Position numbers and translations under genes: made by a program | Virus record (IMG/VR): IMGVR_UViG_3300027977_000029 | Coordinates: 7,704 to 71,703 of that record | Source of the DNA: a virus | Strand: one strand, 5' to 3' | Length of the DNA stretch: 64,000 bases | The notes under the pieces: generated by a model | Seen by the model: the letters and a program-made list of their open reading frames with translations, nothing else | Databases searched by the model: none | Told to the model about the DNA's origin: nothing | Shown here: piece after piece, positions 1 through 64,000 of the stretch | Numbering within the stretch: the stretch's first letter is position 1 | Layout: the number at the start of each line of letters is the position of its first letter

Positions 1-317
1 CTATCCATGACGCCTTCTTTACTAATGCAGCTGATATGCTTCAAGCCAGAACTGCCCTCCGTAAAATCTACGCAAGAGCTCTGAGAGGTGAATCTGTAAA
101 GAAGACCCTGGACGAGATGCGCGCGAGAGGTTTACCTAAAGAAGTCTATGATAAGTTTCTTGAAGAAGCTATTGAAAAGGGCTTGATCCCTGTCGTAGGA
201 AAATCTAGAATAGGTGGTAGGCTAATTGATGAGTCTGATATACTAACTACAGACGACATCTTGCAAGAAGTTCCATCCGATTTCGTAAGTGATTACGGTT
301 GGTATGGTGTAGGCTAG
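1..317 (+). CDS. C-terminal fragment of a probable second single-subunit (T7-type) RNA polymerase, 5' truncated by the window edge; candidate virion RNAP
   Basis: The frame of ORF 36..317 is open from position 3 and reads IHDAFFTNAADMLQARTALRKIY. This aligns with T7 RNAP motif C IHDSFGTIPADAANLFKAVRETM and with the in-window RNAP IHDSYGALLGDVEGLFILVRETF. It ends in SDYGWYGVG versus SDYCFV in the in-window RNAP. Confidence 0.65.
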   Translation, partial: IHDAFFTNAADMLQARTALRKIYARALRGESVKKTLDEMRARGLPKEVYDKFLEEAIEKGLIPVVGKSRIGGRLIDESDILTTDDILQEVPSDFVSDYGWYGVG

Positions 318-320
318 CTG

Positions 321-338
321 ACCCCGTTAATTTAACCC
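321..338 (+). promoter_or_regulatory. Class A motif (AMCCCGTTAWDTTARCCC), putative phage RNAP promoter for the head genes
   Basis: ACCCCGTTAATTTAACCC; one of five intergenic copies in the same orientation. Confidence 0.75.
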
Positions 339-421
339 AGGCGTGAATTTCTTGTTGGATATTCACAACTGCAACAGATAAGAAGCTGTGCTTCAAGTGA
401 GTTGTACTCAAGGATATAGAA

Positions 422-1078
422 ATGGCGGACGAAAATACCGATCCCAATACCACAGCAGACCCGGTTGTTGATACTCCAGCAGCTGATTCCGGTGATCTTG
501 ATAAGAAGATCCAGGAAGCTGTAGATGCCCAACTCGCTTCAATTAAGTCTAAGCTCGATAGTGCTTATGCTCAGCGTGACGAAGCTCTTGTTAAACTTAA
601 GACAAAAGAGCAGGCTGAACATGAAGCTGAACTTAAGAGATTAGAAGACGAAGGAAAGCATAAAGAACGCTTCGAGTTGCTGATGGCCGAAGCTAACGCT
701 GCCAACAAGGCATTGGAAGCTGAAAACCTCAAACTCAAGCGTGATACTCAAGTAACTGCTGCCATGCAGACTGTTTCTTTACGGAACGACGCTGCACAAG
801 AAATGGCGGCTGCTACGATCACTAAGAATCTTGTTCAGGATTCTAATGGCAATTGGGTGTCCAAAGATGGTAAGTCGATCAAAGATTATGTCAAGACATT
901 CTTTGACGATGAGTCTAACGCTTTCTTGTTGAAGCCTAAGGTTTCTAGAGGTTCGGGTACCAGTTCGCTCCAGCCCCAAGTTGATGAGCCGTCCACTAGG
1001 CCGCTCTTTGAGAGATCCCAAGCCGATGTGCTTAAGGATGTCCAAGAGGGTAGGCTTAAAAGGACCAAACCTACCTAG
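422..1078 (+). CDS. Capsid scaffolding protein
   Basis: Acidic N-terminus, long coiled coil, directly upstream of the capsid gene. Confidence 0.75.
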   Translation: MADENTDPNTTADPVVDTPAADSGDLDKKIQEAVDAQLASIKSKLDSAYAQRDEALVKLKTKEQAEHEAELKRLEDEGKHKERFELLMAEANAANKALEAENLKLKRDTQVTAAMQTVSLRNDAAQEMAAATITKNLVQDSNGNWVSKDGKSIKDYVKTFFDDESNAFLLKPKVSRGSGTSSLQPQVDEPSTRPLFERSQADVLKDVQEGRLKRTKPT

Positions 1079-1087
1079 GAAACGTAG

Positions 1088-2269
1088 ATGACTGTTGTCA
1101 CAAATTTGGCGGGTGCTTCAACCGAAGTCCTGCAGGAAACCCTCGGCGTTTATTCCGACGAGGCGTACACCAATGCTCGTAAGCTCTCGGGCACTGGTAT
1201 TGTCGGCTCTAACCCGGACATTGACCGTAATACTGAAACCTTTATTGGTCAAATGCGCTGGCACAAGCCTCTGAACCCCACGATCAACGTGGCTTCGTTG
1301 ACTGACTCGACCAACGGTACCAAGACTTCTTACAGCTCAGACTACCTGAGCTACATTAAGACTGTCCGTACCCACGGTGCCGAGAAGGTCAACATGCAAA
1401 AGGTCGTCACTCAAGTTGACGGCCTCGCGAAGATCGGTAGAGACTTTGGTGAAACTCGCGCCCAAGACGAACATAATGCTATTATGGCCGTCCTCAAGGG
1501 TGTCGCTATCGCTGAAGCTCTGAACGGTGCTGCTACCGGTTCTGGAGCTACAGGTCTGGGTGGTCAAACCTTCGAGAATGACCCGACAGATAAGAAGTTC
1601 GGTTTCTATGTGGACCTCGGTTCAGACGCCGCTGTTGTTGATGCTACGGCGTCAGTTCAGGGCGCTGCTCGTGCTGAAGGCTTCATGGAAGCTATGGGTA
1701 AGGCGTGGAAGGACTATGAGCCTGAGTACGCTTACCTGATCACCTCTCCGGCTGTCATGGCTTCGCTGCGTTCAGCCAATCTGGTTGACCAAGATCGAGT
1801 CACTGATGGTAACGTCAACTTCAACACTATCTTCCAAGGTAAGCTGCGTCTGATCCAGACTCGTGCGGGCCAGTCGATGTCTTCAGCGGAATTGACCAAG
1901 ATCAATACCGGTGCTGGCGTTGATATTGTTGGTACTAAGACTTCCTTCATCGTGCTTCCGGGTGCGATGGCTATGGAAGCCCTGGACGTTCCGGATGATG
2001 TTGAAATCACCCGTGACGGTAACGCTTACAAGGGCGGTGGTACTACTGCTATCTGGTATCGTTGGGGTTATATCCTGCAACCTGCGGGCTATGACTGGAA
2101 CGGTCTCGAAACAGAGTTCCCGTCGGATGCTTCTTACAAGTTCTCCGTTGAATCTGGTACTCCGGCTGCGCTCACTGGTGTCACGACCATTGCTAACGCT
2201 CGTGGTACCTGGGATCGTAAGGCTTCTTCGGCTCTCAGCCTGGGCATCCTCCCGATCTTCCACAGCTAA
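1088..2269 (+). CDS. Major capsid protein
   Basis: 393 aa, strongly biased codons, lies between scaffold and head-tail genes. Confidence 0.8.
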   Translation: MTVVTNLAGASTEVLQETLGVYSDEAYTNARKLSGTGIVGSNPDIDRNTETFIGQMRWHKPLNPTINVASLTDSTNGTKTSYSSDYLSYIKTVRTHGAEKVNMQKVVTQVDGLAKIGRDFGETRAQDEHNAIMAVLKGVAIAEALNGAATGSGATGLGGQTFENDPTDKKFGFYVDLGSDAAVVDATASVQGAARAEGFMEAMGKAWKDYEPEYAYLITSPAVMASLRSANLVDQDRVTDGNVNFNTIFQGKLRLIQTRAGQSMSSAELTKINTGAGVDIVGTKTSFIVLPGAMAMEALDVPDDVEITRDGNAYKGGGTTAIWYRWGYILQPAGYDWNGLETEFPSDASYKFSVESGTPAALTGVTTIANARGTWDRKASSALSLGILPIFHS

Positions 2270-2282
2270 TTGAGACAAGCTT

Positions 2283-2762
2283 ATGGCACTTGTTAAGGGT
2301 ACTAATTCATATCGGACCGTTGACGATGCCAACGAAACTTTCAGTCAAAGGTTAGATGCTGCAGCTTGGACACAAGACGCAACAGCTGACCAAAAAGCAG
2401 CTGCACTTATTACAAGTACAATGCTTATTGATCTTGAAGAGTACATTGGTTATGCCGTAAGCGAGTCCCAAGATCTAGCTTTCCCCAGAGTTGGCGCGTA
2501 TTATGAACCTAAGCTTGGTACAACAGTCACCTTGACTGAAACTACGCCGTGGAGAATTGAGCGCGCTTGCGATGAACTAGCCTATCACCTGTTGAATAAC
2601 GATGGACTTCTAGATGATGTTGGTGGTGTTAAGAGTATCTCACTAGCGCAAATTGACTTGCAAGGAATCAGAAATCCAAGTAAGTTTCCTTCGATAGTGA
2701 AAAGTCTCTTAAAGCCATTACTTGTCAGAGGAGGGTCTACAGCTTGGTGGAGATCTAACTGA
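2283..2762 (+). CDS. Head-tail adaptor (DnaT-like connector family)
   Basis: NSY.TV..A...F, AL.......ID and Q.LAFPR motifs; follows the capsid gene. Confidence 0.7.
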   Translation: MALVKGTNSYRTVDDANETFSQRLDAAAWTQDATADQKAAALITSTMLIDLEEYIGYAVSESQDLAFPRVGAYYEPKLGTTVTLTETTPWRIERACDELAYHLLNNDGLLDDVGGVKSISLAQIDLQGIRNPSKFPSIVKSLLKPLLVRGGSTAWWRSN

Positions 2763-3130
2763 TGGCTTATCAATCATTGATAAGAAACGGTCTCAATCTA
2801 GCCTTTAAGCAAGCTAAAGATCTTGCTGTCACTGCCACAATCGCGAGAAAAGCAAGTCCTGCCTTTGATTTCGGTGCGGAAGCGACAACAATAGCCGATG
2901 CTGAAGTAGTCACTGCAAAGCTCATTGAGCTTGAAGTTTCTAAACCCTCTAAAGACACTAACCTTGTAAAGAAGACTGTTCTATTTAAAACAAGTGATGT
3001 CATAGACATGTCTCGGTACGACACAATTGTGTATTCCGGGACTTCCTGGCTGTTAGATGAAGTAGTGTACGCTAACAAGTACCTCTTTGTCGTAACTCTA
3101 ACCAGGGAGGCACCACATGGGGAAATATAG
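2762..3130 (+). CDS. Head closure/stopper protein
   Basis: Size, beta-rich sequence and synteny. Confidence 0.55.
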   Translation: MAYQSLIRNGLNLAFKQAKDLAVTATIARKASPAFDFGAEATTIADAEVVTAKLIELEVSKPSKDTNLVKKTVLFKTSDVIDMSRYDTIVYSGTSWLLDEVVYANKYLFVVTLTREAPHGEI

Positions 3131-3521
3131 TCAAATAGAGACTGATATCTTCTCTATATTTGATAGCGTGGAATGGAAGGCACTAAGTCTAAATACGTAC
3201 CCTTCTAACTTCATAGCCGCTAACACGACTAGGGAGTTTATTAGAGTATCTATTATACCTAGTGGCTCGGGTATCAATTTGAAATCTAGTTCTGGAGTTC
3301 TCCAGGCAGAGATATTCATAGCATCTGGTGCTGGTCCAAAAAGAGTATCTGTACTTGCAGATCATTTGGACGAATTCTTAGCGGGTAAGAGTAAACTAGT
3401 TGCGGGTAGAACTACCCAATTCTTAGGGAGCTCTTTGTCGCTAATTGGTACAGATCCAAAGAATTCAGCTTTGTATAAAGCCCTCTACACCATACCATTC
3501 AACCACTTTGGAAGTATGTGA
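3117..3521 (+). CDS. Tail terminator/completion protein
   Basis: Size, position before the tail tube gene, C-terminal YTIPF strand. Confidence 0.6.
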   Translation: MGKYSQIETDIFSIFDSVEWKALSLNTYPSNFIAANTTREFIRVSIIPSGSGINLKSSSGVLQAEIFIASGAGPKRVSVLADHLDEFLAGKSKLVAGRTTQFLGSSLSLIGTDPKNSALYKALYTIPFNHFGSM

Positions 3522-4102
3522 TGACTCACATTTCGTCTATCTCGGCCGGTATCTTCTCGGACCTGTCGATCCACGTTCCGTCCACTCAGTTGACAACCAC
3601 TGACTGGGACGGTCTTGATGAAACTGAACTGAAGGCTCTGTTTGCCACCGAAGTTGCCTACAACGGTACTGCGGCGGCTGCCAAGTTTGTTCGTGTTGAA
3701 AACGTTCGGGAGTTCCCTTCGATGGGTACGCCTCCGAACATTGTTAACGTTCCTGTCTATGGTTCGGCGACCTCACAACAAATCCAAGGGCAATCAGATG
3801 CACCCACCCTGGAACTCACCCTCAACTATATCCCGCTGCACTGGGCCGAAGGCACGCTGCTTGGAAACATGGTTGGCGACGGTATCCAACGGGTTTATCG
3901 ATTTGCCCTGCTGGGGTCTGATCCGACGAGCTTTGCGTCCGCCACCGGTGGACTTGGCACGGTTCAGAATAGCCAGTTCTTCTGGTTTGGTAAAATGGAA
4001 GCTCTGCAGTTCTCGCCGCAGCTTACTGATGCCAACACGGCCACACTGACTCTGTCGATCCAGTCAGAGTTCAAGGGTGCTTACACGAGCGCCCCCGCCT
4101 AA
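3521..4102 (+). CDS. Major tail tube protein
   Basis: VREFPSMGTPPNIVNVPVYG...GQSDAPTLELTLNY siphovirus tube pattern; high-expression codons. Confidence 0.8.
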   Translation: MTHISSISAGIFSDLSIHVPSTQLTTTDWDGLDETELKALFATEVAYNGTAAAAKFVRVENVREFPSMGTPPNIVNVPVYGSATSQQIQGQSDAPTLELTLNYIPLHWAEGTLLGNMVGDGIQRVYRFALLGSDPTSFASATGGLGTVQNSQFFWFGKMEALQFSPQLTDANTATLTLSIQSEFKGAYTSAPA

Positions 4103-4108
4103 TGATTT

Positions 4109-4145
4109 GGAGGGGTTTGACCCAGGTTGAGCCCCTCCATTTCTA
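4109..4145 (+). terminator. Intrinsic terminator-like hairpin after the tail tube gene
   Basis: GGAGGGGTTTGACC/GGTTGAGCCCCTCC stem followed by ATTTCT. Confidence 0.6.
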
Positions 4146-4158
4146 TCAAGAGAGCAAA

Positions 4159-4386
4159 ATGTCACTCGCTCCATTTAGCACTGGATACGTTTTACGTATT
4201 ACAGTAAAGCATCTACGAAAATACATCGATCTTAGTATCCATAAGACGTTCACGCGTATTTCGGATTTCGAAGGTGATGGTGAAAAGTCGAAGGAAGTAT
4301 TAGACACCCTAATGCTGCTTCACAAAATGAGGAAGCTAATTGATGACTTCCAGTCCGAAAATTCCAAGCATTTCAAAGGAGCCTAA
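4159..4386 (+). CDS. Hypothetical protein in the tail module
   Basis: ATG at 4159 after the hairpin, in frame with ORF 4102..4386. Confidence 0.55.
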   Translation: MSLAPFSTGYVLRITVKHLRKYIDLSIHKTFTRISDFEGDGEKSKEVLDTLMLLHKMRKLIDDFQSENSKHFKGA

Positions 4387-4387
4387 A

Positions 4388-4726
4388 GTGGCTACTGGTA
4401 TTAAGTCGCTCATTGGTCAACAAGTGACTAAAGAGATTCCATTTATGGGCGCTAAGATCGCCATTAAGAAGCTCTCTGTTGATGAGGTCATGGAAATCCA
4501 GAACCTTGTTAGAGGTCTTCAAAAGACCGCTGAAGCTGCCGAGGGTTCTGAATCTGACGGCGACGACGGCAACCTTGAAATGCTCCACACGATTGTAACC
4601 AAGGGTGTGGTTGAGGCTGATGATCTCACTATTGAGCAACTTAGGACCTTCCCGATGGAAGAGCTTAACAAGCTTACAGAGGAGGTCATGAAGTACTCAG
4701 GCTATGGTAAAGACCAGGGAAAGTAA
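4388..4726 (+). CDS. Tail assembly chaperone (G-like)
   Basis: GTG start after an AAAGGA RBS; ends with G GGA AAG TAA slippery site. Confidence 0.8.
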   Translation: MATGIKSLIGQQVTKEIPFMGAKIAIKKLSVDEVMEIQNLVRGLQKTAEAAEGSESDGDDGNLEMLHTIVTKGVVEADDLTIEQLRTFPMEELNKLTEEVMKYSGYGKDQGK

Positions 4727-5055
4727 CCCTAACCGAGCAAGAGTTTCAACTCTATGAGTTGGCGTATCTTTTGAAGATGCCTGTAGGTCGGATGATGTCA
4801 GAAATGACATACGAAGAATACTTAGGCTGGTATGCGTACTTTGAACAAAGACCTCCGGGTTGGCGTGAAGATGACCGTACTCACAAGCTCATGCAGGTCC
4901 AGGGTTTGAAAGAACCAGGCTATAAGGTATTTCCAAGTCTTGTTCCTATTCAAAGGCCCGAAAAGCCTGAAGGCTCATTCGATGTGGCTGGGTTTAAGGG
5001 CTCCAGCTTGTTCCAAAAGATGCAAAGAGCAAAAGGTGGCGAAAAGGTCTTTTAG
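4717..5055 (+). CDS. Tail assembly chaperone frameshift extension (GT-like)
   Basis: The -1 frame is open from GGGAAAG (4717-4723) into ORF 4759..5055. Confidence 0.8.
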   Translation, partial: GKVTLTEQEFQLYELAYLLKMPVGRMMSEMTYEEYLGWYAYFEQRPPGWREDDRTHKLMQVQGLKEPGYKVFPSLVPIQRPEKPEGSFDVAGFKGSSLFQKMQRAKGGEKVF

Positions 5056-5348
5056 TGGCAGTAATAATTAAAGGTAATCTTGGAGCGGAATTTGCTTCAG
5101 CTAAACGCAAGGCTCTCCATGCTAAATTGGATAACCTTGTTCGAGACTTAGCAGCTAATACTCCGATCGACACTGGTGAGGCCAGTGAAGGTTGGAGACG
5201 AGAAGGGGATACTATAGTTAACGATGTAGAACACATCGCTCAACTTAACCAAGGCTCCTCAACTCAAGCTCCTGAGTTCTTCATAGAGAAAACGTTGTTG
5301 TCACATCCGGGTGTATTCCCTAGTGGAACAATTGTTCGGTTCAAATAA
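5055..5348 (+). CDS. HK97 gp10-like neck/tail completion protein
   Basis: TPIDTG.A..GW motif and QAP..F. Confidence 0.7.
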   Translation: MAVIIKGNLGAEFASAKRKALHAKLDNLVRDLAANTPIDTGEASEGWRREGDTIVNDVEHIAQLNQGSSTQAPEFFIEKTLLSHPGVFPSGTIVRFK

Positions 5349-5351
5349 TCG

Positions 5352-5383
5352 AAACCCGCTAGTTTAACCGCTAGCGGGTTTTA
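5352..5383 (+). terminator. Hairpin upstream of the tape measure gene overlapping a degenerate class A motif
   Basis: AAACCCGCTAG/CTAGCGGGTTT 11-bp inverted repeat; 5353-5370 reads AACCCGCTAGTTTAACCG. Confidence 0.55.
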
Positions 5384-5398
5384 AATGCAGAGGTTGTA

Positions 5399-8300
5399 AT
5401 GACTGGCGTAATTATTGACGTCAAGACCAAAGCAGACTCTGCCAATGCTGAGCTTAACAGACTTAATCTGAACTTGATGAATATCGTCAAGTCTGGAAAT
5501 TTGTCTAATAAAGCTCTAGGGCAGATCTCTGCCGCTAGGTTCAAGGGAGTCACAAGTGAGACTCAAGCTGCTACCAAAGCTGTTAAGGCGTTTGGTACAG
5601 AAAGTAGAAACAGTGTAAACAGCGCGAACTCTAGTGCTGCTACACTGGCCAGGACGATGAATTCCGTAAAGGCGGCTGCTGCTGGCGCTGTAGTTGCTTT
5701 TGCTGCCTTTAAAAGCACTCAGGGTTTACTAGCTGCCAGTGATGGATTGACTAATATCCAAAACAGATTAAAGCTTGTAAGCGGCTCAATGGATGACTTA
5801 GCAAGACGTCAGAAAGTTTTATTTAAAGTAGCCCAGTCTACTCAAGCTTCTTACGCAGCAACAGCTAATACTTTTGTAGATTTCTCTAAATCTTTGTCAC
5901 GGCTAGGTGCAAGTGAAGCCGATGTTATTAAAGTCGTTAAAACTATCAATCAGGCAGGCGCTCTGTCAGGCAGCTCAATAGAGTCACTTAACGCAGCGAT
6001 GATACAGCTTCAACAAGGTATTTCTGCTGGTGCGCTTCGTGGTGAAGAATTTAACTCGGTTGCTGAACAAAATAAATACCTTATGCTGGAGTTAGCCAAA
6101 GCGACTGGTAAAACAGTTGGTGAATTACGACAGCTTGCCTTTCAAGGACAGTTGACTAGTGATGTTTTGTTTAAAACTATTTTGAAAATCTCTGGGTCTA
6201 CGGATAAGGCTTTTAACTCAACTGTAATAACTTTTTCAAAAGGTACATTTATCTTAAAGCAAAGTATCTCTTATCTGGTTGGTGAGCTTGCCCAATTCAC
6301 TAAGATATCTGAAATTGCAGGCAACTCCGTAGTCAAGATGTCTGCCAGGCTAGATAATTTTTCTCAAAATGTTATTGGCAATTTACGAACTGCTGTAGAG
6401 TACGCTAGCACTTACCTTAGTAAGCTTGCTACAGCAGAGCCGATTAGTCTTAAAACAAAGTTAAGGGTATTCTTCGATAGCAAGGATATTAAAAATAGAT
6501 ACCAGAATGAGATAAAAGAAATACTATTTGCATACTCAGAATTGTTTGGAATTGAAACTAAAATAAAAGCTTCAGGATTAGGTACTTGGGCTCAAAGCTT
6601 CGTCAGCCTTTATGACAACTTTATAGGTAAAACTAAAGATACCCAAAACGCAATCTCAGGATTTCTTCAAGAAATCTTCAGCAGCTCTACAGACGGGGTG
6701 TCTTCAGTTAAGATTACTGTGGAAAAGATACTTAACACAGTAATTGGTATAGTTGGTATCTTTGAGGCTGCGGTTCGACGTGTCTCGTCTTTCTTACCTA
6801 AAATCGTTGCACCGGCTGAAATCTTCCTAGTTAATGTTGCAACATCGATCTACACGATCGTTACTGGGATACGAACAGTTTTGAGAGATGCCTTAAGACC
6901 TACTGTCAGAGATATTCAAGGTATTTTTGAAGGTCTCACTATGTACCTTGTAAGTGACACTAGGATCGAGCGAGCTTTTGTTAAATTGTTTCAGACAGAG
7001 TCGCTAGAGACTTTCACATCACAGTTATTTAAAGTTCGTCAAGCGATTGACTCTGTACGCCTAGGCAGTTTAGAGACTTTATTGTTTAAAGTGGGTTACA
7101 CATTTAGGCGGGCCACTGTTCCTATAGAGTCCTTCTTAATTTCTATCAATTTACTTGACAACAGCATTCTTAGGTTAAATGCGGGCGCAATACAGCGTAT
7201 TGGGATGAGTGTTGACACAATCGTTAGCACAATTAAAATGCTGTACACCGACGTTATCTGGATTGGACTTAAACCTATTTTGGCAAACATAGCTGTCTCT
7301 ATTGTAAACTTTATGGCTGTTGTTACTGATATTATCAACGATACTTTTGACTATAACACTGGTAAATGGATCGGTTCACAGCTAGCAAAAGGTTTTAAAG
7401 CTAGCGCAATGTTATTGAAGAACATCCTTATTGGGATATTTAAACCTGACGATATTATGGGTAAATCAGTCTTTGATCGATTTGTAGACCTAGTCGCTAA
7501 GACCTTGATAGGAGCTTTTAAGAATGTGATTAATTTTACCAGAGGTCTTGTTGCTGGATTCTTTTCGGAAATGAATTTTTCAGTAGACTTGTTTAAGTTC
7601 TTGAACCCCACTGCTTCAGCTTCTGCAGGTTTTAAGAAGCTGGTAGATAACATTTTAGGAGATATCACAGGGCGTCTAGCAACAATCTCAAAGAAACTGT
7701 CAGGTATTTTTGATTTCTCGAAAATTTTAGCGCCTCTAGTGTTCCTTAAAGATTTGTTTTCCACGATATTTAAGTATATCTCAGAGAGTATTGATAAAGT
7801 GTTTGCGGAGCTTTGGGCGAGAGCTAGTACATTTTCATTAAAGTATACCTTCAGTTTAAACACCACACTCTTAGAAGACGGCATTATGATTGCTATTAGG
7901 CTGTTTGAGTCTATCTATTATTTTGCTCGTAACTCAATCAAGAAGACAGAGAAGCTTGTCGAATCCTTTACAAATAACGTAAAAGACATGTTCTTCGATG
8001 TGTACGACAAAGTGGTAGGGCACTCTTACTGGCCGGATATGATTTCCGGAATTAATATGCACACTCGTAGGCTTAATACGAGTGAGGGAATTGTTAAAAG
8101 ATTTATTGAAAAGTTGAAGAGTGCTTTTAAAGAGCTTGGAGAACTGGCTGGTCCAGTTTTCGATAATTTTGGTAGCAGCTTCGGTAACTTAAAACTTGCT
8201 ATTGGTTCTATAGACTATGGTCAAGTTTTGGTGAACTTGCGTGACAGAATTGCGGGCGCACTTGTTGCAGGCTTGCTTATCGGTTTTGGAGGAATGAGAG

Positions 8301-11300
8301 GTAAGCTTTTAGGTTTTGGTTATCTTTTCTCATTCATTACCGACGGTGTTGATAAGGCAATTCTCTCTACACTGCCTACTGTGTCCAAAGTGTTAGGTCA
8401 AATTTCCGCTGATTTCACTAAGTACTTTGTAGATAGCTTTGCTAGAGTTGTGGATGCAGTAATTGTTGTAATTCCTAAGACCTTAGATGCTCTAATTGAA
8501 GGGATCTTTGGGAAGGTTACTCTATTCTTTGCGCATCTTAACCCAATTCTTAGTAGTAAGTTGCTAGCGACTGTAACAGTCATTGGTCTGGCCTTAGCCA
8601 GCATGAGTCGAAATTGGCCTGATACCATCTCTAGCATGATCTTTGGAGAAAAGAACGCTAGAGGTAAAGTAGTCAAAGAAGGTGTCCTTGGGATATTCAA
8701 GGGGTTTACTCCTGCTCCTGGCGAAGGTCTTCTTACTAAACTCTTTGGTGATCGAAAAGAAGCTGCTGCGTTAGGTGTGTTGTTTGCTTCCACTATGGCT
8801 CTAGAAAGTGTTTCAGTATTTGAAGCATTATTTACTGCAGCGCCACTTATGCTGTACGCCCTGCTAGGTCCTGATGCTGGTGCCAGACTCTTGAAAGACG
8901 TTGTGACTAAGTATTTGCCTGCTTTTGCTGGCCAAATGACTTTAGTCATCGCAGGCTTGATGGAAACGGTTGGTTTCACTAGCGGCGCTCAATTCTTAAA
9001 AGGTCTAGTGTCGGGTACTGGTAAAGGTGGCGGAACTATCCGAAAGCTTATTGAAAGCTCTTTTTCAGGATTTAGTGGCTCAAATGTAGTCTCTGGCATC
9101 ACTGCTTACTTTAGTGCTTTGAATACAGGCCTATCCAACTTTAGAAAGAACTCTAAAAACTATGCCTCCGGTGCAATGAGTCTCAGTGAAGCTATTAGAG
9201 ACGCTTCTAAGTCAGACTTTGCAGCAAACCTAGCGAGAAACGCAGCAAGTGCTTATCAAGGCAATGCTGCAGCTATGGCTAAGCCTTTGATGGATCTCAG
9301 ACTAAATTTTAAGAAGATGGGTAATGCAATAGCTATCGATTTTAAGAAGGCTTTAAGTTCGATAAAGACTGCAAAGCTTGGAAGTTCCACGTTCGGCAGT
9401 GTGTTTTCTGAAACGCTCGTTAATGCCCGTGAGTTTTCAAAGCACATGTCTGAGCTATTTTTGAGAGGTGGTATTATTGAAGCTGCTAAAGGTGCGGCTG
9501 AGAAGATTGCTTTCTGGTTCACATCTAGCTTCACTAAGATTTTAGAAGTGGCCGGCCCTTTCATAACCAAGTTTAAATGGCTGATCGCTGGTATTGCAGC
9601 AGCTCTGGTAGCGGCTATAGCATTGATGCCAAAAGATGCATTTGCTGCATCTCTTACAGATCCTGTGGCAGGTGCTGGTGAGGGATTTGCTAAGGCGGCT
9701 CTAGGGATTACTGCCTTTGCTGCAGCTTTGCTCGCTGTAGACCGAGTGATGAAGGGTCTTAACCTCTTCAAGACTCTTAAGGCTAAGGCCACCCAAGAAA
9801 ACTTAGAGACACTCGCGAAACCATTCTTAGACCAACTGGAGACTGCTTCCGCTGCCAGGCTGAAAGACTTTAACTCAAAAGTTAAAGGCCGCGGTAGTGC
9901 TGGTGCTAGAGCTACATTTGAGGCGCTAGAGTCTTCCGCTAGACAAGCTGCCTATCAAGCTGAAATTCAAAGATTAGCTGCAGCGGGTCTCGGTAAAGAG
10001 GGTACTACAAAGGCTAGTCTAAAAGGTATTGCTGCTGAATTTGAAAAGATCGGGGCTAGCATTACGAAGTCTGTGAAAGGTACAGTCTTTAGTAATGTTT
10101 GGTGGTCTACAGTCGGCTCCAGACTTTCAGGCTTGTTTGATAATATCAGTCTTAAGATGAATGGCAAACAAGGGGCTGGTAAGGTTGCAGCTTCTACCGG
10201 GATAGGTGCCTTCTTTGGTGAATTGCTCGGCTCAATGGTTGGTGGAAAACTCTTTAAAGGCTTGTTTAAGAAAGCTCCGACAGGTGCTGCTTCTGGACTG
10301 GCGGGTAAGGCTACTCGGTGGTCACCTGCGATGTCTAAGTATCTGGTGGACGGTCCTTCAAAGGCTGGTGCTAAACTTTTTACAAATCTGAATGGACCTT
10401 TGGTTAAGCTTGCCGCAAAAGGTGGTAGAGTCGGTCTTGTTGTTGGAGGTCTCGCTGCAGGTCTTGCGACACTTGGTGGAGTCTTCACGCTACTTGCGGG
10501 TAAGGGCGAAACTTTTAAAGAGAAGCTTGGTCAGATTTTTGATACTATTAAAGGCTACTTAGGGCTTGCACCTACTAGTCAAGGCGGTCGGGAGGCTGCT
10601 CTTGAGAAGCTGTTAGCCCCTGGGAGATCAAATACTCAAGCTTATAGCTTCGATAGTACTCTTGAGTCCATGAACCTTAAAGATCTTTCAGCTTACGCTA
10701 TGGAAGATCTTACAAGTCTTGCTCAGACCTATTCAGACATTAACAGACAGGCCTTAAAGGAGAGAACGCTCAATGGTCAAATTTCAGGCGAGACTAGCAA
10801 GCAACTAGACATGGCTGCTAAGGCTTTCAATGACGCTGCCATACGTAATGGTGCTAAAGCCTCAGGTGGCATAGGAACCAACAACTATCAAGACTACCTA
10901 AACTCCCAACTTGATCCTTTAATGACTACGTTTAGTTTTATTTCTCAGAGTCTTGAGAGTATGGACAAGTTAAACCTTATTAAATTTGTTCAAGGTATTT
11001 TTGAAAAGAAGACCAAAGAACTCACTGGTGCTGCGGTTGCACTTGCAGGCGGTGTGGTAGTAGGGATAAAAAGCACTATTAAAGATGTAGTCTCTAAGTT
11101 TAAAGAGGGTCTTACAAAAGTTAGCGATGCTGCTAAAAGAGGTTTTATTCTTGCTGGCTTGCGAGCTGGGCCCACAAATTTAGATAAAGGTGTGAGTAGT
11201 AAAGTAAGCAGCCTTATAAAAGAGTTTGGCAAAGATTCTACACTCAAGCTTGATGAAGCTACTCAAAAAGACCTTACTTCAAAGAAACAAGATTATGAGA

Positions 11301-14300
11301 CTAAAGGTTCCGCACGAGCTGCTTTTGTAAATCGTTACGGCATTAATAACGCTATAACAAAAGGTTTTAATGACGCAATAAGCGGAGCAACTGGTGGTAG
11401 AATATCTCCCTTCCAAAAGGATTTGTTAGCGTATCAGACAGAGCTTGCAAAGCTTACTAGAGAAGCTGATACGGCTGCTAAGGCCTACGACAAAACTTTA
11501 GATGTAATTTACGGTAAACTCTATAGAGTGAAACTCAGCGAAACGTTATTTGAAAAAGTTAAAAAGCAAGTTTCAGAAATTAATGCTTCTCTTGAGCTGG
11601 GCTTAGATGAGACTGGTAAAGGCGTATCTTCTGCAATTCTTGCGAAGATGCAAACGCTTGCCACTCTGAATACTGGAGCAGAAAAGGCTTACCTAGCGTC
11701 TGCTTCAGAAGCGGAACGTGATTTTTATTCGGGACTCTCTGTAGTTGCTAAGAGACGTGCTGAAGCCCTGAAGGCATTTTCGGAAAAATCTAACACAATT
11801 ACTGGTCAAGGCGAGCTTCTTGGTGCTAGCTCAGGTGGAGCCTATGGTGTGAGCGACGCTCTCACATTAGACCGTTTCAAGCAAGTTGGAATTAAGGAGA
11901 GTGGTCAAACAATCCTTGAATACACAGCTATTGGAAAGCAATACAAAGAAGTTTTAGAGGATATCGCTAAGTACCAGGCTGACTTAGATAACCCTCAATT
12001 TGGCGGTAACCACCAGGCTGCATTAAAAGGTTTAGTTCAAAAGTATAGAGAGCTTAATCAAGTTATGAGAGGTTCTACACCTTCAATTAAAGGTGTCTCT
12101 GAGGCTCTTGCAGCTGCTGGTTTTGAAGGTGCTAATATTGACCTTATAGCTGGGTTAGATGAGGGTAGAATTAAAAGTCTACAAAGTGGAATTGCTGCGG
12201 TAGCTCAAGAAGCAGAACTATTCGAGCGTGCCAGTAAGAACGCAGGCCTTGACATTAAAGCCCAGATAGACTTTGTCAGACAGCTTAAAGCTGAGATGGC
12301 AGGTCTTCGTCAAGGCTACGCTGAGGCTAAAAACTTTAGACGCTTTTTAATAATGTCTGACCCGAAACTTAGCAAGGTCGACAAAGCGGCCCAACTGGGT
12401 TCAGAAGGTCTGTTAGCGCCACAAGTAGACTTTGGTAAGTTTGTCGGACTTGGTGAAAAATCTAGGCAGCGAGCCCTCGACTATAGTGCTAATTACAATG
12501 CTGCTACTGAGGCTATTGCAAATTTTAAACCGGGTGATAACGAAGATAGTCTAAAGAAAGCTGTAGAAGCGCAGCGTGTTAACGGCAAAGCACTCGAAAA
12601 GATGTTTGCTGAGCCTTCTTCTAGTAGTGGTTCTAGCGATCCTTTCAAATTCTCTGAGATGCTTTCAATCCTTCAAGAGACAGGCTTTGCTATTGATGCT
12701 CTGGGCTTTAGTAAGTTAGGCGCGACCGCAAGAAAAGAGCTTGCAAGCATTGCCACTGAGATGAGCATTATCGATGATAGAATCGAGAAAGCTACTCCGG
12801 GCGCTGATCTTATGGAATCTCTCGAAAAGAGAGCTGCTCTACTCAAGAAAGCTCTTGACAAAGTCTTTGACAGCTTTAAAACTTCAGGTGCAATGCTGAA
12901 GAGTGGCTTGGATGAAATGGGAATCTCTGATGCTTCAGCAATGAACTTAGAAGTGTCGAGTCTTTCTGATTTGTTCGAACTCTACAAGAAGTCTAAGAAG
13001 GCTAAGTTTGAGTTTAACACTGCTGGCAGCTACGAGACCCAACTGGCAGCTCTAAGAGAGATGGTTAAGAGTGAGCGGGCTGTAGCTAAAGCAGCTATGC
13101 TCGTCAATGATTCCTTCCAGGATCGTCTCAGCCTTGTTAATGAGATGTTTAACACAGACTTTGCCCTGGAAGACTTCGCCACTGTGTTTGCTGATACCAG
13201 GGAAGAGTGGTATAAGCTTGCTGTATTCCTTAAGACTGAGCTTGACAGTATTGAAGCTATCGGTAAGAGCCAAACAGGTTACACTGTTGAACAGCTCAGC
13301 AATATGCAAAGAATGGTGGCTCAAGCCGCTTCTCTTGAAGGTATTATGGCGAAAGCCGGTACTGCTCTCAAGACTTCTTTGAATCTCTCAACAGATGAGA
13401 TGTTTGAGACTATCAAAAGTAACTTTGCCGAACTAGAGCTCAGTGATAACGATATGTTCCGTATCCCGGCCTCTCAACGTCGTCAGATGGTTGAAGATGC
13501 CACTAGGATGGGTGCACTTGTTGAACTTAGCAAACTTCAAGTAAGTTCAGGAATGGCAAAAATCTTAGACGACTTTGCTAAAGCTAATGATCGTTCTTCT
13601 TCTGCTATTAAAGCTGCCTTTGATAAGATGCGTATTGAGGCTTCTAAGCTTACGGGTGAAACAGCTGAGAAGTTCAAGAATCTCTTAGATCCTGCTGGTC
13701 AGAGAACTCCTGAGCTCAATGCAGCTGAGGGTACTGAGAGAAACACAGCAGACATAGTCAAGATCCTTAGCGGTATGAAGCCTGGTGATCTTGCTTCAGG
13801 TGTTGGATCTGGCATTGGCAGAGGCACTTCAGTTCTTAAAAGATTTATCAAGGCTGATACTTCAGTAGAGCCCCTCACAGTAACTGCCGCGAAATCTCTA
13901 GACACTCCTAACAGCCCTAGTTTGATGTCAGTCGATGACGCCACTCAGCAGTTCCTCAGAAAGCAGTCAGACCTTAAAGAACTATACAAGCTGTTTAACA
14001 GAAGTTCTTTCGATTCGGCCACTAGACCTGGGGTTGGCTTAGACGACACTACAGCAGGACTGGCTACAGAAGCTCAACTTCAGAACTATATAGCTGTGAG
14101 AGAAAAGTTCTTAGCACTCACCGAGCAGCTTGAGCTTCTCAGAATTGGTGGCTTTAACAACGATGCTTTGGCTAAACAAGTTGATGATTTCAGGTATGCT
14201 TTAGAGCGGCTTCCTGATGTTATTACGAAGAACATCAACGCAGCCAGAGAAGCTGGTAAGTCACTTGCTGATGGGATGAATAGCACTTTCAAGGATACTC

Positions 14301-15226
14301 TAAAGGGAGTTTTCAAAGGTGAGAAAGGTCCTGGAGAAATCCTCCCGGCACTCCTCAACGAGTTTACCAGCAAGATGGTGGACACCTTTGTTGACAACTT
14401 GACAGAACAATTTTTAGGTGAAGGTTCTGGACTTTATGCCCTATTTGAACAGATAGGCTCTGGCGTTGCTAAAGGCTCTCAGACAATTGGTGGTGGTATT
14501 GCTAAGCGTACTGATGGTCCTGGCTTTGGTATAGCCGACATGCTCTCCAAGTTCATGTCAGGTGGATCACCCTCCGGTGGGCACGCCGGTGGGATTAAGC
14601 CTAGCCAGAATCTTTTAAGCAACGCGCTTAACACTAACTTTGCCGCTCCTGCTGAAGATCTTGCAAACATTACCAGCTCTGCTATGCCTGCGCTTAGCTC
14701 ACACATTGGCGAGTCTTTCCCAAAACTTACTTCTTCAGTGACAGACTTAAGTAAGAACCTAGGAGGCGCTGCCGGTACAGCTGCTGGCGGTGCAGGAGGT
14801 CTTGGTGTCGGTATGTGGGGAGCCCTTGGTGGCATCTTCGGCACACTCATTGCCGGTATGTTTGCTGGAGGCGGTAAGATCGTCGGCCCTGGAACCGGTA
14901 CTTCTGATTCAATCCTTGCAGGTGTTTCTAATGGTGAGTTTATTGTTAATGCGGCTTCAACTAAGAAGTACGGCAGAGTTCTAGAAGCTATTAACTCTAA
15001 TTCCTTAAAGGCTTATGCTGAAGGTGGCTATGTTGGAAACCTTATGATGGGTTCCACACCGCTAAGTGAGAAAGCTGTCACTCAGGCTTCTAGAGATAGG
15101 GCTACAGTAGTGAACCTTCAGATAACTGGGGACATCTCCAGGCAGACCAGGAGTGAAGTCTTCAAAATGCTTCCCGCAATTGCGAATGGCGTTAATGGCC
15201 ATAACAGAGAGCAAGGTGTGAAATAA
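5399..15226 (+). CDS. Tape measure protein (3275 aa)
   Basis: N-terminal tape measure domain (QLQQGISAGALRGEEFNSVAEQ); C-terminal FAGGG.I.GPGTGTSDSI...SNGEFIVNA; follows the chaperones. Confidence 0.93.
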   Translation: MTGVIIDVKTKADSANAELNRLNLNLMNIVKSGNLSNKALGQISAARFKGVTSETQAATKAVKAFGTESRNSVNSANSSAATLARTMNSVKAAAAGAVVAFAAFKSTQGLLAASDGLTNIQNRLKLVSGSMDDLARRQKVLFKVAQSTQASYAATANTFVDFSKSLSRLGASEADVIKVVKTINQAGALSGSSIESLNAAMIQLQQGISAGALRGEEFNSVAEQNKYLMLELAKATGKTVGELRQLAFQGQLTSDVLFKTILKISGSTDKAFNSTVITFSKGTFILKQSISYLVGELAQFTKISEIAGNSVVKMSARLDNFSQNVIGNLRTAVEYASTYLSKLATAEPISLKTKLRVFFDSKDIKNRYQNEIKEILFAYSELFGIETKIKASGLGTWAQSFVSLYDNFIGKTKDTQNAISGFLQEIFSSSTDGVSSVKITVEKILNTVIGIVGIFEAAVRRVSSFLPKIVAPAEIFLVNVATSIYTIVTGIRTVLRDALRPTVRDIQGIFEGLTMYLVSDTRIERAFVKLFQTESLETFTSQLFKVRQAIDSVRLGSLETLLFKVGYTFRRATVPIESFLISINLLDNSILRLNAGAIQRIGMSVDTIVSTIKMLYTDVIWIGLKPILANIAVSIVNFMAVVTDIINDTFDYNTGKWIGSQLAKGFKASAMLLKNILIGIFKPDDIMGKSVFDRFVDLVAKTLIGAFKNVINFTRGLVAGFFSEMNFSVDLFKFLNPTASASAGFKKLVDNILGDITGRLATISKKLSGIFDFSKILAPLVFLKDLFSTIFKYISESIDKVFAELWARASTFSLKYTFSLNTTLLEDGIMIAIRLFESIYYFARNSIKKTEKLVESFTNNVKDMFFDVYDKVVGHSYWPDMISGINMHTRRLNTSEGIVKRFIEKLKSAFKELGELAGPVFDNFGSSFGNLKLAIGSIDYGQVLVNLRDRIAGALVAGLLIGFGGMRGKLLGFGYLFSFITDGVDKAILSTLPTVSKVLGQISADFTKYFVDSFARVVDAVIVVIPKTLDALIEGIFGKVTLFFAHLNPILSSKLLATVTVIGLALASMSRNWPDTISSMIFGEKNARGKVVKEGVLGIFKGFTPAPGEGLLTKLFGDRKEAAALGVLFASTMALESVSVFEALFTAAPLMLYALLGPDAGARLLKDVVTKYLPAFAGQMTLVIAGLMETVGFTSGAQFLKGLVSGTGKGGGTIRKLIESSFSGFSGSNVVSGITAYFSALNTGLSNFRKNSKNYASGAMSLSEAIRDASKSDFAANLARNAASAYQGNAAAMAKPLMDLRLNFKKMGNAIAIDFKKALSSIKTAKLGSSTFGSVFSETLVNAREFSKHMSELFLRGGIIEAAKGAAEKIAFWFTSSFTKILEVAGPFITKFKWLIAGIAAALVAAIALMPKDAFAASLTDPVAGAGEGFAKAALGITAFAAALLAVDRVMKGLNLFKTLKAKATQENLETLAKPFLDQLETASAARLKDFNSKVKGRGSAGARATFEALESSARQAAYQAEIQRLAAAGLGKEGTTKASLKGIAAEFEKIGASITKSVKGTVFSNVWWSTVGSRLSGLFDNISLKMNGKQGAGKVAASTGIGAFFGELLGSMVGGKLFKGLFKKAPTGAASGLAGKATRWSPAMSKYLVDGPSKAGAKLFTNLNGPLVKLAAKGGRVGLVVGGLAAGLATLGGVFTLLAGKGETFKEKLGQIFDTIKGYLGLAPTSQGGREAALEKLLAPGRSNTQAYSFDSTLESMNLKDLSAYAMEDLTSLAQTYSDINRQALKERTLNGQISGETSKQLDMAAKAFNDAAIRNGAKASGGIGTNNYQDYLNSQLDPLMTTFSFISQSLESMDKLNLIKFVQGIFEKKTKELTGAAVALAGGVVVGIKSTIKDVVSKFKEGLTKVSDAAKRGFILAGLRAGPTNLDKGVSSKVSSLIKEFGKDSTLKLDEATQKDLTSKKQDYETKGSARAAFVNRYGINNAITKGFNDAISGATGGRISPFQKDLLAYQTELAKLTREADTAAKAYDKTLDVIYGKLYRVKLSETLFEKVKKQVSEINASLELGLDETGKGVSSAILAKMQTLATLNTGAEKAYLASASEAERDFYSGLSVVAKRRAEALKAFSEKSNTITGQGELLGASSGGAYGVSDALTLDRFKQVGIKESGQTILEYTAIGKQYKEVLEDIAKYQADLDNPQFGGNHQAALKGLVQKYRELNQVMRGSTPSIKGVSEALAAAGFEGANIDLIAGLDEGRIKSLQSGIAAVAQEAELFERASKNAGLDIKAQIDFVRQLKAEMAGLRQGYAEAKNFRRFLIMSDPKLSKVDKAAQLGSEGLLAPQVDFGKFVGLGEKSRQRALDYSANYNAATEAIANFKPGDNEDSLKKAVEAQRVNGKALEKMFAEPSSSSGSSDPFKFSEMLSILQETGFAIDALGFSKLGATARKELASIATEMSIIDDRIEKATPGADLMESLEKRAALLKKALDKVFDSFKTSGAMLKSGLDEMGISDASAMNLEVSSLSDLFELYKKSKKAKFEFNTAGSYETQLAALREMVKSERAVAKAAMLVNDSFQDRLSLVNEMFNTDFALEDFATVFADTREEWYKLAVFLKTELDSIEAIGKSQTGYTVEQLSNMQRMVAQAASLEGIMAKAGTALKTSLNLSTDEMFETIKSNFAELELSDNDMFRIPASQRRQMVEDATRMGALVELSKLQVSSGMAKILDDFAKANDRSSSAIKAAFDKMRIEASKLTGETAEKFKNLLDPAGQRTPELNAAEGTERNTADIVKILSGMKPGDLASGVGSGIGRGTSVLKRFIKADTSVEPLTVTAAKSLDTPNSPSLMSVDDATQQFLRKQSDLKELYKLFNRSSFDSATRPGVGLDDTTAGLATEAQLQNYIAVREKFLALTEQLELLRIGGFNNDALAKQVDDFRYALERLPDVITKNINAAREAGKSLADGMNSTFKDTLKGVFKGEKGPGEILPALLNEFTSKMVDTFVDNLTEQFLGEGSGLYALFEQIGSGVAKGSQTIGGGIAKRTDGPGFGIADMLSKFMSGGSPSGGHAGGIKPSQNLLSNALNTNFAAPAEDLANITSSAMPALSSHIGESFPKLTSSVTDLSKNLGGAAGTAAGGAGGLGVGMWGALGGIFGTLIAGMFAGGGKIVGPGTGTSDSILAGVSNGEFIVNAASTKKYGRVLEAINSNSLKAYAEGGYVGNLMMGSTPLSEKAVTQASRDRATVVNLQITGDISRQTRSEVFKMLPAIANGVNGHNREQGVK

Positions 15227-15816
15227 TGACCTACGGTATCTATGAGGACGGTGCGGTTATCGCTAAGTTTGTTGCCCCACTTCAAGTGACCAGCAATAAG
15301 CCCGTCTTTACATCAGATGCCCTAGATCTCAGCCGAAATGCGGTAGCCTCGAGCGCTCAACGTTGGGAAATTCAAACTAACGTTGAGCCTCTTGTCAGAA
15401 ATGCGCAGGACATATTTGTCCACTTGATTGAGCATGGGCATACTACAGCATTCAATATAATTTGTCCTCAAAACTACGGTGCAGTCTTAGCCAGAACATC
15501 CAATAGCACACCCACAGCAGTTGGTGCTAAGGGTTCTGGCACTGTCACTGTTACAAACAATGAAGGGATGATCCCTAGAGGTACATTTATAAAGTTTGCA
15601 AATCATTCAAAGATCTATATGACTATGAGACCGAGGGCCGATAATGGCCAACTCAGTATTTATCCACCGTTAAGAGTAGCGGTTAATACAACGTTCACTC
15701 ACAGAGATGACGTCATAATGCCTGTTAAGTATGATACTGATGTAATTATCGGCATGGTGTTCACGGACGGCATCGTTCAAGATCCTGGAACGTTGAAACT
15801 AATTGAGGCAATCTGA
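15226..15816 (+). CDS. Distal tail (Dit-like) protein
   Basis: First gene after tape measure; QRWE and IYPPLR motifs. Confidence 0.6.
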   Translation: MTYGIYEDGAVIAKFVAPLQVTSNKPVFTSDALDLSRNAVASSAQRWEIQTNVEPLVRNAQDIFVHLIEHGHTTAFNIICPQNYGAVLARTSNSTPTAVGAKGSGTVTVTNNEGMIPRGTFIKFANHSKIYMTMRPRADNGQLSIYPPLRVAVNTTFTHRDDVIMPVKYDTDVIIGMVFTDGIVQDPGTLKLIEAI

Positions 15817-16403
15817 TGAGAGCATTGTCAGGTAATTTATCAAGAATTATGGATACAGATGCTCCTGAGCTTCTATTGCTCGTACGAATTGAAGACGCTG
15901 CTGGGAGTCTTATTTTAGGCTCTACTTCACACTATGATACTATAACTCTTTCAAACGGCTGGAGTTACGCTTCAAATGGGATCTTGCTAAGTCTTGACCC
16001 TCCTCAACAAACTACAGTGGTCACTAGAGAGCAGTATAAGATATCTTTGGTAGACTCGGATGGGGGTTTGAGAAGCTACGGAGAGAGTTCTCTTTTCGGT
16101 AAGAAACTAGATGTCAGGTTGAGTGCGATGGATCCACTTACTGGCTTACCTTTAACGACTCTCTCAGACCTGTTTGTAATTTATAGAGGTCGTATCAACA
16201 GTGTGAACAGTCGAATTGTGTCTACAGAGATTGGGGAATCAACTCTCAATATCTCTGGTTCAAGTCCCGTAATGAGCCTTGAAATGAAGAATGGTATCTT
16301 CTTCAGTAAAGAAGAAATGCGTCAACGTAGCGGTAACGATTCTTGTGCAGATGATCTGTATGAAGGTTCTGGAGCCACAGTCCTTAAATGGGGTAAAGCG
16401 TAA
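15816..16403 (+). CDS. Tail hub/minor tail protein
   Basis: IYRGRI motif, C-terminal LKWG, synteny. Confidence 0.6.
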   Translation: MRALSGNLSRIMDTDAPELLLLVRIEDAAGSLILGSTSHYDTITLSNGWSYASNGILLSLDPPQQTTVVTREQYKISLVDSDGGLRSYGESSLFGKKLDVRLSAMDPLTGLPLTTLSDLFVIYRGRINSVNSRIVSTEIGESTLNISGSSPVMSLEMKNGIFFSKEEMRQRSGNDSCADDLYEGSGATVLKWGKA

Positions 16404-19400
16404 TGGCAGCTGTAAGTACCATACTTGCGGTAGCAGCGTTCACTATTTCTGCTGTGTCAGCTGCTTACCAAGTAATTCAAGCTAAGAAACTGAAAGAGAA
16501 GGCTGATGCTGCGGCAGAGGCCAGGAAAGGTTTTGAAGTAACTTCGGAAGGGACTGCAGAGAAGCTTCCGATTGTATACGGTAGGGCATTGATTGGTGGT
16601 GTCAGGGCTTGGGCTAAGACTGGTCATAACTTCACGTATCCAGGCACTAGTAACTCTAATAAGAGCTTTTTAACAGGCTCAGCTTCACAATCAGGTTACA
16701 CTCAAGACTTCAGCACCTGGGATACAATAGAGAACTTTAGAGGTGTCTCAGTAGCGCGTAGCCAGAACTTAGTACCTGCCATGGAATCGGGTCACCTTAA
16801 CAAGTCGCTGAGTGGTAAGAAAAATGAGTTTCTTTTCTTCCAACAAGCTCTTTGTATTGGACCTATCCATGCTGTTCATGACATCACGATTGATGGTAGT
16901 CGGTATATCAACGATCCTACAGTAGGTGCATTTACAACCACTGAAGATGACTCTACAGCTCGTATTAGAGCTGCTATGAGAGTGGATTGTCACTACGCAG
17001 GTGGTGTTGCTAGTAACATAATTGCAGCAAACTTCTCAGAACGTGCTGATTCAATCTTTAAAGATGTGGCTTACCTCTCAGGTGTTGTAAGGCTTGACAG
17101 AGATGAACCTCAATTCTCAGGGATGGTTAGTATTCAGGCCCTGATGGAAGGTCGCTTAGTTAAGACAGTTACAAACGGTGTTCTTGCTTCTACCAGGACT
17201 TACTCAAATAACAGTGCACTTTGCTTGTTAGACTACTTGACAGACCCGCTCGGTAAAGACATTCCATTAGACGAAATTGATTTAGCAAGCTTTGAAGCAG
17301 GTGCAATAATCTCTGCTCGACTTGCTAGGTCTTCAGTCCCAGTTGGTGGCAAGATCTTCCAGCCTACTGATGGTTCTAGAGATATCTCGGCTAGGAACTT
17401 ACCGCTCTATGAGTGCAACCTAGTCGTAGACACCAGGAAGTCTGTTAGAGAAAACATCGAAGCCATCCTAGCTACAATGGGTGATGCTCGACTTGTGTGG
17501 TCTGGTGGCGTTTATAAACTTAATATGCAAGTTCCTGAGACGAATGAAGATATTGTCTTAGCTGAAGTAATTGATGATACAAAGCTCTCTTTAGATCAGA
17601 CTATTGAAATCAACTGGCCTAGTGGTGATGACAAACTAAACCATGTTAAAGTCAGGTTCAGCAACGAACATGAAAACTTCAAAGAAGACGTAGTCTCTTG
17701 GCCTCCTAAATATAATAGTTCTTACTACAAAGGTGTTGGCGGACATAAGCTTGCTACAAGTGTAGGTAGCTGGGATGACAGCAAGACTGGTGGTAACCTC
17801 CTAAATAACCATGGGGTTTGGGATAGTACTACAACAACCCACACGTCGGTACACCGCTTTAGAGTTCCTAAGAGTAAAGCTGGAACTTACACTTTAAACT
17901 TTACAGCAGACTCTTCAATCACGATTGCTGTCAAAGACTTCCAAACAAACGTCTCACTCTACTCAGGTACTCATAACAATCAAAACACCGTAGGTAGCGC
18001 TTCTTTAAGTCTTGGTAGTGCCAGTGTTGAGAAGCTCTATGAGATAAGTATCACTGCAACTAAGTCAGGCAATAGCTCTACAAGAGGGGCTGCTGCCAAG
18101 CTTACCAACAGCGGTTCTGTTCTGTGGAGCACTAGAGACGCTACTTACACAGCCTTTGACTTAGTTGAGCAAACTAACAGTATCTATACAAACATGCTCG
18201 CTGAAGATGGCATTGAGTTAGAAGCTGAAGTGTTCTTAAGCGGTTGTACTGATCCGTATCACGCTACAGCTAAAGCTGAAGAAATGGTGAGGACCAGCCG
18301 AACAGCTGCTAAAGTTAAGTTCAACTATAGGATTTCAGATCGCTATCTAGAACCTGGTGATATTATCAGACTTGAGAGTGAGATCCTTAATATTGGCATT
18401 GAAGAGGATTTGTATGTAAGACTTGATGAAGTAAAGGTCCAGGTTGATAGGACCTGTGATCTTTCTGGCTCCAGATTTGATTACAGCCAGTTAGCCTTTA
18501 ATGTGGCTGATGACTTCTATGCTAACCCTGCACCTATTTTCTCAACACGTATTACACCTCCGAGTGATATTGTATACTCTAATGCATTTAATGAGGCCAT
18601 CCAAAACTCAGGTAGGCTTACCTGGGGTGTCTCAAGTGAACCTTCAATACTGCAGTATATTGTCTATGTGCATATTCCGAGCAGCGATGCTAATAGTACA
18701 GCGTACGATGCCTCTGGAGCACCTATCTACACTGAGCTTTGTAGGTCAGAAACCAACACAGTAGTCTTACCACCTATTAGTGCTTCTAGTGCTTACTTCT
18801 GTGTTAAAGTCCTGACTGTAGGCGGACTCTCGCTTGGGGTTTATACAGACCGTGTCACTGCTGTCGAGCTGTCTCATAATTGGCTTAGACGGATTGAGTT
18901 GTCAGCGAGTGCAAACGCCTTTATCGCCAACGCTGGAGGAAGTGTATCTCCAGCCAATTCAGTAATCACGGCCACTGTCTTCAATTATGATTCACCTGTT
19001 TACAAGTGGTTTATCGATGGTGTAGAACAAGTTGGTCAAACCTCTAGTAGTTTAACCCTGGCAAGCTTTAATACGACTGCTTCTAAGACTGTTAAAGTCT
19101 GGGTTAGCGAAGCTGGCTCATTAGATACTCAGGTCTCTTCCTTACCTATTTTCTATTTAGAAGCGGGTGCAGACGGCGCTAATGGTATCAATACAGCAAC
19201 AATTCAACTGTATCAACGCGCTGCTAGTGCTCCAACAAAACCTGCATCTACTCTAACTTACACCTTTGCAACCAGGACTCTCTCAGGAAATCTTGAGAGT
19301 TGGTCTACTACAGTTCCAGCCGGGACAAATCCTGTCTATGTGACAGCTGCTGTTGCTAGTAGCGATGCCACAGCAGACACCATTGTATCCGCCGATTGGG

Positions 19401-22400
19401 CAACACCTGTCGTACTCGTGCAGAATGGTGCCAATGGTGATCCAGGAGCTCCTGGACTAAATAGTGCTACGATAACGCTTTATAAGCGCACTACAGGCAC
19501 TACTCCTGCTGGACCTACTGGTGATGCTGTTTATACCTTTGCTACTGGTGCACTGTCGACAGCAAACCTTAACGGTTGGACTCAGACGATTCCATCAGGT
19601 ACTGCAGCTTTGTGGGCTATCACCCGGTCAGTGAGTACTTCTGCTACAACAAGTACAATCACGTCAGGCCAGTGGTCCACTGCTCAAATCATGGCTCTTA
19701 ATTCAGCCATTGTGTATATCTACAAAAGAGCCACTTCAGTTCCGGCAACTCCTACTGTTAGTGCAACATACAACTGGTCTACAGGAGCTATTACAGGTCT
19801 GGATGGTGGTTGGACTGTAACAATCCCTTCGGGAACTGATCCATTATATGTCTCCGCTGCTACTGTCTTAAACAGTCAAGTTAGTATTGCTTCAAATGCT
19901 TGGTCAACTGCTACTATTCTTTCACAGAATGGTGCAGCTGGCGCAACCGGATCTAATAGTGCAATTGTCACACTCTATAGACGAAGTGCCACATCACCTG
20001 CAGTTCCTACGGCTACTCTAACTTATACCTTTGCAACAGGTGTGCTTAGTGGAACACTTAGTGGCTGGACTCAGAGTATCCCTTCAGGTGCTGATCCGCT
20101 ATACGCAATTCTGGCAACTGCGACATCGACAGGTGCTACGGACACTATTGCAACAGCTGAGTGGTCAACTCCTGGGATCCTTGCGCAGAATGGCTCTGAG
20201 GGTGCCCCTGGGCTAAACAACGCCACTGTGATCCTTTATAGACGAGACACAGTCGTCCCTCCGGCTCCGGCAGCTACGCTAACTTATACCTTTGCAACAG
20301 GTGTGCTTAGCGGAACACTTAGTGGCTGGACTCAGAGTATACCTTCCGGGACAGACCCAATTTACTCAATATCCGCTTTAGCTTCTGCCACTGGAGCTAC
20401 AGACTCTATTGCTACAGGTGAGTGGACTATCCCGAGAGTTGTTGCTCAGAACGGTGCTGATGGTGCAGATGGTTTAAATAGTGCTACAGTAACGCTCTAT
20501 AAAAGAGCTACATCAGCTCCTGCTGTTCCAGTGTCATCTCTGACTTATACTTTTTCAACAAGCTTAATAAGTGGAGCTCTTGACGGTTGGACTCAGAACA
20601 TTCCTACCGGTGTTGACCCTCTTTATGCAACCTTAGCTACAGCTACTTCCACAAGCGGGACTGATATAATCCTAACAGCTGAATGGTCCACTCCGAGAGT
20701 TGTTGCTCAGAATGGTGTGGATGGTCTTAACTCTATTACAGTTATGTTGTTCCAACGAACTGCAACTGACACAGCCCCTGCTGTCCCCTCTGGTAGTTTA
20801 ACTTATACTTTCGGGACAGGAACTTTAACAGGGACTTTAGGTAGTTGGACGAGAAGCGTTCCAGCTTCCGGTGGAGCTTACTGCTGGGTTACTTCAGCAG
20901 TAGCGTCTAGTAACACTGCTTCAGACACAATAGCTAGTGTTGACTGGACCTCACCTACTGTCATGTCCAGAGATGGGACAAACGGGACTAATGGAGTAGC
21001 AGCAATAAGTGCTGTACTCTCTAAGCCTGCTGTAACAATTAGGACTGACATCAACGGTGATAATGGTGACTTTTCAGCGTCAGGAACCACTCTCTACGTG
21101 TATGAGGGTAGTACCCCTCTAACGTACGATGGAGTTGGCACAGCTGCTGGAACTTGGAGAGTCACTGTTACAGGCTCTTTAATCACACCAGGCGCTGTAA
21201 CTGATAGCGGGGCTTTTGCTACTGTTGCAAACATCACAGCTATCTCGTCTAATAATGGTAAGATCACTTTTGATGTAGCCGGTAAACGTGCAGACGGATC
21301 AACGTTCACTATCACTTCTGAGCAGACTTTCACTAAGGTTTTAGGTGCAATCTTAGATACGACACCTCCGGCTGCTCCCACGAACCTTGCTGTTGCTTGG
21401 ACAGTTGAGACTCTGAACGATGGTTATGTTCAAGTTAAAGGTCTCTTGACTTGGACAGCTTCAGCTAGTGCTGACATTGGTTCCTATGAGCTAGGGATTA
21501 GAGAGACTGGAGCACCTGCGTATGTTACCTTCCCAGCAAGTGGCACTTCATTTGAGCGTATCTTCAAGTTAAACCAAGCTTATGATTTCAGTCTAGTAGC
21601 TGTTGATAAGTCAGGAAACCGTAGTACAGTACCTCTTACGCTGCTTAATCAGACTTCCTCAAGGGATACAACTGCACCGGCAGCTCCTACACCTGATGCT
21701 GCTAATACTAAGTCCTCACTAAGAAGTGCATTCTTACGGTGGACCAACGTAGCAACTTCAGATCTAGCGAGAGTTCTAATCTATGAAGCAGTAGTTAACA
21801 ATGGAGCATCAGCTCCTACTTCAGCTTCAGCATTACTCATAAGTGTTGTTAATGCTTCACCATCACAAGTTGGTGGCTACACAAGGGCGGGTCTAGATGC
21901 AACTAAGGATTATTACTACTGGTTCAAGTCTGAAGACACCTCCGGTAATATATCTGCTGCGTTTTCTACGGTACTAGGGCCTATAGCGTCTTCCAAGTTA
22001 GCTAATGATGATATAACAGCTGACTCTATAAACGCTAACAAACTTGCCTCTAATACAAGCTTACCTGCTTCACTTTTGATTGGACAGACTGGTTTTAGAC
22101 TTGACGTGAACCCTGCATCGATAATCAACGATCCGGACATAGCTCATGGACAGTCTGTCGTGGCAATTGAACCCGGAAGAATTCTTGTTTCAGGCTCAAC
22201 CTACCTCAGCGATTGGCGTAGCGGGGCTGACGAGACAAAGATCAACGGTGGTGTTGTTGCTGCTAACTCAATTCTTGCTAGTAGTATTACAGTCGGAGCT
22301 CGTGGTCTTGAAATCTCAGGTTTAAACTTTTCAATAACTTCTAACACTCAGGTCAGCTGGACTGCTGGTACAATTACTTATATCAGTGACTCGGGGACAA

Positions 22401-24310
22401 AACAGACTGTCAATATCGCTGCAGGCTCTTATACCAAAGCTAACAGTGCTGCCACTGGGTACCTTTACTGGAGTAAAGACAGCACAACTTTGACAGGCCT
22501 GGCTAGTACAGCTGGGGTTGATACAACAACGACTGTCTTGTTGGCGACTTATGCTGCAGGGACACCAGGTCTTTTAGTTGCCACTTATGGTAGAAGCTTT
22601 ATTGACGGTGATCGTATTACAACTGACTCTATCACAGCGGCTCAACTTAAAGCAGGTTCTGTGGTTGCAGGCAAGATTGCTGCAGGTACCATCGGCGGTA
22701 CAGAACTCTCTGCTACGCTATCATTAAGTGTCGGCACAGACGATGATGCATTCTTTGTAAGTGGTGTAAATCCTGATTGGCGCATTTGGGCAGGTAGTAC
22801 AAATCCTGAGTCAGCCCCCTTCAGAGTTTCTAAAGCCGGTAAACTAGTCACAACAAGTCTTGAGACCAGAACTAGTGATAATATCCTTCACTGGTCATCT
22901 GAGGGTGGTCACACCCAAGAAGGCCTCAATCAAATGTTAGCCTTGAGCAGCTCTCAGCTCCCTGTGACAACTTCAAAAACCGGTTCAGTTGCAAGCAGAG
23001 GTCTTACTACGCCTTCTGGAACGCTTACCGACAGCTACATATTAAAGCTCAGGCTTGCGGGGTCTAGTGATCTTTCTCAAAAGGTCTACGTGTCTTTAAA
23101 CGGGTATCATCCAAATCCAAGCAATTTCACAGCTGGGTTTGTTGTCAAACTCTACAGACGCTACAGACAAGCTGTCACAGATACCTTTGGAGCTTGGTCT
23201 GAAATTGCGTCACAGTATCTATCAAAGTTAACTCCAGATCCGTTAGCTAGTCCCACAGACGATATCACGTACGGTCTTTATTCTTACGAGAGTGGTTACT
23301 GGCAGTTTAATATTGGTGATGGGACGTACGACTGGGTAGTTAGTACCAACTATAGCCCAGTTACGCGCAGCGGTAATGATCTATTTTTCTCAGTAACTTC
23401 AACTAACCTTGCTGAGGGCTTCTATGAGTATGCTATCGGGACTGGTTTGGATTTTAGTTCAACACTAGTAACCTCTTATAGGATTGAGACTTCTGATGTC
23501 GATAGTGTACCCAGTATTCTGTTAGGTAGCACAGGTAGCCTTAACTCTGTAAACTTTACTCACCCCCTAGGTTTCATATCTAAACTAGTCGTCCAAGGTC
23601 TTGGAACCACTATTAATGCAAGCTTTGAGACTTGTGTGCTGTATACAAACACTGGTGCTGCTAGGACTGTCAGAAATTTCAGTGGGGTCTGTGATGCAAC
23701 ACGCACTGGCTCGACGCCCACCACGCCTGGACCAGGTGGCATCTCCGAAGACTTTAGAAGTGGGTTTGATAGTTACAAGCAAGCAGGTCTTTGGCTTATT
23801 TCGAATGGTCTTGAGGACCATCTTATTATAGCCAAGCTAACGAACCCGACGCTCCCTGAAAGCTATAGCTACAAGAAACTTCTAAGTATCCTTTTTACAC
23901 CGTCTAACACTCCTGGGGTATTCTTACAGCACATGGGAAAGGTTAGATTAGGTGATGGTTTAATGTGGTCTTCAGGCAATAAGGGTAACTATCGGAGTGG
24001 AAATGACTTGCTTACAACTGATTGGCAAAGCACCCCAATTCGTGGTGGTGAACTTGTTGTAGGCCCTGTAGTCCCTCTTCAAGCACACACAGTTACACTA
24101 CGCGTCAGACCATACGGTGGTTGGATGTATATTGCAGACGCTAACACTTACGAGAGTTATGGGCATCCTACTCTGCCACCTCCTATTGTAGAGTACGACC
24201 ACTCAATTTCAACCCATGAAGTCCCTCTATATTCTGACAATCTATTTGTTATTGCAAATGGCGGAACTAACGCTTCTATCAAAATTGCAGGCTTTGAATT
24301 TGACGTATAA
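16403..24310 (+). CDS. Tail tip/central fibre protein (J-like, 2635 aa) with FN3-like and repeat domains
   Basis: LPIVYGR and NSALCLLDYLT motifs; DTTPPAAPTNL...AVDKSGNRS FN3 pattern; seven internal repeats. Confidence 0.85.
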   Translation: MAAVSTILAVAAFTISAVSAAYQVIQAKKLKEKADAAAEARKGFEVTSEGTAEKLPIVYGRALIGGVRAWAKTGHNFTYPGTSNSNKSFLTGSASQSGYTQDFSTWDTIENFRGVSVARSQNLVPAMESGHLNKSLSGKKNEFLFFQQALCIGPIHAVHDITIDGSRYINDPTVGAFTTTEDDSTARIRAAMRVDCHYAGGVASNIIAANFSERADSIFKDVAYLSGVVRLDRDEPQFSGMVSIQALMEGRLVKTVTNGVLASTRTYSNNSALCLLDYLTDPLGKDIPLDEIDLASFEAGAIISARLARSSVPVGGKIFQPTDGSRDISARNLPLYECNLVVDTRKSVRENIEAILATMGDARLVWSGGVYKLNMQVPETNEDIVLAEVIDDTKLSLDQTIEINWPSGDDKLNHVKVRFSNEHENFKEDVVSWPPKYNSSYYKGVGGHKLATSVGSWDDSKTGGNLLNNHGVWDSTTTTHTSVHRFRVPKSKAGTYTLNFTADSSITIAVKDFQTNVSLYSGTHNNQNTVGSASLSLGSASVEKLYEISITATKSGNSSTRGAAAKLTNSGSVLWSTRDATYTAFDLVEQTNSIYTNMLAEDGIELEAEVFLSGCTDPYHATAKAEEMVRTSRTAAKVKFNYRISDRYLEPGDIIRLESEILNIGIEEDLYVRLDEVKVQVDRTCDLSGSRFDYSQLAFNVADDFYANPAPIFSTRITPPSDIVYSNAFNEAIQNSGRLTWGVSSEPSILQYIVYVHIPSSDANSTAYDASGAPIYTELCRSETNTVVLPPISASSAYFCVKVLTVGGLSLGVYTDRVTAVELSHNWLRRIELSASANAFIANAGGSVSPANSVITATVFNYDSPVYKWFIDGVEQVGQTSSSLTLASFNTTASKTVKVWVSEAGSLDTQVSSLPIFYLEAGADGANGINTATIQLYQRAASAPTKPASTLTYTFATRTLSGNLESWSTTVPAGTNPVYVTAAVASSDATADTIVSADWATPVVLVQNGANGDPGAPGLNSATITLYKRTTGTTPAGPTGDAVYTFATGALSTANLNGWTQTIPSGTAALWAITRSVSTSATTSTITSGQWSTAQIMALNSAIVYIYKRATSVPATPTVSATYNWSTGAITGLDGGWTVTIPSGTDPLYVSAATVLNSQVSIASNAWSTATILSQNGAAGATGSNSAIVTLYRRSATSPAVPTATLTYTFATGVLSGTLSGWTQSIPSGADPLYAILATATSTGATDTIATAEWSTPGILAQNGSEGAPGLNNATVILYRRDTVVPPAPAATLTYTFATGVLSGTLSGWTQSIPSGTDPIYSISALASATGATDSIATGEWTIPRVVAQNGADGADGLNSATVTLYKRATSAPAVPVSSLTYTFSTSLISGALDGWTQNIPTGVDPLYATLATATSTSGTDIILTAEWSTPRVVAQNGVDGLNSITVMLFQRTATDTAPAVPSGSLTYTFGTGTLTGTLGSWTRSVPASGGAYCWVTSAVASSNTASDTIASVDWTSPTVMSRDGTNGTNGVAAISAVLSKPAVTIRTDINGDNGDFSASGTTLYVYEGSTPLTYDGVGTAAGTWRVTVTGSLITPGAVTDSGAFATVANITAISSNNGKITFDVAGKRADGSTFTITSEQTFTKVLGAILDTTPPAAPTNLAVAWTVETLNDGYVQVKGLLTWTASASADIGSYELGIRETGAPAYVTFPASGTSFERIFKLNQAYDFSLVAVDKSGNRSTVPLTLLNQTSSRDTTAPAAPTPDAANTKSSLRSAFLRWTNVATSDLARVLIYEAVVNNGASAPTSASALLISVVNASPSQVGGYTRAGLDATKDYYYWFKSEDTSGNISAAFSTVLGPIASSKLANDDITADSINANKLASNTSLPASLLIGQTGFRLDVNPASIINDPDIAHGQSVVAIEPGRILVSGSTYLSDWRSGADETKINGGVVAANSILASSITVGARGLEISGLNFSITSNTQVSWTAGTITYISDSGTKQTVNIAAGSYTKANSAATGYLYWSKDSTTLTGLASTAGVDTTTTVLLATYAAGTPGLLVATYGRSFIDGDRITTDSITAAQLKAGSVVAGKIAAGTIGGTELSATLSLSVGTDDDAFFVSGVNPDWRIWAGSTNPESAPFRVSKAGKLVTTSLETRTSDNILHWSSEGGHTQEGLNQMLALSSSQLPVTTSKTGSVASRGLTTPSGTLTDSYILKLRLAGSSDLSQKVYVSLNGYHPNPSNFTAGFVVKLYRRYRQAVTDTFGAWSEIASQYLSKLTPDPLASPTDDITYGLYSYESGYWQFNIGDGTYDWVVSTNYSPVTRSGNDLFFSVTSTNLAEGFYEYAIGTGLDFSSTLVTSYRIETSDVDSVPSILLGSTGSLNSVNFTHPLGFISKLVVQGLGTTINASFETCVLYTNTGAARTVRNFSGVCDATRTGSTPTTPGPGGISEDFRSGFDSYKQAGLWLISNGLEDHLIIAKLTNPTLPESYSYKKLLSILFTPSNTPGVFLQHMGKVRLGDGLMWSSGNKGNYRSGNDLLTTDWQSTPIRGGELVVGPVVPLQAHTVTLRVRPYGGWMYIADANTYESYGHPTLPPPIVEYDHSISTHEVPLYSDNLFVIANGGTNASIKIAGFEFDV
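19165..20995 (+). repeat. Seven ~80-90 aa tandem repeats inside the tail tip protein
   Basis: Recurrent NSATV.LY.R...P..P...LTYTFATG.LSG.L.GWTQ.IPSG.DP.Y...W.TP...AQNG; 20018-20079 and 20279-20340 are identical at 61 of 62 nt. Boundaries approximate. Confidence 0.85.
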
Positions 24311-24344
24311 CCTTAGAAATTTTCTTGTAACCTTATAACTCTTG

Positions 24345-24500
24345 TCCAGGTCGAGAGGAAGGGGCCGGTCCCACGCGGGCCGGGGCCACCTGCTACCCAG
24401 AGGCGGTGCAGGGCGGGCGGGTCGGAGCCGCCCATGGCCACCCTACTCCGGCGGCGGCGCGGCCACCCAGAGGCCACTCTCGGGGCCAGGCGGGCCTCCC
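24345..24500. other. GC-rich non-coding island with eight GGCC sites
   Basis: Abrupt composition shift; GGCCAC occurs four times and ACCCAGAGGC twice. Confidence 0.7.
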
Positions 24501-24559
24501 AATTCCTGACAAACTTGCACAATACTCTTAGAAACGAGGGACTAACAATCTGGTCGGTC

Positions 24560-24577
24560 AACCCGTTAAATTAGCCC
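24560..24577 (+). promoter_or_regulatory. Class A motif upstream of the lysis genes
   Basis: AACCCGTTAAATTAGCCC. Confidence 0.7.
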
Positions 24578-24634
24578 AGGGTCCCTCCCCTAAGATAATA
24601 GTAGTCAGTAGTAACCCATTACTAAGAGAATCTC

Positions 24635-25171
24635 ATGTTACCTGCCCTAGTAAGTGGTCTTCTTTCTCAAGGTCTGAACTTAGTTGCTAATGCAGCTCTG
24701 GCCAAGGGTAAAGATTGGATCAAGGACAAGACGGGAGTTGATCTTGACACTCCTCAGCTATCAGAAGAGTCTCTGCTCAAGCTTAAACAGTTTGAGATGG
24801 AGCACGAGGAAGAGCTTATGGCTCTCCAACTTGAAGAGAATAAAGTCTCTGTAGAACTTGAGAAGGCTCGGTTAGCTGATGTCTCAAGTGCCAGGGATAT
24901 GCAGAAAGTTGCATTAACCCAAAATGACTGGCTTGCTAAACACTTTGTATACTTGCTTGCCTCTGTCTGGTCACTCTTTGCTGCGTTGTATATTGGATTT
25001 ATCACCTTTGGTAATATCCCTGAAACCAACGTGAGGTTTGCTGATACGATCCTCGGGTTTATCCTGGGTACCGTTATCGCAACCATCCTGCAGTTCTTCT
25101 TCGGGTCTAGCAGAAGCTCTCAAGTTAAGGACGAGACTATTAAGTCTGCTGTCCGCAGTATGGGAGAATAG
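24635..25171 (+). CDS. Holin-like membrane protein
   Basis: Two C-terminal TM segments ending in FFFGSS; adjacent to the endolysin. Confidence 0.65.
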   Translation: MLPALVSGLLSQGLNLVANAALAKGKDWIKDKTGVDLDTPQLSEESLLKLKQFEMEHEEELMALQLEENKVSVELEKARLADVSSARDMQKVALTQNDWLAKHFVYLLASVWSLFAALYIGFITFGNIPETNVRFADTILGFILGTVIATILQFFFGSSRSSQVKDETIKSAVRSMGE

Positions 25172-25174
25172 CCA

Positions 25175-25501
25175 ATGTCGCTCGGTCAAGAACAAGAAGC
25201 CTTTACCAGAGACCTGGTCAAGTTACTTGCTGAAGCTCACCGTAGAGGTTACGAAGCCCGACTCGGTGAAGTATTCAGACCGCCTGAAATGCAAGAGATC
25301 TACGTCAAGACAGGCAGGTCAAAGACCATGAATAGCATGCACCTTAAGAAGTGCGCTGCTGATATTCACTTTACACAAAATGGTCAAGTAGTGTACCCTA
25401 AAGAACTGGGTGACTACTGGGAAAGTCTCAGCCTTAAGAACCAATGGGGCGGCAACTGGCGTTCCTTCAAAGATAAACCACACTTCCAAAGGACTGTCTA
25501 A
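25175..25501 (+). CDS. Endolysin, M15-family zinc peptidase
   Basis: SMHLKKCAAD (SxHxxxxAxD) and WGGNW...DKPHF motifs. Confidence 0.85.
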   Translation: MSLGQEQEAFTRDLVKLLAEAHRRGYEARLGEVFRPPEMQEIYVKTGRSKTMNSMHLKKCAADIHFTQNGQVVYPKELGDYWESLSLKNQWGGNWRSFKDKPHFQRTV

Positions 25502-25722
25502 TGACTTCCACTATTATTGTTGAATCCCATAATAACCCGGTTCTCGTTGAGACCATTGATAATGACAAGGTGACAGCTGAAGTTGTCCTTTGGCCTGTTG
25601 ATGGCCCTGTCAAGTTCTATACCACGACTACCCGTGAGATTCGTTGTAAGGATCTCAACTACGATCACCCTACTGCCCTCAGGAATCCCGCTAAGGAACC
25701 TGAACCCACTATCTTCGAATAA
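25501..25722 (+). CDS. Hypothetical protein
   Basis: ORF overlapping the endolysin stop codon. Confidence 0.55.
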   Translation: MTSTIIVESHNNPVLVETIDNDKVTAEVVLWPVDGPVKFYTTTTREIRCKDLNYDHPTALRNPAKEPEPTIFE

Positions 25723-25728
25723 AGCTAA

Positions 25729-25755
25729 AGACCTGAGCATGTCTATAAACTGCTC
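25729..25755 (+). ncRNA. H-type pseudoknot element, copy 1
   Basis: AGAC-CT-GAGCA-T-GTCT-ATAAAC-TGCTC. Confidence 0.7.
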
Positions 25756-25763
25756 CACAAAAC

Positions 25764-25788
25764 GCGGAAATCTATCCATCTTATATGA
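25764..25788 (+). promoter_or_regulatory. Class B motif (GCSGRAAWYYWYCCATCTTATATGA), putative early promoter
   Basis: GCGGAAATCTATCCATCTTATATGA; three ungapped copies. Confidence 0.7.
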
Positions 25789-25850
25789 AAGGCTCTCTAA
25801 GAGTCTCTAACCGTACCTTGGATGAGGTACTCAACAGGAGGAATCCTAAA

Positions 25851-26165
25851 ATGTTTGCTGCTATCAAAGACCGCGTTGGCGACGCTCTTCACGCCCTGTT
25901 CTGTCGTCAAGAAGCTGCTGATGTCGTGATCGTCTATCTGGCGAAACCGAATACGCACGTCATGGCGGTCTACCAATGTGATTATCTGGTGGCCACTTAC
26001 ACCATCGGCAACGTGGAACTTCTGCAAAAGGAGTTCCGCAAGCGTAACGGTGAAATGCGCCACTTCCTGTGGAAGCTGACAGCCAAGCATCCGATCATGA
26101 TTGTCGAGGCGGAGACTCCTCGGAATCTGTCGGACCTGCTGGTTGACGGCGTTCCTGCCCTTTAA
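25851..26165 (+). CDS. Early hypothetical protein
   Basis: AGGAGG RBS, ATG at 25851, C/G-ending codons. Confidence 0.65.
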   Translation: MFAAIKDRVGDALHALFCRQEAADVVIVYLAKPNTHVMAVYQCDYLVATYTIGNVELLQKEFRKRNGEMRHFLWKLTAKHPIMIVEAETPRNLSDLLVDGVPAL

Positions 26166-26184
26166 TCCTGGAGAGGGTACTGCT

Positions 26185-26343
26185 ATGGTCTGGAAAGATC
26201 TGATCACTTACATCGTGACCATTCGCTGGCTTAACCACCACGAAGTCTTCACGATCGACGCTACGGACTACGAAGAGCTTTTCAAGAAGCTCGTTGACAA
26301 GGGTCTCATCGGGGCTCAAGGTATCGACATCGAGTTCTACTAA
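26185..26343 (+). CDS. Small early hypothetical protein
   Basis: GGAG RBS, ATG at 26185. Confidence 0.6.
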   Translation: MVWKDLITYIVTIRWLNHHEVFTIDATDYEELFKKLVDKGLIGAQGIDIEFY

Positions 26344-26351
26344 CTACAATC

Positions 26352-26378
26352 AGCCCTGGACATGGCTTTAAACTGTCT
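26352..26378 (+). ncRNA. H-type pseudoknot element, copy 2, followed by a T-rich tract
   Basis: AGCC-CT-GGACA-T-GGCT-TTAAAC-TGTCT. Confidence 0.7.
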
Positions 26379-26413
26379 ACTTCTTTTCTTTTAATTTTTG
26401 ATTGGAGACTAAC

Positions 26414-26787
26414 ATGAAATAGACACCTCAGGTAGAGTAGAATGTGCCACCACGTTTCAACTTCTCGGTTGGGCTATCTGGACTGACCTTTCACCCTTTG
26501 TGCAGGGCTACATCGAGGCTCTGCTTGAAAGCCTTTGCCCTGAAGAGGACGGCTCACGAGCTATGAGGCTTCCTGCTTTTACAGATCTTGCACCTGAGAC
26601 TTTTAAGCGGATCCTTGAAGACTGCGAGGCGTGGCGTAAGACTTACCCAAACGTTAGTCACTGTAAACGGGGCGGTGCAAGCTTCTGGCGTCTTCGCTCC
26701 GAGCAGCTAGTCAAACGGTCAGCCTTCCCACCACTTGCCAGCTATTTGGGCAATGACGCCCTTATATACTTTGGAGAAAGTAGATGA
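26414..26787 (+). CDS. Hypothetical protein with uncertain or frameshifted start
   Basis: Frame open from 26413; the RBS-associated ATG at 26414 is out of frame (ATG AAA TAG). Confidence 0.5.
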
Positions 26788-26966
26788 AAAAGCGTTTTAA
26801 GATCGTTATAGAGTTCGAAGGTGATATCGACATGGTTCCTGGCTGGGGTGACAACACCGCAGACTGGGTCAGGATGATCGCTCGAGACTTCGAACGGCAA
26901 ACCCACTACAACACCAGTGCAAAGGTGATCTCGGAGGAGATTACCAGCGTAGAAATAAAGGATTGA
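26784..26966 (+). CDS. Hypothetical protein
   Basis: ORF with GGAG RBS, overlapping the previous stop. Confidence 0.55.
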   Translation: MKKRFKIVIEFEGDIDMVPGWGDNTADWVRMIARDFERQTHYNTSAKVISEEITSVEIKD

Positions 26967-27149
26967 TTATGGAAAAGTTTAACCCAGCTATTGAGCGATT
27001 TATTTCTTGGCTAATGTCTGCCGGGATGACTCGCCAAGCTGCAATCAACCGTATGCGTCAAGGATCTTAATCACGGCCGACCAAATCCTAAGGTAGGTCT
27101 TATGAAAGCTTTCAAGAACTTACACAACCTTTAACTTGGAGATCTGATA

Positions 27150-27479
27150 ATGTATCTCGATACCACCCAAGTCGCCAAAGCCGCTCTCAAAGCTTATAAA
27201 GAGGGTAGACTCTCAGCTCAAGGCCCTACGCCTGAGTGCGCATACCGGGATAGTAGTGGCCGCCCTTGCGCAATCGGAGCCGCAATTCCTGATAAACTCG
27301 CCGAGGTTCTAACAGGTTCTATCTTCGCCATCATCTCCACCAGGGGCTGGAGGACCAACAACATTCAAGGACTTTCCATGCTGCAAGCAGCCCATGATGA
27401 TTGGGTTTGCGGCCCTAAGTCTCGCTACCGCGAAGAAGATTTTGTGAAAGTCGCTGTGATGCTGGCAGGAGGAGTTTAA
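27150..27479 (+). CDS. CxYR-G-CA(I/V)G family protein, paralog 1
   Basis: CAYRDSSGRPCAIGAAIP...LQAAHD. Confidence 0.65.
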   Translation: MYLDTTQVAKAALKAYKEGRLSAQGPTPECAYRDSSGRPCAIGAAIPDKLAEVLTGSIFAIISTRGWRTNNIQGLSMLQAAHDDWVCGPKSRYREEDFVKVAVMLAGGV

Positions 27480-27481
27480 CT

Positions 27482-27814
27482 ATGACTGACCAAATCAAAC
27501 ACGCTACGCTTCAAGAGTGGATCGAGGCTCTTGAGAGTGGAAAGTACCAACAGCATCGCAAGGAACTTACACCAAATAGCATTCCCATTGAAAGCACAGA
27601 TACTTTGTGCTGCTTGGGAGTTTATTGTAAGATTTCTGGATACACAGGTAACTCAGCCGATCTCCCCTATTTTGCTATTGTGGACGAGAATGTAGAAGTA
27701 CGGGTAGCCGATTGCATTATTTGGAACGATTACGATGATCTAACCTTCCCTGAAATCGCCCAAAAGCTTCGGGAACGTTATCTCAACAGGGGTACCCAAA
27801 ATGCCACGCTTTAA
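27482..27814 (+). CDS. Hypothetical protein with CCLGV...WND...TFPEIA motifs
   Basis: ORF with a strong AGGAGGAG RBS. Confidence 0.65.
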   Translation: MTDQIKHATLQEWIEALESGKYQQHRKELTPNSIPIESTDTLCCLGVYCKISGYTGNSADLPYFAIVDENVEVRVADCIIWNDYDDLTFPEIAQKLRERYLNRGTQNATL

Positions 27815-27971
27815 ATTTGAGAGCGCTTCCCAGCAAGGTTACGTTCTCAACACTCTCACTAGACTTCTGCAAGATATTAATGAACGAAGTCATTCTACTG
27901 CTGAAACCCAGAACCTTCGCCTGGCTATCAAGTGTGTCCTGGATGCGGAAGTTGAAGGAGAGTTCTCATGA
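27801..27971 (+). CDS. Small hypothetical protein (56 aa, below the ORF track cutoff)
   Basis: MPRFKFESASQQ...GEFS; stop overlaps the next ATG. Confidence 0.5.
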   Translation: MPRFKFESASQQGYVLNTLTRLLQDINERSHSTAETQNLRLAIKCVLDAEVEGEFS

Positions 27972-28159
27972 AGAAGTTCTGGCTGGTATACTGTCCAAGG
28001 TACTCAGTTATGTATCGGATGCCCAATAGAATAGAAGCCGCCTGTGAAGCAGACCGGCTCGCCAGAAAAGAGCCTGGGAAAACTTTCGTAGTTCTTGAGG
28101 CGGTAGCCTCTTATCAAGTCACGCCCTCAGAAGTTGTTGTTAAACTGCTGGATTCCTGA
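27968..28159 (+). CDS. Hypothetical protein
   Basis: EADRLARKEPGKTFVVLE; AAGGAG RBS. Confidence 0.6.
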   Translation: MKKFWLVYCPRYSVMYRMPNRIEAACEADRLARKEPGKTFVVLEAVASYQVTPSEVVVKLLDS

Positions 28160-28161
28160 CT

Positions 28162-28443
28162 ATGGAGATCTCAAGTTGTTCTAACTGTAGTGAGTATCAC
28201 TACTCTGCCTGCACCCTCTACGCTTTTTACCCAAAAGTCCTTCATTACTGCAGTTCTCACACGCCAGCCTACGGTACTACCACACTGCCTGAGGCTTTCT
28301 TGCTGGGAGCTTTTGCTAATGAGCGTTGGTTGCTTACAAGCAAACAAATCTCAGAATGGGAGACTGTGGGAGAAGTGGTAGAGATTCTTAACTTTCTGGA
28401 AATCTTTGATTCCTGGGCGTCTATCCTAACAGGAGACCTATGA
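28162..28443 (+). CDS. Cys-rich hypothetical protein
   Basis: CSNC...C...C..H. Confidence 0.5.
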   Translation: MEISSCSNCSEYHYSACTLYAFYPKVLHYCSSHTPAYGTTTLPEAFLLGAFANERWLLTSKQISEWETVGEVVEILNFLEIFDSWASILTGDL

Positions 28444-28826
28444 TGACACCCCAAGAAATCTTTGACACCGTTGCCACTCACCTGTTTACACAAGGTGAGC
28501 GTGCTACTGACAATTATACTTGCGTGTATCGTACACCTGAGGGTCTCAAGTGTGCGGTTGGCTGTCTTATCCCTAACAAGCTCTATCGAGTGTCTATGGA
28601 AGGAACTGTGCTCGATGGTCTCCTGCGGGATACAACATGCCAGCTTCCCAAGTATTTTAGAGAGAACAGAGAGCTTCTAAGAAAGCTACAGACTGCTCAT
28701 GACAATCAGGACAACTGGAGCAGTTCCCGGCACATGCGTAAGCGCCTGGAAGAGATTGCTAAGGAGCACTACCTCAACTACGATATACTTAAAACTCTTA
28801 GTTTCTCATGGGATATAGCTCAATGA
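28440..28826 (+). CDS. CxYR-G-CA(I/V)G family protein, paralog 2
   Basis: MTPQEIFDTVATHLFTQG...CVYRTPEGLKCAVGCLIP...LQTAHD. Confidence 0.7.
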   Translation: MMTPQEIFDTVATHLFTQGERATDNYTCVYRTPEGLKCAVGCLIPNKLYRVSMEGTVLDGLLRDTTCQLPKYFRENRELLRKLQTAHDNQDNWSSSRHMRKRLEEIAKEHYLNYDILKTLSFSWDIAQ

Positions 28827-29185
28827 CACCTCAACAAATTTTCGATACCGTCGCCACCCACCTGTTTACTCAAGGACACCCAGCCAAAAACCCGGATGGG
28901 TTCTGCGTATACCGCGCATACAGCGGGGATAAGTGCGCAGTTGGGTGTCTGATTCCTGACAGTGAGTATGAACCCCAGATGGAGAGTCAAAGCGTTAAAG
29001 AGTTAGTAATTCGATTTAAGACTCCTCTGTATTTTGCAGAGAACTTGGAGTTCCTTACTGAGTTGCAGAAGGTTCATGATTTCGTCGAATCTTGGACCTC
29101 TGAACAAACTCTGAAGCTTGCGTTATACAGAGTCGCTAGTGATTATAAGCTAAACCCTCACGTCTTGATCGGTTTAACTCTCTAA
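28823..29185 (+). CDS. CxYR-G-CA(I/V)G family protein, paralog 3
   Basis: MTPQQIFDTVATHLFTQG...CVYRAYSGDKCAVGCLIP...LQKVHD. Confidence 0.7.
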   Translation: MTPQQIFDTVATHLFTQGHPAKNPDGFCVYRAYSGDKCAVGCLIPDSEYEPQMESQSVKELVIRFKTPLYFAENLEFLTELQKVHDFVESWTSEQTLKLALYRVASDYKLNPHVLIGLTL

Positions 29186-29203
29186 AGAATAGGAAGTAAG
29201 CTA

Positions 29204-29542
29204 ATGTTGACTCGTAAACTTTTCTCGTCTGGTTATCTCAGGGCAAATCCTGGCATCAAAATTCTTGTAGAGGTAACTATCTCTAAATACCAACCTGATC
29301 TCAGAAGCTCGAATCTTGGAGTAGACGCCAATGGTGAGTATCTTGGCGTTATTCCAGTGAGTTCCGTAGTTGACTTGCTTGCAGAACCTTTCAAACCAGG
29401 TGACCTAGTGAAGTACGATGAGATTAGCCGCGGGAAAGTCGTCTATGTTGCTCCCGACGGTATGGTCGCTGTTATCTGGGGTGATAACAGTAAAGGTTGG
29501 TGGGAACCTGATAAGCTTGAAAGGGACTTTGATGTCATTTAA
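29204..29542 (+). CDS. Hypothetical protein with a C-terminal KOW/SH3-like segment
   Basis: FKPGDLVKY...GKVVYV. Confidence 0.55.
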   Translation: MLTRKLFSSGYLRANPGIKILVEVTISKYQPDLRSSNLGVDANGEYLGVIPVSSVVDLLAEPFKPGDLVKYDEISRGKVVYVAPDGMVAVIWGDNSKGWWEPDKLERDFDVI

Positions 29543-29930
29543 CCTGTTCAAACGCGACTACAAAGCTCTTCGGCAGATCAATGGAGCAGTCTCAGGACCA
29601 CTCGCGCGATTGTTCTACCTTAGAGGCATGTATGTAATGTATGCCGAGTCTAACGAGGTCTCTCTTAGAAACTTCGTTCCCATCTTTCGTGCCGCCAATG
29701 CCCTTGAGATTTGTGTTCTATACTTTGAGTATACTGAGTCCCACATCAAGGGGCTTGAGATGCTTACCAACGAGGAATTCAGTAAGTTGCCTCGCCGGTA
29801 TCAACTAGAAGCTGTAAAGCTAGAGAGTCTCTTCAACAACATCAATCTCTGGAGTCGCAACCTGTGCCCTGGTCGAAACGCCACAAGCTCCTCAAACTTG
29901 TCGCCTCTAACGCGAATGTCCTTACACTAG
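29532..29930 (+). CDS. Hypothetical protein
   Basis: ATG at 29532 in ORF 29418..29930. Confidence 0.5.
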   Translation: MSFNLFKRDYKALRQINGAVSGPLARLFYLRGMYVMYAESNEVSLRNFVPIFRAANALEICVLYFEYTESHIKGLEMLTNEEFSKLPRRYQLEAVKLESLFNNINLWSRNLCPGRNATSSSNLSPLTRMSLH

Positions 29931-30022
29931 CTGGAGTCGTGCTAGGTCTTATTGTTGTGCTTGGCCTTGTTGTTGAAATCGTTTGTTCTGTGGTGAGGTG
30001 GACACGTGCAAGTAGCTCTTAA
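29864..30022 (+). CDS. Small single-TM protein (52 aa)
   Basis: GGAG RBS and GTG start; LTLAGVVLGLIVVLGLVVEIV. Confidence 0.45.
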   Translation: MPWSKRHKLLKLVASNANVLTLAGVVLGLIVVLGLVVEIVCSVVRWTRASSS

Positions 30023-30064
30023 CTTATTCCTGGCGTTCCTCCTAATTCTTGGAGGTGTATGTTT

Positions 30065-30089
30065 GCGGGAAATCTTCCATCTTATATGA
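30065..30089 (+). promoter_or_regulatory. Class B motif, putative early promoter
   Basis: GCGGGAAATCTTCCATCTTATATGA. Confidence 0.7.
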
Positions 30090-30109
30090 AAGTCCTAGAA
30101 AGGTCTAAT

Positions 30110-30241
30110 ATGAGGTTTCTAACCTTGATCTTTGTAATCATCTTCAACGTGTTGATGATCGTCATCAGCACTGTCCTTGCCGATAAGCTCATGGGGTCTG
30201 CTTGGTTCAAGAAGCATATCCACAAGTTCTCGGTCCTTTAA
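30110..30241 (+). CDS. Small membrane protein
   Basis: AGAAAGGTCT RBS; hydrophobic N-terminus. Confidence 0.55.
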   Translation: MRFLTLIFVIIFNVLMIVISTVLADKLMGSAWFKKHIHKFSVL

Positions 30242-30255
30242 AGAAAGGTCTTACT

Positions 30256-30405
30256 ATGTTCGCCCAAACCGTCGCCCGTACTGCTGGCTTCATCTCCGGT
30301 GTTGCCCTCATCGTAGGCTTCGCCAAGATCGTCGGTTGGTTCATGACCATGGCTCTCCGTGGTCTCACGTTTCTCTTCCAGAAAGGCTTCATCAGGTTCC
30401 GCTAA
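30256..30405 (+). CDS. Small membrane protein
   Basis: Same AGAAAGGTCT RBS; hydrophobic. Confidence 0.55.
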   Translation: MFAQTVARTAGFISGVALIVGFAKIVGWFMTMALRGLTFLFQKGFIRFR

Positions 30406-30608
30406 TGAAAATTCTCCTCTTTGTGATCAGCATTCCGTTCCGTGTGATCCAGGCTATTCTCTGGAACATTGCGGGTCTCATCAGTCTCGTCCTGCTTCTG
30501 GCTATGACGATTCTGGGCTCGGTCGCCGCGATCCTCAGTTCTTTGATGGTTCTGGGTATCAACGCGATCGTGAAACAGCTCCAAAAGAAAGCTGTAAGGG
30601 CTCTGTAA
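30405..30608 (+). CDS. Small membrane protein
   Basis: TAATG coupling; long hydrophobic stretch. Confidence 0.55.
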   Translation: MKILLFVISIPFRVIQAILWNIAGLISLVLLLAMTILGSVAAILSSLMVLGINAIVKQLQKKAVRAL

Positions 30609-30818
30609 ATGCCTGCAAAGACTTTTATACGAAGTCTCGCTGAAGGCTTTGTAGTATCCATCATACTGGTAGCCCTAGCATTTACGCTAGCCGTTGGCTT
30701 TCTAATGCCAGCGTTTGGGCCTCTTAAAATCCCAAGGCGAATTATCTACAACTTCCAGCTCTTATTTTTGAGCTTGTGGGTGATATTCACCACCTACTTT
30801 TCTAACAAGAAGCCCTAG
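30609..30818 (+). CDS. Small two-TM membrane protein
   Basis: Two hydrophobic segments. Confidence 0.55.
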   Translation: MPAKTFIRSLAEGFVVSIILVALAFTLAVGFLMPAFGPLKIPRRIIYNFQLLFLSLWVIFTTYFSNKKP

Positions 30819-30926
30819 ACATGGCTAAAATCTGTCTACCACAGCCCTGAACATGGCTCTAAACTGTTCATCTTTTCTCTTATTTTTATCATTTTAAATA
30901 GCCCTGAACATGGCTCTAAACTGTTC
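30811..30926 (+). ncRNA. Cluster of three H-type pseudoknot elements (copies 3-5)
   Basis: 30811 AGCC-CT-AGACA-T-GGCT-AAAATC-TGTCT; 30843 and 30900 both AGCC-CT-GAACA-T-GGCT-CTAAAC-TGTTC. Confidence 0.72.
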
Positions 30927-30975
30927 TGAGTTCCCAAATAAATTTTTGGGCGATTGAGAATTGTAAAGAAAAGAA

Positions 30976-31110
30976 ATGATAGTACTTGCAGGAATACTCG
31001 TGATGGGAGCCTTGGTGCTCTGCTATAGACTTCTGAACGGTATTCTTGCAAGCGTGTTTGTGAGCCTGGTAATCTCTATCGGGCTAGGTTTTATTCTGAG
31101 AGATAGATAA
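30976..31110 (+). CDS. Small membrane protein (44 aa) translationally coupled to the RNAP gene
   Basis: MIVLAGILVMGALVLCYRLLNGILASVFVSLVISIGLGFILRDR; TAATG overlap with the RNAP start. Confidence 0.5.
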   Translation: MIVLAGILVMGALVLCYRLLNGILASVFVSLVISIGLGFILRDR

Positions 31111-33341
31111 TGCGTCAGGCATTGATAGCGTTATTGGATAAAAGACGTAAAGTAGAAATAGATCCTCGAAGTCCTCTTAAGTTCCTCATAACGGCCCCTG
31201 TAGAGTCTTATATAGACATGGCAATCTCCATCGTCTATTTATACACACGTCCAAAGAAAGGTTTTAAAAAGCAAGCTACATACCTGACAGAAGTGATCTC
31301 TGCTTTGGGCCATGGAGTGCGCAATAAGCTTAAACTCAAACGCGACTCTTCAGCTGCAGCAAAGACAGGTGCATTCATCCTGTACTCGTTTGAGCAGTTA
31401 GGTCTTCTTGAAGTCACTCTGGGTCAGGGCTCTAAAGGTCACAACGCTTACATAATTCAAGTTACTAACGATGATTTGATTTGTGCTCTTTGGAATGCTT
31501 TGACAATCACTCAAGCTGAAAAGCTTCCAAGTCTTACTCCGTTTGCTCCCTGGGTTAGTACCAAGCATGAGACAGGTGCTACACTTGTCAAAACTGGTAA
31601 TAAACGAGTCCTGGAGAGTCTCCAACCTGATACTCATCCAATTGTATTTTCTTGTGTAAACAAAGCTCAGACCCAAGGTTGGCGTGTTAATAAAGACATC
31701 TACGATATTTATAGATGGGCCCTCGATAACAAAACAGAAGCTTTCTCAGACATTTGGGACCAACACAATCCTGAAGCTAGGACCACCAAACTTAGAGAAG
31801 CTAAAGCGATCATTACTATTGCTGACAAGTTTGTTGACAAAACTTTCTATCATCTTTACTACTACGATTTTAGAGGTCGTAAGTACCCAACAACGGCTTA
31901 CCTCCATGAACAAGGCTCAGATGCCGCAAGAGGTCTACTTTTAAGAGCTGATCAAAAGGCTTTAGGCAAAGATGGTGCTAAATGGTTATACATCTATCTT
32001 GCCAATCTTTGGGCAGGCGATGCAGATAGAGTTGATGGTCTAAAAACTGACAAACTCCCACTCAGGGACAGAGTTCATTGGACTATGAGCAATGCTGCTG
32101 TATTGTTAAGCTATGCTACAGATCCTAAAACTAATCAGGGCTGGATGCAAGCTGACAAGCCTTGGCAATTCTTAGCAGCTTGTTTTGAATTCAACCGTCT
32201 TGTAGAATATTGCAGCACAGGTCGTATGACTAATGGTTTTGAATCTTCTTTAGAATGCTATTTAGACGGTAGCAATAATGGATCTCAGCATCTTTCAGCC
32301 CTTACGCTTGATGAAGAAACTGCGCCTCACGTAAACCTTGTCCCGCTCGCTTTTCCTGGTGATCTTTATAACTACGTCGCTAAACATGTTTGGGAAAGAA
32401 TTGATGAGTACTGTGAAGATTTTTCTTTAGAAGAAAAAGACCAGATAGACGTCTTTATCAGCGAACTCCTTAAATATAAGACCTCAATCCATGCTCTTCC
32501 TCAAAACTCAGATGTGCGTAAATCTTTGATTGAAGACTTAAAAGTCTTTAGGAACTCAAATAAAGAGCTTTTAACACTTGCCGCACCGGTGTTCTGGAAG
32601 AAGCTTAGCAGCCCTAAGGATCGTAGGAAGGTAGTCAAACGTAATGTTATGACTCTCCCTTACGGTGGTACTCCTTACGGTCTCGGTGAGCAACAGATAT
32701 CGGATGCACCCAAGCATGGTATTGAACTTCTCAATGGTCTTGAACAACGTTGGGGTGCTTACATGGGAAGAGAAGTCTACGAGAGTTGTCGAGTGTCGCT
32801 TAAACGCCCAATGCAGCTTCTTACTGTGTTTGAAAAAGCAGGTAAAGCAGCAGAGGACCGAGGCGAGTTCTTATCCTGGACAGTTCCTGTAACAAACTTT
32901 CCGGTTGTCCAAAACTATACTCAGGGTAAAGTTAAAAAGATTTGGGTACAATATGGACCTCCTGAAGGAGAGCGCCTGGGTACAGGGTACTACACAAACA
33001 CTCTTCAACTTGCTGTGTGTTTTATTGAAGATGTAGTTCCTTCAAAGAACAAGCAAGGTCAATCTGCTAGCCCAAATGCTATCCACAGTCTGGATGCAGC
33101 CCATCTTGCTATCACAGTCCATGAAGCTGAATTCTCTATAACAACTATTCATGACTCTTATGGAGCCCTGCTAGGTGATGTGGAGGGCTTATTTATACTT
33201 GTGAGAGAAACCTTTGTTGAGCTTTATGAGACCAATCCTTTAGAACAGCTCATGAAAGATATTCAGGGTGATGCTAGTCAAATCATGATTGGTAGCTTGG
33301 ATATCAGAGCTGTACTTGAATCTGACTATTGCTTTGTGTGA
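31110..33341 (+). CDS. Single-subunit T7-type DNA-directed RNA polymerase (743 aa)
   Basis: DFRGRKY; motif A DGSNNGSQH; motif B RKVVKRNVMTLPYG; PNAIHSLDAAH; motif C IHDSY. Confidence 0.96.
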   Translation: MRQALIALLDKRRKVEIDPRSPLKFLITAPVESYIDMAISIVYLYTRPKKGFKKQATYLTEVISALGHGVRNKLKLKRDSSAAAKTGAFILYSFEQLGLLEVTLGQGSKGHNAYIIQVTNDDLICALWNALTITQAEKLPSLTPFAPWVSTKHETGATLVKTGNKRVLESLQPDTHPIVFSCVNKAQTQGWRVNKDIYDIYRWALDNKTEAFSDIWDQHNPEARTTKLREAKAIITIADKFVDKTFYHLYYYDFRGRKYPTTAYLHEQGSDAARGLLLRADQKALGKDGAKWLYIYLANLWAGDADRVDGLKTDKLPLRDRVHWTMSNAAVLLSYATDPKTNQGWMQADKPWQFLAACFEFNRLVEYCSTGRMTNGFESSLECYLDGSNNGSQHLSALTLDEETAPHVNLVPLAFPGDLYNYVAKHVWERIDEYCEDFSLEEKDQIDVFISELLKYKTSIHALPQNSDVRKSLIEDLKVFRNSNKELLTLAAPVFWKKLSSPKDRRKVVKRNVMTLPYGGTPYGLGEQQISDAPKHGIELLNGLEQRWGAYMGREVYESCRVSLKRPMQLLTVFEKAGKAAEDRGEFLSWTVPVTNFPVVQNYTQGKVKKIWVQYGPPEGERLGTGYYTNTLQLAVCFIEDVVPSKNKQGQSASPNAIHSLDAAHLAITVHEAEFSITTIHDSYGALLGDVEGLFILVRETFVELYETNPLEQLMKDIQGDASQIMIGSLDIRAVLESDYCFV

Positions 33342-33347
33342 GGCGAA

Positions 33348-33800
33348 ATGATTGTAATTAGAAGTGTCTATGACATTCAAAAGGCTCCATTGCCTGTCCG
33401 GATAGAACTTCAGAAAATGGTTGGCAATGCCATCAAAGAGGCTTCCGAAGATCTTTTTAGAATTTTTGAAGACTTTGATTTCACTTACGGTGGTGCTTTC
33501 TATATAGTAGAAACTCCCCAAGAACTCCAAAATATTCCTACTGACGAACACTCTGAAGATGGGACTAGACATTTAACTCTAGGAGAGACTGCAAGCACTT
33601 ATGAGCTCGCTTATTATCTTCCAGACAAATCTTTTGCTTGTCTTGTTATGATCACGTCCAACTCCGGTGGAGACACTTGGTATATCCCACAACATCTTTA
33701 TATGCAGTCTGAAAATCTTATCCAGTCTATCAAGATGACTTCACCAGATAACGATATATGGTCAATTCCTTTTAATCCAGGTATCCATGCAGATTTCTAG
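33348..33800 (+). CDS. Hypothetical protein
   Basis: ORF with GAGG RBS. Confidence 0.6.
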   Translation: MIVIRSVYDIQKAPLPVRIELQKMVGNAIKEASEDLFRIFEDFDFTYGGAFYIVETPQELQNIPTDEHSEDGTRHLTLGETASTYELAYYLPDKSFACLVMITSNSGGDTWYIPQHLYMQSENLIQSIKMTSPDNDIWSIPFNPGIHADF

Positions 33801-33984
33801 AAAGTCCCTTTTCTCAGGGATCACCAGAACAAAAGAACTAGACATCACGCCTGCTGAGTGGAAAGATTATGAATCGGGAACTCTTATTCAAAACGCTTTC
33901 CCTAGGCTCAGTGCTGATGATCGAGAGTTTATTATGACAGGCGCAGTTCCCGAAGAATGGGATGCTGCTTTTAAAGAGGATTGA
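33787..33984 (+). CDS. Hypothetical protein
   Basis: LIQNAFPRLSADDREFIMTG...EEWD, recalled as a recurrent phage motif (unverified). Confidence 0.65.
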   Translation: MQISRKSLFSGITRTKELDITPAEWKDYESGTLIQNAFPRLSADDREFIMTGAVPEEWDAAFKED

Positions 33985-33987
33985 CTT

Positions 33988-34275
33988 ATGAAGATTAATA
34001 TCCTAATCCCTCAAGCTTACGACGAGCTGCTGCTCCAAGTAGAGCCTTCAGACTTGGTCCTAGTATTGGAAATCTTAGCTAAGGCTCACACTATTAGGCA
34101 CGACTACGCACTTCAAAAGTATGTATTTGATGAATTCAAACCACTACAAGTAAGGATTGTCCCAGACGGCCTTATTGAACCGGCTACCACCATTGCAGTC
34201 GAAGAATATAAAGCTATTACAGCTTCTACACCTATTACTCGAGCTTCTAGCATTGACGAAGAAATTCCATTCTAA
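33988..34275 (+). CDS. Hypothetical protein ending in DEEIPF
   Basis: ORF with an SSB-like C-terminal tip. Confidence 0.6.
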   Translation: MKINILIPQAYDELLLQVEPSDLVLVLEILAKAHTIRHDYALQKYVFDEFKPLQVRIVPDGLIEPATTIAVEEYKAITASTPITRASSIDEEIPF

Positions 34276-34285
34276 CTGGCCCGAG

Positions 34286-34303
34286 AACCCGTTATATTAA
34301 CCC
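34286..34303 (+). promoter_or_regulatory. Class A motif upstream of the SSB/replication genes
   Basis: AACCCGTTATATTAACCC. Confidence 0.75.
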
Positions 34304-34337
34304 TCTTTGAGGGCATCCATTTAAATCCGAGGATCAT

Positions 34338-34850
34338 ATGCCTATTTTGAATAATGTTGAACTGCATCACGCCTATCTTGACCCGAAGCGTCCGAATAAC
34401 CGCTTTGACAAGGTGAAGCCTACCTGGGAAGTTCAAGTTAGAACTACCGATAAAGCCGTCAAGAAGATTTGGGAAGAACTTGGAATTCCGGTTAAGGCGA
34501 TTGTGCCTGATGAAGGTGAAACTTTCTTCCGAGCCAATCTCCGTAAGAAGTCTGTCAAGGCTGATGGCACTGCTGGTGAAGCTCCTGAGCTTGTTGATGG
34601 TAAGGGGAATCCTGTCGATCCGAAGACTGTTGGAAACGGTTCTATTGGTAACGTCCGGATCTTCCAATACCAGGGTACAAAGCCTGATGGGTCTGCTACA
34701 ACTGTAAGTGTGCTTATGGGTGTTCAGCTTGTTAAACACATTGTGTACAAGCCTAAGGCTCGTGATGACGGCTTCAGCGAAATTGAAACAGAAGTTATTG
34801 AGTACGACGAAGATGAGGGCAGCTCCTCGGGTGCCAATATCAGCGTTTAA
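34338..34850 (+). CDS. ssDNA-binding protein (T7 gp2.5-like)
   Basis: VGNGSIGNV...GVQLVKH OB-fold pattern; acidic tail. Confidence 0.75.
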   Translation: MPILNNVELHHAYLDPKRPNNRFDKVKPTWEVQVRTTDKAVKKIWEELGIPVKAIVPDEGETFFRANLRKKSVKADGTAGEAPELVDGKGNPVDPKTVGNGSIGNVRIFQYQGTKPDGSATTVSVLMGVQLVKHIVYKPKARDDGFSEIETEVIEYDEDEGSSSGANISV

Positions 34851-34860
34851 TTAAACTAGT

Positions 34861-34887
34861 GGGGTAGGTGAGAGCCTACCCCTTTTT
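34861..34887 (+). terminator. Intrinsic terminator
   Basis: GGGGTAGG/CCTACCCC stem followed by TTTTT. Confidence 0.75.
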
Positions 34888-34899
34888 AATGGAGTTATA

Positions 34900-35187
34900 A
34901 TGTCTAACCCTGTTTCGCCCAGCCACTATAAAGACTACTGCGACGGAATGCAGTGGCTTGAGACTATGCAGTACCTTCCGGACTTCAAAGATCCTGAGAA
35001 GTTTAAAGCAGCTATCAAGCTTCAAATTCGTAAGTATCTCGACCGTGACGGTCAAAAAGATGATACCCGTCAAGAGCTCCGTAAAGCTCTTTGGTATCTT
35101 AAGTTTCTAGTGGCCTACCTTCATAACGATGGCAAGCCTCTAATGATTGTAGACGTAGACACAGTATTGGCTGAGCTTGAAAAGTAA
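34900..35187 (+). CDS. DUF3310/SaV-like protein
   Basis: NPVSPSHY...KYLDR.G.K...QELRKALWYL. Confidence 0.8.
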   Translation: MSNPVSPSHYKDYCDGMQWLETMQYLPDFKDPEKFKAAIKLQIRKYLDRDGQKDDTRQELRKALWYLKFLVAYLHNDGKPLMIVDVDTVLAELEK

Positions 35188-37203
35188 ATGACACGTTGGG
35201 TATATGACGTTGAAACAGATGACCTGTTGGTCGGTTGTACCCGCATGTGGATCCTTTGTGCATACAACCTTGATACAGAGAAACTTCATTACTGGCTAGA
35301 GGGTGACCTCAGCTGGCAGGAGGAATTTAGTAAAGCAACACTTGTTGCAGGCTTTAACAGTCTAAAATTCGATAACCTAGTTCTTGAAAAGCTTTTTAAT
35401 TTTAAGTTTCCTGAAACCTGCCAAATGCGCGATCTTCAGATTATTTCTCTGGTTCTTGACTTCAATCGCTTTGGTAAAGATGTTCCGCATAGTCTTAAGA
35501 ACTGGGGTAAGCATCTTGGGTTCGACAAGTTAGACTTTGATGCATTCCATGAGTACTCGGAAGAGATGTTGGATTATGCTAAGCGTGACGTCATGCTGAC
35601 TGTCATGGTTAACAACGTGCTCCTTAAAGAACTCACGGAAGCTATGAAGAAGGCTCCTCTTCTCCAAACCTATATTAAAGCTGAATACGCAGTAGCTGAG
35701 TGGGTTGGTCGTGCTGAATGGCATGGTTGGCCTTTCGATAAAGAGGCTGCAATAGAGCTCTCTGGGAAGCTTGATGTAGAGATGAAGAAAGCTGAAGATG
35801 CCTTAACAAGCATCCTTGGTATGAAAGCTGTAGCCGTAGACAAGGTTGGCGATGTCGTAGAAGTCAAGGAGCCTAAGTATACTCTTCAAGGCTTCTACCA
35901 TGCCCACACAGCTAGCTGGTTTGGTGTTGAACCTGTAGAGGGACTGCTGGAGCCTTGGGAGCGACCTGTCAGTGGACCTTACTGTAGGGTAACATTTGAG
36001 CATCTTTCTCTAAGTTCACCTGCTGATGTGAAGATCTTCTTGTTTAGACACGGTTGGATTCCAACAGAGTGGAACTACAAGAAAGATCCTAATACCGGTC
36101 GTAGGACTAAAGAGAAAAGTACTCCTAAGATCACAGAAGATAGTCTTGAGCTTCTCGGTGAGAACGGTAAACTGTATCCTGCGTACCTAACAGCTAGGTC
36201 ACGTTCAGGTATCCTCAGAACTTGGATTGAAGTTGTTGATGAGAACGGCAGGCTGCACGGTGACTCGTTCACGATTGGTACCCCTAGTATGCGTACGAGG
36301 CATAACATTATTGCCAACGTACCTACCGGGGATAGCCCTTGGGGGCGTGAAATGCGTTCGTTATTCACCGCGTTACCCGGATATAAACTCATCGGGTGTG
36401 ATTCGGAGGGTAATCAAGCACGTGGCCTTGCGCACTACCTTGGTGACCCTACTTTCACCCACACGCTTCTGAATAAAGATATTCACACCTTTAATGCTAC
36501 GCTACTTGATAAGGTTCTTAGTGAGATTGGTTTTAACTGGTCAGCTTACCTTATTAAAGAAGGTAAAGCTCAGCTCCCTAAAAGAGTTCAAAAGTTCCTT
36601 GAAAGTAAAAGTCTCACAAAAGAGGACTACTTTAAGAGTAACCGTAAACGTAGGTACCACGATAAGGCAATTGCAACAGCTAAACGGGCTGTAGCTAAAC
36701 GAATCCTGTATGCATTCTTGTTTGGTGCTGCAGGATTAAAACTTTGGAGCTACGTTACGGATGTTGGAGACTCGGTTCGTGGTAATAAACTCAAGCTTGG
36801 GTTTACAAAAGCTGTTCCAGGCTTCCAAGGTCTCATCGACAGACTAGGTAACATCTATGGCTCAACTAAGAAATTCGGCGACGGGTACATTTACTCTATC
36901 GCTGGAAATAAGATCTACGTCGACTCTTTCCATAAACTTCTTGTTTATCTACTCCAGTCATTGGAAAAGATTACTTGCAGTGCGGCATTGATGCTCACTA
37001 TGAAAGGTCTTAAGGAGGCTGGTATCCCTTATATCCCTTGTATTATGTACCACGACGAAATTGATTTCATGGTTCCTGAACAATACGCCACGCAAGCTGC
37101 AGCCATTGGTAAGCAAGCATTTGTTGATGGTCCTAAACTCTTTGGAGTGATGATCATGGGCGGCTCAGGTAAAATAGGAAACAACTGGTATGACGTCCAC
37201 TGA
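35188..37203 (+). CDS. Family A DNA polymerase with 3'-5' exonuclease domain
   Basis: ExoI YDVETD; ExoII FNSLKFD; ExoIII YAKRD; motif A GCDSEGNQAR; motif B RAVAKRILYAFLFG; motif C YHDEI. Confidence 0.95.
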   Translation: MTRWVYDVETDDLLVGCTRMWILCAYNLDTEKLHYWLEGDLSWQEEFSKATLVAGFNSLKFDNLVLEKLFNFKFPETCQMRDLQIISLVLDFNRFGKDVPHSLKNWGKHLGFDKLDFDAFHEYSEEMLDYAKRDVMLTVMVNNVLLKELTEAMKKAPLLQTYIKAEYAVAEWVGRAEWHGWPFDKEAAIELSGKLDVEMKKAEDALTSILGMKAVAVDKVGDVVEVKEPKYTLQGFYHAHTASWFGVEPVEGLLEPWERPVSGPYCRVTFEHLSLSSPADVKIFLFRHGWIPTEWNYKKDPNTGRRTKEKSTPKITEDSLELLGENGKLYPAYLTARSRSGILRTWIEVVDENGRLHGDSFTIGTPSMRTRHNIIANVPTGDSPWGREMRSLFTALPGYKLIGCDSEGNQARGLAHYLGDPTFTHTLLNKDIHTFNATLLDKVLSEIGFNWSAYLIKEGKAQLPKRVQKFLESKSLTKEDYFKSNRKRRYHDKAIATAKRAVAKRILYAFLFGAAGLKLWSYVTDVGDSVRGNKLKLGFTKAVPGFQGLIDRLGNIYGSTKKFGDGYIYSIAGNKIYVDSFHKLLVYLLQSLEKITCSAALMLTMKGLKEAGIPYIPCIMYHDEIDFMVPEQYATQAAAIGKQAFVDGPKLFGVMIMGGSGKIGNNWYDVH

Positions 37204-37435
37204 TGAACCTGCGTACTTTGAGTTTAGAACTAGCGTGAAGTTTAGGGATAATAGAACTGCCAAGTGGTCTAAGACATATGACTACAAGACAACTGAGCAA
37301 GTTCCTCCCGATACTTGGATTCTTGTGAATGTTGGAGGTTTTCCGGCAACTGCAAGAGTTACTCAGTCGTATAAGACCAATCCCGAAGCTTTGGTGTCTC
37401 TGAAACCTGTCTTGCAACTTTTAGGAAAGCTCTGA
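37190..37435 (+). CDS. Hypothetical protein
   Basis: ORF overlapping the polymerase end. Confidence 0.5.
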   Translation: MTSTDEPAYFEFRTSVKFRDNRTAKWSKTYDYKTTEQVPPDTWILVNVGGFPATARVTQSYKTNPEALVSLKPVLQLLGKL

Positions 37436-37436
37436 C

Positions 37437-38012
37437 ATGGATGCTTTCAGTACTTCACGAGATGGAGGCGGTGTCCAGTTATACAACATCCTAGACGCCA
37501 CAGACCTAGCAGCCCTCAGGCATCGAGCTAATCTAGTAAGTTTTAGAAAGATTCCCGTAGGGCTCAACCAAAGCATAATGCTAGCGGCTATGCCAAATGA
37601 TATCTCTATCACATTGAGAAATGCTGCTGAATTTGGAGTACACCACCCGCTGCAATTGTTGAGCTCTATGCTGAGGCTTAATACTACAGTGTGTGATGCA
37701 GAGCCTAGAATTCACACTGATAACGATATAGGTGGTGTACGACCTGTCTACGGTTCAGTCTTTTATCTTGAAGATGGGCCGCCTGGACTTCACGGTACTG
37801 CTTTATACGAGCATCCTGAGTACGGGCGTGGCTCCGATGATGTCTCTGTCTTTACAGACAATACTGGTTGGGAGCCTTGGTACATCAATCAAGCAAAGGC
37901 AAACTCTATGTTTTTGTTCAAGTCAAATCTCTACCACGGAAGATACCCTTGGACAACTTATGGAGTTAGCCAGCTTACTGGTAGGAAGGTCGTAGTTCAA
38001 TTTTATAGGTGA
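37437..38012 (+). CDS. 2OG-Fe(II) oxygenase (DUF6445-like)
   Basis: IHTD (HxD), VFYL, GTALY, distal YHGR and R-VVVQF. Confidence 0.75.
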   Translation: MDAFSTSRDGGGVQLYNILDATDLAALRHRANLVSFRKIPVGLNQSIMLAAMPNDISITLRNAAEFGVHHPLQLLSSMLRLNTTVCDAEPRIHTDNDIGGVRPVYGSVFYLEDGPPGLHGTALYEHPEYGRGSDDVSVFTDNTGWEPWYINQAKANSMFLFKSNLYHGRYPWTTYGVSQLTGRKVVVQFYR

Positions 38013-38015
38013 GAG

Positions 38016-38303
38016 ATGCGATCTGTCTTCAAGTTATCTCTTTTAGTGCTTCTAGTTACAGCTGCCCTTTACTCGGGTATGTATTTCATGAGACCCGGTA
38101 GTAAAGTGTTTGCTAGTAGCTATGAGTTCAACAAACAAATCTCAGGACTCTGCGAGAGTATGCGTCTTGTAGATGGAAAGCTCAGGCTTGCCTTTGCAAT
38201 AAAGCTACGAGAAGATCTAAACGCTGCTAATCGTTCTCAAGACCTTACTGACAAAAACAGGGCTTGTGCTTTCGAGGCTCAGCGTGTGACTGGGATTCAA
38301 TAA
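38016..38303 (+). CDS. Membrane-anchored or secreted protein
   Basis: N-terminal hydrophobic segment; two Cys. Confidence 0.55.
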   Translation: MRSVFKLSLLVLLVTAALYSGMYFMRPGSKVFASSYEFNKQISGLCESMRLVDGKLRLAFAIKLREDLNAANRSQDLTDKNRACAFEAQRVTGIQ

Positions 38304-38322
38304 TTCATGCTAAGGAGTCCTA

Positions 38323-38658
38323 ATGAGTACTATCTTTATTTTCTCAAACACTTTGGACGGTCTTGCTGGGTATTGCTATGCTCTGACTGACAACGGAGTG
38401 ATTCTAAACAGCAGATACTGTTCTAATCAGAAGTTTGCTCTTGCTGATTTGAACGACCATAAAGCCAATAGTCACTACCGTCTGTACTTCAGGGAGATTC
38501 GTTATAAAGTTGAGTTCGTCCGTGCAGATCGGCTAGAAGCTCATGAAGAGTTTCAAAAAGCACTTGCAAAGTTCCTATCAAGGCTAGACTCTCCGGAGTA
38601 CCTATCTAACTGGCACATTCCGCACGTCATTAAGAAGAGCGACAAAGTTAATGCCTGA
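38323..38658 (+). CDS. Hypothetical protein
   Basis: AAGGAG RBS. Confidence 0.6.
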   Translation: MSTIFIFSNTLDGLAGYCYALTDNGVILNSRYCSNQKFALADLNDHKANSHYRLYFREIRYKVEFVRADRLEAHEEFQKALAKFLSRLDSPEYLSNWHIPHVIKKSDKVNA

Positions 38659-38878
38659 AGTAACATTCCCGCTACGAGTAGTCGGAGTTGAGTATAATTG
38701 TGACACCTGCGGTCTACCAGTCAAAGTGATAGGACAAGTTCCTGGGCTGCTGGCCAACGCACCTCCTAAATTTAGAGCTTCCTGTCAGAAAGGCCACCTA
38801 CACCTGTTGGACAAACAATATCCGGGGATTGGGTATGAACGAGACACACCGACTGTTTCTGAAATCATTGATTTGTAA
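38651..38878 (+). CDS. Zinc-ribbon-like protein
   Basis: CDTC...CQKGH. Confidence 0.55.
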   Translation: MPEVTFPLRVVGVEYNCDTCGLPVKVIGQVPGLLANAPPKFRASCQKGHLHLLDKQYPGIGYERDTPTVSEIIDL

Positions 38879-39116
38879 TGCTGTAGCCGCAGCTATAGCA
38901 ACAATCTTCATGCTAGCGATACAAGCAGACTTTGGCCTCATTCTTAACCTTGGGATTTTGGTTCTTGTCACTCAGGTCCTAACTATCATCTTCATGGCTA
39001 TTGAGTATAGAAAAACCTTCTGCACTTTTTGCCACAAACGCTCTCATCAAGAAATTTATCAAGCTGATAATTCATACAGGATTTGTTCAAAATGCAAAAC
39101 AATAGAACCTCTCTAG
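38829..39116 (+). CDS. Membrane protein with a C-terminal Cys cluster
   Basis: Two TM segments; CTFC...CSKC; start uncertain. Confidence 0.5.
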   Translation: MGMNETHRLFLKSLICNAVAAAIATIFMLAIQADFGLILNLGILVLVTQVLTIIFMAIEYRKTFCTFCHKRSHQEIYQADNSYRICSKCKTIEPL

Positions 39117-39484
39117 TTACAATCTTCTGGGTTGCCATCACTATGATCTTGCTGTTCTTTATCATTACAGCATGCAACGGAATACCTTCTAAGCCTGCTT
39201 GGCAACGTGATATGGATAAACTTCAAGGCGAACTTATAGTAGCTTCGGCTTGTAATGGTTACTGGGACAGCCCTGCAGTTGAAGCTAGCAACTCAGAAGT
39301 CTTTATTGTAAAGGCAGAAGCCATCAGGAACCGCTGGGGTGTCTCAGTTGAAGAGATGCTAGAATACCTCCCGCAAGCAGAAGCTGAAACTATTGCCAAA
39401 GCCGCTAATCAGACAGTTGATGGTCAGCGTAAAGGTAAGACTCCAGCGCAGTGTATGACTTTCTTAGCCAATTGGGGTAACTGA
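39092..39484 (+). CDS. Putative lipoprotein
   Basis: Hydrophobic signal ending in ITAC (lipobox-like). Confidence 0.5.
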   Translation: MQNNRTSLVTIFWVAITMILLFFIITACNGIPSKPAWQRDMDKLQGELIVASACNGYWDSPAVEASNSEVFIVKAEAIRNRWGVSVEEMLEYLPQAEAETIAKAANQTVDGQRKGKTPAQCMTFLANWGN

Positions 39485-39492
39485 GGGAGCAA

Positions 39493-40332
39493 ATGACAAT
39501 AGCACTGATCGACGGCGATGTGATGGCTTACCAAGCCTGCTATACTCGCTACGAGAGAACTGCAAATAACGTCGATGGTGTACAGCGTATACAACTAGAC
39601 GCAGATGGAAAGCGAGTACCGCTGGAATTTACTACTGAGGAAGATTCAAGGTACCTCAGAACTTGCTGGGAAAACTTTAAAAAGAATGTAGGACGAGTTT
39701 GTGACCGCTTCTACTGCTCTGAAGTGTTGATTGCAATCAAAGGCCGGGACAACTATCGAGACCTGTTGTATCCAGAGTATAAGCTTCCTCGGGTGAATAG
39801 TGATAACTCGGGGAAGCTTGCACCCTTTGTAAAAAATATCAGGAACCTGGCTGAATTTGAACTAGAAGCTGTACCAGCCCATGGACGTGAAGCGGATGAC
39901 TTGCTAAGGATCTGGTCAAATGAGGCCAGAGCTGCAGGTCAAGACTTTATTGTGTTCTCTAACGATAAAGACCTACGTTGTATTCCTGGTAAACACTTTA
40001 TAGTTAACTTTGATAAGACTAAAGAGGCACTGATCGAAGTCTCTGAACATGATGCGCGTGTCAATTATTACACCCAGCTCTTAAAAGGCGACATGACTGA
40101 TAATATCCCAGGGCTTCCAGGGATCGGTCCGGCTAAGGCTTCTTCAAGAGTTGCTGATTGTATCACTGACGCAGACTTCCAAGAGGTCGTGGTAGGTTCC
40201 TATATTGAATTCTATGACGACCAGTGGTATGATTACTTTCTTAGTAATGGTAAGCTGATCCACATCCAAAACCATCTAGATGACTACTTTGATTGTTCTG
40301 ATTGGCCTATTGTGCAGGAGCTACGACCTTGA
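39493..40332 (+). CDS. 5'-3' exonuclease/RNase H (T7 gp6-like)
   Basis: LIDGD, YR...YPEYK, EADD, DKDL and GDMTDNIPGLPGIG motifs. Confidence 0.92.
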   Translation: MTIALIDGDVMAYQACYTRYERTANNVDGVQRIQLDADGKRVPLEFTTEEDSRYLRTCWENFKKNVGRVCDRFYCSEVLIAIKGRDNYRDLLYPEYKLPRVNSDNSGKLAPFVKNIRNLAEFELEAVPAHGREADDLLRIWSNEARAAGQDFIVFSNDKDLRCIPGKHFIVNFDKTKEALIEVSEHDARVNYYTQLLKGDMTDNIPGLPGIGPAKASSRVADCITDADFQEVVVGSYIEFYDDQWYDYFLSNGKLIHIQNHLDDYFDCSDWPIVQELRP

Positions 40333-40814
40333 AGTTCACAGGCACAATACCTAAAGGTCAACCTACCCTGAAACCTGTGTCAGCTTTTAAAAACGGACAC
40401 TGGGAATTCCCTGAACAGATGGCAGGACAGGGTTGGGTAGGTTTTGTATATGTAATCTATGACAAAGAACTCAGTCGTGGCTATATCGGTAAAAAGCAGT
40501 ACTATGGTACAGGTAAACTGAACAACGGCAAAGAGTCAAACTGGCGGACTTATAAGACCTCTTCACCACTCCTTAAAGAGCACTTTGCTGTAAGACCTTT
40601 GTCAGAGTTTGAATTTATCTGCCTAGAACAGTACAGGACAAAAGGTACGCTCTCTTATTCTGAGACTTGGTCTCTTTGCTTTGTTGAAGCTCCTACCACT
40701 AAGCTGTACTATAACACGCTGATTGAGAAGGTGTCTTGGCGGGTTAGTGAACCTATCAGTGCCAGGCACCGTGAACGTCTAATTCAATTTATGGAAAGGG
40801 TTAAAGGTGTTTAA
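40329..40814 (+). CDS. GIY-YIG family endonuclease
   Basis: GFVYVI...GYIGKK and YYN motifs; TTG start after a CAGGAG RBS. Confidence 0.75.
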   Translation: MKFTGTIPKGQPTLKPVSAFKNGHWEFPEQMAGQGWVGFVYVIYDKELSRGYIGKKQYYGTGKLNNGKESNWRTYKTSSPLLKEHFAVRPLSEFEFICLEQYRTKGTLSYSETWSLCFVEAPTTKLYYNTLIEKVSWRVSEPISARHRERLIQFMERVKGV

Positions 40815-41016
40815 CTTTATTAAACTTACTGTAGCTGCTCTATTGATAATTATGTGTTTTGTAGTGCTTGTTGCGGCAGGATTCCTCTTCGAGATGTCTG
40901 CTCAAGCAATCCTCGATACCGGTCAACTGGACCTTTTATCTGGACTCTGTTTGGTCACTTCTGGAGGCATCCTTATTGGTGGCCTTAAATCTGCACTTGA
41001 AGCAATGGGAGACTAA
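40807..41016 (+). CDS. Small two-TM membrane protein
   Basis: Hydrophobic segments. Confidence 0.5.
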   Translation: MFNFIKLTVAALLIIMCFVVLVAAGFLFEMSAQAILDTGQLDLLSGLCLVTSGGILIGGLKSALEAMGD

Positions 41017-42662
41017 TGTCTAAGATAGTTGCTCACAATCTCAAGTGCCTATCTCCAACTTGTCAGTCCAGCGATGGTAGGCAGCTATACGATACAGGAA
41101 CCTCTTTTTGTTTTTCTTGTACAACTTGGTTTAGCGCAGCAGATAGCAAAGCAGAAGAAATCGTGGAATCCACTCCTAAATCTCCTAGCCTAATACGAGT
41201 AACCACAGATCCTCTTGAAATTAAAGAAAATTTTCAGGTTAGAAGCTTTCCAGAACGTAAAATCTCTAAAGAAGTCTGTGAGTTCTATGGCGTGAAAGTA
41301 GGCTTCAAAGGTAATGGTGAAATTGGCTACCATTACTATCCGTATAAAGATGGTGAAAGCTACCAACGCCGAGAACTTCCTAAAACGTTCACCTGGATCA
41401 ATAAAGTAGACGATCTGTTTGGTATTGAAAGATTCCAAATGGGCGGCAAGCGTGTGATCATTTGCGAAGGTGCAATGGACACTCTTTCGATGGCTGAAGC
41501 AAGCTATCGTAGATATAAGAAGTTTTACCCAATCATTGGTCTCCCTAGTGCAGCTTATACTAAGTCTCTGATTGCAGCCAGGGATCAACTTAGGAACTTT
41601 GATGAAATCATTGTTTGCTTTGATGAAGATGAGGCAGGACATAAAGCTCAACAAGAAGCTGTAAAAATTCTAGGTCTTGATAAAGTAAAGCTCACCAAGC
41701 TCCCTAAGAAAGACGCCGGCGATGTTCTTACAGAACTCGGTCCTGAAGAGCTGCTTCGTTGCACCTTCGACGCTGTAAAGTATATTCCGTCTGGGATTAT
41801 TACCAAAGAAGCTCTTTGGGAACAGATGGCAAACTACGACCAAACGCCCTCAACGTCATATCCACCCTGCCTAGAGGGTCTTAACACTAAACTCAAGGGG
41901 ATGAGACTTAATGAAATCACACTGTTTACTTCCGGTACTGGTAGTGGGAAGTCTACTATGCTTAGGGAGATTATTCTGCATATCCTATCAACTGAACCGG
42001 ACGCTAAAATCGGTGTTGTAAGTCTGGAAGAATCTCCTGCAGAGACTGGTAAGAAAATCTCAGCCATGTATCTCTCCAGAAATCCTTCTCAAGAAGAGAT
42101 TCCTCTGGATGAGCTGCGACATGGTTTTGATGCAACTTTTGGTACAGATAGAATTATCCTTTTGGACCATCAAGGTTCTATGAGTGATACATCTATTATG
42201 GATAAGCTAGAATATATGTGCTTGATGGGCTGTCAATACTTGCTCCTTGACCACATTACGATTCTAGTTTCAGAAGGTGTTGAAGGTAGAGAAGGTAACG
42301 AAGCTCAAGACAAAATTATGAGTGACCTTCTTAAGCTTGTGAAGCGTCACCCTGTATGGCTTGGTCTAGTGTCACACTTGAGAAAGACTAGTAATAGCTC
42401 AGGTAAGTCTTTTGAGGAAGGTAGACTTCCTTCAATGGATGACATTAAAGGCTCAGGCTCGATTAAGCAGATCGCGTTTGATATTGTTGGATTTGCTCGT
42501 AATATGAACGCAGAATCAGAAATGGAACGAAACACTATTGACATGTGTGTTCTGAAATGCCGTTTCTCAGGCCTCACGGGTGCTGTACCTGGTGCTCGAT
42601 ATATTTATTCGACAGGTAGACTAGAAGCCATATCGCACTGTGAAGAGTTTGTTACTATTTAG
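41016..42662 (+). CDS. Primase-helicase (T7 gp4-like)
   Basis: Cys4 zinc ribbon; TOPRIM EG..D and FD.D.AG; Walker A GTGSGKST; LLLDH; SHL. Confidence 0.95.
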   Translation: MSKIVAHNLKCLSPTCQSSDGRQLYDTGTSFCFSCTTWFSAADSKAEEIVESTPKSPSLIRVTTDPLEIKENFQVRSFPERKISKEVCEFYGVKVGFKGNGEIGYHYYPYKDGESYQRRELPKTFTWINKVDDLFGIERFQMGGKRVIICEGAMDTLSMAEASYRRYKKFYPIIGLPSAAYTKSLIAARDQLRNFDEIIVCFDEDEAGHKAQQEAVKILGLDKVKLTKLPKKDAGDVLTELGPEELLRCTFDAVKYIPSGIITKEALWEQMANYDQTPSTSYPPCLEGLNTKLKGMRLNEITLFTSGTGSGKSTMLREIILHILSTEPDAKIGVVSLEESPAETGKKISAMYLSRNPSQEEIPLDELRHGFDATFGTDRIILLDHQGSMSDTSIMDKLEYMCLMGCQYLLLDHITILVSEGVEGREGNEAQDKIMSDLLKLVKRHPVWLGLVSHLRKTSNSSGKSFEEGRLPSMDDIKGSGSIKQIAFDIVGFARNMNAESEMERNTIDMCVLKCRFSGLTGAVPGARYIYSTGRLEAISHCEEFVTI

Positions 42663-42670
42663 GAAGTAAG

Positions 42671-44563
42671 ATGGACACACCTTGGAGTTCTATTGGGTAC
42701 GTTACGTATAAGCGTACTTACTCGCGTAAACTAGAGAACGGTAATTCTGAAGAATTCGAAGACACTGTTGATCGAGTTATTTCTGCTTGTGATACTCAGC
42801 TTGAAGTTGGGTTCACTGATAAAGAAGAAGAGCAACTTAAGCGCTACATGATGGAGCTTAAGTGCAGTGTCGCAGGGCGATTCTTGTGGCAACTTGGCAC
42901 ACCTACGGTTGAACGCCTTGGTCTGGCGTCTCTCCAAAACTGCGCATTTGTGGTTGTAGATGAGCCTATCAGACCTTTCTGCTGGACTATGGACATGTTA
43001 GCGCTCGGTGCTGGTGTGGGCTATAACATCCAGCGGCATCACGTCGACAAGCTCCCAAAAGTTAAAACTTGGTTTAAAGCTCCTACGCGCACTAATGATG
43101 GCGGTGCTGACTTTATTATTCCCGACTCACGTGAGGGTTGGGTCAAGTTCTTAGGTAAAACTCTCAAAGCTGCCTTCCTTTCAGACACTGAACAAAAAGG
43201 CACTTTCACTTACTCGCCTCAAGTGATTCGTGGTAAGGGTACGCCTATCGCAGGTTTCGGCGGTGTTGCTTCCGGTCCTGAAGAGCTGTGCTGGGGTATT
43301 AACGAGATCTCCAAGGTTCTCATGAAACGCTCCGGTAAGCAGCTTCGACCGATTGACTGTCTGGATATTATGAATATCATTGGCTATATTATTGTGGCTG
43401 GTAATGTTCGTAGGTCTGCTCAACTCGCCATTGGAGATCCTGATGATGTTGAGTTTCTCCTTGCCAAGCGATTTGACCTCGGGTCTGTCCCCAAGTGGCG
43501 AGCGATGTCTAACAATTCGGTCGCGTGTGACGACATCTCGGAGTTGCACGACTACTTCTGGGACGGCTATACTGGTCGCGGTGAACCATATGGGCTCATT
43601 AATCTCAGACTTAGTAGACTTATTGGTAGACTTGGGGAAACCCAATACCCAGATCCAGGGGTCGAAGGCTATAATCCCTGTGCTGAACAATCCTTAGAGA
43701 CTTACGAAACTTGCTGTCTTGCTGAAGTCTTTCTTCCTAACGTGACTTCCGAAGATGAATTCATCGATATTCTTGAAAAACTTTATCGTATTAATAAACA
43801 TTCATTGATGCTTGACTCTCATCACCCTGAAACCGGAGCGGTCATCGCTAAGAATATGCGAATGGGTATTGGTATTACAGGCATCCTTCAAGCTACTCCC
43901 GAACAAATGTCTTGGTTAGACAGTGGCTATGGCTTTTTGAGACTGTTTGATGTACAGTACTCAAAGGATATGGGTGTTGAACCCAGCATCAAGTTGACAA
44001 CTGTTAAGCCTTCTGGTACCCTCAGTCTTCTGCCGGGAGTGCTCCCTGGTATTCACCCTGGCTACGCTCGCTTTATGATAAGGAGAATTAGAATTGACTC
44101 TTCGCACCCGCTTGTTGACGTCTGTAAGTCTCATGGTTATCCAGTGGAATATGCTCGTGAATTCGATGGCACGTTAGATTATAAAACCATCGTAGTCTCG
44201 TTCCCGTTTGCGTACCCTGAGAATGCTATTCTTGCTAAGGACATGACTGCTCTCAAGCAACTTGAGTGGATTAGGACTGTTCAAGAGCTCTGGTCTGATA
44301 ATAGTGTGTCCTGCACTATTTATTATAAGGCTGAAGAGCTTGATGAAATTAAAGAATACCTCACAAAGTATTACAAGAACAACCATAAGAGTCTTTCTTT
44401 CCTGTTGCACTCTGAGCATGGCTTTGATCAAGCTCCTTACGAGGAGATCACCGAAGAGCAATATAACGAACTAGTCGCTAAAACAACTCAAATCACCTTC
44501 TCAGGCACTGTGGAGTTTGATGGCGTTGAAGACTGCGAAAAGGGCGCTTGTCCTGTTCGGTAA
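42671..44563 (+). CDS. nrdJ: Class II (B12-dependent) ribonucleotide reductase
   Basis: YKRTYSR, NCAF, GNVRRSA, NPCAE, CCLAE, TTVKPSGT and C-terminal CEKGACP; no beta subunit in the window. Confidence 0.92.
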   Translation: MDTPWSSIGYVTYKRTYSRKLENGNSEEFEDTVDRVISACDTQLEVGFTDKEEEQLKRYMMELKCSVAGRFLWQLGTPTVERLGLASLQNCAFVVVDEPIRPFCWTMDMLALGAGVGYNIQRHHVDKLPKVKTWFKAPTRTNDGGADFIIPDSREGWVKFLGKTLKAAFLSDTEQKGTFTYSPQVIRGKGTPIAGFGGVASGPEELCWGINEISKVLMKRSGKQLRPIDCLDIMNIIGYIIVAGNVRRSAQLAIGDPDDVEFLLAKRFDLGSVPKWRAMSNNSVACDDISELHDYFWDGYTGRGEPYGLINLRLSRLIGRLGETQYPDPGVEGYNPCAEQSLETYETCCLAEVFLPNVTSEDEFIDILEKLYRINKHSLMLDSHHPETGAVIAKNMRMGIGITGILQATPEQMSWLDSGYGFLRLFDVQYSKDMGVEPSIKLTTVKPSGTLSLLPGVLPGIHPGYARFMIRRIRIDSSHPLVDVCKSHGYPVEYAREFDGTLDYKTIVVSFPFAYPENAILAKDMTALKQLEWIRTVQELWSDNSVSCTIYYKAEELDEIKEYLTKYYKNNHKSLSFLLHSEHGFDQAPYEEITEEQYNELVAKTTQITFSGTVEFDGVEDCEKGACPVR

Positions 44564-44570
44564 CACTAAC

Positions 44571-44598
44571 TGGGAGGGCTTCGGCTCTCCCAAAATTT
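44571..44598 (+). terminator. Terminator-like hairpin
   Basis: TGGGAGGGC-TTCG-GCTCTCCCA followed by AAATTTT. Confidence 0.65.
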
Positions 44599-44608
44599 TG
44601 GAGCTATA

Positions 44609-45508
44609 ATGTTCAAGCCTATGCTCGCTCCTGGGGAAGATCCTCAGAAGTATCCTAACTACTTTAAAGAGCTTCGGTATCCTTTGATGGTATCTCCTAA
44701 GTATGATGGTATTAGGTGTCTTACTATCAGTAAGATGGCACTGTCACGTTCAGGAAAGCTGCTTCCATCATGGCAAGTCCAAGAAGACTTTACAAGAGTT
44801 CCAGGTCTTGACGGGGAACTTATTGAAGGCAATCCAACTGATCCTGAAGTTTACAATCGAACTCAAAGCCATGTAATGTCGACAGACAAACCCGGCAATC
44901 TCAAGTTTTTTGTGTTTGATTGTATTGATGATGCTGTAATTGATAAGCCTTTCTACAGGCGTCTTGAAGAAGCTGCTAAGATGGTCATCGGTGTGGACGC
45001 TCACGAGGCTGTTGACCATACTACTGTAGAGCGCTACGAAGAACTTGTGGCCTACGAGAATCAATGTCTCTCAGAAGGCTATGAAGGTATCATGATGAGA
45101 GACCCCTTAGGCCGTTACAAGAATGGTCGAGGTACTTTTAAAGAAGGACTTATTTATAAACTTAAACGGTTCACTCAAACCGAAGGTCATATTGTTGACA
45201 TCCATCCCAGAATGCATAACACTAACCCTCAAACGACCGACGAGCTTGGCTATGCATCGCGTTCCCAATCAAAGGATGGGTTGGTGGCTATGGCGATGGC
45301 TGGTAAGTTTATCTTAGATACGGCCCTTTGGGGTGAAGTTGAAGTAGCGCCTGGAGCATTCACTCACCAAGAGCTTGAATGGATCTGGGAGAACAAATTA
45401 GACGTACTTGGCAAGACACTTACCTTTAAATTCTTCAGTCACGGTATTAAAGACAAACCGCGTTTTCCGAGGGCCGTAGGCTTTCGTCACCCCATTGATA
45501 TGAGTTAA
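44609..45508 (+). CDS. ATP-dependent DNA ligase
   Basis: KYDGIR (KxDG), LDGEL, FVFD, EGIMMR, KLK and PRFP. Confidence 0.93.
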   Translation: MFKPMLAPGEDPQKYPNYFKELRYPLMVSPKYDGIRCLTISKMALSRSGKLLPSWQVQEDFTRVPGLDGELIEGNPTDPEVYNRTQSHVMSTDKPGNLKFFVFDCIDDAVIDKPFYRRLEEAAKMVIGVDAHEAVDHTTVERYEELVAYENQCLSEGYEGIMMRDPLGRYKNGRGTFKEGLIYKLKRFTQTEGHIVDIHPRMHNTNPQTTDELGYASRSQSKDGLVAMAMAGKFILDTALWGEVEVAPGAFTHQELEWIWENKLDVLGKTLTFKFFSHGIKDKPRFPRAVGFRHPIDMS

Positions 45509-45509
45509 C

Positions 45510-46544
45510 ATGACTGGTCTTAGAACTCCTACAATTAAACTTGTAATTCGTAAAAAGATTAATGCTTGGCTGGCTACTATCAAAGAACCTGAGCTTGTTG
45601 AGCTTCTCAAGCGAGATACCATTGTTACAGGTGGTTGTGTCACTTCAATGCTTATGGGCGAGCGTATCAATGATTTTGACGTCTACTTCAAGACTTTTGA
45701 AACTGCCAAAGCTGTAGCTACCTATTATGTTCAGGAGTTCAACACCACCAAGGGCACGCTGAGTGCTAAAGCCCTTGCCGGTGTCAACCCTACGATTAAA
45801 GAAGAATCGGTTGTAAATATTAAAGGCGAGACTGAGCAGCGCATTAAGATTTACATGAAGTCTTCAGGTGTTGCAGGTGAGGAGCAAGGAGTTTACTCCT
45901 ACTTTGAACATGGGCAAGACTCAGCTACTGCAGAGTTCCTCACATCAACCCAAGATGAAGGTGCTGAAGATCCACTGTTTACTGCTGAACAAGCTTATGG
46001 AGCAGTTGCAGAAGACCCTCTCGGTACCGCTGAAGAGGTCAAAACTGAGCTTAAAGACCCTAAAAAGCCTCCCTACCGTCCAGTCTTTATGACTGACAAT
46101 GCTATCACGCTCTCCGATAAGATGCAGTTGATTATCAGATTCTACGGAACTCCTCAAGAAATCCACAAGAACTTTGATTTCATTCACTGCACCGGCGTGT
46201 ACGACTATCGAGCTGACAGCCTTGTGGTCAGTGAGGCTATGATGCGCAGTCTCCTGAGTAAGAGTCTTGTGTACTCAGGTAGCTTGTACCCGATCGCTTC
46301 TCTACTTCGTATTCGTAAGTTTATGAAGCGTGGCTGGCGTATCTCTGCTGGCCAGATGCTGAAGATCATCTTCCAGCTTGACGGCCAACCCCTCACAGAT
46401 CCTAAATTCCTCAAGGATCAGCTGATGGGTGTTGATGTGGCTTATATGCATGAGCTCATCAGGGCTATTAATAACGAGCCTGGCAGAATTGATGCCACTT
46501 ACTTGGCTACACTAGTCGATCAGGTATTTGGTGATGGCGGGTAA
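45510..46544 (+). CDS. Pol-beta superfamily nucleotidyltransferase (CCA/poly(A) polymerase-like head)
   Basis: TGGCVTS...INDFDVYF; QLI...NFDFIHC; RIRKFMKRGW. Confidence 0.72.
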   Translation: MTGLRTPTIKLVIRKKINAWLATIKEPELVELLKRDTIVTGGCVTSMLMGERINDFDVYFKTFETAKAVATYYVQEFNTTKGTLSAKALAGVNPTIKEESVVNIKGETEQRIKIYMKSSGVAGEEQGVYSYFEHGQDSATAEFLTSTQDEGAEDPLFTAEQAYGAVAEDPLGTAEEVKTELKDPKKPPYRPVFMTDNAITLSDKMQLIIRFYGTPQEIHKNFDFIHCTGVYDYRADSLVVSEAMMRSLLSKSLVYSGSLYPIASLLRIRKFMKRGWRISAGQMLKIIFQLDGQPLTDPKFLKDQLMGVDVAYMHELIRAINNEPGRIDATYLATLVDQVFGDGG

Positions 46545-46764
46545 TGCAAACTCCGGAAGAAAGTCTATTGTCTTCAAACCAGGCTACACTTACGGTGACG
46601 CAGCGGGGAATCGTTACAGGTTGATTAAAGATCGTCAACAAGGTGACTTTCCGCTGTTATTTGAAAACTTAGACACAGGCGGGTTTAGAGCCTTTACACG
46701 CCAAGGTCGATCTATAACTGCATTTGGGAATGATCCTCAGGCCCTCACAAAGAAGCTTAAATGA
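46534..46764 (+). CDS. Hypothetical protein
   Basis: ORF. Confidence 0.5.
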   Translation: MAGNANSGRKSIVFKPGYTYGDAAGNRYRLIKDRQQGDFPLLFENLDTGGFRAFTRQGRSITAFGNDPQALTKKLK

Positions 46765-47006
46765 CCCATACCAGAGAAACGAACGAAGAATTTATTCTAG
46801 ACTTGATCAACTTTGGACCATACGGAGGTCTTCAACAAGTGTTTCTCATTGAAGCTATTCGAAGCTACAGTGAGCGAATCTCTAAACTAGATCCAGCAAG
46901 CTTTGAAGGAGGCCTTATTGCTCCTGAAGCTTGGGTAGGCACAGCTAAGTATATCTTCCAGAAAGTCGAGGCCCGCTATGGCGACAGTAAGGACTCTACT
47001 ACGTAA
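46761..47006 (+). CDS. Hypothetical protein
   Basis: ORF with ATGA overlap. Confidence 0.55.
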   Translation: MTHTRETNEEFILDLINFGPYGGLQQVFLIEAIRSYSERISKLDPASFEGGLIAPEAWVGTAKYIFQKVEARYGDSKDSTT

Positions 47007-47430
47007 AGACATCCCAGGCCTTCTCAAGATGGCTGAGCCTTTCTTTGAACAGTCAGGCTTTCCTGGTAAGTTTTCGTTACATCGGGCTCATGAAACACTA
47101 TTAACTTGCATTGCCTCAGCGAGTCGTGGGTGCCTTGTGCTAGTCGACGATAATGAAAAACCCCTAGGAGCTTTAGGGTTCGAGATCTCAAGACTCTGGT
47201 TTAGTTCTTCAGTAGTTGCCCGAGAGCTATTCTTTTGGATTGACCCGGATTCAAGAGGTGGGCATGGCAGTGCTATGCTGGAAGCATTTGAAGCTGCAGC
47301 TAAGGCTAGAGGTGCTGAGTTCACGGTAATGGTAGCTCTTGCTGCGTCTAACTATGATCGTGTTACTGACTTCTATCGATATAAATCTTATCGCGCCATG
47401 GAAAGCGCATTTATCAAGGAACTTAGTTAA
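46978..47430 (+). CDS. GNAT acetyltransferase
   Basis: RELFFWIDPDSRGGHG..ML..FE..A..RGA...FY GNAT pattern. Confidence 0.8.
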   Translation: MATVRTLLRKDIPGLLKMAEPFFEQSGFPGKFSLHRAHETLLTCIASASRGCLVLVDDNEKPLGALGFEISRLWFSSSVVARELFFWIDPDSRGGHGSAMLEAFEAAAKARGAEFTVMVALAASNYDRVTDFYRYKSYRAMESAFIKELS

Positions 47431-47682
47431 ATGGCTAAAACTTACGCTCAGATTAAGCAAGAAGACAGTAATCGCGAGATTGAGGCTGTCTACAGCAATC
47501 TCGCAATCATCGAACGTGAGATGAACGAGCTGCAATACTCATTTGAGAGGTCAATGGAAGAGTTTACAAAGCTCCACCTCCAATATCTCGCGCAGCCTAC
47601 CCACGAGGGCCTTCAGGTCTTTCGAGCAAGGGTCACTAAGCTTAGGCAAGCTTTTCCTAAGTATGATGAGATTCCGTTCTAA
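47431..47682 (+). CDS. Coiled-coil protein ending in DEIPF
   Basis: ORF with an SSB-like C-terminal tip. Confidence 0.6.
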   Translation: MAKTYAQIKQEDSNREIEAVYSNLAIIEREMNELQYSFERSMEEFTKLHLQYLAQPTHEGLQVFRARVTKLRQAFPKYDEIPF

Positions 47683-47726
47683 GTTTTAAACCTAAGGTTT
47701 CTGCAAAGTAATGCCTTACAAAATTT

Positions 47727-47860
47727 GGCCGCCTGCAGCCGCGAGGCCCCCGCCTTGCCTGCCCCCTCGACCGGGCCGCCGCGCCCGCCCTGGACCAACC
47801 TCGCGTGCGCACGGTACCAACCTACAGCGACCCGCCCCTGAACCGGCGTCGTCGCTGACC
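47727..47860. other. Second GC-rich non-coding island (C-rich top strand)
   Basis: Composition shift; shares inverted motifs with 24345-24500. Confidence 0.65.
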
Positions 47861-47865
47861 ACCTC

Positions 47866-47883
47866 AACCCGTTAAGTTAACCC
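47866..47883 (+). promoter_or_regulatory. Class A motif
   Basis: AACCCGTTAAGTTAACCC. Confidence 0.75.
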
Positions 47884-47964
47884 TTTATCTTGAAACTCAT
47901 AACAGATATCTGGGTTTTTGTAAATAGTAGTGTGTCACTATTATTTGAATCAGCAGGACATAAA

Positions 47965-48534
47965 ATGACCGAGATCAAGAACGTCTTCACGACTCCCGAT
48001 GGCAAGCAGTTTGATACTAAGGCCGAGGCTGTCAACCATCTGCGTCTTCCGAAGATTCGTGAAGCGTTTGCTAAGCTGACCGACAACAATACCGAACTTG
48101 CTGAGTGGCTTATTGCCAATCAAGAGCAGGTCGAAATGGCTTTCGAAACGGGCACGATTCGTCGTGTCTCGAAGGCCGAGAAGAAGAAGCTCCAAGCTTC
48201 TCTGGATGCCATCAAGGAAGCTGGCAATCCGAAGTTTGCTTTCGTTGTTGACAATCTGGAAGCCATCTATACGAGCTTCCGTTGGCCGTCTGTCACTCGT
48301 CTGAAGCCGGAAGAGAAGACTGCCGCCGCTCAAGAAGCTCTGATGAAGCTTTCTGACGATAACGCTGAACTGGTTGGCTACGTTCTGGCTAACCAAGAAG
48401 GTATCATGGCTTGCTATGAAGCTGGTATCGAAAAGCGTCCGATGAACCCGAAGGCTGCAGAAGCCCTTGTTGAGTGGCGTGCTAAGGAAGCTGCCAAGAA
48501 GGCTGCTAAGGCCACTGAAGAGGTCGCCGGCTAA
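47965..48534 (+). CDS. Probably highly expressed protein with an internal two-fold repeat
   Basis: EAFAKLTDNNTELAEWLIANQE...FETG versus EALMKLSDDNAELVGYVLANQE...YEAG; capsid-like codon bias. Confidence 0.7.
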   Translation: MTEIKNVFTTPDGKQFDTKAEAVNHLRLPKIREAFAKLTDNNTELAEWLIANQEQVEMAFETGTIRRVSKAEKKKLQASLDAIKEAGNPKFAFVVDNLEAIYTSFRWPSVTRLKPEEKTAAAQEALMKLSDDNAELVGYVLANQEGIMACYEAGIEKRPMNPKAAEALVEWRAKEAAKKAAKATEEVAG

Positions 48535-48545
48535 TCTAGATAGTC

Positions 48546-48625
48546 GGTAGGATGTCGGAGGGACAATGTTAGCTACTTGTCTTGAATAACGGCTCTATTG
48601 TATTAGTTGCCTCCGACGTCGCACC
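48546..48625 (+). ncRNA. Long imperfect hairpin (possible RNase III site or small RNA)
   Basis: GATGTCGGAGG (48551-61) pairs with CCTCCGACGTC (48610-20); inner ACAAT/ATTGT pairing. Confidence 0.5.
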
Positions 48626-48642
48626 TTAGAAACATACTTTAA

Positions 48643-48673
48643 AAGACCCACCCTAACCGGTGGGTTTTATTTT
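48643..48673 (+). terminator. Intrinsic terminator
   Basis: AAGACCCACC/GGTGGGTTTT stem followed by ATTTT. Confidence 0.75.
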
Positions 48674-48682
48674 GAGGTTTAG

Positions 48683-48928
48683 ATGAGTATTGAACAGTTC
48701 AGTTGGCCATGTGATCACCTTGATCATGATGTCCAGGTACCAGGTTGTGAATTCCATGCCTTCTTTGGGCATTCATTCTGTGAAGTGCACCGTAACGAAC
48801 TGGCGATTAAGTTCGTTGAGAAGCGGGGTAAACGACTACCGAAGCCTGATGCTCCTGTTGAAGAGAGTTTCGAAGAGTTCGCCTTCATCCCAGCCAAGCA
48901 AAAGAGGCGCTATGACAGACGCTATTAA
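48683..48928 (+). CDS. Cys/His-rich hypothetical protein
   Basis: CDH...C...FCEVH. Confidence 0.55.
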   Translation: MSIEQFSWPCDHLDHDVQVPGCEFHAFFGHSFCEVHRNELAIKFVEKRGKRLPKPDAPVEESFEEFAFIPAKQKRRYDRRY

Positions 48929-49283
48929 ATACGACCCTTATCCGTATGCTATTGGCTCTGAAGAATTCCCTGGGTTCTCTAAACTTATCGAAGAGCTGGG
49001 TGAACTTAATCAAGTAATTGGTCAAATTCTTGCACGTGGCAGTCAGCTAGGTGATTTTCATAATCACAAACTTGCAACCAGACTCGTGGAAGAGATGGCT
49101 GATACCTCAGCTGCTATCCTGCTTGTATTAGACGAAAACAAGCTGAACAATAAAGGCTTTATCGCTCGTCGTAACTACAAGTATAATACATACCGGCGTT
49201 GGCAGGCTCAAGGTATTGATGCTTGGAAAGGTTACGAAGACGAGTTCTTGTCTACACCTGAGGGTTTTCCTCTTGGTGAATAA
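48912..49283 (+). CDS. MazG-like all-alpha NTP pyrophosphohydrolase
   Basis: KLIEELGEL...LVEEMAD (ExxE...ExxD). Confidence 0.7.
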   Translation: MTDAIKYDPYPYAIGSEEFPGFSKLIEELGELNQVIGQILARGSQLGDFHNHKLATRLVEEMADTSAAILLVLDENKLNNKGFIARRNYKYNTYRRWQAQGIDAWKGYEDEFLSTPEGFPLGE

Positions 49284-49286
49284 TAC

Positions 49287-49362
49287 GCCGCTTTAGCTCA
49301 GCTGGTAGAGCAACGGTTTTGTAAACCGTGGGTCGCAGGTTCGAATCCTGTAGGCGGCACCA
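49287..49362 (+). tRNA. tRNA-Thr(TGT)
   Basis: Cloverleaf; anticodon arm ACGGT-TTTGTAA-ACCGT; TTCGAAT loop; CCA end. Confidence 0.95.
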
Positions 49363-49380
49363 TTTTTAGAAAGACTTAAA

Positions 49381-49731
49381 ATGAACCTTAAGACTGCTAA
49401 TAGGCGTAGACGTAAAACTAGTAGCGACTACAGATACTCTCAATGGCTCAAGCAGTTTAAACTTGGAGCTATTGTAGAGAGTTGCTCCTTACACCCGATT
49501 CGTATTACTCGGTTTAACACTAAGCCCTACGGAGGCTTTGTTGATGGTGAGTCGCTCCTAGATGGCAGTCATCAAAGTTGCTCTATCCGACACTGCGGCG
49601 TAGATTTCTTAGCACCTTGGGAAGTCAAGAAAAAGCTTAAGCTTTGGAACAGTGGAGGTGAAAAGGCTCTTATTGCTGATTACTATGGAAGTAAAGAGGC
49701 TGCAGACGCCTTTATCAAAACCTGGAGATGA
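49381..49731 (+). CDS. Hypothetical protein (Cys/His motif)
   Basis: ESCSLHP...SCSIRHCG. Confidence 0.6.
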   Translation: MNLKTANRRRRKTSSDYRYSQWLKQFKLGAIVESCSLHPIRITRFNTKPYGGFVDGESLLDGSHQSCSIRHCGVDFLAPWEVKKKLKLWNSGGEKALIADYYGSKEAADAFIKTWR

Positions 49732-49733
49732 TT

Positions 49734-49821
<88 letters not shown>

Positions 49822-49846
49822 ATTAACATAAGAGAAAGTTGACTGA

Positions 49847-50005
49847 ATGAACTTGCTATTCATCGCTAAGGGTCCTAACCGCACACCCGTCGTAGTTGTC
49901 GGAGCTAATAACGACCGGGTTGTATATCACTACGATCATGAGAAGCGTAGACACTATGGTTGCGTGTCTCGTAAGTTCTTTGAAGAGAATTACGTCAAGG
50001 TTTAA
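49847..50005 (+). CDS. Small hypothetical protein (52 aa)
   Basis: MNLLFIAKGPNRTPVVVVG...ENYVKV fills the gap after tRNA-Ser. Confidence 0.5.
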   Translation: MNLLFIAKGPNRTPVVVVGANNDRVVYHYDHEKRRHYGCVSRKFFEENYVKV

Positions 50006-50007
50006 AG

Positions 50008-50032
50008 GCCGGAATTCTCCCATCTTATATGA
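50008..50032 (+). promoter_or_regulatory. Class B motif
   Basis: GCCGGAATTCTCCCATCTTATATGA, upstream of a GGAGG RBS. Confidence 0.7.
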
Positions 50033-50051
50033 TAACCATGGAGGTTGATCA

Positions 50052-50552
50052 GTGTTTAACCAAAAGCCTACCAAACAAATTCCTACTACATTTGCTCTAG
50101 GCCAGGAGCTAATAGATGACCTTACAGGTTTCTGTGGGTATGCCTATCAGCTACTCTATCAAGATAACGGCAATCTAAGGATCTCCCTTCAACCTAAGAG
50201 CAACAGCCCGAGCAAGCTTGAAGAAGCAATCAGTTTTGATATTCACACGCTGAGTATCGTCAGTGGTGGCTACTCTGACAGGATCCCTCCTGTTACCCCG
50301 TTCAAGTACATGTTCGGAGACCGCGTGAAAGATAGGCTCACGGGTTTCAATGGGATCATCGTTTGTAGAGCTTACTTTATAAATGGGTGTGCCTTTTACG
50401 AAGTTGTCAGTGAGAAGCTTGATAAAGATCAGCGCCCGGTGTGCTCTTGGATCCCTGAGCGGTACATTGAGCTGGTTAAAATCAGAGCAATATCTCCTCC
50501 TGAAAAGACAAAGACAGGTGGACCTCCCACTAAAGTTTCGTTCCGAGGCTAG
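50052..50552 (+). CDS. Protein with a duplicated SH3-like domain
   Basis: G....D.LTGF.G...NG pattern occurs twice. Confidence 0.65.
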   Translation: MFNQKPTKQIPTTFALGQELIDDLTGFCGYAYQLLYQDNGNLRISLQPKSNSPSKLEEAISFDIHTLSIVSGGYSDRIPPVTPFKYMFGDRVKDRLTGFNGIIVCRAYFINGCAFYEVVSEKLDKDQRPVCSWIPERYIELVKIRAISPPEKTKTGGPPTKVSFRG

Positions 50553-50559
50553 ATTAACC

Positions 50560-50636
50560 GCGCCCATAGCTCAACTGGTTAGAGCCGTCAGCTCATAACT
50601 GACTGGTTACAGGTTCAAGTCCTGTTGGGCGCACCA
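50560..50636 (+). tRNA. tRNA with CAT anticodon, likely tRNA-Ile2 (lysidine)
   Basis: G1-C72 pair (not initiator); C4-G69 and C5-G68 as in TilS substrates; CTCATAA loop; CCA end. Confidence 0.85.
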
Positions 50637-50655
50637 ACTCTGTGGAGACAGAAAA

Positions 50656-50955
50656 ATGACTATCGAAGTACCTCTCAGCAAAGCTCCTAGTAAAATTGCT
50701 GAAAAAGCTGCAATGGACCTCACGTTACTGGTAACTAACTTTACTAAAGACCCTCTTGAATCTGTCGATATTCTTTTGTTGTCAGCTGTAGGTTACAGTG
50801 TGGCAGGTTCAGTGTACGATAGTCAGTCGACTGGAGAGTCTCGTTTGGACTATATACGTGAGCGACTTGAGTATCTTCATGAATTTCTTATAGGACGTAT
50901 GGAGAGTGACCCTAAAGCACTAGAGCTCGCTGAACTTATAAGGGGATCCCGATGA
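50656..50955 (+). CDS. Array family A protein, copy 1
   Basis: AEKAA...N...D..ES.D.LLL...GE......ERL. Confidence 0.6.
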   Translation: MTIEVPLSKAPSKIAEKAAMDLTLLVTNFTKDPLESVDILLLSAVGYSVAGSVYDSQSTGESRLDYIRERLEYLHEFLIGRMESDPKALELAELIRGSR

Positions 50956-51359
50956 ACGAAATTCTTAAGTATCAAGGTGAATTATACCTAAAGGCTAAGC
51001 CTGATGAGTCACTTGCCAAGACACATTACTTTTCGGTGATGTTGGATGCTGGTTGGATTCTTGCTACGCGGCTGTCTGATGGTAAACTCACTTTTATTGA
51101 TCCACCAGTTGCAAAACCTGATGAGTTATACTGTATTGTATGGGTTCGTAAAAACAAGGTCGAGCTTACAGGTGTGTTCGAGAACGACATTGACATCCTT
51201 TACGACATCTGGATAGATCTCGCACCATACGAAAAAGCAAATTTGCTTTTCTATAATATAACTAAAGGTAAGACAAAGGTTGAAACTTTCGTGCGTTCAC
51301 CCCCAATCCCTTGGGCCTCCACTAAAACTTACATTGAAGGACTTTACAAGAATGTCTGA
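50952..51359 (+). CDS. Array family B protein, copy 1
   Basis: GELYLK...WIL...GKL...LTGVF...GLY. Confidence 0.6.
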   Translation: MNEILKYQGELYLKAKPDESLAKTHYFSVMLDAGWILATRLSDGKLTFIDPPVAKPDELYCIVWVRKNKVELTGVFENDIDILYDIWIDLAPYEKANLLFYNITKGKTKVETFVRSPPIPWASTKTYIEGLYKNV

Positions 51360-51588
51360 ACCTATGACACCCCGCGCAGAAGAAGCCTCAGCAGGCTTTA
51401 TCAAAGTACTACAGAACCTTGGAACTGACGAAAGAGAGTCTACGGACGCACTCCTGCTGGGATTAGCTAGTTTTCTAAGAGCTCAAGAACGGCATTTTGG
51501 GTCTGAGTTGGGTGAACTCGCACGGGAAGCACTCATCGACCGTCTTGATGAGTTCCTTGAATATATCAGAGAGCAAGAACGCGTATGA
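51352..51588 (+). CDS. Array family A protein, copy 2
   Basis: AEEAS...N...D..ES.D.LLL...GE......DRL. Confidence 0.6.
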   Translation: MSEPMTPRAEEASAGFIKVLQNLGTDERESTDALLLGLASFLRAQERHFGSELGELAREALIDRLDEFLEYIREQERV

Positions 51589-51725
51589 GTCGCTACATCA
51601 CGCACAATGGGGATGTTCGGGTTAAGACCTACATCGGGTCTGACTTGGCTGAAATTTCGCGCACTGTGATCATCAAGCGTCTTGACGAATTCGTCGAATT
51701 TATTAAAGGAAGGGAGCTCGTATAA
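51585..51725 (+). CDS. 46-aa B/A chimeric mini-gene
   Basis: MSRYITHNGDVRVKT (B-like) joined to GSDLAEISRTVIIKRLDEFVEFI (A-like); stop/start overlaps on both sides. Confidence 0.6.
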   Translation: MSRYITHNGDVRVKTYIGSDLAEISRTVIIKRLDEFVEFIKGRELV

Positions 51726-52135
51726 TGGATAAGTATCATATCGAAGGCGATGAAGTTTTTATTAAGACTAGCTACCGTCCAATTCACCCGCTGAGTCGTA
51801 GTAAGGTTCTGGCCGAGCATGCACACAATCTCTACTGTAATATCAAGACCGGTGAGCTCAAAGTTCTTCCAACTAAACCGATGGCCTTCAAAGTTTATGG
51901 GAAGTACGGCAGAGCTTCGCAAAATCTGTCCGGTATTTATACTACGGACCAGAATGCAATCTATAAGTTCTACGAGTTACTCACGAACGACTATGCCGAA
52001 TTCACTCTAGAAGCTTATGGGTACCGTGACGGATTTTGGGCCAAGAAGGTTTTGGTAATAGATCCCACTCGTCGTTGGAGCCTGATCAAGGAAGATTTGC
52101 TCAAGTTTTACGAAGAATACGGAAGGGTTAGCTAG
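51725..52135 (+). CDS. Array family B protein, copy 2
   Basis: EVFIKT...CNIKTGELK...NLSGIY..DQ. Confidence 0.65.
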   Translation: MDKYHIEGDEVFIKTSYRPIHPLSRSKVLAEHAHNLYCNIKTGELKVLPTKPMAFKVYGKYGRASQNLSGIYTTDQNAIYKFYELLTNDYAEFTLEAYGYRDGFWAKKVLVIDPTRRWSLIKEDLLKFYEEYGRVS

Positions 52136-52543
52136 ATGGCGAAGCACCTTATTGATAATGGGGAAGTCTGGATCAAGACCACCTATGACCTAACCGGTCC
52201 ACTCGGGAAGAGTTCGCTTCTGGCAACTTACGGAAATGGTGACTGGATTCTTTGTTGCAATATCGCAACCGGAGAACTCAAGTACCTCAAGAACCCGGAA
52301 GCGCCTGTAAAGCCAAGTTACGCTTTCAGGCTGGCATTCCCTGACTCCAACTTTTTCAATCTAACTGGTGTGTATGGGAATGATCAGTCAGTTCTCTACA
52401 AACATCGCCAAGAAGGTTGTAAGCTGTATGTAATGAAGAGGGCTGAAGTCTTTGCCAGTTTTGTACTCCCGAGAAACGCCACCTGGCTGAATGACCTCAA
52501 ACCCAAGCTGATTGACCTTTACAAAACATATGGAAGCGTGTAA
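52136..52543 (+). CDS. Array family B protein, copy 3
   Basis: EVWIKT...CNIATGELK...NLTGVY..DQ. Confidence 0.65.
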   Translation: MAKHLIDNGEVWIKTTYDLTGPLGKSSLLATYGNGDWILCCNIATGELKYLKNPEAPVKPSYAFRLAFPDSNFFNLTGVYGNDQSVLYKHRQEGCKLYVMKRAEVFASFVLPRNATWLNDLKPKLIDLYKTYGSV

Positions 52544-52563
52544 CAATGAAAAAGATCTCGAGT

Positions 52564-52593
52564 AGTACCCTAGGTAGTTTCACCTAGGGTACT
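52564..52593. repeat. Perfect 12-bp inverted repeat
   Basis: AGTACCCTAGGT-N6-ACCTAGGGTACT; no U tract. Confidence 0.7.
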
Positions 52594-52636
52594 CTCACTA
52601 TACCGGTGAGGGACCCTCCTTTAATACGAGGTTTAA

Positions 52637-52792
52637 ATGTCTCTCGCGAACAAGCGGAAAAAGGACCAGGAGATGGCCCAGCAGATGAAGCGGCTGGGGA
52701 TCGAGCGCAATCACACCAATTGCCCGATCTGTCATCACACGACGTCTCTGAGCAATCTTCGGTTCCACCTGACGACCTGTCAGGGCCGCTAA
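52637..52792 (+). CDS. 51-aa C2HC zinc-finger protein
   Basis: GAGGT RBS; CPIC-x11-H-x3-C; C/G-ending codons. Confidence 0.65.
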   Translation: MSLANKRKKDQEMAQQMKRLGIERNHTNCPICHHTTSLSNLRFHLTTCQGR

Positions 52793-52801
52793 TAACACTA
52801 C

Positions 52802-52828
52802 AGTCCTGAGCATGACTTTAAAAGGCTC
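52802..52828 (+). ncRNA. H-type pseudoknot element, copy 6
   Basis: AGTC-CT-GAGCA-T-GACT-TTAAAA-GGCTC; ends 10 nt before tRNA-Leu. Confidence 0.65.
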
Positions 52829-52838
52829 GCTTAATTTT

Positions 52839-52924
52839 GGGGATGTGGCGGAATTGGTAGACGCACCGGACTTAAAATCCGTTGGCTGTAAGTCGTAAGG
52901 GTTCGAGTCCCTTCATCCCTACCA
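52839..52924 (+). tRNA. tRNA-Leu(TAA)
   Basis: CGGA-CTTAAAA-TCCG anticodon arm; long variable arm; CCA end. Confidence 0.93.
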
Positions 52925-52943
52925 ACCTTTAAAGGAAAATACT

Positions 52944-53159
52944 ATGAGTAATACTCGTACTATGATGCGCAAGCTTCGCTCTTTCCGTAACAAGCTGAGT
53001 GATCCTGAGAATCAACGCATTAAGCCAGGTACGCCTGACCGTCGAGTCAGGAAGCTCGATGTTGATCCCAGGACAGGTCTGGATGTCCCCGCCGGTGTAC
53101 AGCTGACACTGCATGCCACCAAGGGCTATCGTAGCGAGCGTATCACTCACAAGGTTTAA
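52944..53159 (+). CDS. Small basic protein
   Basis: AAAGGA RBS; Arg/Lys rich. Confidence 0.55.
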   Translation: MSNTRTMMRKLRSFRNKLSDPENQRIKPGTPDRRVRKLDVDPRTGLDVPAGVQLTLHATKGYRSERITHKV

Positions 53160-53177
53160 ATAAAGGAAATTGTCTAA

Positions 53178-53549
53178 ATGAAAAAGATTGAAATCACCGT
53201 TCCTAACGACGTTGTTGCCACGATTGTCTCGCTTGTCATGGACTACGTGACTGAACTTCATGTGACTGAAGTCGAAGCTGGTGAGCCCACCCCTAGTCCG
53301 GTCAAAGTTGTTAGAGCCAAGAGGGAAAAGCGAGTGTCCCCAACATCCGCGACGAGACTTGGTAAAATCTATCTAGAGAGCCTCCCTGAAAACGGTGTGC
53401 CCATCCCACGCTCAACGGTTGCTTTTAATATGGAGGCTAAGGGTTACAAACCTAGCGGTGAAAGCTCAACTGCTTCTGGCTTGGTAAAAGAAGGTCTTAT
53501 TGAAGTTCTAGGAACGGGTGTTCGTAAGGTTGTTGAAGGAAATACCTGA
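53178..53549 (+). CDS. Putative DNA-binding protein, tandem paralog 1
   Basis: Shared 31-aa N-terminus; C-terminal wHTH-like pattern (SGLVKEGLIEV). Confidence 0.6.
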   Translation: MKKIEITVPNDVVATIVSLVMDYVTELHVTEVEAGEPTPSPVKVVRAKREKRVSPTSATRLGKIYLESLPENGVPIPRSTVAFNMEAKGYKPSGESSTASGLVKEGLIEVLGTGVRKVVEGNT

Positions 53550-53921
53550 ATGAAAAAGATTGAAATCACTGTTCCGAATGAAGTTGTTGCCACGATTGTC
53601 TCGCTTGTTATGGACTATGTCACAGAGCTTCATGTAACTGAAGCCAATCCTGGTAAGCTCAAGCCTAGTGCGTCAACTTTTGAGACCAGCGTTGCTAAGA
53701 GAAGAAACAATTCTCCAGTTTCTCTAACCAGACTCGGTCTTAAAGTACTTTCGTGGTTGCCTGAAGACGGCACGCCTATGGAACGCAGAGAACTACTCAA
53801 ACTCGTTCTTGGAGAAGGTTACAGGCTTAGTAGCGAGAGCGCAGTCTTAAGCGGTTTGAAGACTGAAGGCTGTGTTGGCGTCACCAGAACAACTGCTTGG
53901 AAAGTAATCAAAACGACCTAA
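53550..53921 (+). CDS. Putative DNA-binding protein, tandem paralog 2
   Basis: N-terminus identical to paralog 1 at 30 of 31 aa; SGLKTEGCVGV. Confidence 0.6.
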   Translation: MKKIEITVPNEVVATIVSLVMDYVTELHVTEANPGKLKPSASTFETSVAKRRNNSPVSLTRLGLKVLSWLPEDGTPMERRELLKLVLGEGYRLSSESAVLSGLKTEGCVGVTRTTAWKVIKTT

Positions 53922-53932
53922 CTTTCTAACCA

Positions 53933-54009
53933 GACTCCATAGCTCAATTGGATAGAGCAACAGCCTTCTAAGCTGTGGGTTGTAGGTTCAAGTCCTACTG
54001 GAGTCGCCA
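53933..54009 (+). tRNA. tRNA-Arg(TCT)
   Basis: ACAGC-CTTCTAA-GCTGT; CCA end. Confidence 0.95.
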
Positions 54010-54027
54010 ACCTTAAAGGAAATTCTT

Positions 54028-54222
54028 ATGGATAATATCGTTAAAGGTCTCAAGGCAGTGGCCTTGTTCATTACTGAATTTAAACAAGAAGCCGGAAATG
54101 AACTCTACAAAGAAGTTATAGAGTTCATCGCGTTCTATGCACGGCGTAATGGCCTCGATCGGCTCACTACAGAGATGGTCCTGGAGGCCCTCTATAAGCG
54201 AATTACTTATGGGGAAACCTGA
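54028..54222 (+). CDS. Hypothetical protein
   Basis: AAAGGA RBS. Confidence 0.55.
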   Translation: MDNIVKGLKAVALFITEFKQEAGNELYKEVIEFIAFYARRNGLDRLTTEMVLEALYKRITYGET

Positions 54223-54385
54223 CTTAATAGTAGTGGAATTCTACTTAGTGACTTACAAGCTAGATGGAAAGTCTTGCTGTAAGTCCTTCGATACGTTCAT
54301 CGAAGCAAACCGTTTCGGATCTAAGCTTGGTGCAGGGTTCAAAATACACCCAATCAAGCTTAGGTTCTAAACACTGGAGAGTGGC

Positions 54386-54759
54386 TTGAGACAATTTAAA
54401 GACGTTACTAGCGACCTTGATAGGCAGCAACGAACTAGGGCCTATGAGTTAGAGTCTGGCCAGCGTGTTAAGATCCTAGAGCGTATGGTCGTGATTATAG
54501 GCGCTGCTAAGGTTTTGCATCAGATGGGACTGATCGAAGATCCTGCCACGGCTGAACGGTATCCCGTATACCAGTGGGGTTCTCAGATTGGGACCCTTCC
54601 TGGGGATTTGACCCTCATAACATAAAGTCTACTTCGCCCTTCTATAGCCCAAGGGCTGGAGACTTTGTCGTAACACATGACAAGGTTCTTGCAGCCCCTA
54701 ACTTGGGTTCAGGAGATCTAGAAGCAGTTCCAGGATTTATTCGTGATGAAACAATTTAA
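54386..54759 (+). pseudogene. Gene apparently split by a 1-nt frameshift near 54607
   Basis: ...GTLPGD in one frame continues as FDPHNIKSTSPFY... in the -1 frame. Confidence 0.45.
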
Positions 54760-55117
54760 AGTATTTGCAGTACACCAAGGGGCTGGGGCAATTACTGTCA
54801 AACCTCACAGTCGTTACGAGGTCCCTATTCTGGAAAACTTTCTTAACAGGTTGGCTAGCGACGGCTATGAGGTAGTTGCAATAACGTCCGACAATAGCTG
54901 GTGGCATGTCACAGCTGTTCAGAACTTCACACCCCAGTACCGTCACCGTACACGAGAAACTGAGTACCAAGTCCTTGGAGTAGGCACCCTTCAAATTAGT
55001 ACTAAGCCTCCCCAAGATAACGACAGGGTTGTAGTCTACCGAGATGAAGAAGGGAACCTTTGGGTGAGAGAGCTCATGGAGTTCCACGATGGCAGATTTG
55101 AGGTTGTCAAGGCATGA
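54743..55117 (+). CDS. Protein with a C-terminal DUF1653-like domain
   Basis: YRH.....YQVLG...VVVY....LWVR...EF...RFE. Confidence 0.7.
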   Translation: MMKQFKVFAVHQGAGAITVKPHSRYEVPILENFLNRLASDGYEVVAITSDNSWWHVTAVQNFTPQYRHRTRETEYQVLGVGTLQISTKPPQDNDRVVVYRDEEGNLWVRELMEFHDGRFEVVKA

Positions 55118-55302
55118 ATCCTCCAGATGATTTTGTAATTGAACAACTGCGAGCTATCTTTAAAGAGTACGAGACAGTTCTCTCAGCTCTTCTGGAATCC
55201 TACGTACAACTTGGGAACTCTGGTGATTGTGGTTTTTGGGATCCAGAGGAGTTACCCGAAGTAATCGCAGCTCGTAAACTTCTAGTAAGACTGAGGACTT
55301 AA
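55114..55302 (+). CDS. Hypothetical protein
   Basis: SGDCGFWDPE; overlapping start and stop. Confidence 0.55.
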   Translation: MNPPDDFVIEQLRAIFKEYETVLSALLESYVQLGNSGDCGFWDPEELPEVIAARKLLVRLRT

Positions 55303-55493
55303 TGAGTAACGAACATTGGGTGGGGATCTCTAAAATTGGAGATAACTATCAAGTACAGCTTAATCTAAACGCTACAAGTGAGCGAGACCGTGTGAAGCAT
55401 AGGCATAGAGTTTGTAGTCTACGTAGTAATCGTCAACCAACAACCACGCCTTGGGTTCCAGGGCTTCCTAAGAATTGGAAAGGTAAAGTCTAA
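55302..55493 (+). CDS. Hypothetical protein
   Basis: TAATG coupling. Confidence 0.5.
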   Translation: MSNEHWVGISKIGDNYQVQLNLNATSERDRVKHRHRVCSLRSNRQPTTTPWVPGLPKNWKGKV

Positions 55494-55771
55494 TGGACTA
55501 CTTTTATGTTCTAGTGTTTGTGATCCTTGCAGTTATTATCTTACTCATGACGGATCAGCTCCGAAAGGCTGACAAGCAGCTTGTTGCTTTAAAAACTAAG
55601 CTTGGCGACACTGAGGCTATGCTCAGCTCTGCACGGTACACTCGTGAGAAAGATCAGAAGTCTCTTTCAGCTCACCAAGAGCACATCGAGAGATTGGAAA
55701 CTGAGATTAGGAAGCTTAATGGCTATCTCAAGGCCATGAAGGTCCCCTCTAAGAAGAAAGTCACAAAGTGA
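55493..55771 (+). CDS. TM-anchored coiled-coil protein 1
   Basis: N-terminal TM, heptad repeats, SKKKV tail. Confidence 0.6.
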   Translation: MDYFYVLVFVILAVIILLMTDQLRKADKQLVALKTKLGDTEAMLSSARYTREKDQKSLSAHQEHIERLETEIRKLNGYLKAMKVPSKKKVTK

Positions 55772-56175
55772 TGGAAGGTCTTGCTCACAGTTTTTCAGTC
55801 GTCGTTTTCGCACTCCTAGTCCTCTGGATTATCAGGCTCAGGGCTGACAAGCGGAGGCTTAAGGAAGACATTTCCGCCCAAGGATACACCAATCGGGGTC
55901 TTCTCGAAGAAATCTCTCAGGTTCGCAGCTACGCTGATATGTTTAAGAAGAAGTTTCAGGATTCAGAAGAACGTATCTCGAGGCTTCTTCAAGAAAACGA
56001 AAATTTGATTTCTCGGTGGAATCGAGCTACTAGTAAGCTTGATAAGGCGAAGGCTGAAATTAAAGTTTTAAAGGCTGAAGCCGAGATTGTTGACCACCGG
56101 GGTCGCAAGCTTTTAACTCTGGAAGAGGTCGGAGTCAGCACGAAGCGTTCTAAAAAGAAGGTACCTGGTTCCTAG
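55768..56175 (+). CDS. TM-anchored coiled-coil protein 2
   Basis: N-terminal TM, heptad repeats, SKKKV tail. Confidence 0.6.
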   Translation: MMEGLAHSFSVVVFALLVLWIIRLRADKRRLKEDISAQGYTNRGLLEEISQVRSYADMFKKKFQDSEERISRLLQENENLISRWNRATSKLDKAKAEIKVLKAEAEIVDHRGRKLLTLEEVGVSTKRSKKKVPGS

Positions 56176-56234
56176 ACGGCTGTTATGGGCCAATGACTGT
56201 AAACAATTTCACGAGCTAGTAATAAGGAGCTCCT

Positions 56235-56513
56235 ATGCAAGGTTCTATTTATAGAGAACAAAAACCTGGTCACGCTACCGTAGTTGTGCTCAGGTGTACT
56301 AAAGGCAAGTACGTCCGGAACTCCAGGGTCATCTATCGAGGCTTTGACCTCAATACAGCCCTGGACCTGGCCAACTTCTTCTGTGATTCAGTATTCATCA
56401 AGTTGACGTCTAAGATGTCAGCAACTCCTGGCTACTTTAAGAAGGAGAAGATGAAACTAGAAGATGTCTTCATCAAGGTTTATAAAGGGAAGCCTACGGT
56501 AACCGATGCCTAA
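56235..56513 (+). CDS. Hypothetical protein
   Basis: AAGGAG RBS. Confidence 0.55.
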   Translation: MQGSIYREQKPGHATVVVLRCTKGKYVRNSRVIYRGFDLNTALDLANFFCDSVFIKLTSKMSATPGYFKKEKMKLEDVFIKVYKGKPTVTDA

Positions 56514-56763
56514 GCTTATTGAGCTAATCGAAGATAAAGGTCTTCGAGAATGTCTTGCTCAAGACCTCGATCGGGCGGCTTGTCACTGTGAGAATCTCAA
56601 CGATACCATCATTAGTATCAGAGATTCTCAACCGCCCAGCACTAAACGGATCTATCGTAAATTTGGAAAGACCCTTGAAAAGTTCCTTGTGGAGCTTGGG
56701 GAACTTGAAGACGCTCTGGAGAGAGAACATGTCGTTGAAAAACCCAGAAAGTATCGAAACTAA
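56506..56763 (+). CDS. Hypothetical protein
   Basis: ORF. Confidence 0.5.
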   Translation: MPKLIELIEDKGLRECLAQDLDRAACHCENLNDTIISIRDSQPPSTKRIYRKFGKTLEKFLVELGELEDALEREHVVEKPRKYRN

Positions 56764-57034
56764 ACTTGCAAGGGCTGTAGTCACTGGAGCCCTCGGAGCG
56801 GGTTACTGGATCACGGTCCATGATGAAGAAGGCCCTACAGCTACTCAAGAGTGTACTGACCAGGATCAGATCTTCGAAGAGCTCGCGGAAACTGATTTCA
56901 ACGAAATACAATTGGGCGGAATGAGTGGTCATAAATTTATCACTTTCATCTGGGGTCTTGGAGATGAAGTGGTCAGTGATCACTCAGTGGGTCTTGAAGA
57001 CGAGCTCGCAATTTGGACGGCAGGGGTTTATTAA
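56729..57034 (+). CDS. Acidic hypothetical protein
   Basis: ATG at 56729 after GGAG. Confidence 0.55.
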   Translation: MSLKNPESIETKLARAVVTGALGAGYWITVHDEEGPTATQECTDQDQIFEELAETDFNEIQLGGMSGHKFITFIWGLGDEVVSDHSVGLEDELAIWTAGVY

Positions 57035-57294
57035 TGTATACTGCACGTACCTTGACTTTGACTGTAATTGCCCAGGATGATTGCATCTGGTGTGACAAAG
57101 TCAAGGATTTCCTCAGTAGTGTTGAGATCCCTTACAAGGAGTTGTACCTTGAGGATCAACCGATTCTCAAAGCGGTGATGAAGTATGCTAAGATGACAGT
57201 TCCTTGTGTCATTACAAACGAGACCTATAGGTTAATCGGCGGTTATAACGAAACAGTGGAGTGGTTTCATGGCGGCTTTGCTACTAAAGGTTGA
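57034..57294 (+). CDS. Glutaredoxin-like redoxin
   Basis: CIWC active site; TVP; IGGY. Confidence 0.85.
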   Translation: MYTARTLTLTVIAQDDCIWCDKVKDFLSSVEIPYKELYLEDQPILKAVMKYAKMTVPCVITNETYRLIGGYNETVEWFHGGFATKG

Positions 57295-57462
57295 AGATCA
57301 CCCTAAGTTGGGTTGGATTCCTTTCCAGCCTGCTACAACATGGCTCAAGAGTCTTCAAGATGGACGTTGGTCAGACTCCGAGAGGATGTGTAGACGACTA
57401 GCACATCCAGATTACCTTGAAGATCCCGAAGATTATTCGGACAAGACTATACGCTAAACTCA

Positions 57463-57522
57463 ACCCTCCCGGTGGTCCTTTTTGGATCATTGGGAGGGCT
57501 TTCCCTTTATTTTTTTCTTTTT
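57463..57522 (+). terminator. Strong intrinsic terminator ending the accessory region
   Basis: CCCTCCCGGTGGTCC/GGATCATTGGGAGGG stem followed by a long T tract. Confidence 0.75.
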
Positions 57523-57556
57523 GTTAGAATTGGTAAGGTAAAGTTTCTACACGATG

Positions 57557-57574
57557 ACCCCGTTATATTAACCC
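57557..57574 (+). promoter_or_regulatory. Class A motif upstream of the packaging genes
   Basis: ACCCCGTTATATTAACCC. Confidence 0.75.
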
Positions 57575-57640
57575 AGGGTCTCTCTCCGAGGATAATAATC
57601 AGAGTACTTAGTTTAAGTAGTTAGTTTATTAATAATTACT

Positions 57641-57726
57641 TAATAAATATATTACTAAAGATTAGATAGTTGTAAGTTATTATTAATAAACATATTACTT
57701 AAGGTTAGATAGTTGTAAGTTATCAT
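57641..57726 (+). repeat. 43-bp tandem direct repeat in an AT-rich tract
   Basis: 57641-57683 versus 57684-57726 differ at 4 positions; core TTAGATAGTTGTAAGTTAT. Confidence 0.8.
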
Positions 57727-57762
57727 TAATTACTTAAAGTAGCTGATCTGCTGGAAAATGGA

Positions 57763-57951
57763 ATGGAAACGATCGAAGGTGCGTCGCGGAAGTCCTTGCA
57801 GGATAACGCTTTCTTCAGGGGTAGGGAAGACAACATTAGAGGGCACCAAACGAATCCCTATAATATTACCTCGCCTGAATATAAACAGTGGGAGTACGGA
57901 TGGCTAAGCACAAACGCAGAAAAGCGACCACTACAACCACTACTCCTGTAA
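57763..57951 (+). CDS. Rmf/CrpP-like small protein
   Basis: AF.RG...G...NPY...W..GW pattern. Confidence 0.55.
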   Translation: METIEGASRKSLQDNAFFRGREDNIRGHQTNPYNITSPEYKQWEYGWLSTNAEKRPLQPLLL

Positions 57952-58172
57952 TGGCACTATCTAATAATTGGGCAGTCTTTGAGGCTACCTACCCGGACAC
58001 TTCAGAAGCTCATCTAATACCTATCGAAGACATGTATCCTCATGTAATAGATCTTGAGGGCACGTGTTCCTGTAGACCTGTTATAGATCCTGAATGTGAA
58101 TCCATGTACTGGTTACATAATGCCTGGGATCTGAGAGACCTCTACGAAGCCAATCAATTAAAGCTGAATTAA
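57951..58172 (+). CDS. Putative metal-binding protein
   Basis: HLIP..D...H...CSC.P...HN..D. Confidence 0.55.
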   Translation: MALSNNWAVFEATYPDTSEAHLIPIEDMYPHVIDLEGTCSCRPVIDPECESMYWLHNAWDLRDLYEANQLKLN

Positions 58173-58595
58173 ATGACAGAACAACCTCCTAATCGCCCTC
58201 TTACACGTTCTGACAGACGTCCTGAAGAACGTAGAATTAAGAGTGCAGAGAAATTAGCTGAACTCAGCTTTGATCCGATTGAGAATTTAGTTGATCAGTA
58301 TCATGCTATTAAAGCTGAGATTACCTACCAAGAAAAGCGTAGAGATGGTATAATTGTAGAGATACTCGGTAATGGAAAGCCTAGGGCTTACAATGCTGAA
58401 CTCCATTTAAACCTCTACGACAAACTAACTAATATTTCTACTCAACTGTTGCGCTACGGATACGGAAGAGTTCCTGAAGCTGATACACCTCAACAAGCTG
58501 AGACACCTATGCTTGTAATCAACTTAGGCGATTCCGGCACTAAGGTGTTTGGCATGCAACCTACACTTGTACCCTTAGATGGTGGTGATGACTAA
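58173..58595 (+). CDS. Terminase small subunit (probable)
   Basis: Directly upstream of and coupled to the large subunit; LLRYGY helix motif. Confidence 0.6.
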   Translation: MTEQPPNRPLTRSDRRPEERRIKSAEKLAELSFDPIENLVDQYHAIKAEITYQEKRRDGIIVEILGNGKPRAYNAELHLNLYDKLTNISTQLLRYGYGRVPEADTPQQAETPMLVINLGDSGTKVFGMQPTLVPLDGGDD

Positions 58596-59941
58596 TGTCT
58601 ATAACCCTCCATCCAGGCCAGGTAGAAGCCTACAAAGACCTGTTCATTGATAAGGTCAACCAGTATGGTGTAGTCTGTTGCTCTCGCGGTTGGGGTAAGT
58701 CCTTTGTAGCCTCTGTTGCAGCAACTACAGCAGCCTATGAGCTTATGGAACTGCCTGCTACAGTCCCTAATAAGCTTGTCTATATCATTGCTCCTACCTA
58801 TGAGCAGGTTACTGATATTTATTTCCCATTACTCAATTATGACCTTGGTCTTGAGAATGTCTGTATTAAGACCTCAAAAGACCAGGGTCGATTTTTATTT
58901 CCCAATCGTGTAGAACTCAGGCTTCTGTCTTATGAAGCTATTGAGCGAATGCGTGGTAAAGGTCCTTACTTTGTTGTATGGGATGAAGTCTCATCTTGCA
59001 CTAAAGGTATTGACCCTCAAGAAGCTTGGGAATCTATCATTCAGCCTGCTATCTCAACACGCTGGTCTCCTAAAAACGCTGAGCGGGTGGGTGCAAAGAG
59101 TCCTGGCAGGGCTTTTATGCTAAGTACTCCTAAGGGTTATAACTTCTTCCATACTCTATATACGAGGCGGGAGACCAACTCTACTTGGAAGTCCTACCAT
59201 TACACCTATAGAGACTCACCCTTCCTAGACCCTGACGAGATTGAACGTATTAAGCAGGACATTGATCCTATTAAGTTCGCTTCAGAGTATGAAGCCTCGT
59301 TTGAAGAATCAGGCTATAGTGTCTTTTACTGCTTTAATAGAGATACTCATGTCTCTAATGAGATTCAAGATTTCTATAAGGAAGAGGGTGACACTCCTGG
59401 TGAACCTGTACACTTAGCTATCGACTTCAACGTTGGCTTGCAGTGTACTACAGCTTTCGCCCTTAGAGGTAGTGTTCTGGAGTGCATTGAAGAATTCAAA
59501 GGTCATCCTGACACAGAAACCCTTGCAATTGCGTTATCCACGCGGTTCAAGGGTCATAAAATACTTGCTTACCCAGATCCGTCGGGTAAAGCTAACAAGA
59601 CTTCAGCTCCTGTTGGTAGGACTGACTTTTCTATCCTTGAGAGTTATGGTATTACAGTCTTATCTAGATCTAAGGCTCCACCTATTGTGGACTCTGTTCA
59701 AGCTGTCAATCGTAAACTCAAGAACGCATCTAACCAGGTTGGAATGTTGTTTCATCCTAGGTGTAAAGGTGCTATCGCTTCTATGGAAAGAACTAAGTGG
59801 GTTGATCGTAACCCTGATACAGCCACTATTGATAAGTCCGAGGGTATCGAGCACTTCTCAGATGGTATCCGCTATATAACAGAGTACTTGTTCCCGATCA
59901 AGTCTCACAAAGCTGTAACCAAGCGTGGATTTGGATTCTAG
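58595..59941 (+). CDS. terL: Terminase large subunit
   Basis: LHPGQ; Walker A SRGWGKS; Walker B VVWDE; STPKG; nuclease motifs AIDFN, DPSG and HFSDGIRY. Confidence 0.95.
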   Translation: MSITLHPGQVEAYKDLFIDKVNQYGVVCCSRGWGKSFVASVAATTAAYELMELPATVPNKLVYIIAPTYEQVTDIYFPLLNYDLGLENVCIKTSKDQGRFLFPNRVELRLLSYEAIERMRGKGPYFVVWDEVSSCTKGIDPQEAWESIIQPAISTRWSPKNAERVGAKSPGRAFMLSTPKGYNFFHTLYTRRETNSTWKSYHYTYRDSPFLDPDEIERIKQDIDPIKFASEYEASFEESGYSVFYCFNRDTHVSNEIQDFYKEEGDTPGEPVHLAIDFNVGLQCTTAFALRGSVLECIEEFKGHPDTETLAIALSTRFKGHKILAYPDPSGKANKTSAPVGRTDFSILESYGITVLSRSKAPPIVDSVQAVNRKLKNASNQVGMLFHPRCKGAIASMERTKWVDRNPDTATIDKSEGIEHFSDGIRYITEYLFPIKSHKAVTKRGFGF

Positions 59942-59955
59942 TAAGGTAAAGTTGT

Positions 59956-60390
59956 ATGGAATCTTCATTCCAGATACTGTTTAATGCTGCTTTCAGTATC
60001 GTAAGTATAGGGCTTGGCTGGTTCTTAAAAAGCATCGGCGATGAGCTAAAGCAGCTGAGGCTACAAGATGATACTATCAGACTTCATCTTGAGGCTAAAC
60101 TAGACGAGAACGCAACTAAAGCCGACGATGTTGCTCGGGAGCTTTTAGATAAAGTCAACCGAGTGGAGCTTCTTGTGGCAGGTCAGTATGTACGTAAAGA
60201 TGACTATCAAGTAAATACCAACCGTATTATTGAAAAGCTGGAAGTAATTCAGGCTAACCAGACAGATATCCTTCAGAGTGTTAGCAGTAACTTTGTATTG
60301 CGTAAAGACTTTGAACGATTTGAAACTGCTATTGTTGCAAGACTCGATGCAGTAGTAACTCCGAAAGGGGCTAGAAGTGGCACGCGCTAA
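59956..60390 (+). CDS. N-terminal TM plus coiled-coil protein
   Basis: Hydrophobic N-terminus; YVRKDDY/FVLRKDF repeat. Confidence 0.55.
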   Translation: MESSFQILFNAAFSIVSIGLGWFLKSIGDELKQLRLQDDTIRLHLEAKLDENATKADDVARELLDKVNRVELLVAGQYVRKDDYQVNTNRIIEKLEVIQANQTDILQSVSSNFVLRKDFERFETAIVARLDAVVTPKGARSGTR

Positions 60391-60970
60391 ATTAACAGAT
60401 AGCCCAGATGATCTTGTTAGTGATTCCGGAGCAGTTCTAATCTCTATGATAATTGGGGAACAATTAGAGTTTCCTATCACACTCAACTTCGTAAGTGACG
60501 TCACTGTTGCTGGCTTTGAGTTTGAGGCTGCCCTCATAGAAGCTGCGAATGTTGTCAACCAGACAGCTAGACCTACAGCTGTTGATGGGTCTAGTCCGGT
60601 AAAGACAAGCCTGACTGTTCGTCTTCCTGACCTACAGGGTGCCTGGTCAGCGCCTACTGCTTATAACTATAACGAAGTAGTGCTGTACAATGGTGTCTAC
60701 TACAGTTTAACCACAGGTGCTGGCTACATTTCAGCCACCACTCCTAATTTAGACCCTCGCTGGGCAGTCACTTCGCTTAGCACAATTGTTGTAGAGCTTC
60801 CTAGTACTCTAGGCTCAACCTACAGTGTGCTTCCTGACGTAAGTTTTAACACTTACGGCTTCTTAGAAGTTAGAGTGACTGAACCAGCTAACTCTGTGTT
60901 CAGACGTACTTGGAAACCGGTACGTGGGATGATTGAATTCTTGTTTAGCCCTACAGCTGAAGTGCCATAA
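60377..60970 (+). CDS. Virion structural protein with a carbohydrate-binding-like insert
   Basis: GAWSAPTAY....VVLYNG..Y...TPNLDPRW. Confidence 0.55.
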   Translation: MARAKLTDSPDDLVSDSGAVLISMIIGEQLEFPITLNFVSDVTVAGFEFEAALIEAANVVNQTARPTAVDGSSPVKTSLTVRLPDLQGAWSAPTAYNYNEVVLYNGVYYSLTTGAGYISATTPNLDPRWAVTSLSTIVVELPSTLGSTYSVLPDVSFNTYGFLEVRVTEPANSVFRRTWKPVRGMIEFLFSPTAEVP

Positions 60971-60972
60971 CA

Positions 60973-61299
60973 ATGAGTACCACAAACATTCAGATCACGT
61001 CTCCTGGTATTAGTGCTGACGCTTCAAACCCTTCTAAGGTCAGTACTGAAGTTGAAGCCACCCTGGTTACCATTGATGTTCTGCAGGGTGGTGTTCAACT
61101 GAACACGCGCGGTGGTCTCGTCAAGAAGATCTCGGATGTTGTTACAATATTAGAAGTCAGCGATTCATACCTAGATAGTATGTTTGACTTAACTGATGAT
61201 AGCCTAGGTTTCCTTGAGAGTCTTTCAGCTTCTATTCAAAGCTACTTTGCAGAGGACTACGTAGAGCCTACTTACGCGGGCGAAATCCGTACACTATAG
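60973..61299 (+). CDS. Putative structural protein
   Basis: C-terminal YFAEDYV...Y motif. Confidence 0.5.
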   Translation: MSTTNIQITSPGISADASNPSKVSTEVEATLVTIDVLQGGVQLNTRGGLVKKISDVVTILEVSDSYLDSMFDLTDDSLGFLESLSASIQSYFAEDYVEPTYAGEIRTL

Positions 61300-61306
61300 G
61301 TGAGAA

Positions 61307-61762
61307 ATGGAATTACAAACTTTTAAGGTAAGCGGTACTCTAGAGCTTGTACTCACCGATAAGAACGGCGTAGTTCAAACTCAGAGAAAGCATAACATAG
61401 TAACTAATGTTGGGTTGGCTTATATTGCTAGCCGAATTAAAGATGCCTCAGCCACTGCGATGACCCATATGGCCATTGGTAGTAACAATACTGCGGCCGC
61501 TGCAGGGAATACTGCGTTAGGTAATGAACTCGGTAGGGTCACCTTGGACTCTACTACGCTTGTTACTACAACACTGACAAATGACACTGTTCAATACGTC
61601 GCTGTATTTCCCGCAGGCACTAGTACTGGTACTATTACAGAGGCCGGGCTTTTTAATGCGAGTAGCGCAGGATCTCTCTTATGTAGATCTGTATTTGCTG
61701 CTATAGCTAAATCTGCCGAAATTAGCCTCACAATCACTTGGAAACTTCAGGTAACGAGGTAG
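61307..61762 (+). CDS. Fibre-associated structural protein (collar/baseplate-like)
   Basis: HNIVTNVG...MAIG...TALGNELGR...ITEAGLFNA...ITW. Confidence 0.65.
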   Translation: MELQTFKVSGTLELVLTDKNGVVQTQRKHNIVTNVGLAYIASRIKDASATAMTHMAIGSNNTAAAAGNTALGNELGRVTLDSTTLVTTTLTNDTVQYVAVFPAGTSTGTITEAGLFNASSAGSLLCRSVFAAIAKSAEISLTITWKLQVTR

Positions 61763-61764
61763 CT

Positions 61765-64000
61765 ATGGTAGCTCTCACACTTAGGTCTGTTAAAGGATCT
61801 CCTCTAACAAACACAGAAATCGATACTAACTTTTCAAATCTTAACACTGTAGCTGAAGCTGCCCTGCCGAAGACTGGTGGGACTATGGCCGGAGTGCTTG
61901 CCTTCCTGGCTGGCACTGTATCTGCTCCAGGACTAGCTGTCGCCGGCGATCTGAACACCGGCATCGACGGCGTTTCCGCAGACGTGCTGGGCGTGATAGC
62001 AGGCGGAACTATTGTTCAAACCTGGGGCGTTGGTACTTCCACTCTCACAGGTGCAGTAGCTATCTCACGAAGTGCAACTAATTCAACAGGTGGACTTACT
62101 CTAGTAAATCAAAACACTTCCGGCTGGGGTACCTCTCTTAGTTTCCAAGGAACTCTGAGCGGGACAATAGACACTGCCCGCATTCTCAGTCAGCATCCCA
62201 CAGCCGGGCAGGGGGAGCTTCAGTTCCAGACCGCACTTAGCAGTGCGCTTGGGACGCGAATGACCATAGCGCCGACCGGTGCAACGACGATCACAGTCGC
62301 CGATGCTACCTCAGGCGTACCGCTGACACTAAGCACTCCAAGCAGTTCCGCTTACAGTCTGCGGCTTTTAAACCGGACATACAGCACGTCGCTCCCGGTC
62401 TTCTCTTACTTTCCACAAAATGACGGTGTGTTCCTTCAAGGTACAGACCAAGCTACTGCTTTTAGGATTTACACAAACGGATTTGCTAACCCTCGTCTCA
62501 GTATTACTGCCACTGGAGACGTCGGCATAGGTACTACAAGCCCTAGTACGTTGTTCCATGTAAATGGTGTTACCACTTTAGGTGGTAATCTACTCACTAG
62601 CGCTGATGCTACTCATGATTTAGGCACTTCCGGCTCAGGTCGCTTTAGAGATGCTTATTTTTCAAGGAATCTTGTAGCTGGCGCAGGTGTTAGCGGCGGA
62701 AGCTATTTACGGGTGAATGGTACAAATTCGGGTTATATTGCTTTAGGCACTGCTGATGACGTGCTACTCTATAGAGATGTCGCCAACGTTCTTGCTCTGC
62801 GCAATAGTACGAACGGTCAGACCTTCCGCGTTTATGGTACATATACGGATGCCTCCAATTGGGAGCGGATGAGTTACGGCAGTAACGGCGTCATCTCCAT
62901 GCAGGCGGCTGGCACAGGGTCGATGCGTGATCTTAACCTTCAGGGTGCGCAGGTTGTTCTCTCGACCGGATCCTCACCTGTTGGCCGTTGGTTGTTACTT
63001 GCCGCAGGTCACTTTGTCCCTCAAGCCGACAATACCTACGATCTTGGGTCCACCGGTAATCGCATCCGCTCCGGTTACTTCGGCACGTCAGTCGTTTTAG
63101 GCACTGGTGTCACAGCAGCCTCATTGTTACACTTAAGCGGTGCTACTGGCGCTACCCTGAATACAATCTATGAACCCAGTGGTTGGTCAGGTCTTAAGAG
63201 TCGTGTCGGGAATCAATACCGGGGTGATGGCTTAGTATCTTCTGTAAACGTACGTCTTACTTCTGCTACTGCCGGTACTCTCGATGACGCCACTCAACCA
63301 GGCTCAGGTTTAATACTTCTCTCTGATGGTTCTCTTTCACTGGTAAATGCTACAGCTGGAGCAGGTTCCAGAACCTTTGCTCAAATCTTCGGAGTTTCAT
63401 CAGCTGGTGTAGTGACCCTGTACAACAACGTGCTGCGTAGCGCCGACAACACCTATGACTTCGGCGCCAGCGCGTCGGGCCGTGCCCGCAACGTCTACGT
63501 CGGGACCAAGATCGCGATCTCAAACGCGTCGCTCGGGTCTCAGGCCCTAGACGTCTGGGCCGGCGCGGCGGGGGCCATCGCGGCATTCCAGAGTAACTCT
63601 GTTGCAGCTAATGGACAGCTCGTCACTATCCAGTCGGGCAACGCCGTTACCGGCAGCGTGATAGCCCTGTATATGCAGGGCGCCGCAACTGGGAACTATA
63701 TCTCTCAGCTTCAAAACAGCGACGCCAACGGGGGCGCTAAGTTCTATTCGTTCGTCACTGGCGCCGGCGACCCCTTCATGTCGTTCGAGGTTAACGGGGG
63801 CACGACGTGGTCCCACGGCCTCGATAACAGCGATTCCGACTCCTACAAGATCAGCCAAGCGTCGAGCCTCGGCACGAACGACCGGCTGACGATCCTGACG
63901 ACCGGCAACGTCGGCCTCGGCAACCCTACCGCCATCACATACCGGCTAGATGTAAAGGGCGGCTACCAGACCATCGTAAGTCGCTTCCTTCGGAACGCTA
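61765..64000 (+). CDS. Long fibre protein, 3' truncated (absent from the ORF track because it has no stop)
   Basis: Open frame from ATG 61765: LTNTEIDTNF, LPKTGGTM.G, GDVGIGTTSP and three AD.T.D.G...R repeats. Confidence 0.85.
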   Translation, partial: MVALTLRSVKGSPLTNTEIDTNFSNLNTVAEAALPKTGGTMAGVLAFLAGTVSAPGLAVAGDLNTGIDGVSADVLGVIAGGTIVQTWGVGTSTLTGAVAISRSATNSTGGLTLVNQNTSGWGTSLSFQGTLSGTIDTARILSQHPTAGQGELQFQTALSSALGTRMTIAPTGATTITVADATSGVPLTLSTPSSSAYSLRLLNRTYSTSLPVFSYFPQNDGVFLQGTDQATAFRIYTNGFANPRLSITATGDVGIGTTSPSTLFHVNGVTTLGGNLLTSADATHDLGTSGSGRFRDAYFSRNLVAGAGVSGGSYLRVNGTNSGYIALGTADDVLLYRDVANVLALRNSTNGQTFRVYGTYTDASNWERMSYGSNGVISMQAAGTGSMRDLNLQGAQVVLSTGSSPVGRWLLLAAGHFVPQADNTYDLGSTGNRIRSGYFGTSVVLGTGVTAASLLHLSGATGATLNTIYEPSGWSGLKSRVGNQYRGDGLVSSVNVRLTSATAGTLDDATQPGSGLILLSDGSLSLVNATAGAGSRTFAQIFGVSSAGVVTLYNNVLRSADNTYDFGASASGRARNVYVGTKIAISNASLGSQALDVWAGAAGAIAAFQSNSVAANGQLVTIQSGNAVTGSVIALYMQGAATGNYISQLQNSDANGGAKFYSFVTGAGDPFMSFEVNGGTTWSHGLDNSDSDSYKISQASSLGTNDRLTILTTGNVGLGNPTAITYRLDVKGGYQTIVSRFLRNA

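Follow-up and report, generated by a model that had tools for sequence, protein, structure and literature searches.

The DNA analysed here (the window: 64,000 nt, positions 7704-71703 of a 71,703-bp virus record in IMG/VR) begins inside a coding frame, and its first 317 bases raise the question of what protein ends there and where that protein might act. A preliminary description proposed that the frame was open from base 3, ahead of the methionine at base 36 given by the ORF track, and that it encoded the end of a T7-type RNA polymerase (RNAP), possibly fused to a minor head domain and carried in the virion of a siphovirus. Reading of the plus-strand frame confirmed that it is open from base 3 through to a stop codon at 315-317 and that the methionine at base 36 is internal. 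The upstream DNA continued in the same frame back to a GTG at genome position 3365, placing the gene start 4,338 bases before window base 1 and resulting in an ORF of 1551 aa (genome 3365-8020). The translation of window bases 3-317 starts IHDAFFTNAADMLQARTALRKIY and ends FVSDYGWYGVG. Within the window, the gene is represented by a single feature:

3..317, + strand, C-terminal 104 residues (aa 1448-1551) and stop codon of the 1551-aa protein, hereafter MuF-RNAP, by frame reading and profile alignment

The full protein (about 175 kDa by arithmetic) was divided into a MuF module (aa ~1-350), a linker (aa 351-357), a helical region (aa ~358-564) and a T7-like RNAP (aa ~565-1551). The gene encodes a MuF head module and a complete T7-like RNAP as one polypeptide of 1551 aa.

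The 104-aa window piece alone gave no significant Pfam match (best E=0.063), so it is the recovered upstream sequence that carries the RNAP call. When the full ORF was searched, PF00940 (RNA_pol) and Phage_Mu_F both scored above their cut-offs, and these were the only Pfam families found in the protein, with no peptidase match. PF00940 was matched at E=3.5e-10 (39.7 bits, cut-off 22), or at 42.1 bits in a genome-level search with same-frame matches summed, and the phrog_414 'RNA polymerase' profile was matched at E=1.1e-16. Since a single-sequence PDB search with the full protein yielded only a marginal match to N4 RNAPII (E=0.81), a family profile was built from 55 relatives. This profile matched T7 RNAP at E=1.4e-22 (whole sequence). 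For mitochondrial RNAPs E was about 1e-16, and for the N4 RNAPII subunits 2.5e-06 and 0.0012; N4 vRNAP was absent from its matches at E<=1.

The likeness to T7 motif C that had first drawn attention to the locus is not due to chance, as the family profile aligned this stretch to T7 RNAP ALIHDSFGTIPADAANLFKAVRETM, with H1449 and D1450 (window bases 6-11) opposite T7 H811 and D812. In the same alignment, H1424 and D1427 lay opposite H784 and D787 of the T7 HSxD element. Motifs A and B were both found in the upstream sequence. Motif A reads LALEQD(1020)ASSSGAQ, aligned to T7 LPLAFD(537)GSCSGIQ, and its Asp was present in 55/55 aligned rows. Motif B reads R1082-K-A-A-K1086-A-Q-N-M-V-T-F-Y1094-G1095 and aligns to motif B of N4 RNAPII; its T7 counterparts are R627, K631, Y639 and G640. 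Residues D1020, K1086, Y1094, G1095, D1427 and D1450 were invariant in all 39 full-length relatives. The motif C His was replaced by Tyr or Phe in the five most divergent relatives, which are also without a PF00940 match. At the DxxGR palm element (T7 D421-W-R-G-R), the window protein has DHRVR, keeping the Asp and both Arg and losing the Gly; close relatives have DHRAR or DHRGR, and most distant ones have DxRGR. The spacing from motif A to motif C is 430 residues, compared with 275 in T7.

An AlphaFold model of aa 352-1551 (pLDDT 84.7, pTM 0.81) was compared with known structures. All rows shown by Foldseek were T7 or mitochondrial RNAPs, with E values down to 1.3e-17. Structural alignment with VIA-align gave Z=29.3 for T7 RNAP (rmsd 3.5 A over 525 residues; model residues 219-1200 against T7 42-883), 26 for mitochondrial RNAPs, 18.7 for N4 mini-vRNAP and 12.2 for full N4 gp50; identity to T7 in structural alignments was 13-17%. 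Collectively, these data identify aa ~565-1551 (~990 residues) as a complete T7-like single-subunit DNA-dependent RNA polymerase, and the conserved residues indicate that it is apparently catalytically competent.

The fusion to a minor head domain was likewise borne out. PF04233 (Phage_Mu_F) matched aa 145-252 at E=4.7e-15 (56.7 bits, cut-off 29.6), and phrog_241 'head morphogenesis' matched aa 5-364 at E=3.8e-66. A further 1142 phage records matched aa ~5-350 only; their genes are listed as encoding head-morphogenesis or minor head proteins. Invariant residues of the module are L216, D217, T220, C224, P241, P242, H244, C247, R248, S249 and P253. A predicted model of aa 1-620 (pLDDT 85.4) found no PDB fold match at E<=0.001, including for the helical region at aa ~358-564, and placed a low-confidence linker at aa 351-357 between the MuF module and the remainder. 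The assignment of aa ~1-350 as a Phage_Mu_F/SPP1-gp7 head-morphogenesis module is thus based on sequence, owing to the lack of a fold match for the N-terminal 620 residues. A complex prediction pairing the portal (518 aa, 18-row alignment) with MuF aa 1-351 (39-row alignment) scored 0.00 against a mark of 0.32, in a run that had no controls. Three published studies propose that the C-terminal passengers of MuF/gp7-like proteins, such as toxins, are taken up into the capsid and delivered at infection (PMC6316719, PMC5576092, PMC5512222).

The gene had been described as lying just upstream of the scaffold gene, and the recovered sequence shows the portal gene (phrog_145, E=5.8e-52) on its other side. 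A gap of 24 nt separates the end of the portal gene from the MuF-RNAP start codon, and the same order, portal followed by MuF-RNAP, is seen in EBPR siphovirus 1 and DSS3_VP1. By a simple ORF filter, an ORF of 506-536 aa lies directly upstream in 19/32 loci, and 17 of these 19 align to the portal at 47-59% identity. Downstream, the head and tail genes are arranged as follows:

422..1078, + strand, head scaffolding protein (phrog_206, E=3.6e-06)
1088..2269, + strand, major head protein (phrog_247, E=2.3e-17)
3518..4102, + strand, major tail protein (phrog_158, E=6.8e-08)
5399..15226, + strand, tail tape measure protein, 3275 aa (phrog_3519, E=6.3e-57)

The major tail and tape measure genes, together with a gene for a distal tail protein, agree with the initial view of the phage as a siphovirus, and the Pfam and PHROG matches of the genome's ORFs included no tail-sheath and no integrase family. 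The same two collections gave no prohead protease family among the ORFs scanned. The genome also carries a lysis cassette (a 178-aa gene and an M15 endolysin) and a replication module (SSB-like protein, DNA polymerase A, exonuclease, primase-helicase, RNR and ligase). Because the terminase block continues across the record's junction to the portal and MuF-RNAP genes, MuF-RNAP was placed in a late structural transcription unit.

The phage encodes another RNAP, as the preliminary description had noted:

31110..33341, + strand, second, canonical T7-like RNAP, 743 aa (PF00940 E=2.3e-67; phrog_414 E=1.7e-117)

The two enzymes are distinct: BLASTP between them was barely significant, and profile-profile comparison related them at 99.2% probability with 18% identity. 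The 743-aa enzyme is presumed to be the non-virion RNAP. A canonical RNAP of 735-926 aa accompanied MuF-RNAP in 9/9 complete or near-complete genomes checked, comprising the window's genome, DSS3_VP1 and all seven searchable related genomes. EBPR siphovirus 1, the record of which is a partial 54-kb sequence, has MuF-RNAP only.

Relatives of MuF-RNAP were found in at least 595 of 599 IMG/VR candidate stretches, and both Pfam domains were present in 114/120 protein clusters among the matches listed. In 32/32 IMG/VR loci with full flanks, the gene is one uninterrupted ORF of 1534-1789 aa. Phage_Mu_F was detected at E<=0.001 in all 23 long, distant representatives, above the cut-off in 21 of them. 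Thus, the fusion is conserved down to ~20% identity. MuF-RNAPs of 1264-1307 aa also occur and may represent a second, independent fusion. EBPR siphovirus 1 has the fusion too, as do two cultured roseophages that infect Ruegeria pomeroyi DSS-3, DSS3_VP1 and DSS3_PM1. Its annotation in these phages is as a head protein only, and the roseophage protein carries the accession QGH74596.1. In EBPR siphovirus 1, an HNH-bearing group I intron in the motif B codons splits the gene (gp47, gp49). The samples that yielded the clade came from lake, wastewater and marine sources, and window positions 24401-34400 were contained in 13 lake-water DNA sequencing runs, with no RNA run among the runs listed. A scan of bacterial and archaeal genomes returned two loci only, both from the same MAG and one of them a 74-kb contig, with no sign of a prophage and no firm host.

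The clade includes the dU-DNA Naomiviridae. In the DSS3 phages, dU takes the place of dT, and a putative cytosine deaminase is encoded (PMC8323127). The Pfam and PHROG matches of the window genome's ORFs contain no deaminase family, and dU-DNA is not claimed for this phage. Neither 'RNA polymerase' nor 'RNAP' appears in the main text of either of the two Naomiviridae papers. A search of abstracts and main-text passages outside subscription journals gave no description of the MuF-RNAP fusion, which the supplementary gene tables of PMC8323127 or architecture files of PMC5512222 could still mention.

Two classes of conserved promoter-like motif were found in the window:

323..338, + strand, class II motif CCCGTTAATTTAACCC, 6 nt past the MuF-RNAP stop codon and 84 nt before the scaffold ATG
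24562..24577, + strand, class II motif upstream of the lysis cassette
25776..25791, + strand, class I AT-rich motif CCATCTTATATGAAAG at the start of the small-gene block after the lysis genes
30077..30092, + strand, class I motif ~1 kb upstream of the second RNAP gene
34288..34303, + strand, class II motif ahead of the replication module
47868..47883, + strand, class II motif, from the motif scan
50020..50035, + strand, class I motif with 2 mismatches, inside the tRNA region
57559..57574, + strand, class II motif ahead of the terminase block

The class II motif (CCCGTTAAATTAACCC) occurs at five sites in the window, compared with 0.32 expected, and is conserved in relatives, lying 4-9 nt past the MuF-RNAP stop codon in 21/32 of them. 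The class I motif (containing GTATCTTATATGAAAG) occurs at three sites, compared with 0.56 expected, and its copy at 30077..30092 is the conserved promoter-like motif nearest upstream of the second RNAP gene. Relatives have 15 plus-strand copies, each located 0.9-4.5 kb ahead of the second RNAP gene, and the copies occur in 8/8 close relatives for which 900 nt or more of upstream sequence was available. A scan over all 13 loci gave 16 matches, against a shuffle mean of 1.6. The class I core, of ~17 nt, is nearly invariant between phages whose second RNAPs are only 53-59% identical. It contains TATATGA with a loose TTGCG-like element upstream; inspection of the class I sequences revealed no hexamer pair with good -35/-10 spacing. 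With the two classes assigned to enzymes by position, they fit a cascade from a virion RNAP to the second RNAP. Alternatively, host RNAP could recognise the class I sites, and the class II copy directly past the stop codon could have another role.

Other candidate elements were set aside. A weak class II match at window position 5355 is an intrinsic-terminator-like hairpin. A 27-nt repeat, AGCCCTGAACATGGCTCTAAACTGTTC, was considered as an N4-type hairpin promoter and rejected for its weak hairpins (z -0.2 to -1.1). Given these hairpins, the position of its copies just past gene ends, the T-rich DNA that follows in the three copies viewed in context and its absence from relatives at up to 6 mismatches, the repeat is treated as a candidate terminator-like element.

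Together, these findings lead us to favour, as rather probable, a model in which MuF-RNAP is docked through its MuF module, packaged in the capsid and injected, and transcribes from class I motifs, after which the 743-aa RNAP transcribes from class II motifs. By analogy with SPP1 gp7, the MuF module would dock the protein on the portal during procapsid assembly, and a few copies would then be enclosed in the capsid. At infection, MuF-RNAP would exit with the DNA through the portal and the long tail and then refold; a protein of ~175 kDa would presumably cross this very long, non-contractile tail unfolded. For the first genes to be expressed, the virion RNAP would use the AT-rich class I motifs that head the small-gene block and precede the second RNAP gene. 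Once made, the 743-aa RNAP would in turn read the class II motifs before the replication, lysis and structural units, and these units would include the MuF-RNAP gene itself, supplying protein for loading into progeny capsids. The phage and hundreds of its relatives thus probably package a polymerase of their own in the capsid and start infection by injecting it. For the wider proposal, that a cosmopolitan clade of long-tailed phages ejects a portal-tethered T7-type RNAP and runs a two-RNAP programme independent of host RNAP, we consider the balance to be slightly in favour.

Several other explanations were weighed against this model. It is extremely improbable that the long ORF is an artefact of two neighbouring genes joined by assembly or gene calling: the annotation of the EBPR siphovirus 1 gene as two CDSs, which would suit this view, is accounted for by the intron with its HNH gene, and the ORF is uninterrupted in all 32 independent IMG/VR loci and in the isolate genome DSS3_VP1. 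That the RNAP-like region is an inactive relic, serving only as a structural or pilot protein, would be consistent with its weak similarity to canonical RNAPs (39.7 bits for PF00940; 13-17% identity to T7) and with the five most divergent relatives, in which Y/F-D replaces H-D in motif C and PF00940 is unmatched. However, both catalytic Asp residues, the motif B Lys, Tyr and Gly and D1427 are invariant in 39/39 relatives, and the homing group I intron of EBPR siphovirus 1 sits exactly in the motif B codons. Homing introns choose sites of this kind because such sites cannot drift, and we regard a relic as very improbable.

A polymerase that stays in the producing cell is a less remote alternative, although still an unlikely one. 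Here MuF would be used late, in head assembly, and the RNAP, acting as the fusion or after proteolytic release, would serve as a second late-gene polymerase that is never delivered. In favour of this view, the gene is part of a late structural unit preceded by a class II motif, and the low-confidence linker in the model (aa 351-357) could be a cleavage site. Some phages may process their MuF proteins, and the RNAP may be cut free within the producing cell. Against this, there is no obvious reason to maintain a covalent portal-targeting tether at ~20% identity unless the polymerase is capsid-borne, a canonical RNAP is already present alongside only two conserved promoter-like motif classes, and the ORFs scanned include no prohead protease family. 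Distinctly unlikely, in our view, is that MuF-RNAP is packaged and ejected for another job, pulling the genome in or priming replication, with host RNAP reading the early genes. RNAP-driven entry of DNA into the cell is known from T7, the evidence for packaging is the same as for the favoured model, and the TTGCG-like element and TATATGA core of class I could suit a host sigma factor. Yet the near-invariant ~17-nt core is typical of single-subunit RNAP promoters and not of sigma-70, the promoter spacers of which drift; class I has no well-spaced -35/-10 hexamer pair; and the genome already has a primase-helicase gene.

Few phage lineages are known to package an RNA polymerase in the virion, and each has taught something new about transcription and about the passage of large proteins through tails. 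If the favoured model of a MuF-docked, injected RNAP is correct, polymerase delivery would have evolved independently in a fourth way, beyond those of N4, the crAss-like and jumbo phages, and P23-45, and a siphovirus would for the first time be seen to deliver a T7-like enzyme. The passengers of the MuF system, so far tied to toxins, would also include core life-cycle enzymes. A compact (~990-aa), deeply divergent branch, presumably with new promoter specificities, would be added to the single-subunit RNAPs, and the takeover of cells by widespread environmental phages without the host polymerase would be accounted for. Since the cultured roseophages DSS3_VP1 and DSS3_PM1 belong to the family, the prediction is open to direct bench test.

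Comparison with known systems supports MuF-RNAP as a new form of the virion-RNAP theme, with packaging as the inferred step. As set out in PMC4496689 and PMC5512222, gp50 of N4 (Schitoviridae) is a late-encoded, T7-like capsid RNAP that is injected for early genes and is followed by N4 RNAPII. MuF-RNAP resembles it in being a T7-like single-subunit RNAP encoded among late genes of a phage with a second RNAP, and we infer that it is likewise packaged. According to PMC5512222, N4 gp50 has ~3500 aa, with an N-terminal region that serves injection and a C-terminal region that serves encapsidation and bears a zincin-like peptidase. In contrast, MuF-RNAP lacks this architecture: it has 1551 aa, its RNAP is C-terminal to a MuF module and it has no Pfam peptidase match. 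N4 is short-tailed, whereas the window's phage is long-tailed, and in the predicted model the polymerase domain is not closest to N4 mini-vRNAP, its fold being nearer to T7 RNAP (Z 29) and the mitochondrial RNAPs (Z 26) than to N4 vRNAP (Z 12-19).

Thermus phage P23-45 is likewise a siphovirus with an RNAP fused to a structural protein and with a non-virion RNAP, and delivery would be a shared feature. The P23-45 enzymes, however, are two-barrel RNAPs on the tape measure inside the tail, whereas MuF-RNAP is a T7-like right-hand polymerase on a portal-associated MuF module of the capsid interior. With SPP1 gp7 and the MuF toxins, MuF-RNAP shares the N-terminal module and a gene position right after the portal gene. 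MuF polymorphic toxins have a C-terminal toxin domain beside an immunity gene and belong to temperate phages. In contrast, the passenger of MuF-RNAP is a polymerase and not a toxin or host-modifying enzyme; the C-terminus is an RNAP, the next gene is the scaffold and no integrase was found among the Pfam and PHROG matches. In PMC5576092, 'polymerase' does not appear in the main text. T7 RNAP is the best structural and sequence-profile match, sharing the same motifs and a full N-terminal domain. T7 RNAP is a free early protein of 883 aa, made after infection from host-transcribed mRNA, whereas MuF-RNAP has an extra ~565 N-terminal residues and is encoded in the head module.

In the window, an open + strand frame runs from base 3 to a stop at 315-317, starting IHDAFFTNAADMLQARTALRKIY... 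and ending ...SDYGWYGVG, exactly as read in the preliminary description. The virus record spans 71,703 bp, of which the window covers 7704-71703. The frame extends into the upstream 7.7 kb, where a GTG (genome 3365) opens a single 1551-aa ORF (genome 3365-8020) termed MuF-RNAP; the window covers residues 1448-1551 only. This visible piece alone gave no significant Pfam match. When the full ORF was searched, two Pfam domains, Phage_Mu_F and RNA_pol, exceeded their curated cut-offs, and PHROGs assignments to head morphogenesis and RNA polymerase agreed with them:

Family matches in MuF-RNAP
aa 145-252, Phage_Mu_F (Pfam), E=4.7e-15, 56.7 bits against a cut-off of 29.6
RNA_pol PF00940 (Pfam), E=3.5e-10, 39.7 bits against a cut-off of 22
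aa 5-364, phrog_241 'head morphogenesis' (PHROGs), E=3.8e-66
around aa 1010-1129, phrog_414 'RNA polymerase' (PHROGs), E=1.1e-16
around aa 1010-1129, phrog_2051 'RNA polymerase' (PHROGs), E=6.4e-10

MuF-RNAP belongs to both PF00940 and PF04233, and it is almost certainly a genuine fusion with a functional-looking polymerase. The earlier call of a T7-type polymerase, made from 104 visible residues, and the suggested fusion to a minor head domain were both upheld by these matches.

With a profile built from 55 relatives of MuF-RNAP, E-values were 1.4e-22 for T7 RNAP, about 1e-16 for mitochondrial RNAPs, and 2.5e-06 and 0.0012 for the two N4 RNAPII subunits. In the profile alignment, D1020 was equivalent to T7 D537, H1424/D1427 to H784/D787, and H1449/D1450 to H811/D812. 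The T7 DWRGR element and specificity-loop region were also covered; the window's protein reads DHRVR, and distant relatives DxRGR. R1082/K1086/Y1094/G1095 are presumably the counterparts of R627/K631/Y639/G640 in T7 numbering. Among 39 full-length relatives, aligned at identities down to about 20%, the invariant columns formed two groups: a MuF signature (L216, D217, T220, C224, P241, P242, H244, C247, R248, S249 and P253) and a polymerase set (D1020, K1086, Y1094, G1095, D1427 and D1450). Motifs A and B, which lay beyond the window, were recovered in the full protein, with D1020 opposite its T7 counterpart and K1086, Y1094 and G1095 invariant. The motif C His was replaced by Tyr or Phe in five very divergent relatives.

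An AlphaFold2 model of aa 352-1551 (55-row alignment) had a mean pLDDT of 84.7 and a pTM of 0.81. Foldseek returned 74 PDB matches at E<=0.001 (best E 1.3e-17), and all of those listed were T7 or mitochondrial RNAPs. In the structural comparison proposed earlier, VIA-align superposed the model on T7 RNAP with Z 29.3 (rmsd 3.5 A over 525 residues; model 219-1200 against T7 42-883), on yeast and human mitochondrial RNAPs with Z up to 26.4, on N4 mini-vRNAP with Z 18.7 and on full-length N4 gp50 with Z 12.2. On the strength of these matches, aa ~565-1551 make up a complete T7-type polymerase that has its N-terminal domain as well, and the fold is nearer to those of T7 and mitochondrial RNAPs than to that of the N4 virion RNAP. 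The distance between motifs A and C is 430 residues in MuF-RNAP compared with 275 in T7, so the fingers contain additional helical segments. When aa 1-620 were modelled separately (pLDDT 85.4, pTM 0.58), confidence dropped at aa 351-357, where the MuF module gives way to a helical region; this model had no PDB match at E<=0.001.

The distribution of the fusion was examined by several searches. By tblastn against 50,697 phage records, 1142 matched aa ~5-350 only, the genes concerned being labelled head morphogenesis or minor head protein, and full-length matches were found in only four records, from three phages. A query with aa 600-1551 of 5.8 billion clustered proteins recovered 374 clusters at E<=0.001 among 8000 candidates scored. 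Both Pfam domains were present in 114 of the 120 clusters listed; the six with PF00940 only were all shorter than full-length proteins, four being below 1,100 aa. Exhaustive phmmer with aa 560-1551 against 1.84 billion representatives gave 154 matches at E<=0.001, many of them fragments. Phage_Mu_F lay near aa 125-260 in all 23 long matches scanned (above cut-off in 21), and PF00940 reached E<=0.001 in 18 of them. The IMG/VR scan yielded at least 595 relatives among 599 candidate stretches. Full flanks were available for 32 loci, and in all 32 MuF-RNAP was a single ORF of 1534-1789 aa. The window's DNA was present in 13 lake-water DNA runs.

Among named phages, relatives were found in EBPR siphovirus 1 (58% identity) and in roseophages DSS3_PM1 and DSS3_VP1 (29-31%), where the gene sits between the portal and coat genes and is annotated 'head protein', 'minor head protein-like protein' or 'head morphogenesis'. 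In EBPR siphovirus 1 (JF412302.1, positions 6179-7126), the homologous gene is split exactly within motif B, exon 1 ending ...KAQNMV and exon 2 starting TFYGAGERTG. The insert carries the HNH endonuclease gene gp48 and a match to group I intron family RF00028 (E=1.4e-08; 40.5 bits, below the gathering score of 50), and GenBank lists the halves separately as 'head protein' and a hypothetical protein. Five close relatives (P0032, P0011, P0065, P0080 and P0099; 1626-1699 aa) are 75-150 aa longer, P0032 having an extra ~130 aa directly before motif A; Pfam found no domain for the extra length and no intein in any of the five. Two of the long matches scanned for domains, P0250 (1307 aa) and P0262 (1264 aa), are shorter MuF-RNAP fusions with a much stronger PF00940 match of about 91 bits; they may be intermediate in form or may have arisen by a second fusion event, independent of the first.

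At the record's end (71570-71703), its opening 134 bases occur again. This redundancy gives the contig the look of a full, closed genome of about 71.6 kb, despite the record's 'linear' class; the ORF that is already open at genome position 1 has its earlier part at the other end of the record. By a simple ORF call, nearly all genes lie on the + strand, in the following order:

Gene order
window 58595, terminase large subunit, then several tail-fibre-like genes
genome 1785-3341, portal gene, past the record junction
MuF-RNAP, scaffold, major head protein, adaptor
major tail protein, 3275-aa tape measure (window 5399-15226), distal tail protein, 2635-aa tail protein (window 16403-24310)
178-aa gene and M15 endolysin
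about 5 kb of small genes
window 31110-33341, +, second RNAP, 743 aa, PF00940 E=2.3e-67
SSB-like protein, DNA polymerase A, exonuclease, primase-helicase, class II RNR, ligase
window 49287-54009, tRNA region, five tRNAs (Thr-TGT, Ser-TGA, Met-CAT, Leu-TAA, Arg-TCT; ARAGORN and Rfam), dispersed among small genes

No sheath family was found among the family matches of the genome's ORFs, and the siphovirus reading thus stands. By the usual length rule, a tape measure of this size implies a tail of several hundred nm. Just upstream of it, at window 5352-5385, CCCGCTAG...CTAGCGGG forms a perfect GC-rich hairpin of 8 bp; with the TTTT that comes after it, this looks like an intrinsic terminator within the tail operon. 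The 2635-aa tail protein gene contains four ~261-nt tandem repeats (19742-20631). Two small + strand genes were noted at window 25851-26165 (104 aa, strong AGGAGG site) and 26185-26343 (52 aa), where the longest-ORF caller favours minus-strand ORFs (25797-26207 and 25498-25779) that are probably spurious. Two tandem pairs of paralogous small genes lie at 28440-29185 and 53178-53921; one pair (128 and 125 aa) belongs to phrog_17693, and the other (123 and 123 aa) shares a 127-nt repeat at 84% identity.

As claimed at the outset, the fragment is distinct from the polymerase at 31110-33341. BLASTP aligned the two only over a doubtful stretch (best E=8e-04), and profile-profile comparison gave a probability of 99.2% (E=1.4e-19; 573 columns, 18% identity). 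Judged by sequence, the two polymerases are homologous yet very distant. Both were present in the window's genome, in DSS3_VP1 and in all seven related IMG/VR genomes searched; the partial 54-kb record of EBPR siphovirus 1 shows the fused polymerase only. In DSS3_VP1 (MN602266.1), the open frames are 1510 aa for MuF-RNAP and 735 aa for the canonical RNAP (PF00940 E=1.3e-82). This roseophage has dU-DNA, and the main text of the paper describing it is silent on both RNAPs. A phage-borne polymerase could matter for reading such DNA, with the dU phages PBS2 and AR9 as a parallel.

Repeat analysis and scans revealed two promoter-like motif classes, all on the + strand between + strand genes. Class II, CCCGTTA-N2-TTAACCC, had five window sites (0.32 expected by chance), and class I, ..GCG(G/C)-N8-9-(G)TATCTTATATGAAAG.., had three (0.56 expected):

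Promoter-like sites, all +
class II, directly after the MuF-RNAP stop, ahead of scaffold
class II, ahead of the lysis cassette
class II, ahead of the replication module
class II, window 47868
class II, ahead of the terminase/portal/MuF-RNAP block
class I, start of the small-gene block
class I, 1 kb upstream of the second RNAP gene
class I, tRNA region

Class II lay 4-9 nt past the MuF-RNAP stop in 21 of 32 relatives and was found again in 6 of the 13 second-RNAP loci that were retrieved. Class I occurred as 15 + strand copies in relatives, all 0.9-4.5 kb upstream of that gene, and was present in all eight close loci with at least 900 nt of upstream sequence; the three distant loci had none on the + strand. 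Across the 13 loci there were 16 class I matches; shuffled sequences gave a mean of 1.6 and a maximum of 5. To our eye, the long, nearly invariant cores resemble promoters of single-subunit RNAPs more than sigma-70 promoters.

A separate 27-nt repeat, AGCCCTGAACATGGCTCTAAACTGTTC, has six + strand copies (window 25729-25755, 26352-26378, 30811-30837, 30843-30869, 30900-30926 and 52802-52828); three form a tandem array shortly before the second RNAP gene. Copies directly follow gene ends, with T-rich DNA after the three viewed in context. The repeat has two overlapping stems (AGNC/GNCT and GAACA/TGTTC) with compensatory changes between copies; predicted hairpins were weak (z -0.2 to -1.1), and a search of relatives that allowed as many as 6 mismatches found no copy. 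The repeat may make a phage RNAP pause or terminate, and its core, AAACTGTT / ATCTGT, may echo the T7 class II terminator.

Domain architecture, intact catalytic residues and late-module position are established, as are the facts that the fusion is conserved and that a second RNAP occurs with it. In the proposed model, the polymerase would enter the capsid as cargo of the MuF module. The parallels with N4 and P23-45 and the motif positions suggest that MuF-RNAP, once ejected, would read class I sites; the sole conserved motif ahead of the second RNAP gene is of this class. The enzyme made from that gene would then read class II sites, serving replication, lysis and structural genes. We consider packaging with a role in early transcription reasonably likely; the specific assignment of class I to the virion RNAP and class II to the second RNAP is more tentative. 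Wherever it could be tested, the initial inference of a MuF-fused, T7-type, probably virion-borne polymerase has been borne out.

The accessible part of Iyer et al. (PMC5512222) describes MuF fused to enzymatic effector domains and does not mention an RNAP passenger. The word 'polymerase' is absent from the main text of the MuF-toxin paper (PMC5576092), as is RNA polymerase from the main texts of the Naomiviridae papers, and no description of a MuF-RNAP was found in the main texts of the open-access literature. Both Pfam domains are already listed in precomputed database annotations of these proteins; the architecture has thus been latent in databases and, as far as is visible, apparently never interpreted. 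MuF-RNAP would represent a new and widespread form of the virion-RNAP theme, and the cultured roseophages permit bench testing. In its proposed working, it is likened to the N4 virion RNAP and the tape-measure-fused RNAP of P23-45, yet it belongs to neither of these families: the gp50 architecture of N4 is missing and its polymerase is closer to T7, and the P23-45 enzymes are two-barrel RNAPs.

Follow-up and report, generated by a model that had tools for sequence, protein, structure and literature searches.

Stem-loops that stabilise the 3′ ends of messages, such as terminator hairpins, REP elements and RNase III-processed T7 hairpins, lie at cistron ends and have been proposed as stops for 3′ exonucleases once processing has occurred. 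The phage element described here also lies at cistron ends, but these stem-loops are simple, little-conserved hairpins, whereas the element is a sequence-conserved pseudoknot shared across phyla. Its closest known counterpart is the coremin Xrn1-resistant RNA (xrRNA-C), which occurs in beny-, cucumo- and other plant RNA viruses (Dilweg, Gultyaev, Olsthoorn 2019, PMC6546385; Dilweg et al. 2023, PMC10520033). In BNYVV, coremin reads C1 G2 U3 C4 / C5 G6 A7 A8 / G9 A10 C11 G12 / U13 U14 A15 A16 A17 C18 U19 A20 C21 (PMC6546385). Its Watson-Crick variant, xrRNA-WCC, is, like the phage element, an H-type fold in which the loop of hairpin 1 forms antiparallel Watson-Crick pairs with the spacer behind UUAAA, and compensatory changes restore its function (Dilweg et al. 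2023, PMC10321173). The small H-type frameshift pseudoknots of the luteovirus type, named in PMC10321173, are also similar in size and topology, in their A-rich L3 and in a distance of 5-9 nt from the A-site codon.

The window analysed here is a 64,000-nt stretch of a 71,703-nt viral contig (IMG/VR record IMGVR_UViG_3300027977_000029). It carries six 27-nt repeats, all on the + strand, at the positions given by the first-pass annotation; judged from their sequence, they are copies of a compact H-type RNA pseudoknot. A degenerate-pattern search allowing up to 2 mismatches returned exactly these six (shuffles: mean 0.72, six reached in 0/100), as did a structure-aware scan of the whole contig (50 shuffled genomes: mean 0.02, maximum 1). 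Copy 1 (25729..25755, AGAC CT GAGCA T GTCT ATAAAC TGCTC) starts 6 nt past the TAA of ORF 25501-25722, the final gene of the structural and lysis block, and the identical 27-mer was found in two other IMG/VR loci (L012 and L030). Copy 2 (26352..26378, AGCC CT GGACA T GGCT TTAAAC TGTCT, with a G-U pair in S2) starts 8 nt past a TAA at 26341-26343. Copy 3 (30811..30837, AGCC CT AGACA T GGCT AAAATC TGTCT, with AAAATC as L3) spans the TAG of ORF 30609-30818, which forms motif positions 6-8. Copies 4 (30843..30869, AGCC CT GAACA T GGCT CTAAAC TGTTC) and 5 (30900..30926, same sequence) follow in tandem, copy 4 beginning 5 nt past copy 3, and neither is preceded by an ORF. A hairpin, CCCAAA-N6-TTTGGG, lies 6 nt past copy 5, which is upstream of ORF 30976-31110 and the RNA polymerase gene (31110-33341). 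Copy 6 (52802..52828, AGTC CT GAGCA T GACT TTAAAA GGCTC) starts 9 nt past the TAA of a small ORF (52637-52792), and the tRNA-Leu(UAA) gene (52839..52924, + strand) begins 10 nt beyond its end. Copies 1, 2, 3 and 6 do sit at or just past stop codons and one does precede tRNA-Leu, as had been reported. The stem variants originally listed are correct, except that S2 of copy 6 is GAGCA/GGCTC with an A11-G23 mismatch; this AAAAGG form recurs across the family, in 14 of 77 distinct good contexts.

The family consensus is S1(4)-CY-S2(5)-U-S1′(4)-NNAAAC-S2′(5), 27 nt, in which a 4-bp S1 and a 5-bp S2 are joined by L1 (C plus a pyrimidine), L2 (U) and L3 (NNAAAC); the base right after the motif is usually A (128 of 200). 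Loop lengths, said to be invariant, are so in the window, while some rows of the family alignment (A1) have an L3 of 7-8 nt. IMG/VR was scanned with two patterns. Scan A (AGNCCTNNNCATGNCTNNAAA) left positions 23-27 unconstrained and gave 120 matches, 78 of them with at most one non-pair among nine pairs; pair 3/14 was Watson-Crick in 111 of the 120. In scan B (CCTGAGCATGNNNNNAAACTGCTC), which left S1 unconstrained, pairs 2/15 (GC 43, CG 40, AT 28, TA 21) and 3/14 were Watson-Crick in 132/132 matches and 1/16 was paired in 112/132, with all four pair types seen at the freed S1 partners. Among 147 distinct rows, 89.7% of cells pair versus 73.4% in shuffles, and 194 cells changed on both sides versus 50.5 in shuffles, with 0 of 500 shuffles attaining 194; slid controls paired in only 27-38% of cells. 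At the inner S2 pairs 8/26 and 9/25, G-T occurred 5 times and A-C never. The proposal of a structured element on the sense (+) strand was borne out, both stems being covariant. Positions C4, C5, T6, C10, A11, T12, G13, A19 and A20 are invariant in A1 but were fixed by both patterns and so are not evidence of conservation; A21 exceeds 90%. A sixth pair, U6-A28, was tested and is unsupported, since A follows the motif just as well when position 6 is C (37 of 44 cases).

The frequent phage form, CGTC CT GAGCA T GACG TTAAAC TGCTC, can be set directly beside coremin. Both begin with a hairpin of 4 bp, in which the third pair is G-C and the pair that closes the loop is C-G; both also have a C at the start of the loop and the spacer UUAAACU, the three A's of which are indispensable to coremin. 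In both, spacer positions 1-2 tolerate changes, the stem covaries and tandem copies occur (PMC6546385). The loop is 8 nt long in the phage element (C Y G A G C A U), whereas that of coremin is 4 nt (YGAD) or 6 nt (YGNNAD), and the second stem is a canonical 5 bp, whereas the CUAC of coremin is described without an obvious Watson-Crick partner. In xrRNA-WCC, the second stem has 3 bp and L1 is a single nucleotide (G5), compared with 5 bp and 2 nt here. Moreover, coremin requires the hairpin hp2, as xrRNA-WCC still does for Xrn1 resistance (PMC10321173), but hp2 is not enriched behind the phage element; in phage contexts, the 45 nt past the knot had a mean MFE of -4.4 kcal/mol versus -5.7 kcal/mol in control windows, and terminator-like hairpins were seen in 2/199 versus 4/199. 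The settings also differ: coremin is located in viral 3′ UTRs of plant viruses, whereas the phage element lies behind stops inside polycistronic messages of DNA phages and bacterial mobile elements, where no Xrn1 is met. As regards frameshift pseudoknots, the phage element differs in following a stop codon, in requiring neither a slippery site nor an extended downstream frame, and in occurring also as tandem and ORF-less copies.

Based on the scans, the pseudoknot is a large uncatalogued family, widespread in phages and mobile elements of many bacterial phyla. Whether it belonged to a described Rfam family had been left open; it had no match in Rfam 15, and our literature searches returned no description of the motif in phages. 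Phage carriers include phages of alphaproteobacteria, cyanobacteria, Firmicutes and Bacteroidota, with Roseobacter phage SIO1 and Lentibacter phage ICBM1 as culturable examples, and bacterial carriers, by genome title, include Saccharibacteria, Anaerolineae, Actinobacteria, Bacteroidota, Firmicutes and others.

The position of the motif is tied to the upstream gene. In 163 of 196 contexts, the end of a sense ORF (45 codons or longer) falls between -60 and +12 nt from the motif; for 84 of the 163 the distance is 4-9 nt, versus 9 in the opposite-strand equivalent. The stop-to-motif spacing peaks sharply at exactly 5 nt (36 cases), shorter spacings being almost absent; the spacers are diverse and the stop is TAA in 63 of the 84. 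At 5 nt, a ribosome on the stop codon would not need to unwind the knot. Downstream start codons, by comparison, are spread over 17-39 nt with no sharp peak. A tRNA gene begins 3-14 nt downstream in 24 of 200 contexts, but just one of the 200 has a tRNA in the 60 nt before the motif. Furthermore, copy 1 is situated between the last late gene and a candidate early promoter of the repeat family D15 (25764..25791, + strand), 8 nt past the copy. D15 copies are also present at 30065 and 50008, and the D15 motif is seen again ahead of the RNA polymerase gene of related phages, as well as behind both pseudoknots of locus L019.

Of the four functions put forward in the first-pass annotation, a 3′ exonuclease block or processing boundary agrees best with these statistics, owing to the fixed stop spacing, the occurrence of copies before rather than after tRNAs and the location of copy 1 between late gene and promoter. 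We suggest, with a probability of roughly 45%, that the knot is a self-contained RNA roadblock capping the 3′ end of the upstream message. The data show the motif, its covarying fold, the strand it is read on and the rules of its placement; that an enzyme is blocked, which one it is and from which side it arrives are what we infer. The pseudoknot would be transcribed within the polycistronic messages of the phage and would probably act, by analogy with coremin, as a mechanical obstacle needing no host-specific factor. Its most likely job would be to define and protect the 3′ terminus of the message that precedes it. Such an end may be made by termination, by an endonuclease cut in the A/U-rich stretch behind the knot or, for copy 6, by RNase P, which at the 5′ end of tRNA-Leu would leave an upstream RNA ending in copy 6 plus 10 nt. 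Exonucleases moving 3′ to 5′ would then halt at the knot.

That the knot belongs to the upstream gene is indicated by the tRNA asymmetry, the diffuse downstream starts, the place of copy 1 and both L019 copies before a promoter, and, in bacterial contexts, terminator-like hairpins within 70 nt downstream (14/110 versus 5/110 control windows). Tandem copies 3-5, of which 4 and 5 are ORF-less, argue for a barrier over a ribosome signal, and the broad range of carriers argues for the lack of a host-specific partner. Several observations stand against a 3′ cap. The 13 holder runs, being lake-water DNA, show no RNA end at any copy. Coremin blocks arrivals from the 5′ side (Xrn1, scanning ribosomes), not 3′ exonucleases (PMC10520033, PMC10321173). 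In 113 of 160 family contexts, fewer than 40 nt separate the knot from the next start codon, so that a 3′ end there requires an unproven endonuclease cut, and where a terminator hairpin follows, a second cap seems redundant. Also, copy 3 overlaps its own stop, so the terminating ribosome must open S1, and the knot precedes just one of the five tRNA genes in the window.

It is possible, although rather unlikely, that the knot is instead an xrRNA in the strict sense, halting a 5′-to-3′ activity that arrives from upstream (for example RNase J, or RNase E scanning from the 5′ end) and thereby protecting downstream RNA; the RNA polymerase message, tRNA-Leu or the next cistron would be shielded much as coremin protects against Xrn1. 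The likeness to coremin in the hp1 pairs G2-C and C4-G, C5, the UUAAACU spacer and the loop-spacer pseudoknot speaks for it (PMC6546385, PMC10321173), as do the three tandem copies directly upstream of the RNA polymerase operon. The named carriers infect hosts that include Firmicutes, cyanobacteria and alphaproteobacteria and are expected to have RNase J; the sequence of copy 1 was absent from the 5,426 complete E. coli genomes searched, and the sole match in an E. coli phage has an imperfect S1. However, copy 1 and both L019 copies are upstream of a candidate promoter, hence outside the 5′ leader of the next unit, and knots are nearly absent behind tRNA genes, the place at which a newly made 5′ monophosphate end would have to be protected. 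The anchoring to the upstream stop codon rather than to the downstream start and the lack of hp2 enrichment in phage contexts also count against this reading.

The sharp 5-nt gap could also point to a translational insulator, that is, a knot at the mRNA entrance of the terminating ribosome that keeps post-termination or read-through ribosomes off the next cistron or tRNA precursor. We regard this as distinctly unlikely. Coremin blocks scanning ribosomes and stimulates frameshifting (PMC10520033, PMC10321173), and the knots occur at ORF-to-tRNA but not tRNA-to-ORF junctions; yet there is no ribosome to act on at copies 4 and 5, nor in the 33 of 196 contexts with no upstream ORF end, genome compaction explains the minimal spacing equally well, and the dominance of TAA indicates that read-through is not promoted.

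A transcriptional pause site or terminator, in which stacked S1 and S2 plus a U tract replace the terminator hairpin, is very doubtful. The first 12 nt past the knot hold at least 7 T in 45 of 199 contexts versus 7 of 199 at +100; the T-rich tracts reported behind two copies were seen after copies 2 and 4, and classical terminators are few in the window. In this phage, the 3′ halves ACTGTTC and ATCTGTCT could in addition imitate a pause signal of the sequence type, to which T7-like polymerases respond. But the majority of contexts have no T tract, and where a tRNA gene begins 3 nt behind the knot, or a start codon fewer than 40 nt behind it, a new promoter would not fit; transcription has to continue past the knot, and the motif cannot be an efficient terminator at such sites. 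Likewise, no repeat-family promoter was found between copy 5 and the start of the RNA polymerase gene. Among the functions first proposed, a terminator that serves only the phage RNA polymerase conflicts with the presence of the motif in many unrelated phages and bacterial mobile elements and with its absence from all 13 loci of the closest RNA polymerase relatives, which reach as far as 10 kb to either side of the gene; the pseudoknot is not tied to the T7-like RNA polymerase of this phage.

The strongly conserved loop and junction bases in A1 (though the listed invariants were pattern-fixed), A21 and the A that follows the motif would suit recognition or catalysis, so a binding site, decoy, ligand sensor or very small self-cleaving RNA was considered and found highly improbable. 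No gene family is consistently linked, as 41 of the 50 upstream ORF fragments scanned lacked a Pfam hit and the remaining nine are spread over six families; the host range is too broad for a single protein partner, and the same bases are needed for the protein-free Xrn1 resistance of coremin (PMC6546385).

Least probable of all is a DNA-level site, either a gene-cassette recombination site folded as single-stranded DNA or a phage RNA polymerase promoter: the distribution is patchy (this phage, but not the 13 loci around RNA polymerase genes in its relatives) and linked to small accessory genes and to DUF3768, RadC and DUF932, genes typical of conjugative-element entry regions, but two interleaved covarying helices suit a folded single strand rather than a duplex, the sense polarity is strict and the stop spacing ribosome-scale, G-T without A-C marks the inner S2 pairs, and it is the repeats D9 and D15, rather than the pseudoknot, that look like promoters.

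All six 27-nt elements described by the first-pass annotation were found at their sites on the + strand of the window, at 25729, 26352, 30811, 30843, 30900 and 52802 (copies 1–6). In each, a 4-bp stem (S1, pairs 1/16 to 4/13) is interleaved with a 5-bp stem (S2, pairs 7/27 to 11/23), with the loops CY (L1), U (L2) and NNAAAC (L3). A degenerate pattern matched only these six copies (chance mean 0.72; six reached in 0 of 100 shuffles), and a structure-aware scan of the whole contig returned only the same six, against 0.02 per genome in fifty shuffles. In the window, S1 pair 3/14 occurs as C-G, A-T and T-A, and the S2 pairs occur as G-C, A-T and G-T (7/27), A-T and G-C (8/26) and A-T and G-C (9/25). 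The variation reported for both stems is thus present, but copy 6 contains one A-G mismatch (AAAAGG form). The copies are spread over 27 kb, and only copies 3–5 lie close together (spacings of 32 and 57 nt). The placement near stop codons and next to a tRNA gene was also confirmed: copies 1, 2 and 6 start 6, 8 and 9 nt past a stop codon, copy 3 itself carries the stop, at its positions 6–8, copies 4 and 5 stand in tandem after copy 3, and tRNA-Leu begins 10 nt past copy 6. The two T-rich tracts noted earlier follow copies 2 and 4. Structure close behind the motif was seen in the window only at copy 5 (a hairpin) and copy 6 (the tRNA).

The fold was examined with IMG/VR scans in which one part of the motif was fixed and its proposed partner was left free. 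With S1 and the loop fixed and positions 23–27 free (scan A), 78 of the 120 matches listed formed at least eight of the nine pairs. Several of the remaining, poorly pairing rows were length variants of L3, so the constant loop lengths claimed for the six copies do not extend to the whole family. With S2 fixed and S1 free (scan B), pairs 2/15 and 3/14 were Watson-Crick in 132 of the 132 matches listed, with all four pair types represented, and pair 1/16 was formed in 112 of the 132. When all 147 distinct rows were counted, including those due to chance, pairing reached 89.7% of cells (73.4% when shuffled), and 194 cells were changed on both sides, compared with 50.5 in shuffled rows, a value reached in 0 of 500 shuffles. 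In the control with the partner slid, pairing fell to 27–38%. The alignment of motif rows held both-side changes in 17 rows at 7/27, 23 at 8/26 and 14 at 9/25. Pairs 2/15, 3/14, 7/27, 8/26 and 9/25 covary as the proposed two-stem pseudoknot with compensatory changes predicts, and the fold is real. The family is larger than the at least 120 and at least 132 IMG/VR matches sampled. A sixth S2 pair, U6-A28, was rejected, since a complete scan for motifs lacking T at position 6 gave 48 matches, 44 of them with C, and the following base was still A in 37 of these 44.

The position of the motif was analyzed in 196 distinct contexts with full flanks, taken from the matches listed. A sense ORF of at least 45 codons ended between -60 and +12 nt from the motif in 163 of these 196. 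The gap between ORF and motif was 4–9 nt in 84 contexts; the same test on the opposite strand gave 9. Among the contexts listed, the distribution peaked at 5 nt (36 cases), followed by 6 (16), 7 (8), 8 (11) and 9 nt (9); a gap of 4 nt occurred in only 4 cases, and the stop fell inside the motif in a few. The same 5-nt peak was found in bacterial contexts. The spacers between stop and motif differ in sequence, and the stop is TAA in 63 of the 84 close cases, which makes a stop-codon read-through signal unlikely. Judging from ribosome geometry, 5 nt would be about the distance from the stop codon in the A site to the mRNA entrance of the ribosome, so a ribosome would finish the upstream gene with the knot still folded. 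On the downstream side, the next start codon lies 17–39 nt from the motif without a sharp peak. In 128 of 200 contexts listed, an A directly follows the motif; the nine bases behind that position are poor in G and rich in T. A tRNA gene starts 3–14 nt downstream in 24 of the 200 contexts listed, whereas a tRNA within 60 nt upstream was found in only 1 of 200.

Several known classes were considered for the element. Based on Rfam 15, the only matches of the whole window at gathering score were five tRNAs, and a search of six carrier loci with E up to 10 placed all of its 12 matches outside the motif. The Rfam comparison suggested by the first-pass annotation thus returned no family for the motif, small pseudoknot riboswitches included. 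Type III antitoxin RNAs (ToxI-like) are head-to-tail pseudoknot repeats beside an endoribonuclease toxin gene; this class was rejected, as the copies are dispersed over 27 kb and the PHROG scan (53 ORFs) contained no toxin-like gene. An intrinsic terminator was rejected as well, as the element lacks a simple hairpin and a T-rich tract follows it in only 45 of 199 contexts listed. Nor is the element an efficient terminator in most cases, as a gene or tRNA follows so closely that no promoter would fit between.

The earlier proposal of a terminator for the phage RNA polymerase did not survive. The motif was absent from 13 of 13 loci of polymerase relatives (RNA polymerases 29–59% identical, up to 10 kb per side), and its carriers are unrelated phages. 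A promoter for this polymerase was rejected on the same grounds, and two other repeat families of the window, D9 and D15, fit promoters better. D9 (TGACCCCGTTAATTTAACCCAGG-like, 23 nt) is present on the + strand at 319–341, 24558–24580, 47864–47886 and 57555–57577; these four copies precede the scaffold and head genes, a post-tail-fibre block and two accessory blocks, which makes D9 a promoter candidate for the T7-like RNA polymerase. D15 (GCGGAAATCTATCCATCTTATATGAAAG) is a 28–40-nt repeat with a TTGCGG-like box and a TATCTTATATGA box, found at 25764–25791, 30065–30092 and 50008–50035. Related phages also carry it, conserved, in their early region, 1–3 kb upstream of the RNA polymerase gene (L121 at 7194, 7506 and 8478; L127 at 8400 and 8940; L120 at 6846 and 8174; and L019), and is a candidate host-type early promoter.

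The closest parallel is coremin (xrRNA-C), an Xrn1-resistant RNA of plant viruses. In the cited sections of PMC6546385, the coremin of BNYVV has a hairpin C1-G2-U3-C4/G9-A10-C11-G12 with the loop CGAA and a spacer U13 U14 A15 A16 A17 C18 U19 A20 C21, and a second hairpin is also needed. The same sections describe a stem that tolerates compensatory changes, a loop-closing pair that must be pyrimidine-purine, and intolerance of change at A15–A17 and C18–U19. Compared with these sections, the common phage form CGTC CT GAGCA T GACG TTAAAC TGCTC carries the hairpin, C5 and UUAAACU as in coremin. The first hairpin of 3–4 bp with a C-G loop closure is shared, C4-G13 being present in 147 of 147 rows, where it was fixed by both search patterns. 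The loop is different: coremin has YGAD (4 nt) or YGNNAD (6 nt), whereas the phage loop has 8 nt (C-Y-N-N-N-C-A-U) and agrees only in its first base (Y) and its last two (A-U, which fits A-D). With respect to the coremin spacer UUAAACUAC (A15–A17 and C18 U19 essential), NNAAAC-U is conserved in the phage motif, but the final AC is replaced by the strand of the second stem. The AAA is invariant or above 90%, although both search patterns prescribed all three of its A's. Positions 22 and 23 are mostly C-U, and 14 of 77 carry an AG variant instead. The downstream hairpin of coremin (hp2), which is needed for Xrn1 resistance, has no enriched counterpart in phage contexts. In the 199 phage contexts listed, the sequence behind the motif had an MFE of -4.4 kcal/mol compared with -5.7 in controls, with no extra structure, and terminator-like hairpins occurred in 2 of 199 compared with 4 of 199 controls. 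The phage knot also has a canonical 5-bp second stem, unlike coremin. A feature it does share is the loop–spacer Watson-Crick pseudoknot with compensatory change (7/27, 8/26, 9/25) of the variant xrRNA-WCC, for which the cited part of PMC10321173 gives pairing of spacer bases 18–20 with loop bases 6–8. Because two defining features tested are lacking, we treat the phage knot as one that may work like coremin yet is not a coremin member.

To assess the distribution of the element, a scan-B-type pattern was run on one genome per bacterial species. It gave at least 126 matches, and 114 listed matches were Watson-Crick at both free S1 pairs. Among the titles of bacterial carriers, Saccharibacteria are frequent; Anaerolineae, Firmicutes, Bacteroidota, Actinobacteria, Proteobacteria, Nostoc and others also occur. 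Among named phages, carriers include Roseobacter phage SIO1, Lentibacter phages ICBM1-3, Celeribacter phage P12053L, crAss-like cr7_1, Synechococcus phage S-CRM01 and Lactobacillus, Lactococcus and Clostridium phages. In S-CRM01 (record positions 141809–141840), the variant AGAC CT GAGTA A GTCT ATAAAC TAC has a second stem of just 3 bp and a coremin-like end, AAACTAC, 3 nt before tRNA-Lys. In E. coli, near-identical sequence to copy 1 was searched for in 5,426 complete genomes and gave no match. A Pfam scan of 50 of the 65 ORF fragments upstream of bacterial knots matched 9 (DUF7249 in three, DUF3768 in two, RadC, DUF932, HSP20 and an anticodon-binding domain), and the remaining 41 of 50 gave no match. 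These genes look like mobile-element cargo, not core genes. In many Saccharibacteria MAGs, the knot was found in two conserved chromosomal contexts (loci L264, L279, L284, L290, L295, L326, L355 and L366; and L265, L282, L289, L330, L332 and L341), one of them behind a DUF7249 gene, which suggests a widespread mobile element in that phylum.

Based on the above results, we favour the following role. The knot would form a 3′ cap for the upstream message, the enzyme that it stops being one we infer; before tRNA genes, RNase P would create the 3′ end that the knot caps. This reading is preferred because the knot tracks the upstream stop codon, because knots stand before tRNA genes and not behind them, because a terminator-like hairpin sometimes follows the knot in the bacterial contexts listed (14 of 110, 5 of 110 in controls), and because a candidate promoter follows copy 1, which has the last late gene on its other side, as well as both copies of locus L019, arranged likewise. 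A self-sufficient fold agrees with the wide range of hosts and with the conservation of loop bases. Against a 3′ cap, the targets of coremin come from the 5′ side. The strongest rival is a 5′-to-3′ block that would shield downstream RNA. A ribosome insulator is somewhat less probable. The cited part of PMC10520033 describes coremin as stimulating frameshifting and blocking scanning ribosomes; the tandem copies 3–5 point to a partially efficient barrier and not to a signal that a terminating ribosome would read only once. Lower in probability is a transcription pause or terminator at knots with a T tract behind them. The 3′ halves of copies 2–5 (AAACTGTCT, AATCTGTCT, AAACTGTTC) together with the T-rich tracts after copies 2 and 4, in the stretches 26372–26400 and 30863–30899, presumably resemble a pause signal of the sequence type that T7 RNA polymerase recognises. 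Less probable again is a role in binding, in ligand sensing or as a ribozyme, which could use the conserved loop bases. A DNA-level site is the least probable, set beside the strand preference and the covarying pairs.

A further-reaching reading would make the knot the first prokaryotic exoribonuclease- or helicase-resistant RNA (xrRNA class), a protein-independent mechanical knot of about 28 nt. Common descent or convergence would account for the core that it would have in common with coremin, an element of plant and fungal RNA viruses. Across many bacterial phyla, DNA phages and mobile elements would punctuate polycistronic messages with it, setting the survival of cistrons and tRNA precursors. 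We regard this as tentative, with a probability of about 0.3. In the literature on coremin and phage, no phage description of the motif was found (the sole match was unrelated), and a search on exoribonuclease-resistant RNA with bacteriophage or RNase J found no xrRNA work treating phages. Literature on phage pseudoknots at intergenic or tRNA sites was not found to describe the motif, and motif strings gave no RNA-letter form among the matches listed; the motif may be among the 10,006 candidate viral RNAs catalogued in PMC10690425. It should be noted that an element of about 28 nt, with two interleaved helices that covary almost perfectly, recurs in mobile elements of many bacterial phyla and in phages whose hosts differ widely. 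If bacterial nucleases or ribosomes are blocked as coremin blocks Xrn1 or scanning ribosomes, RNA-decay evasion would be linked between eukaryotic RNA viruses and phages. The element would then help to explain per-cistron stability differences in tightly packed phage operons and would offer a very small portable part to stabilise or insulate bacterial messages. The knots also improve annotation, as their sites show where genes truly end and which strand is the sense strand in genomes of uncultured phages.

The window covers bases 7704–71703 of a 71,703-nt contig. The first and last ~100 bases of the contig are identical (1–120 compared with 71584–71703); as both ends repeat each other, the contig is circular or terminally redundant, with a permuted gene order. 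Its DNA was present in 13 runs, all lake-water metagenome DNA, and in no RNA run. The + strand carries all large ORFs of the window, and scaffold, major head and head–tail adaptor genes in the PHROG scan identify a tailed phage. The same scan placed on this strand a tape measure gene (5399–15226, 3,275 aa), lysis genes (near 25175–25722), a T7-like single-subunit RNA polymerase (31110–33341) and a terminase (58595–59941). A 2,635-aa ORF at 16403–24310 (+), without a PHROG match, holds four to six tandem units of ~255–261 nt each at 19219–20820 and probably encodes a tail fibre or decoration protein built of repeat domains. The lysis genes are followed by small unknown genes, the RNA polymerase and then a gp2.5-like SSB, DNA polymerase, exonuclease, primase-helicase, ribonucleotide reductase and ligase; five tRNA genes lie within 49287–54009. 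The nearest named relatives of the RNA polymerase are those of roseophages DSS3_VP1 and DSS3_PM1 (35% identity). The only strong classical terminator-like hairpin in the regions scanned (24000–33000 and 47000–58500) is a 15-bp stem with a T-rich tail at 57464–57498, 57 nt before a D9 repeat. In addition, two pairs of adjacent paralogous small genes were observed, at 28440–29185 and 53178–53921; both members of one pair match phrog_17693, and the other contains a 127-nt repeat with 84% identity (53174 and 53546).
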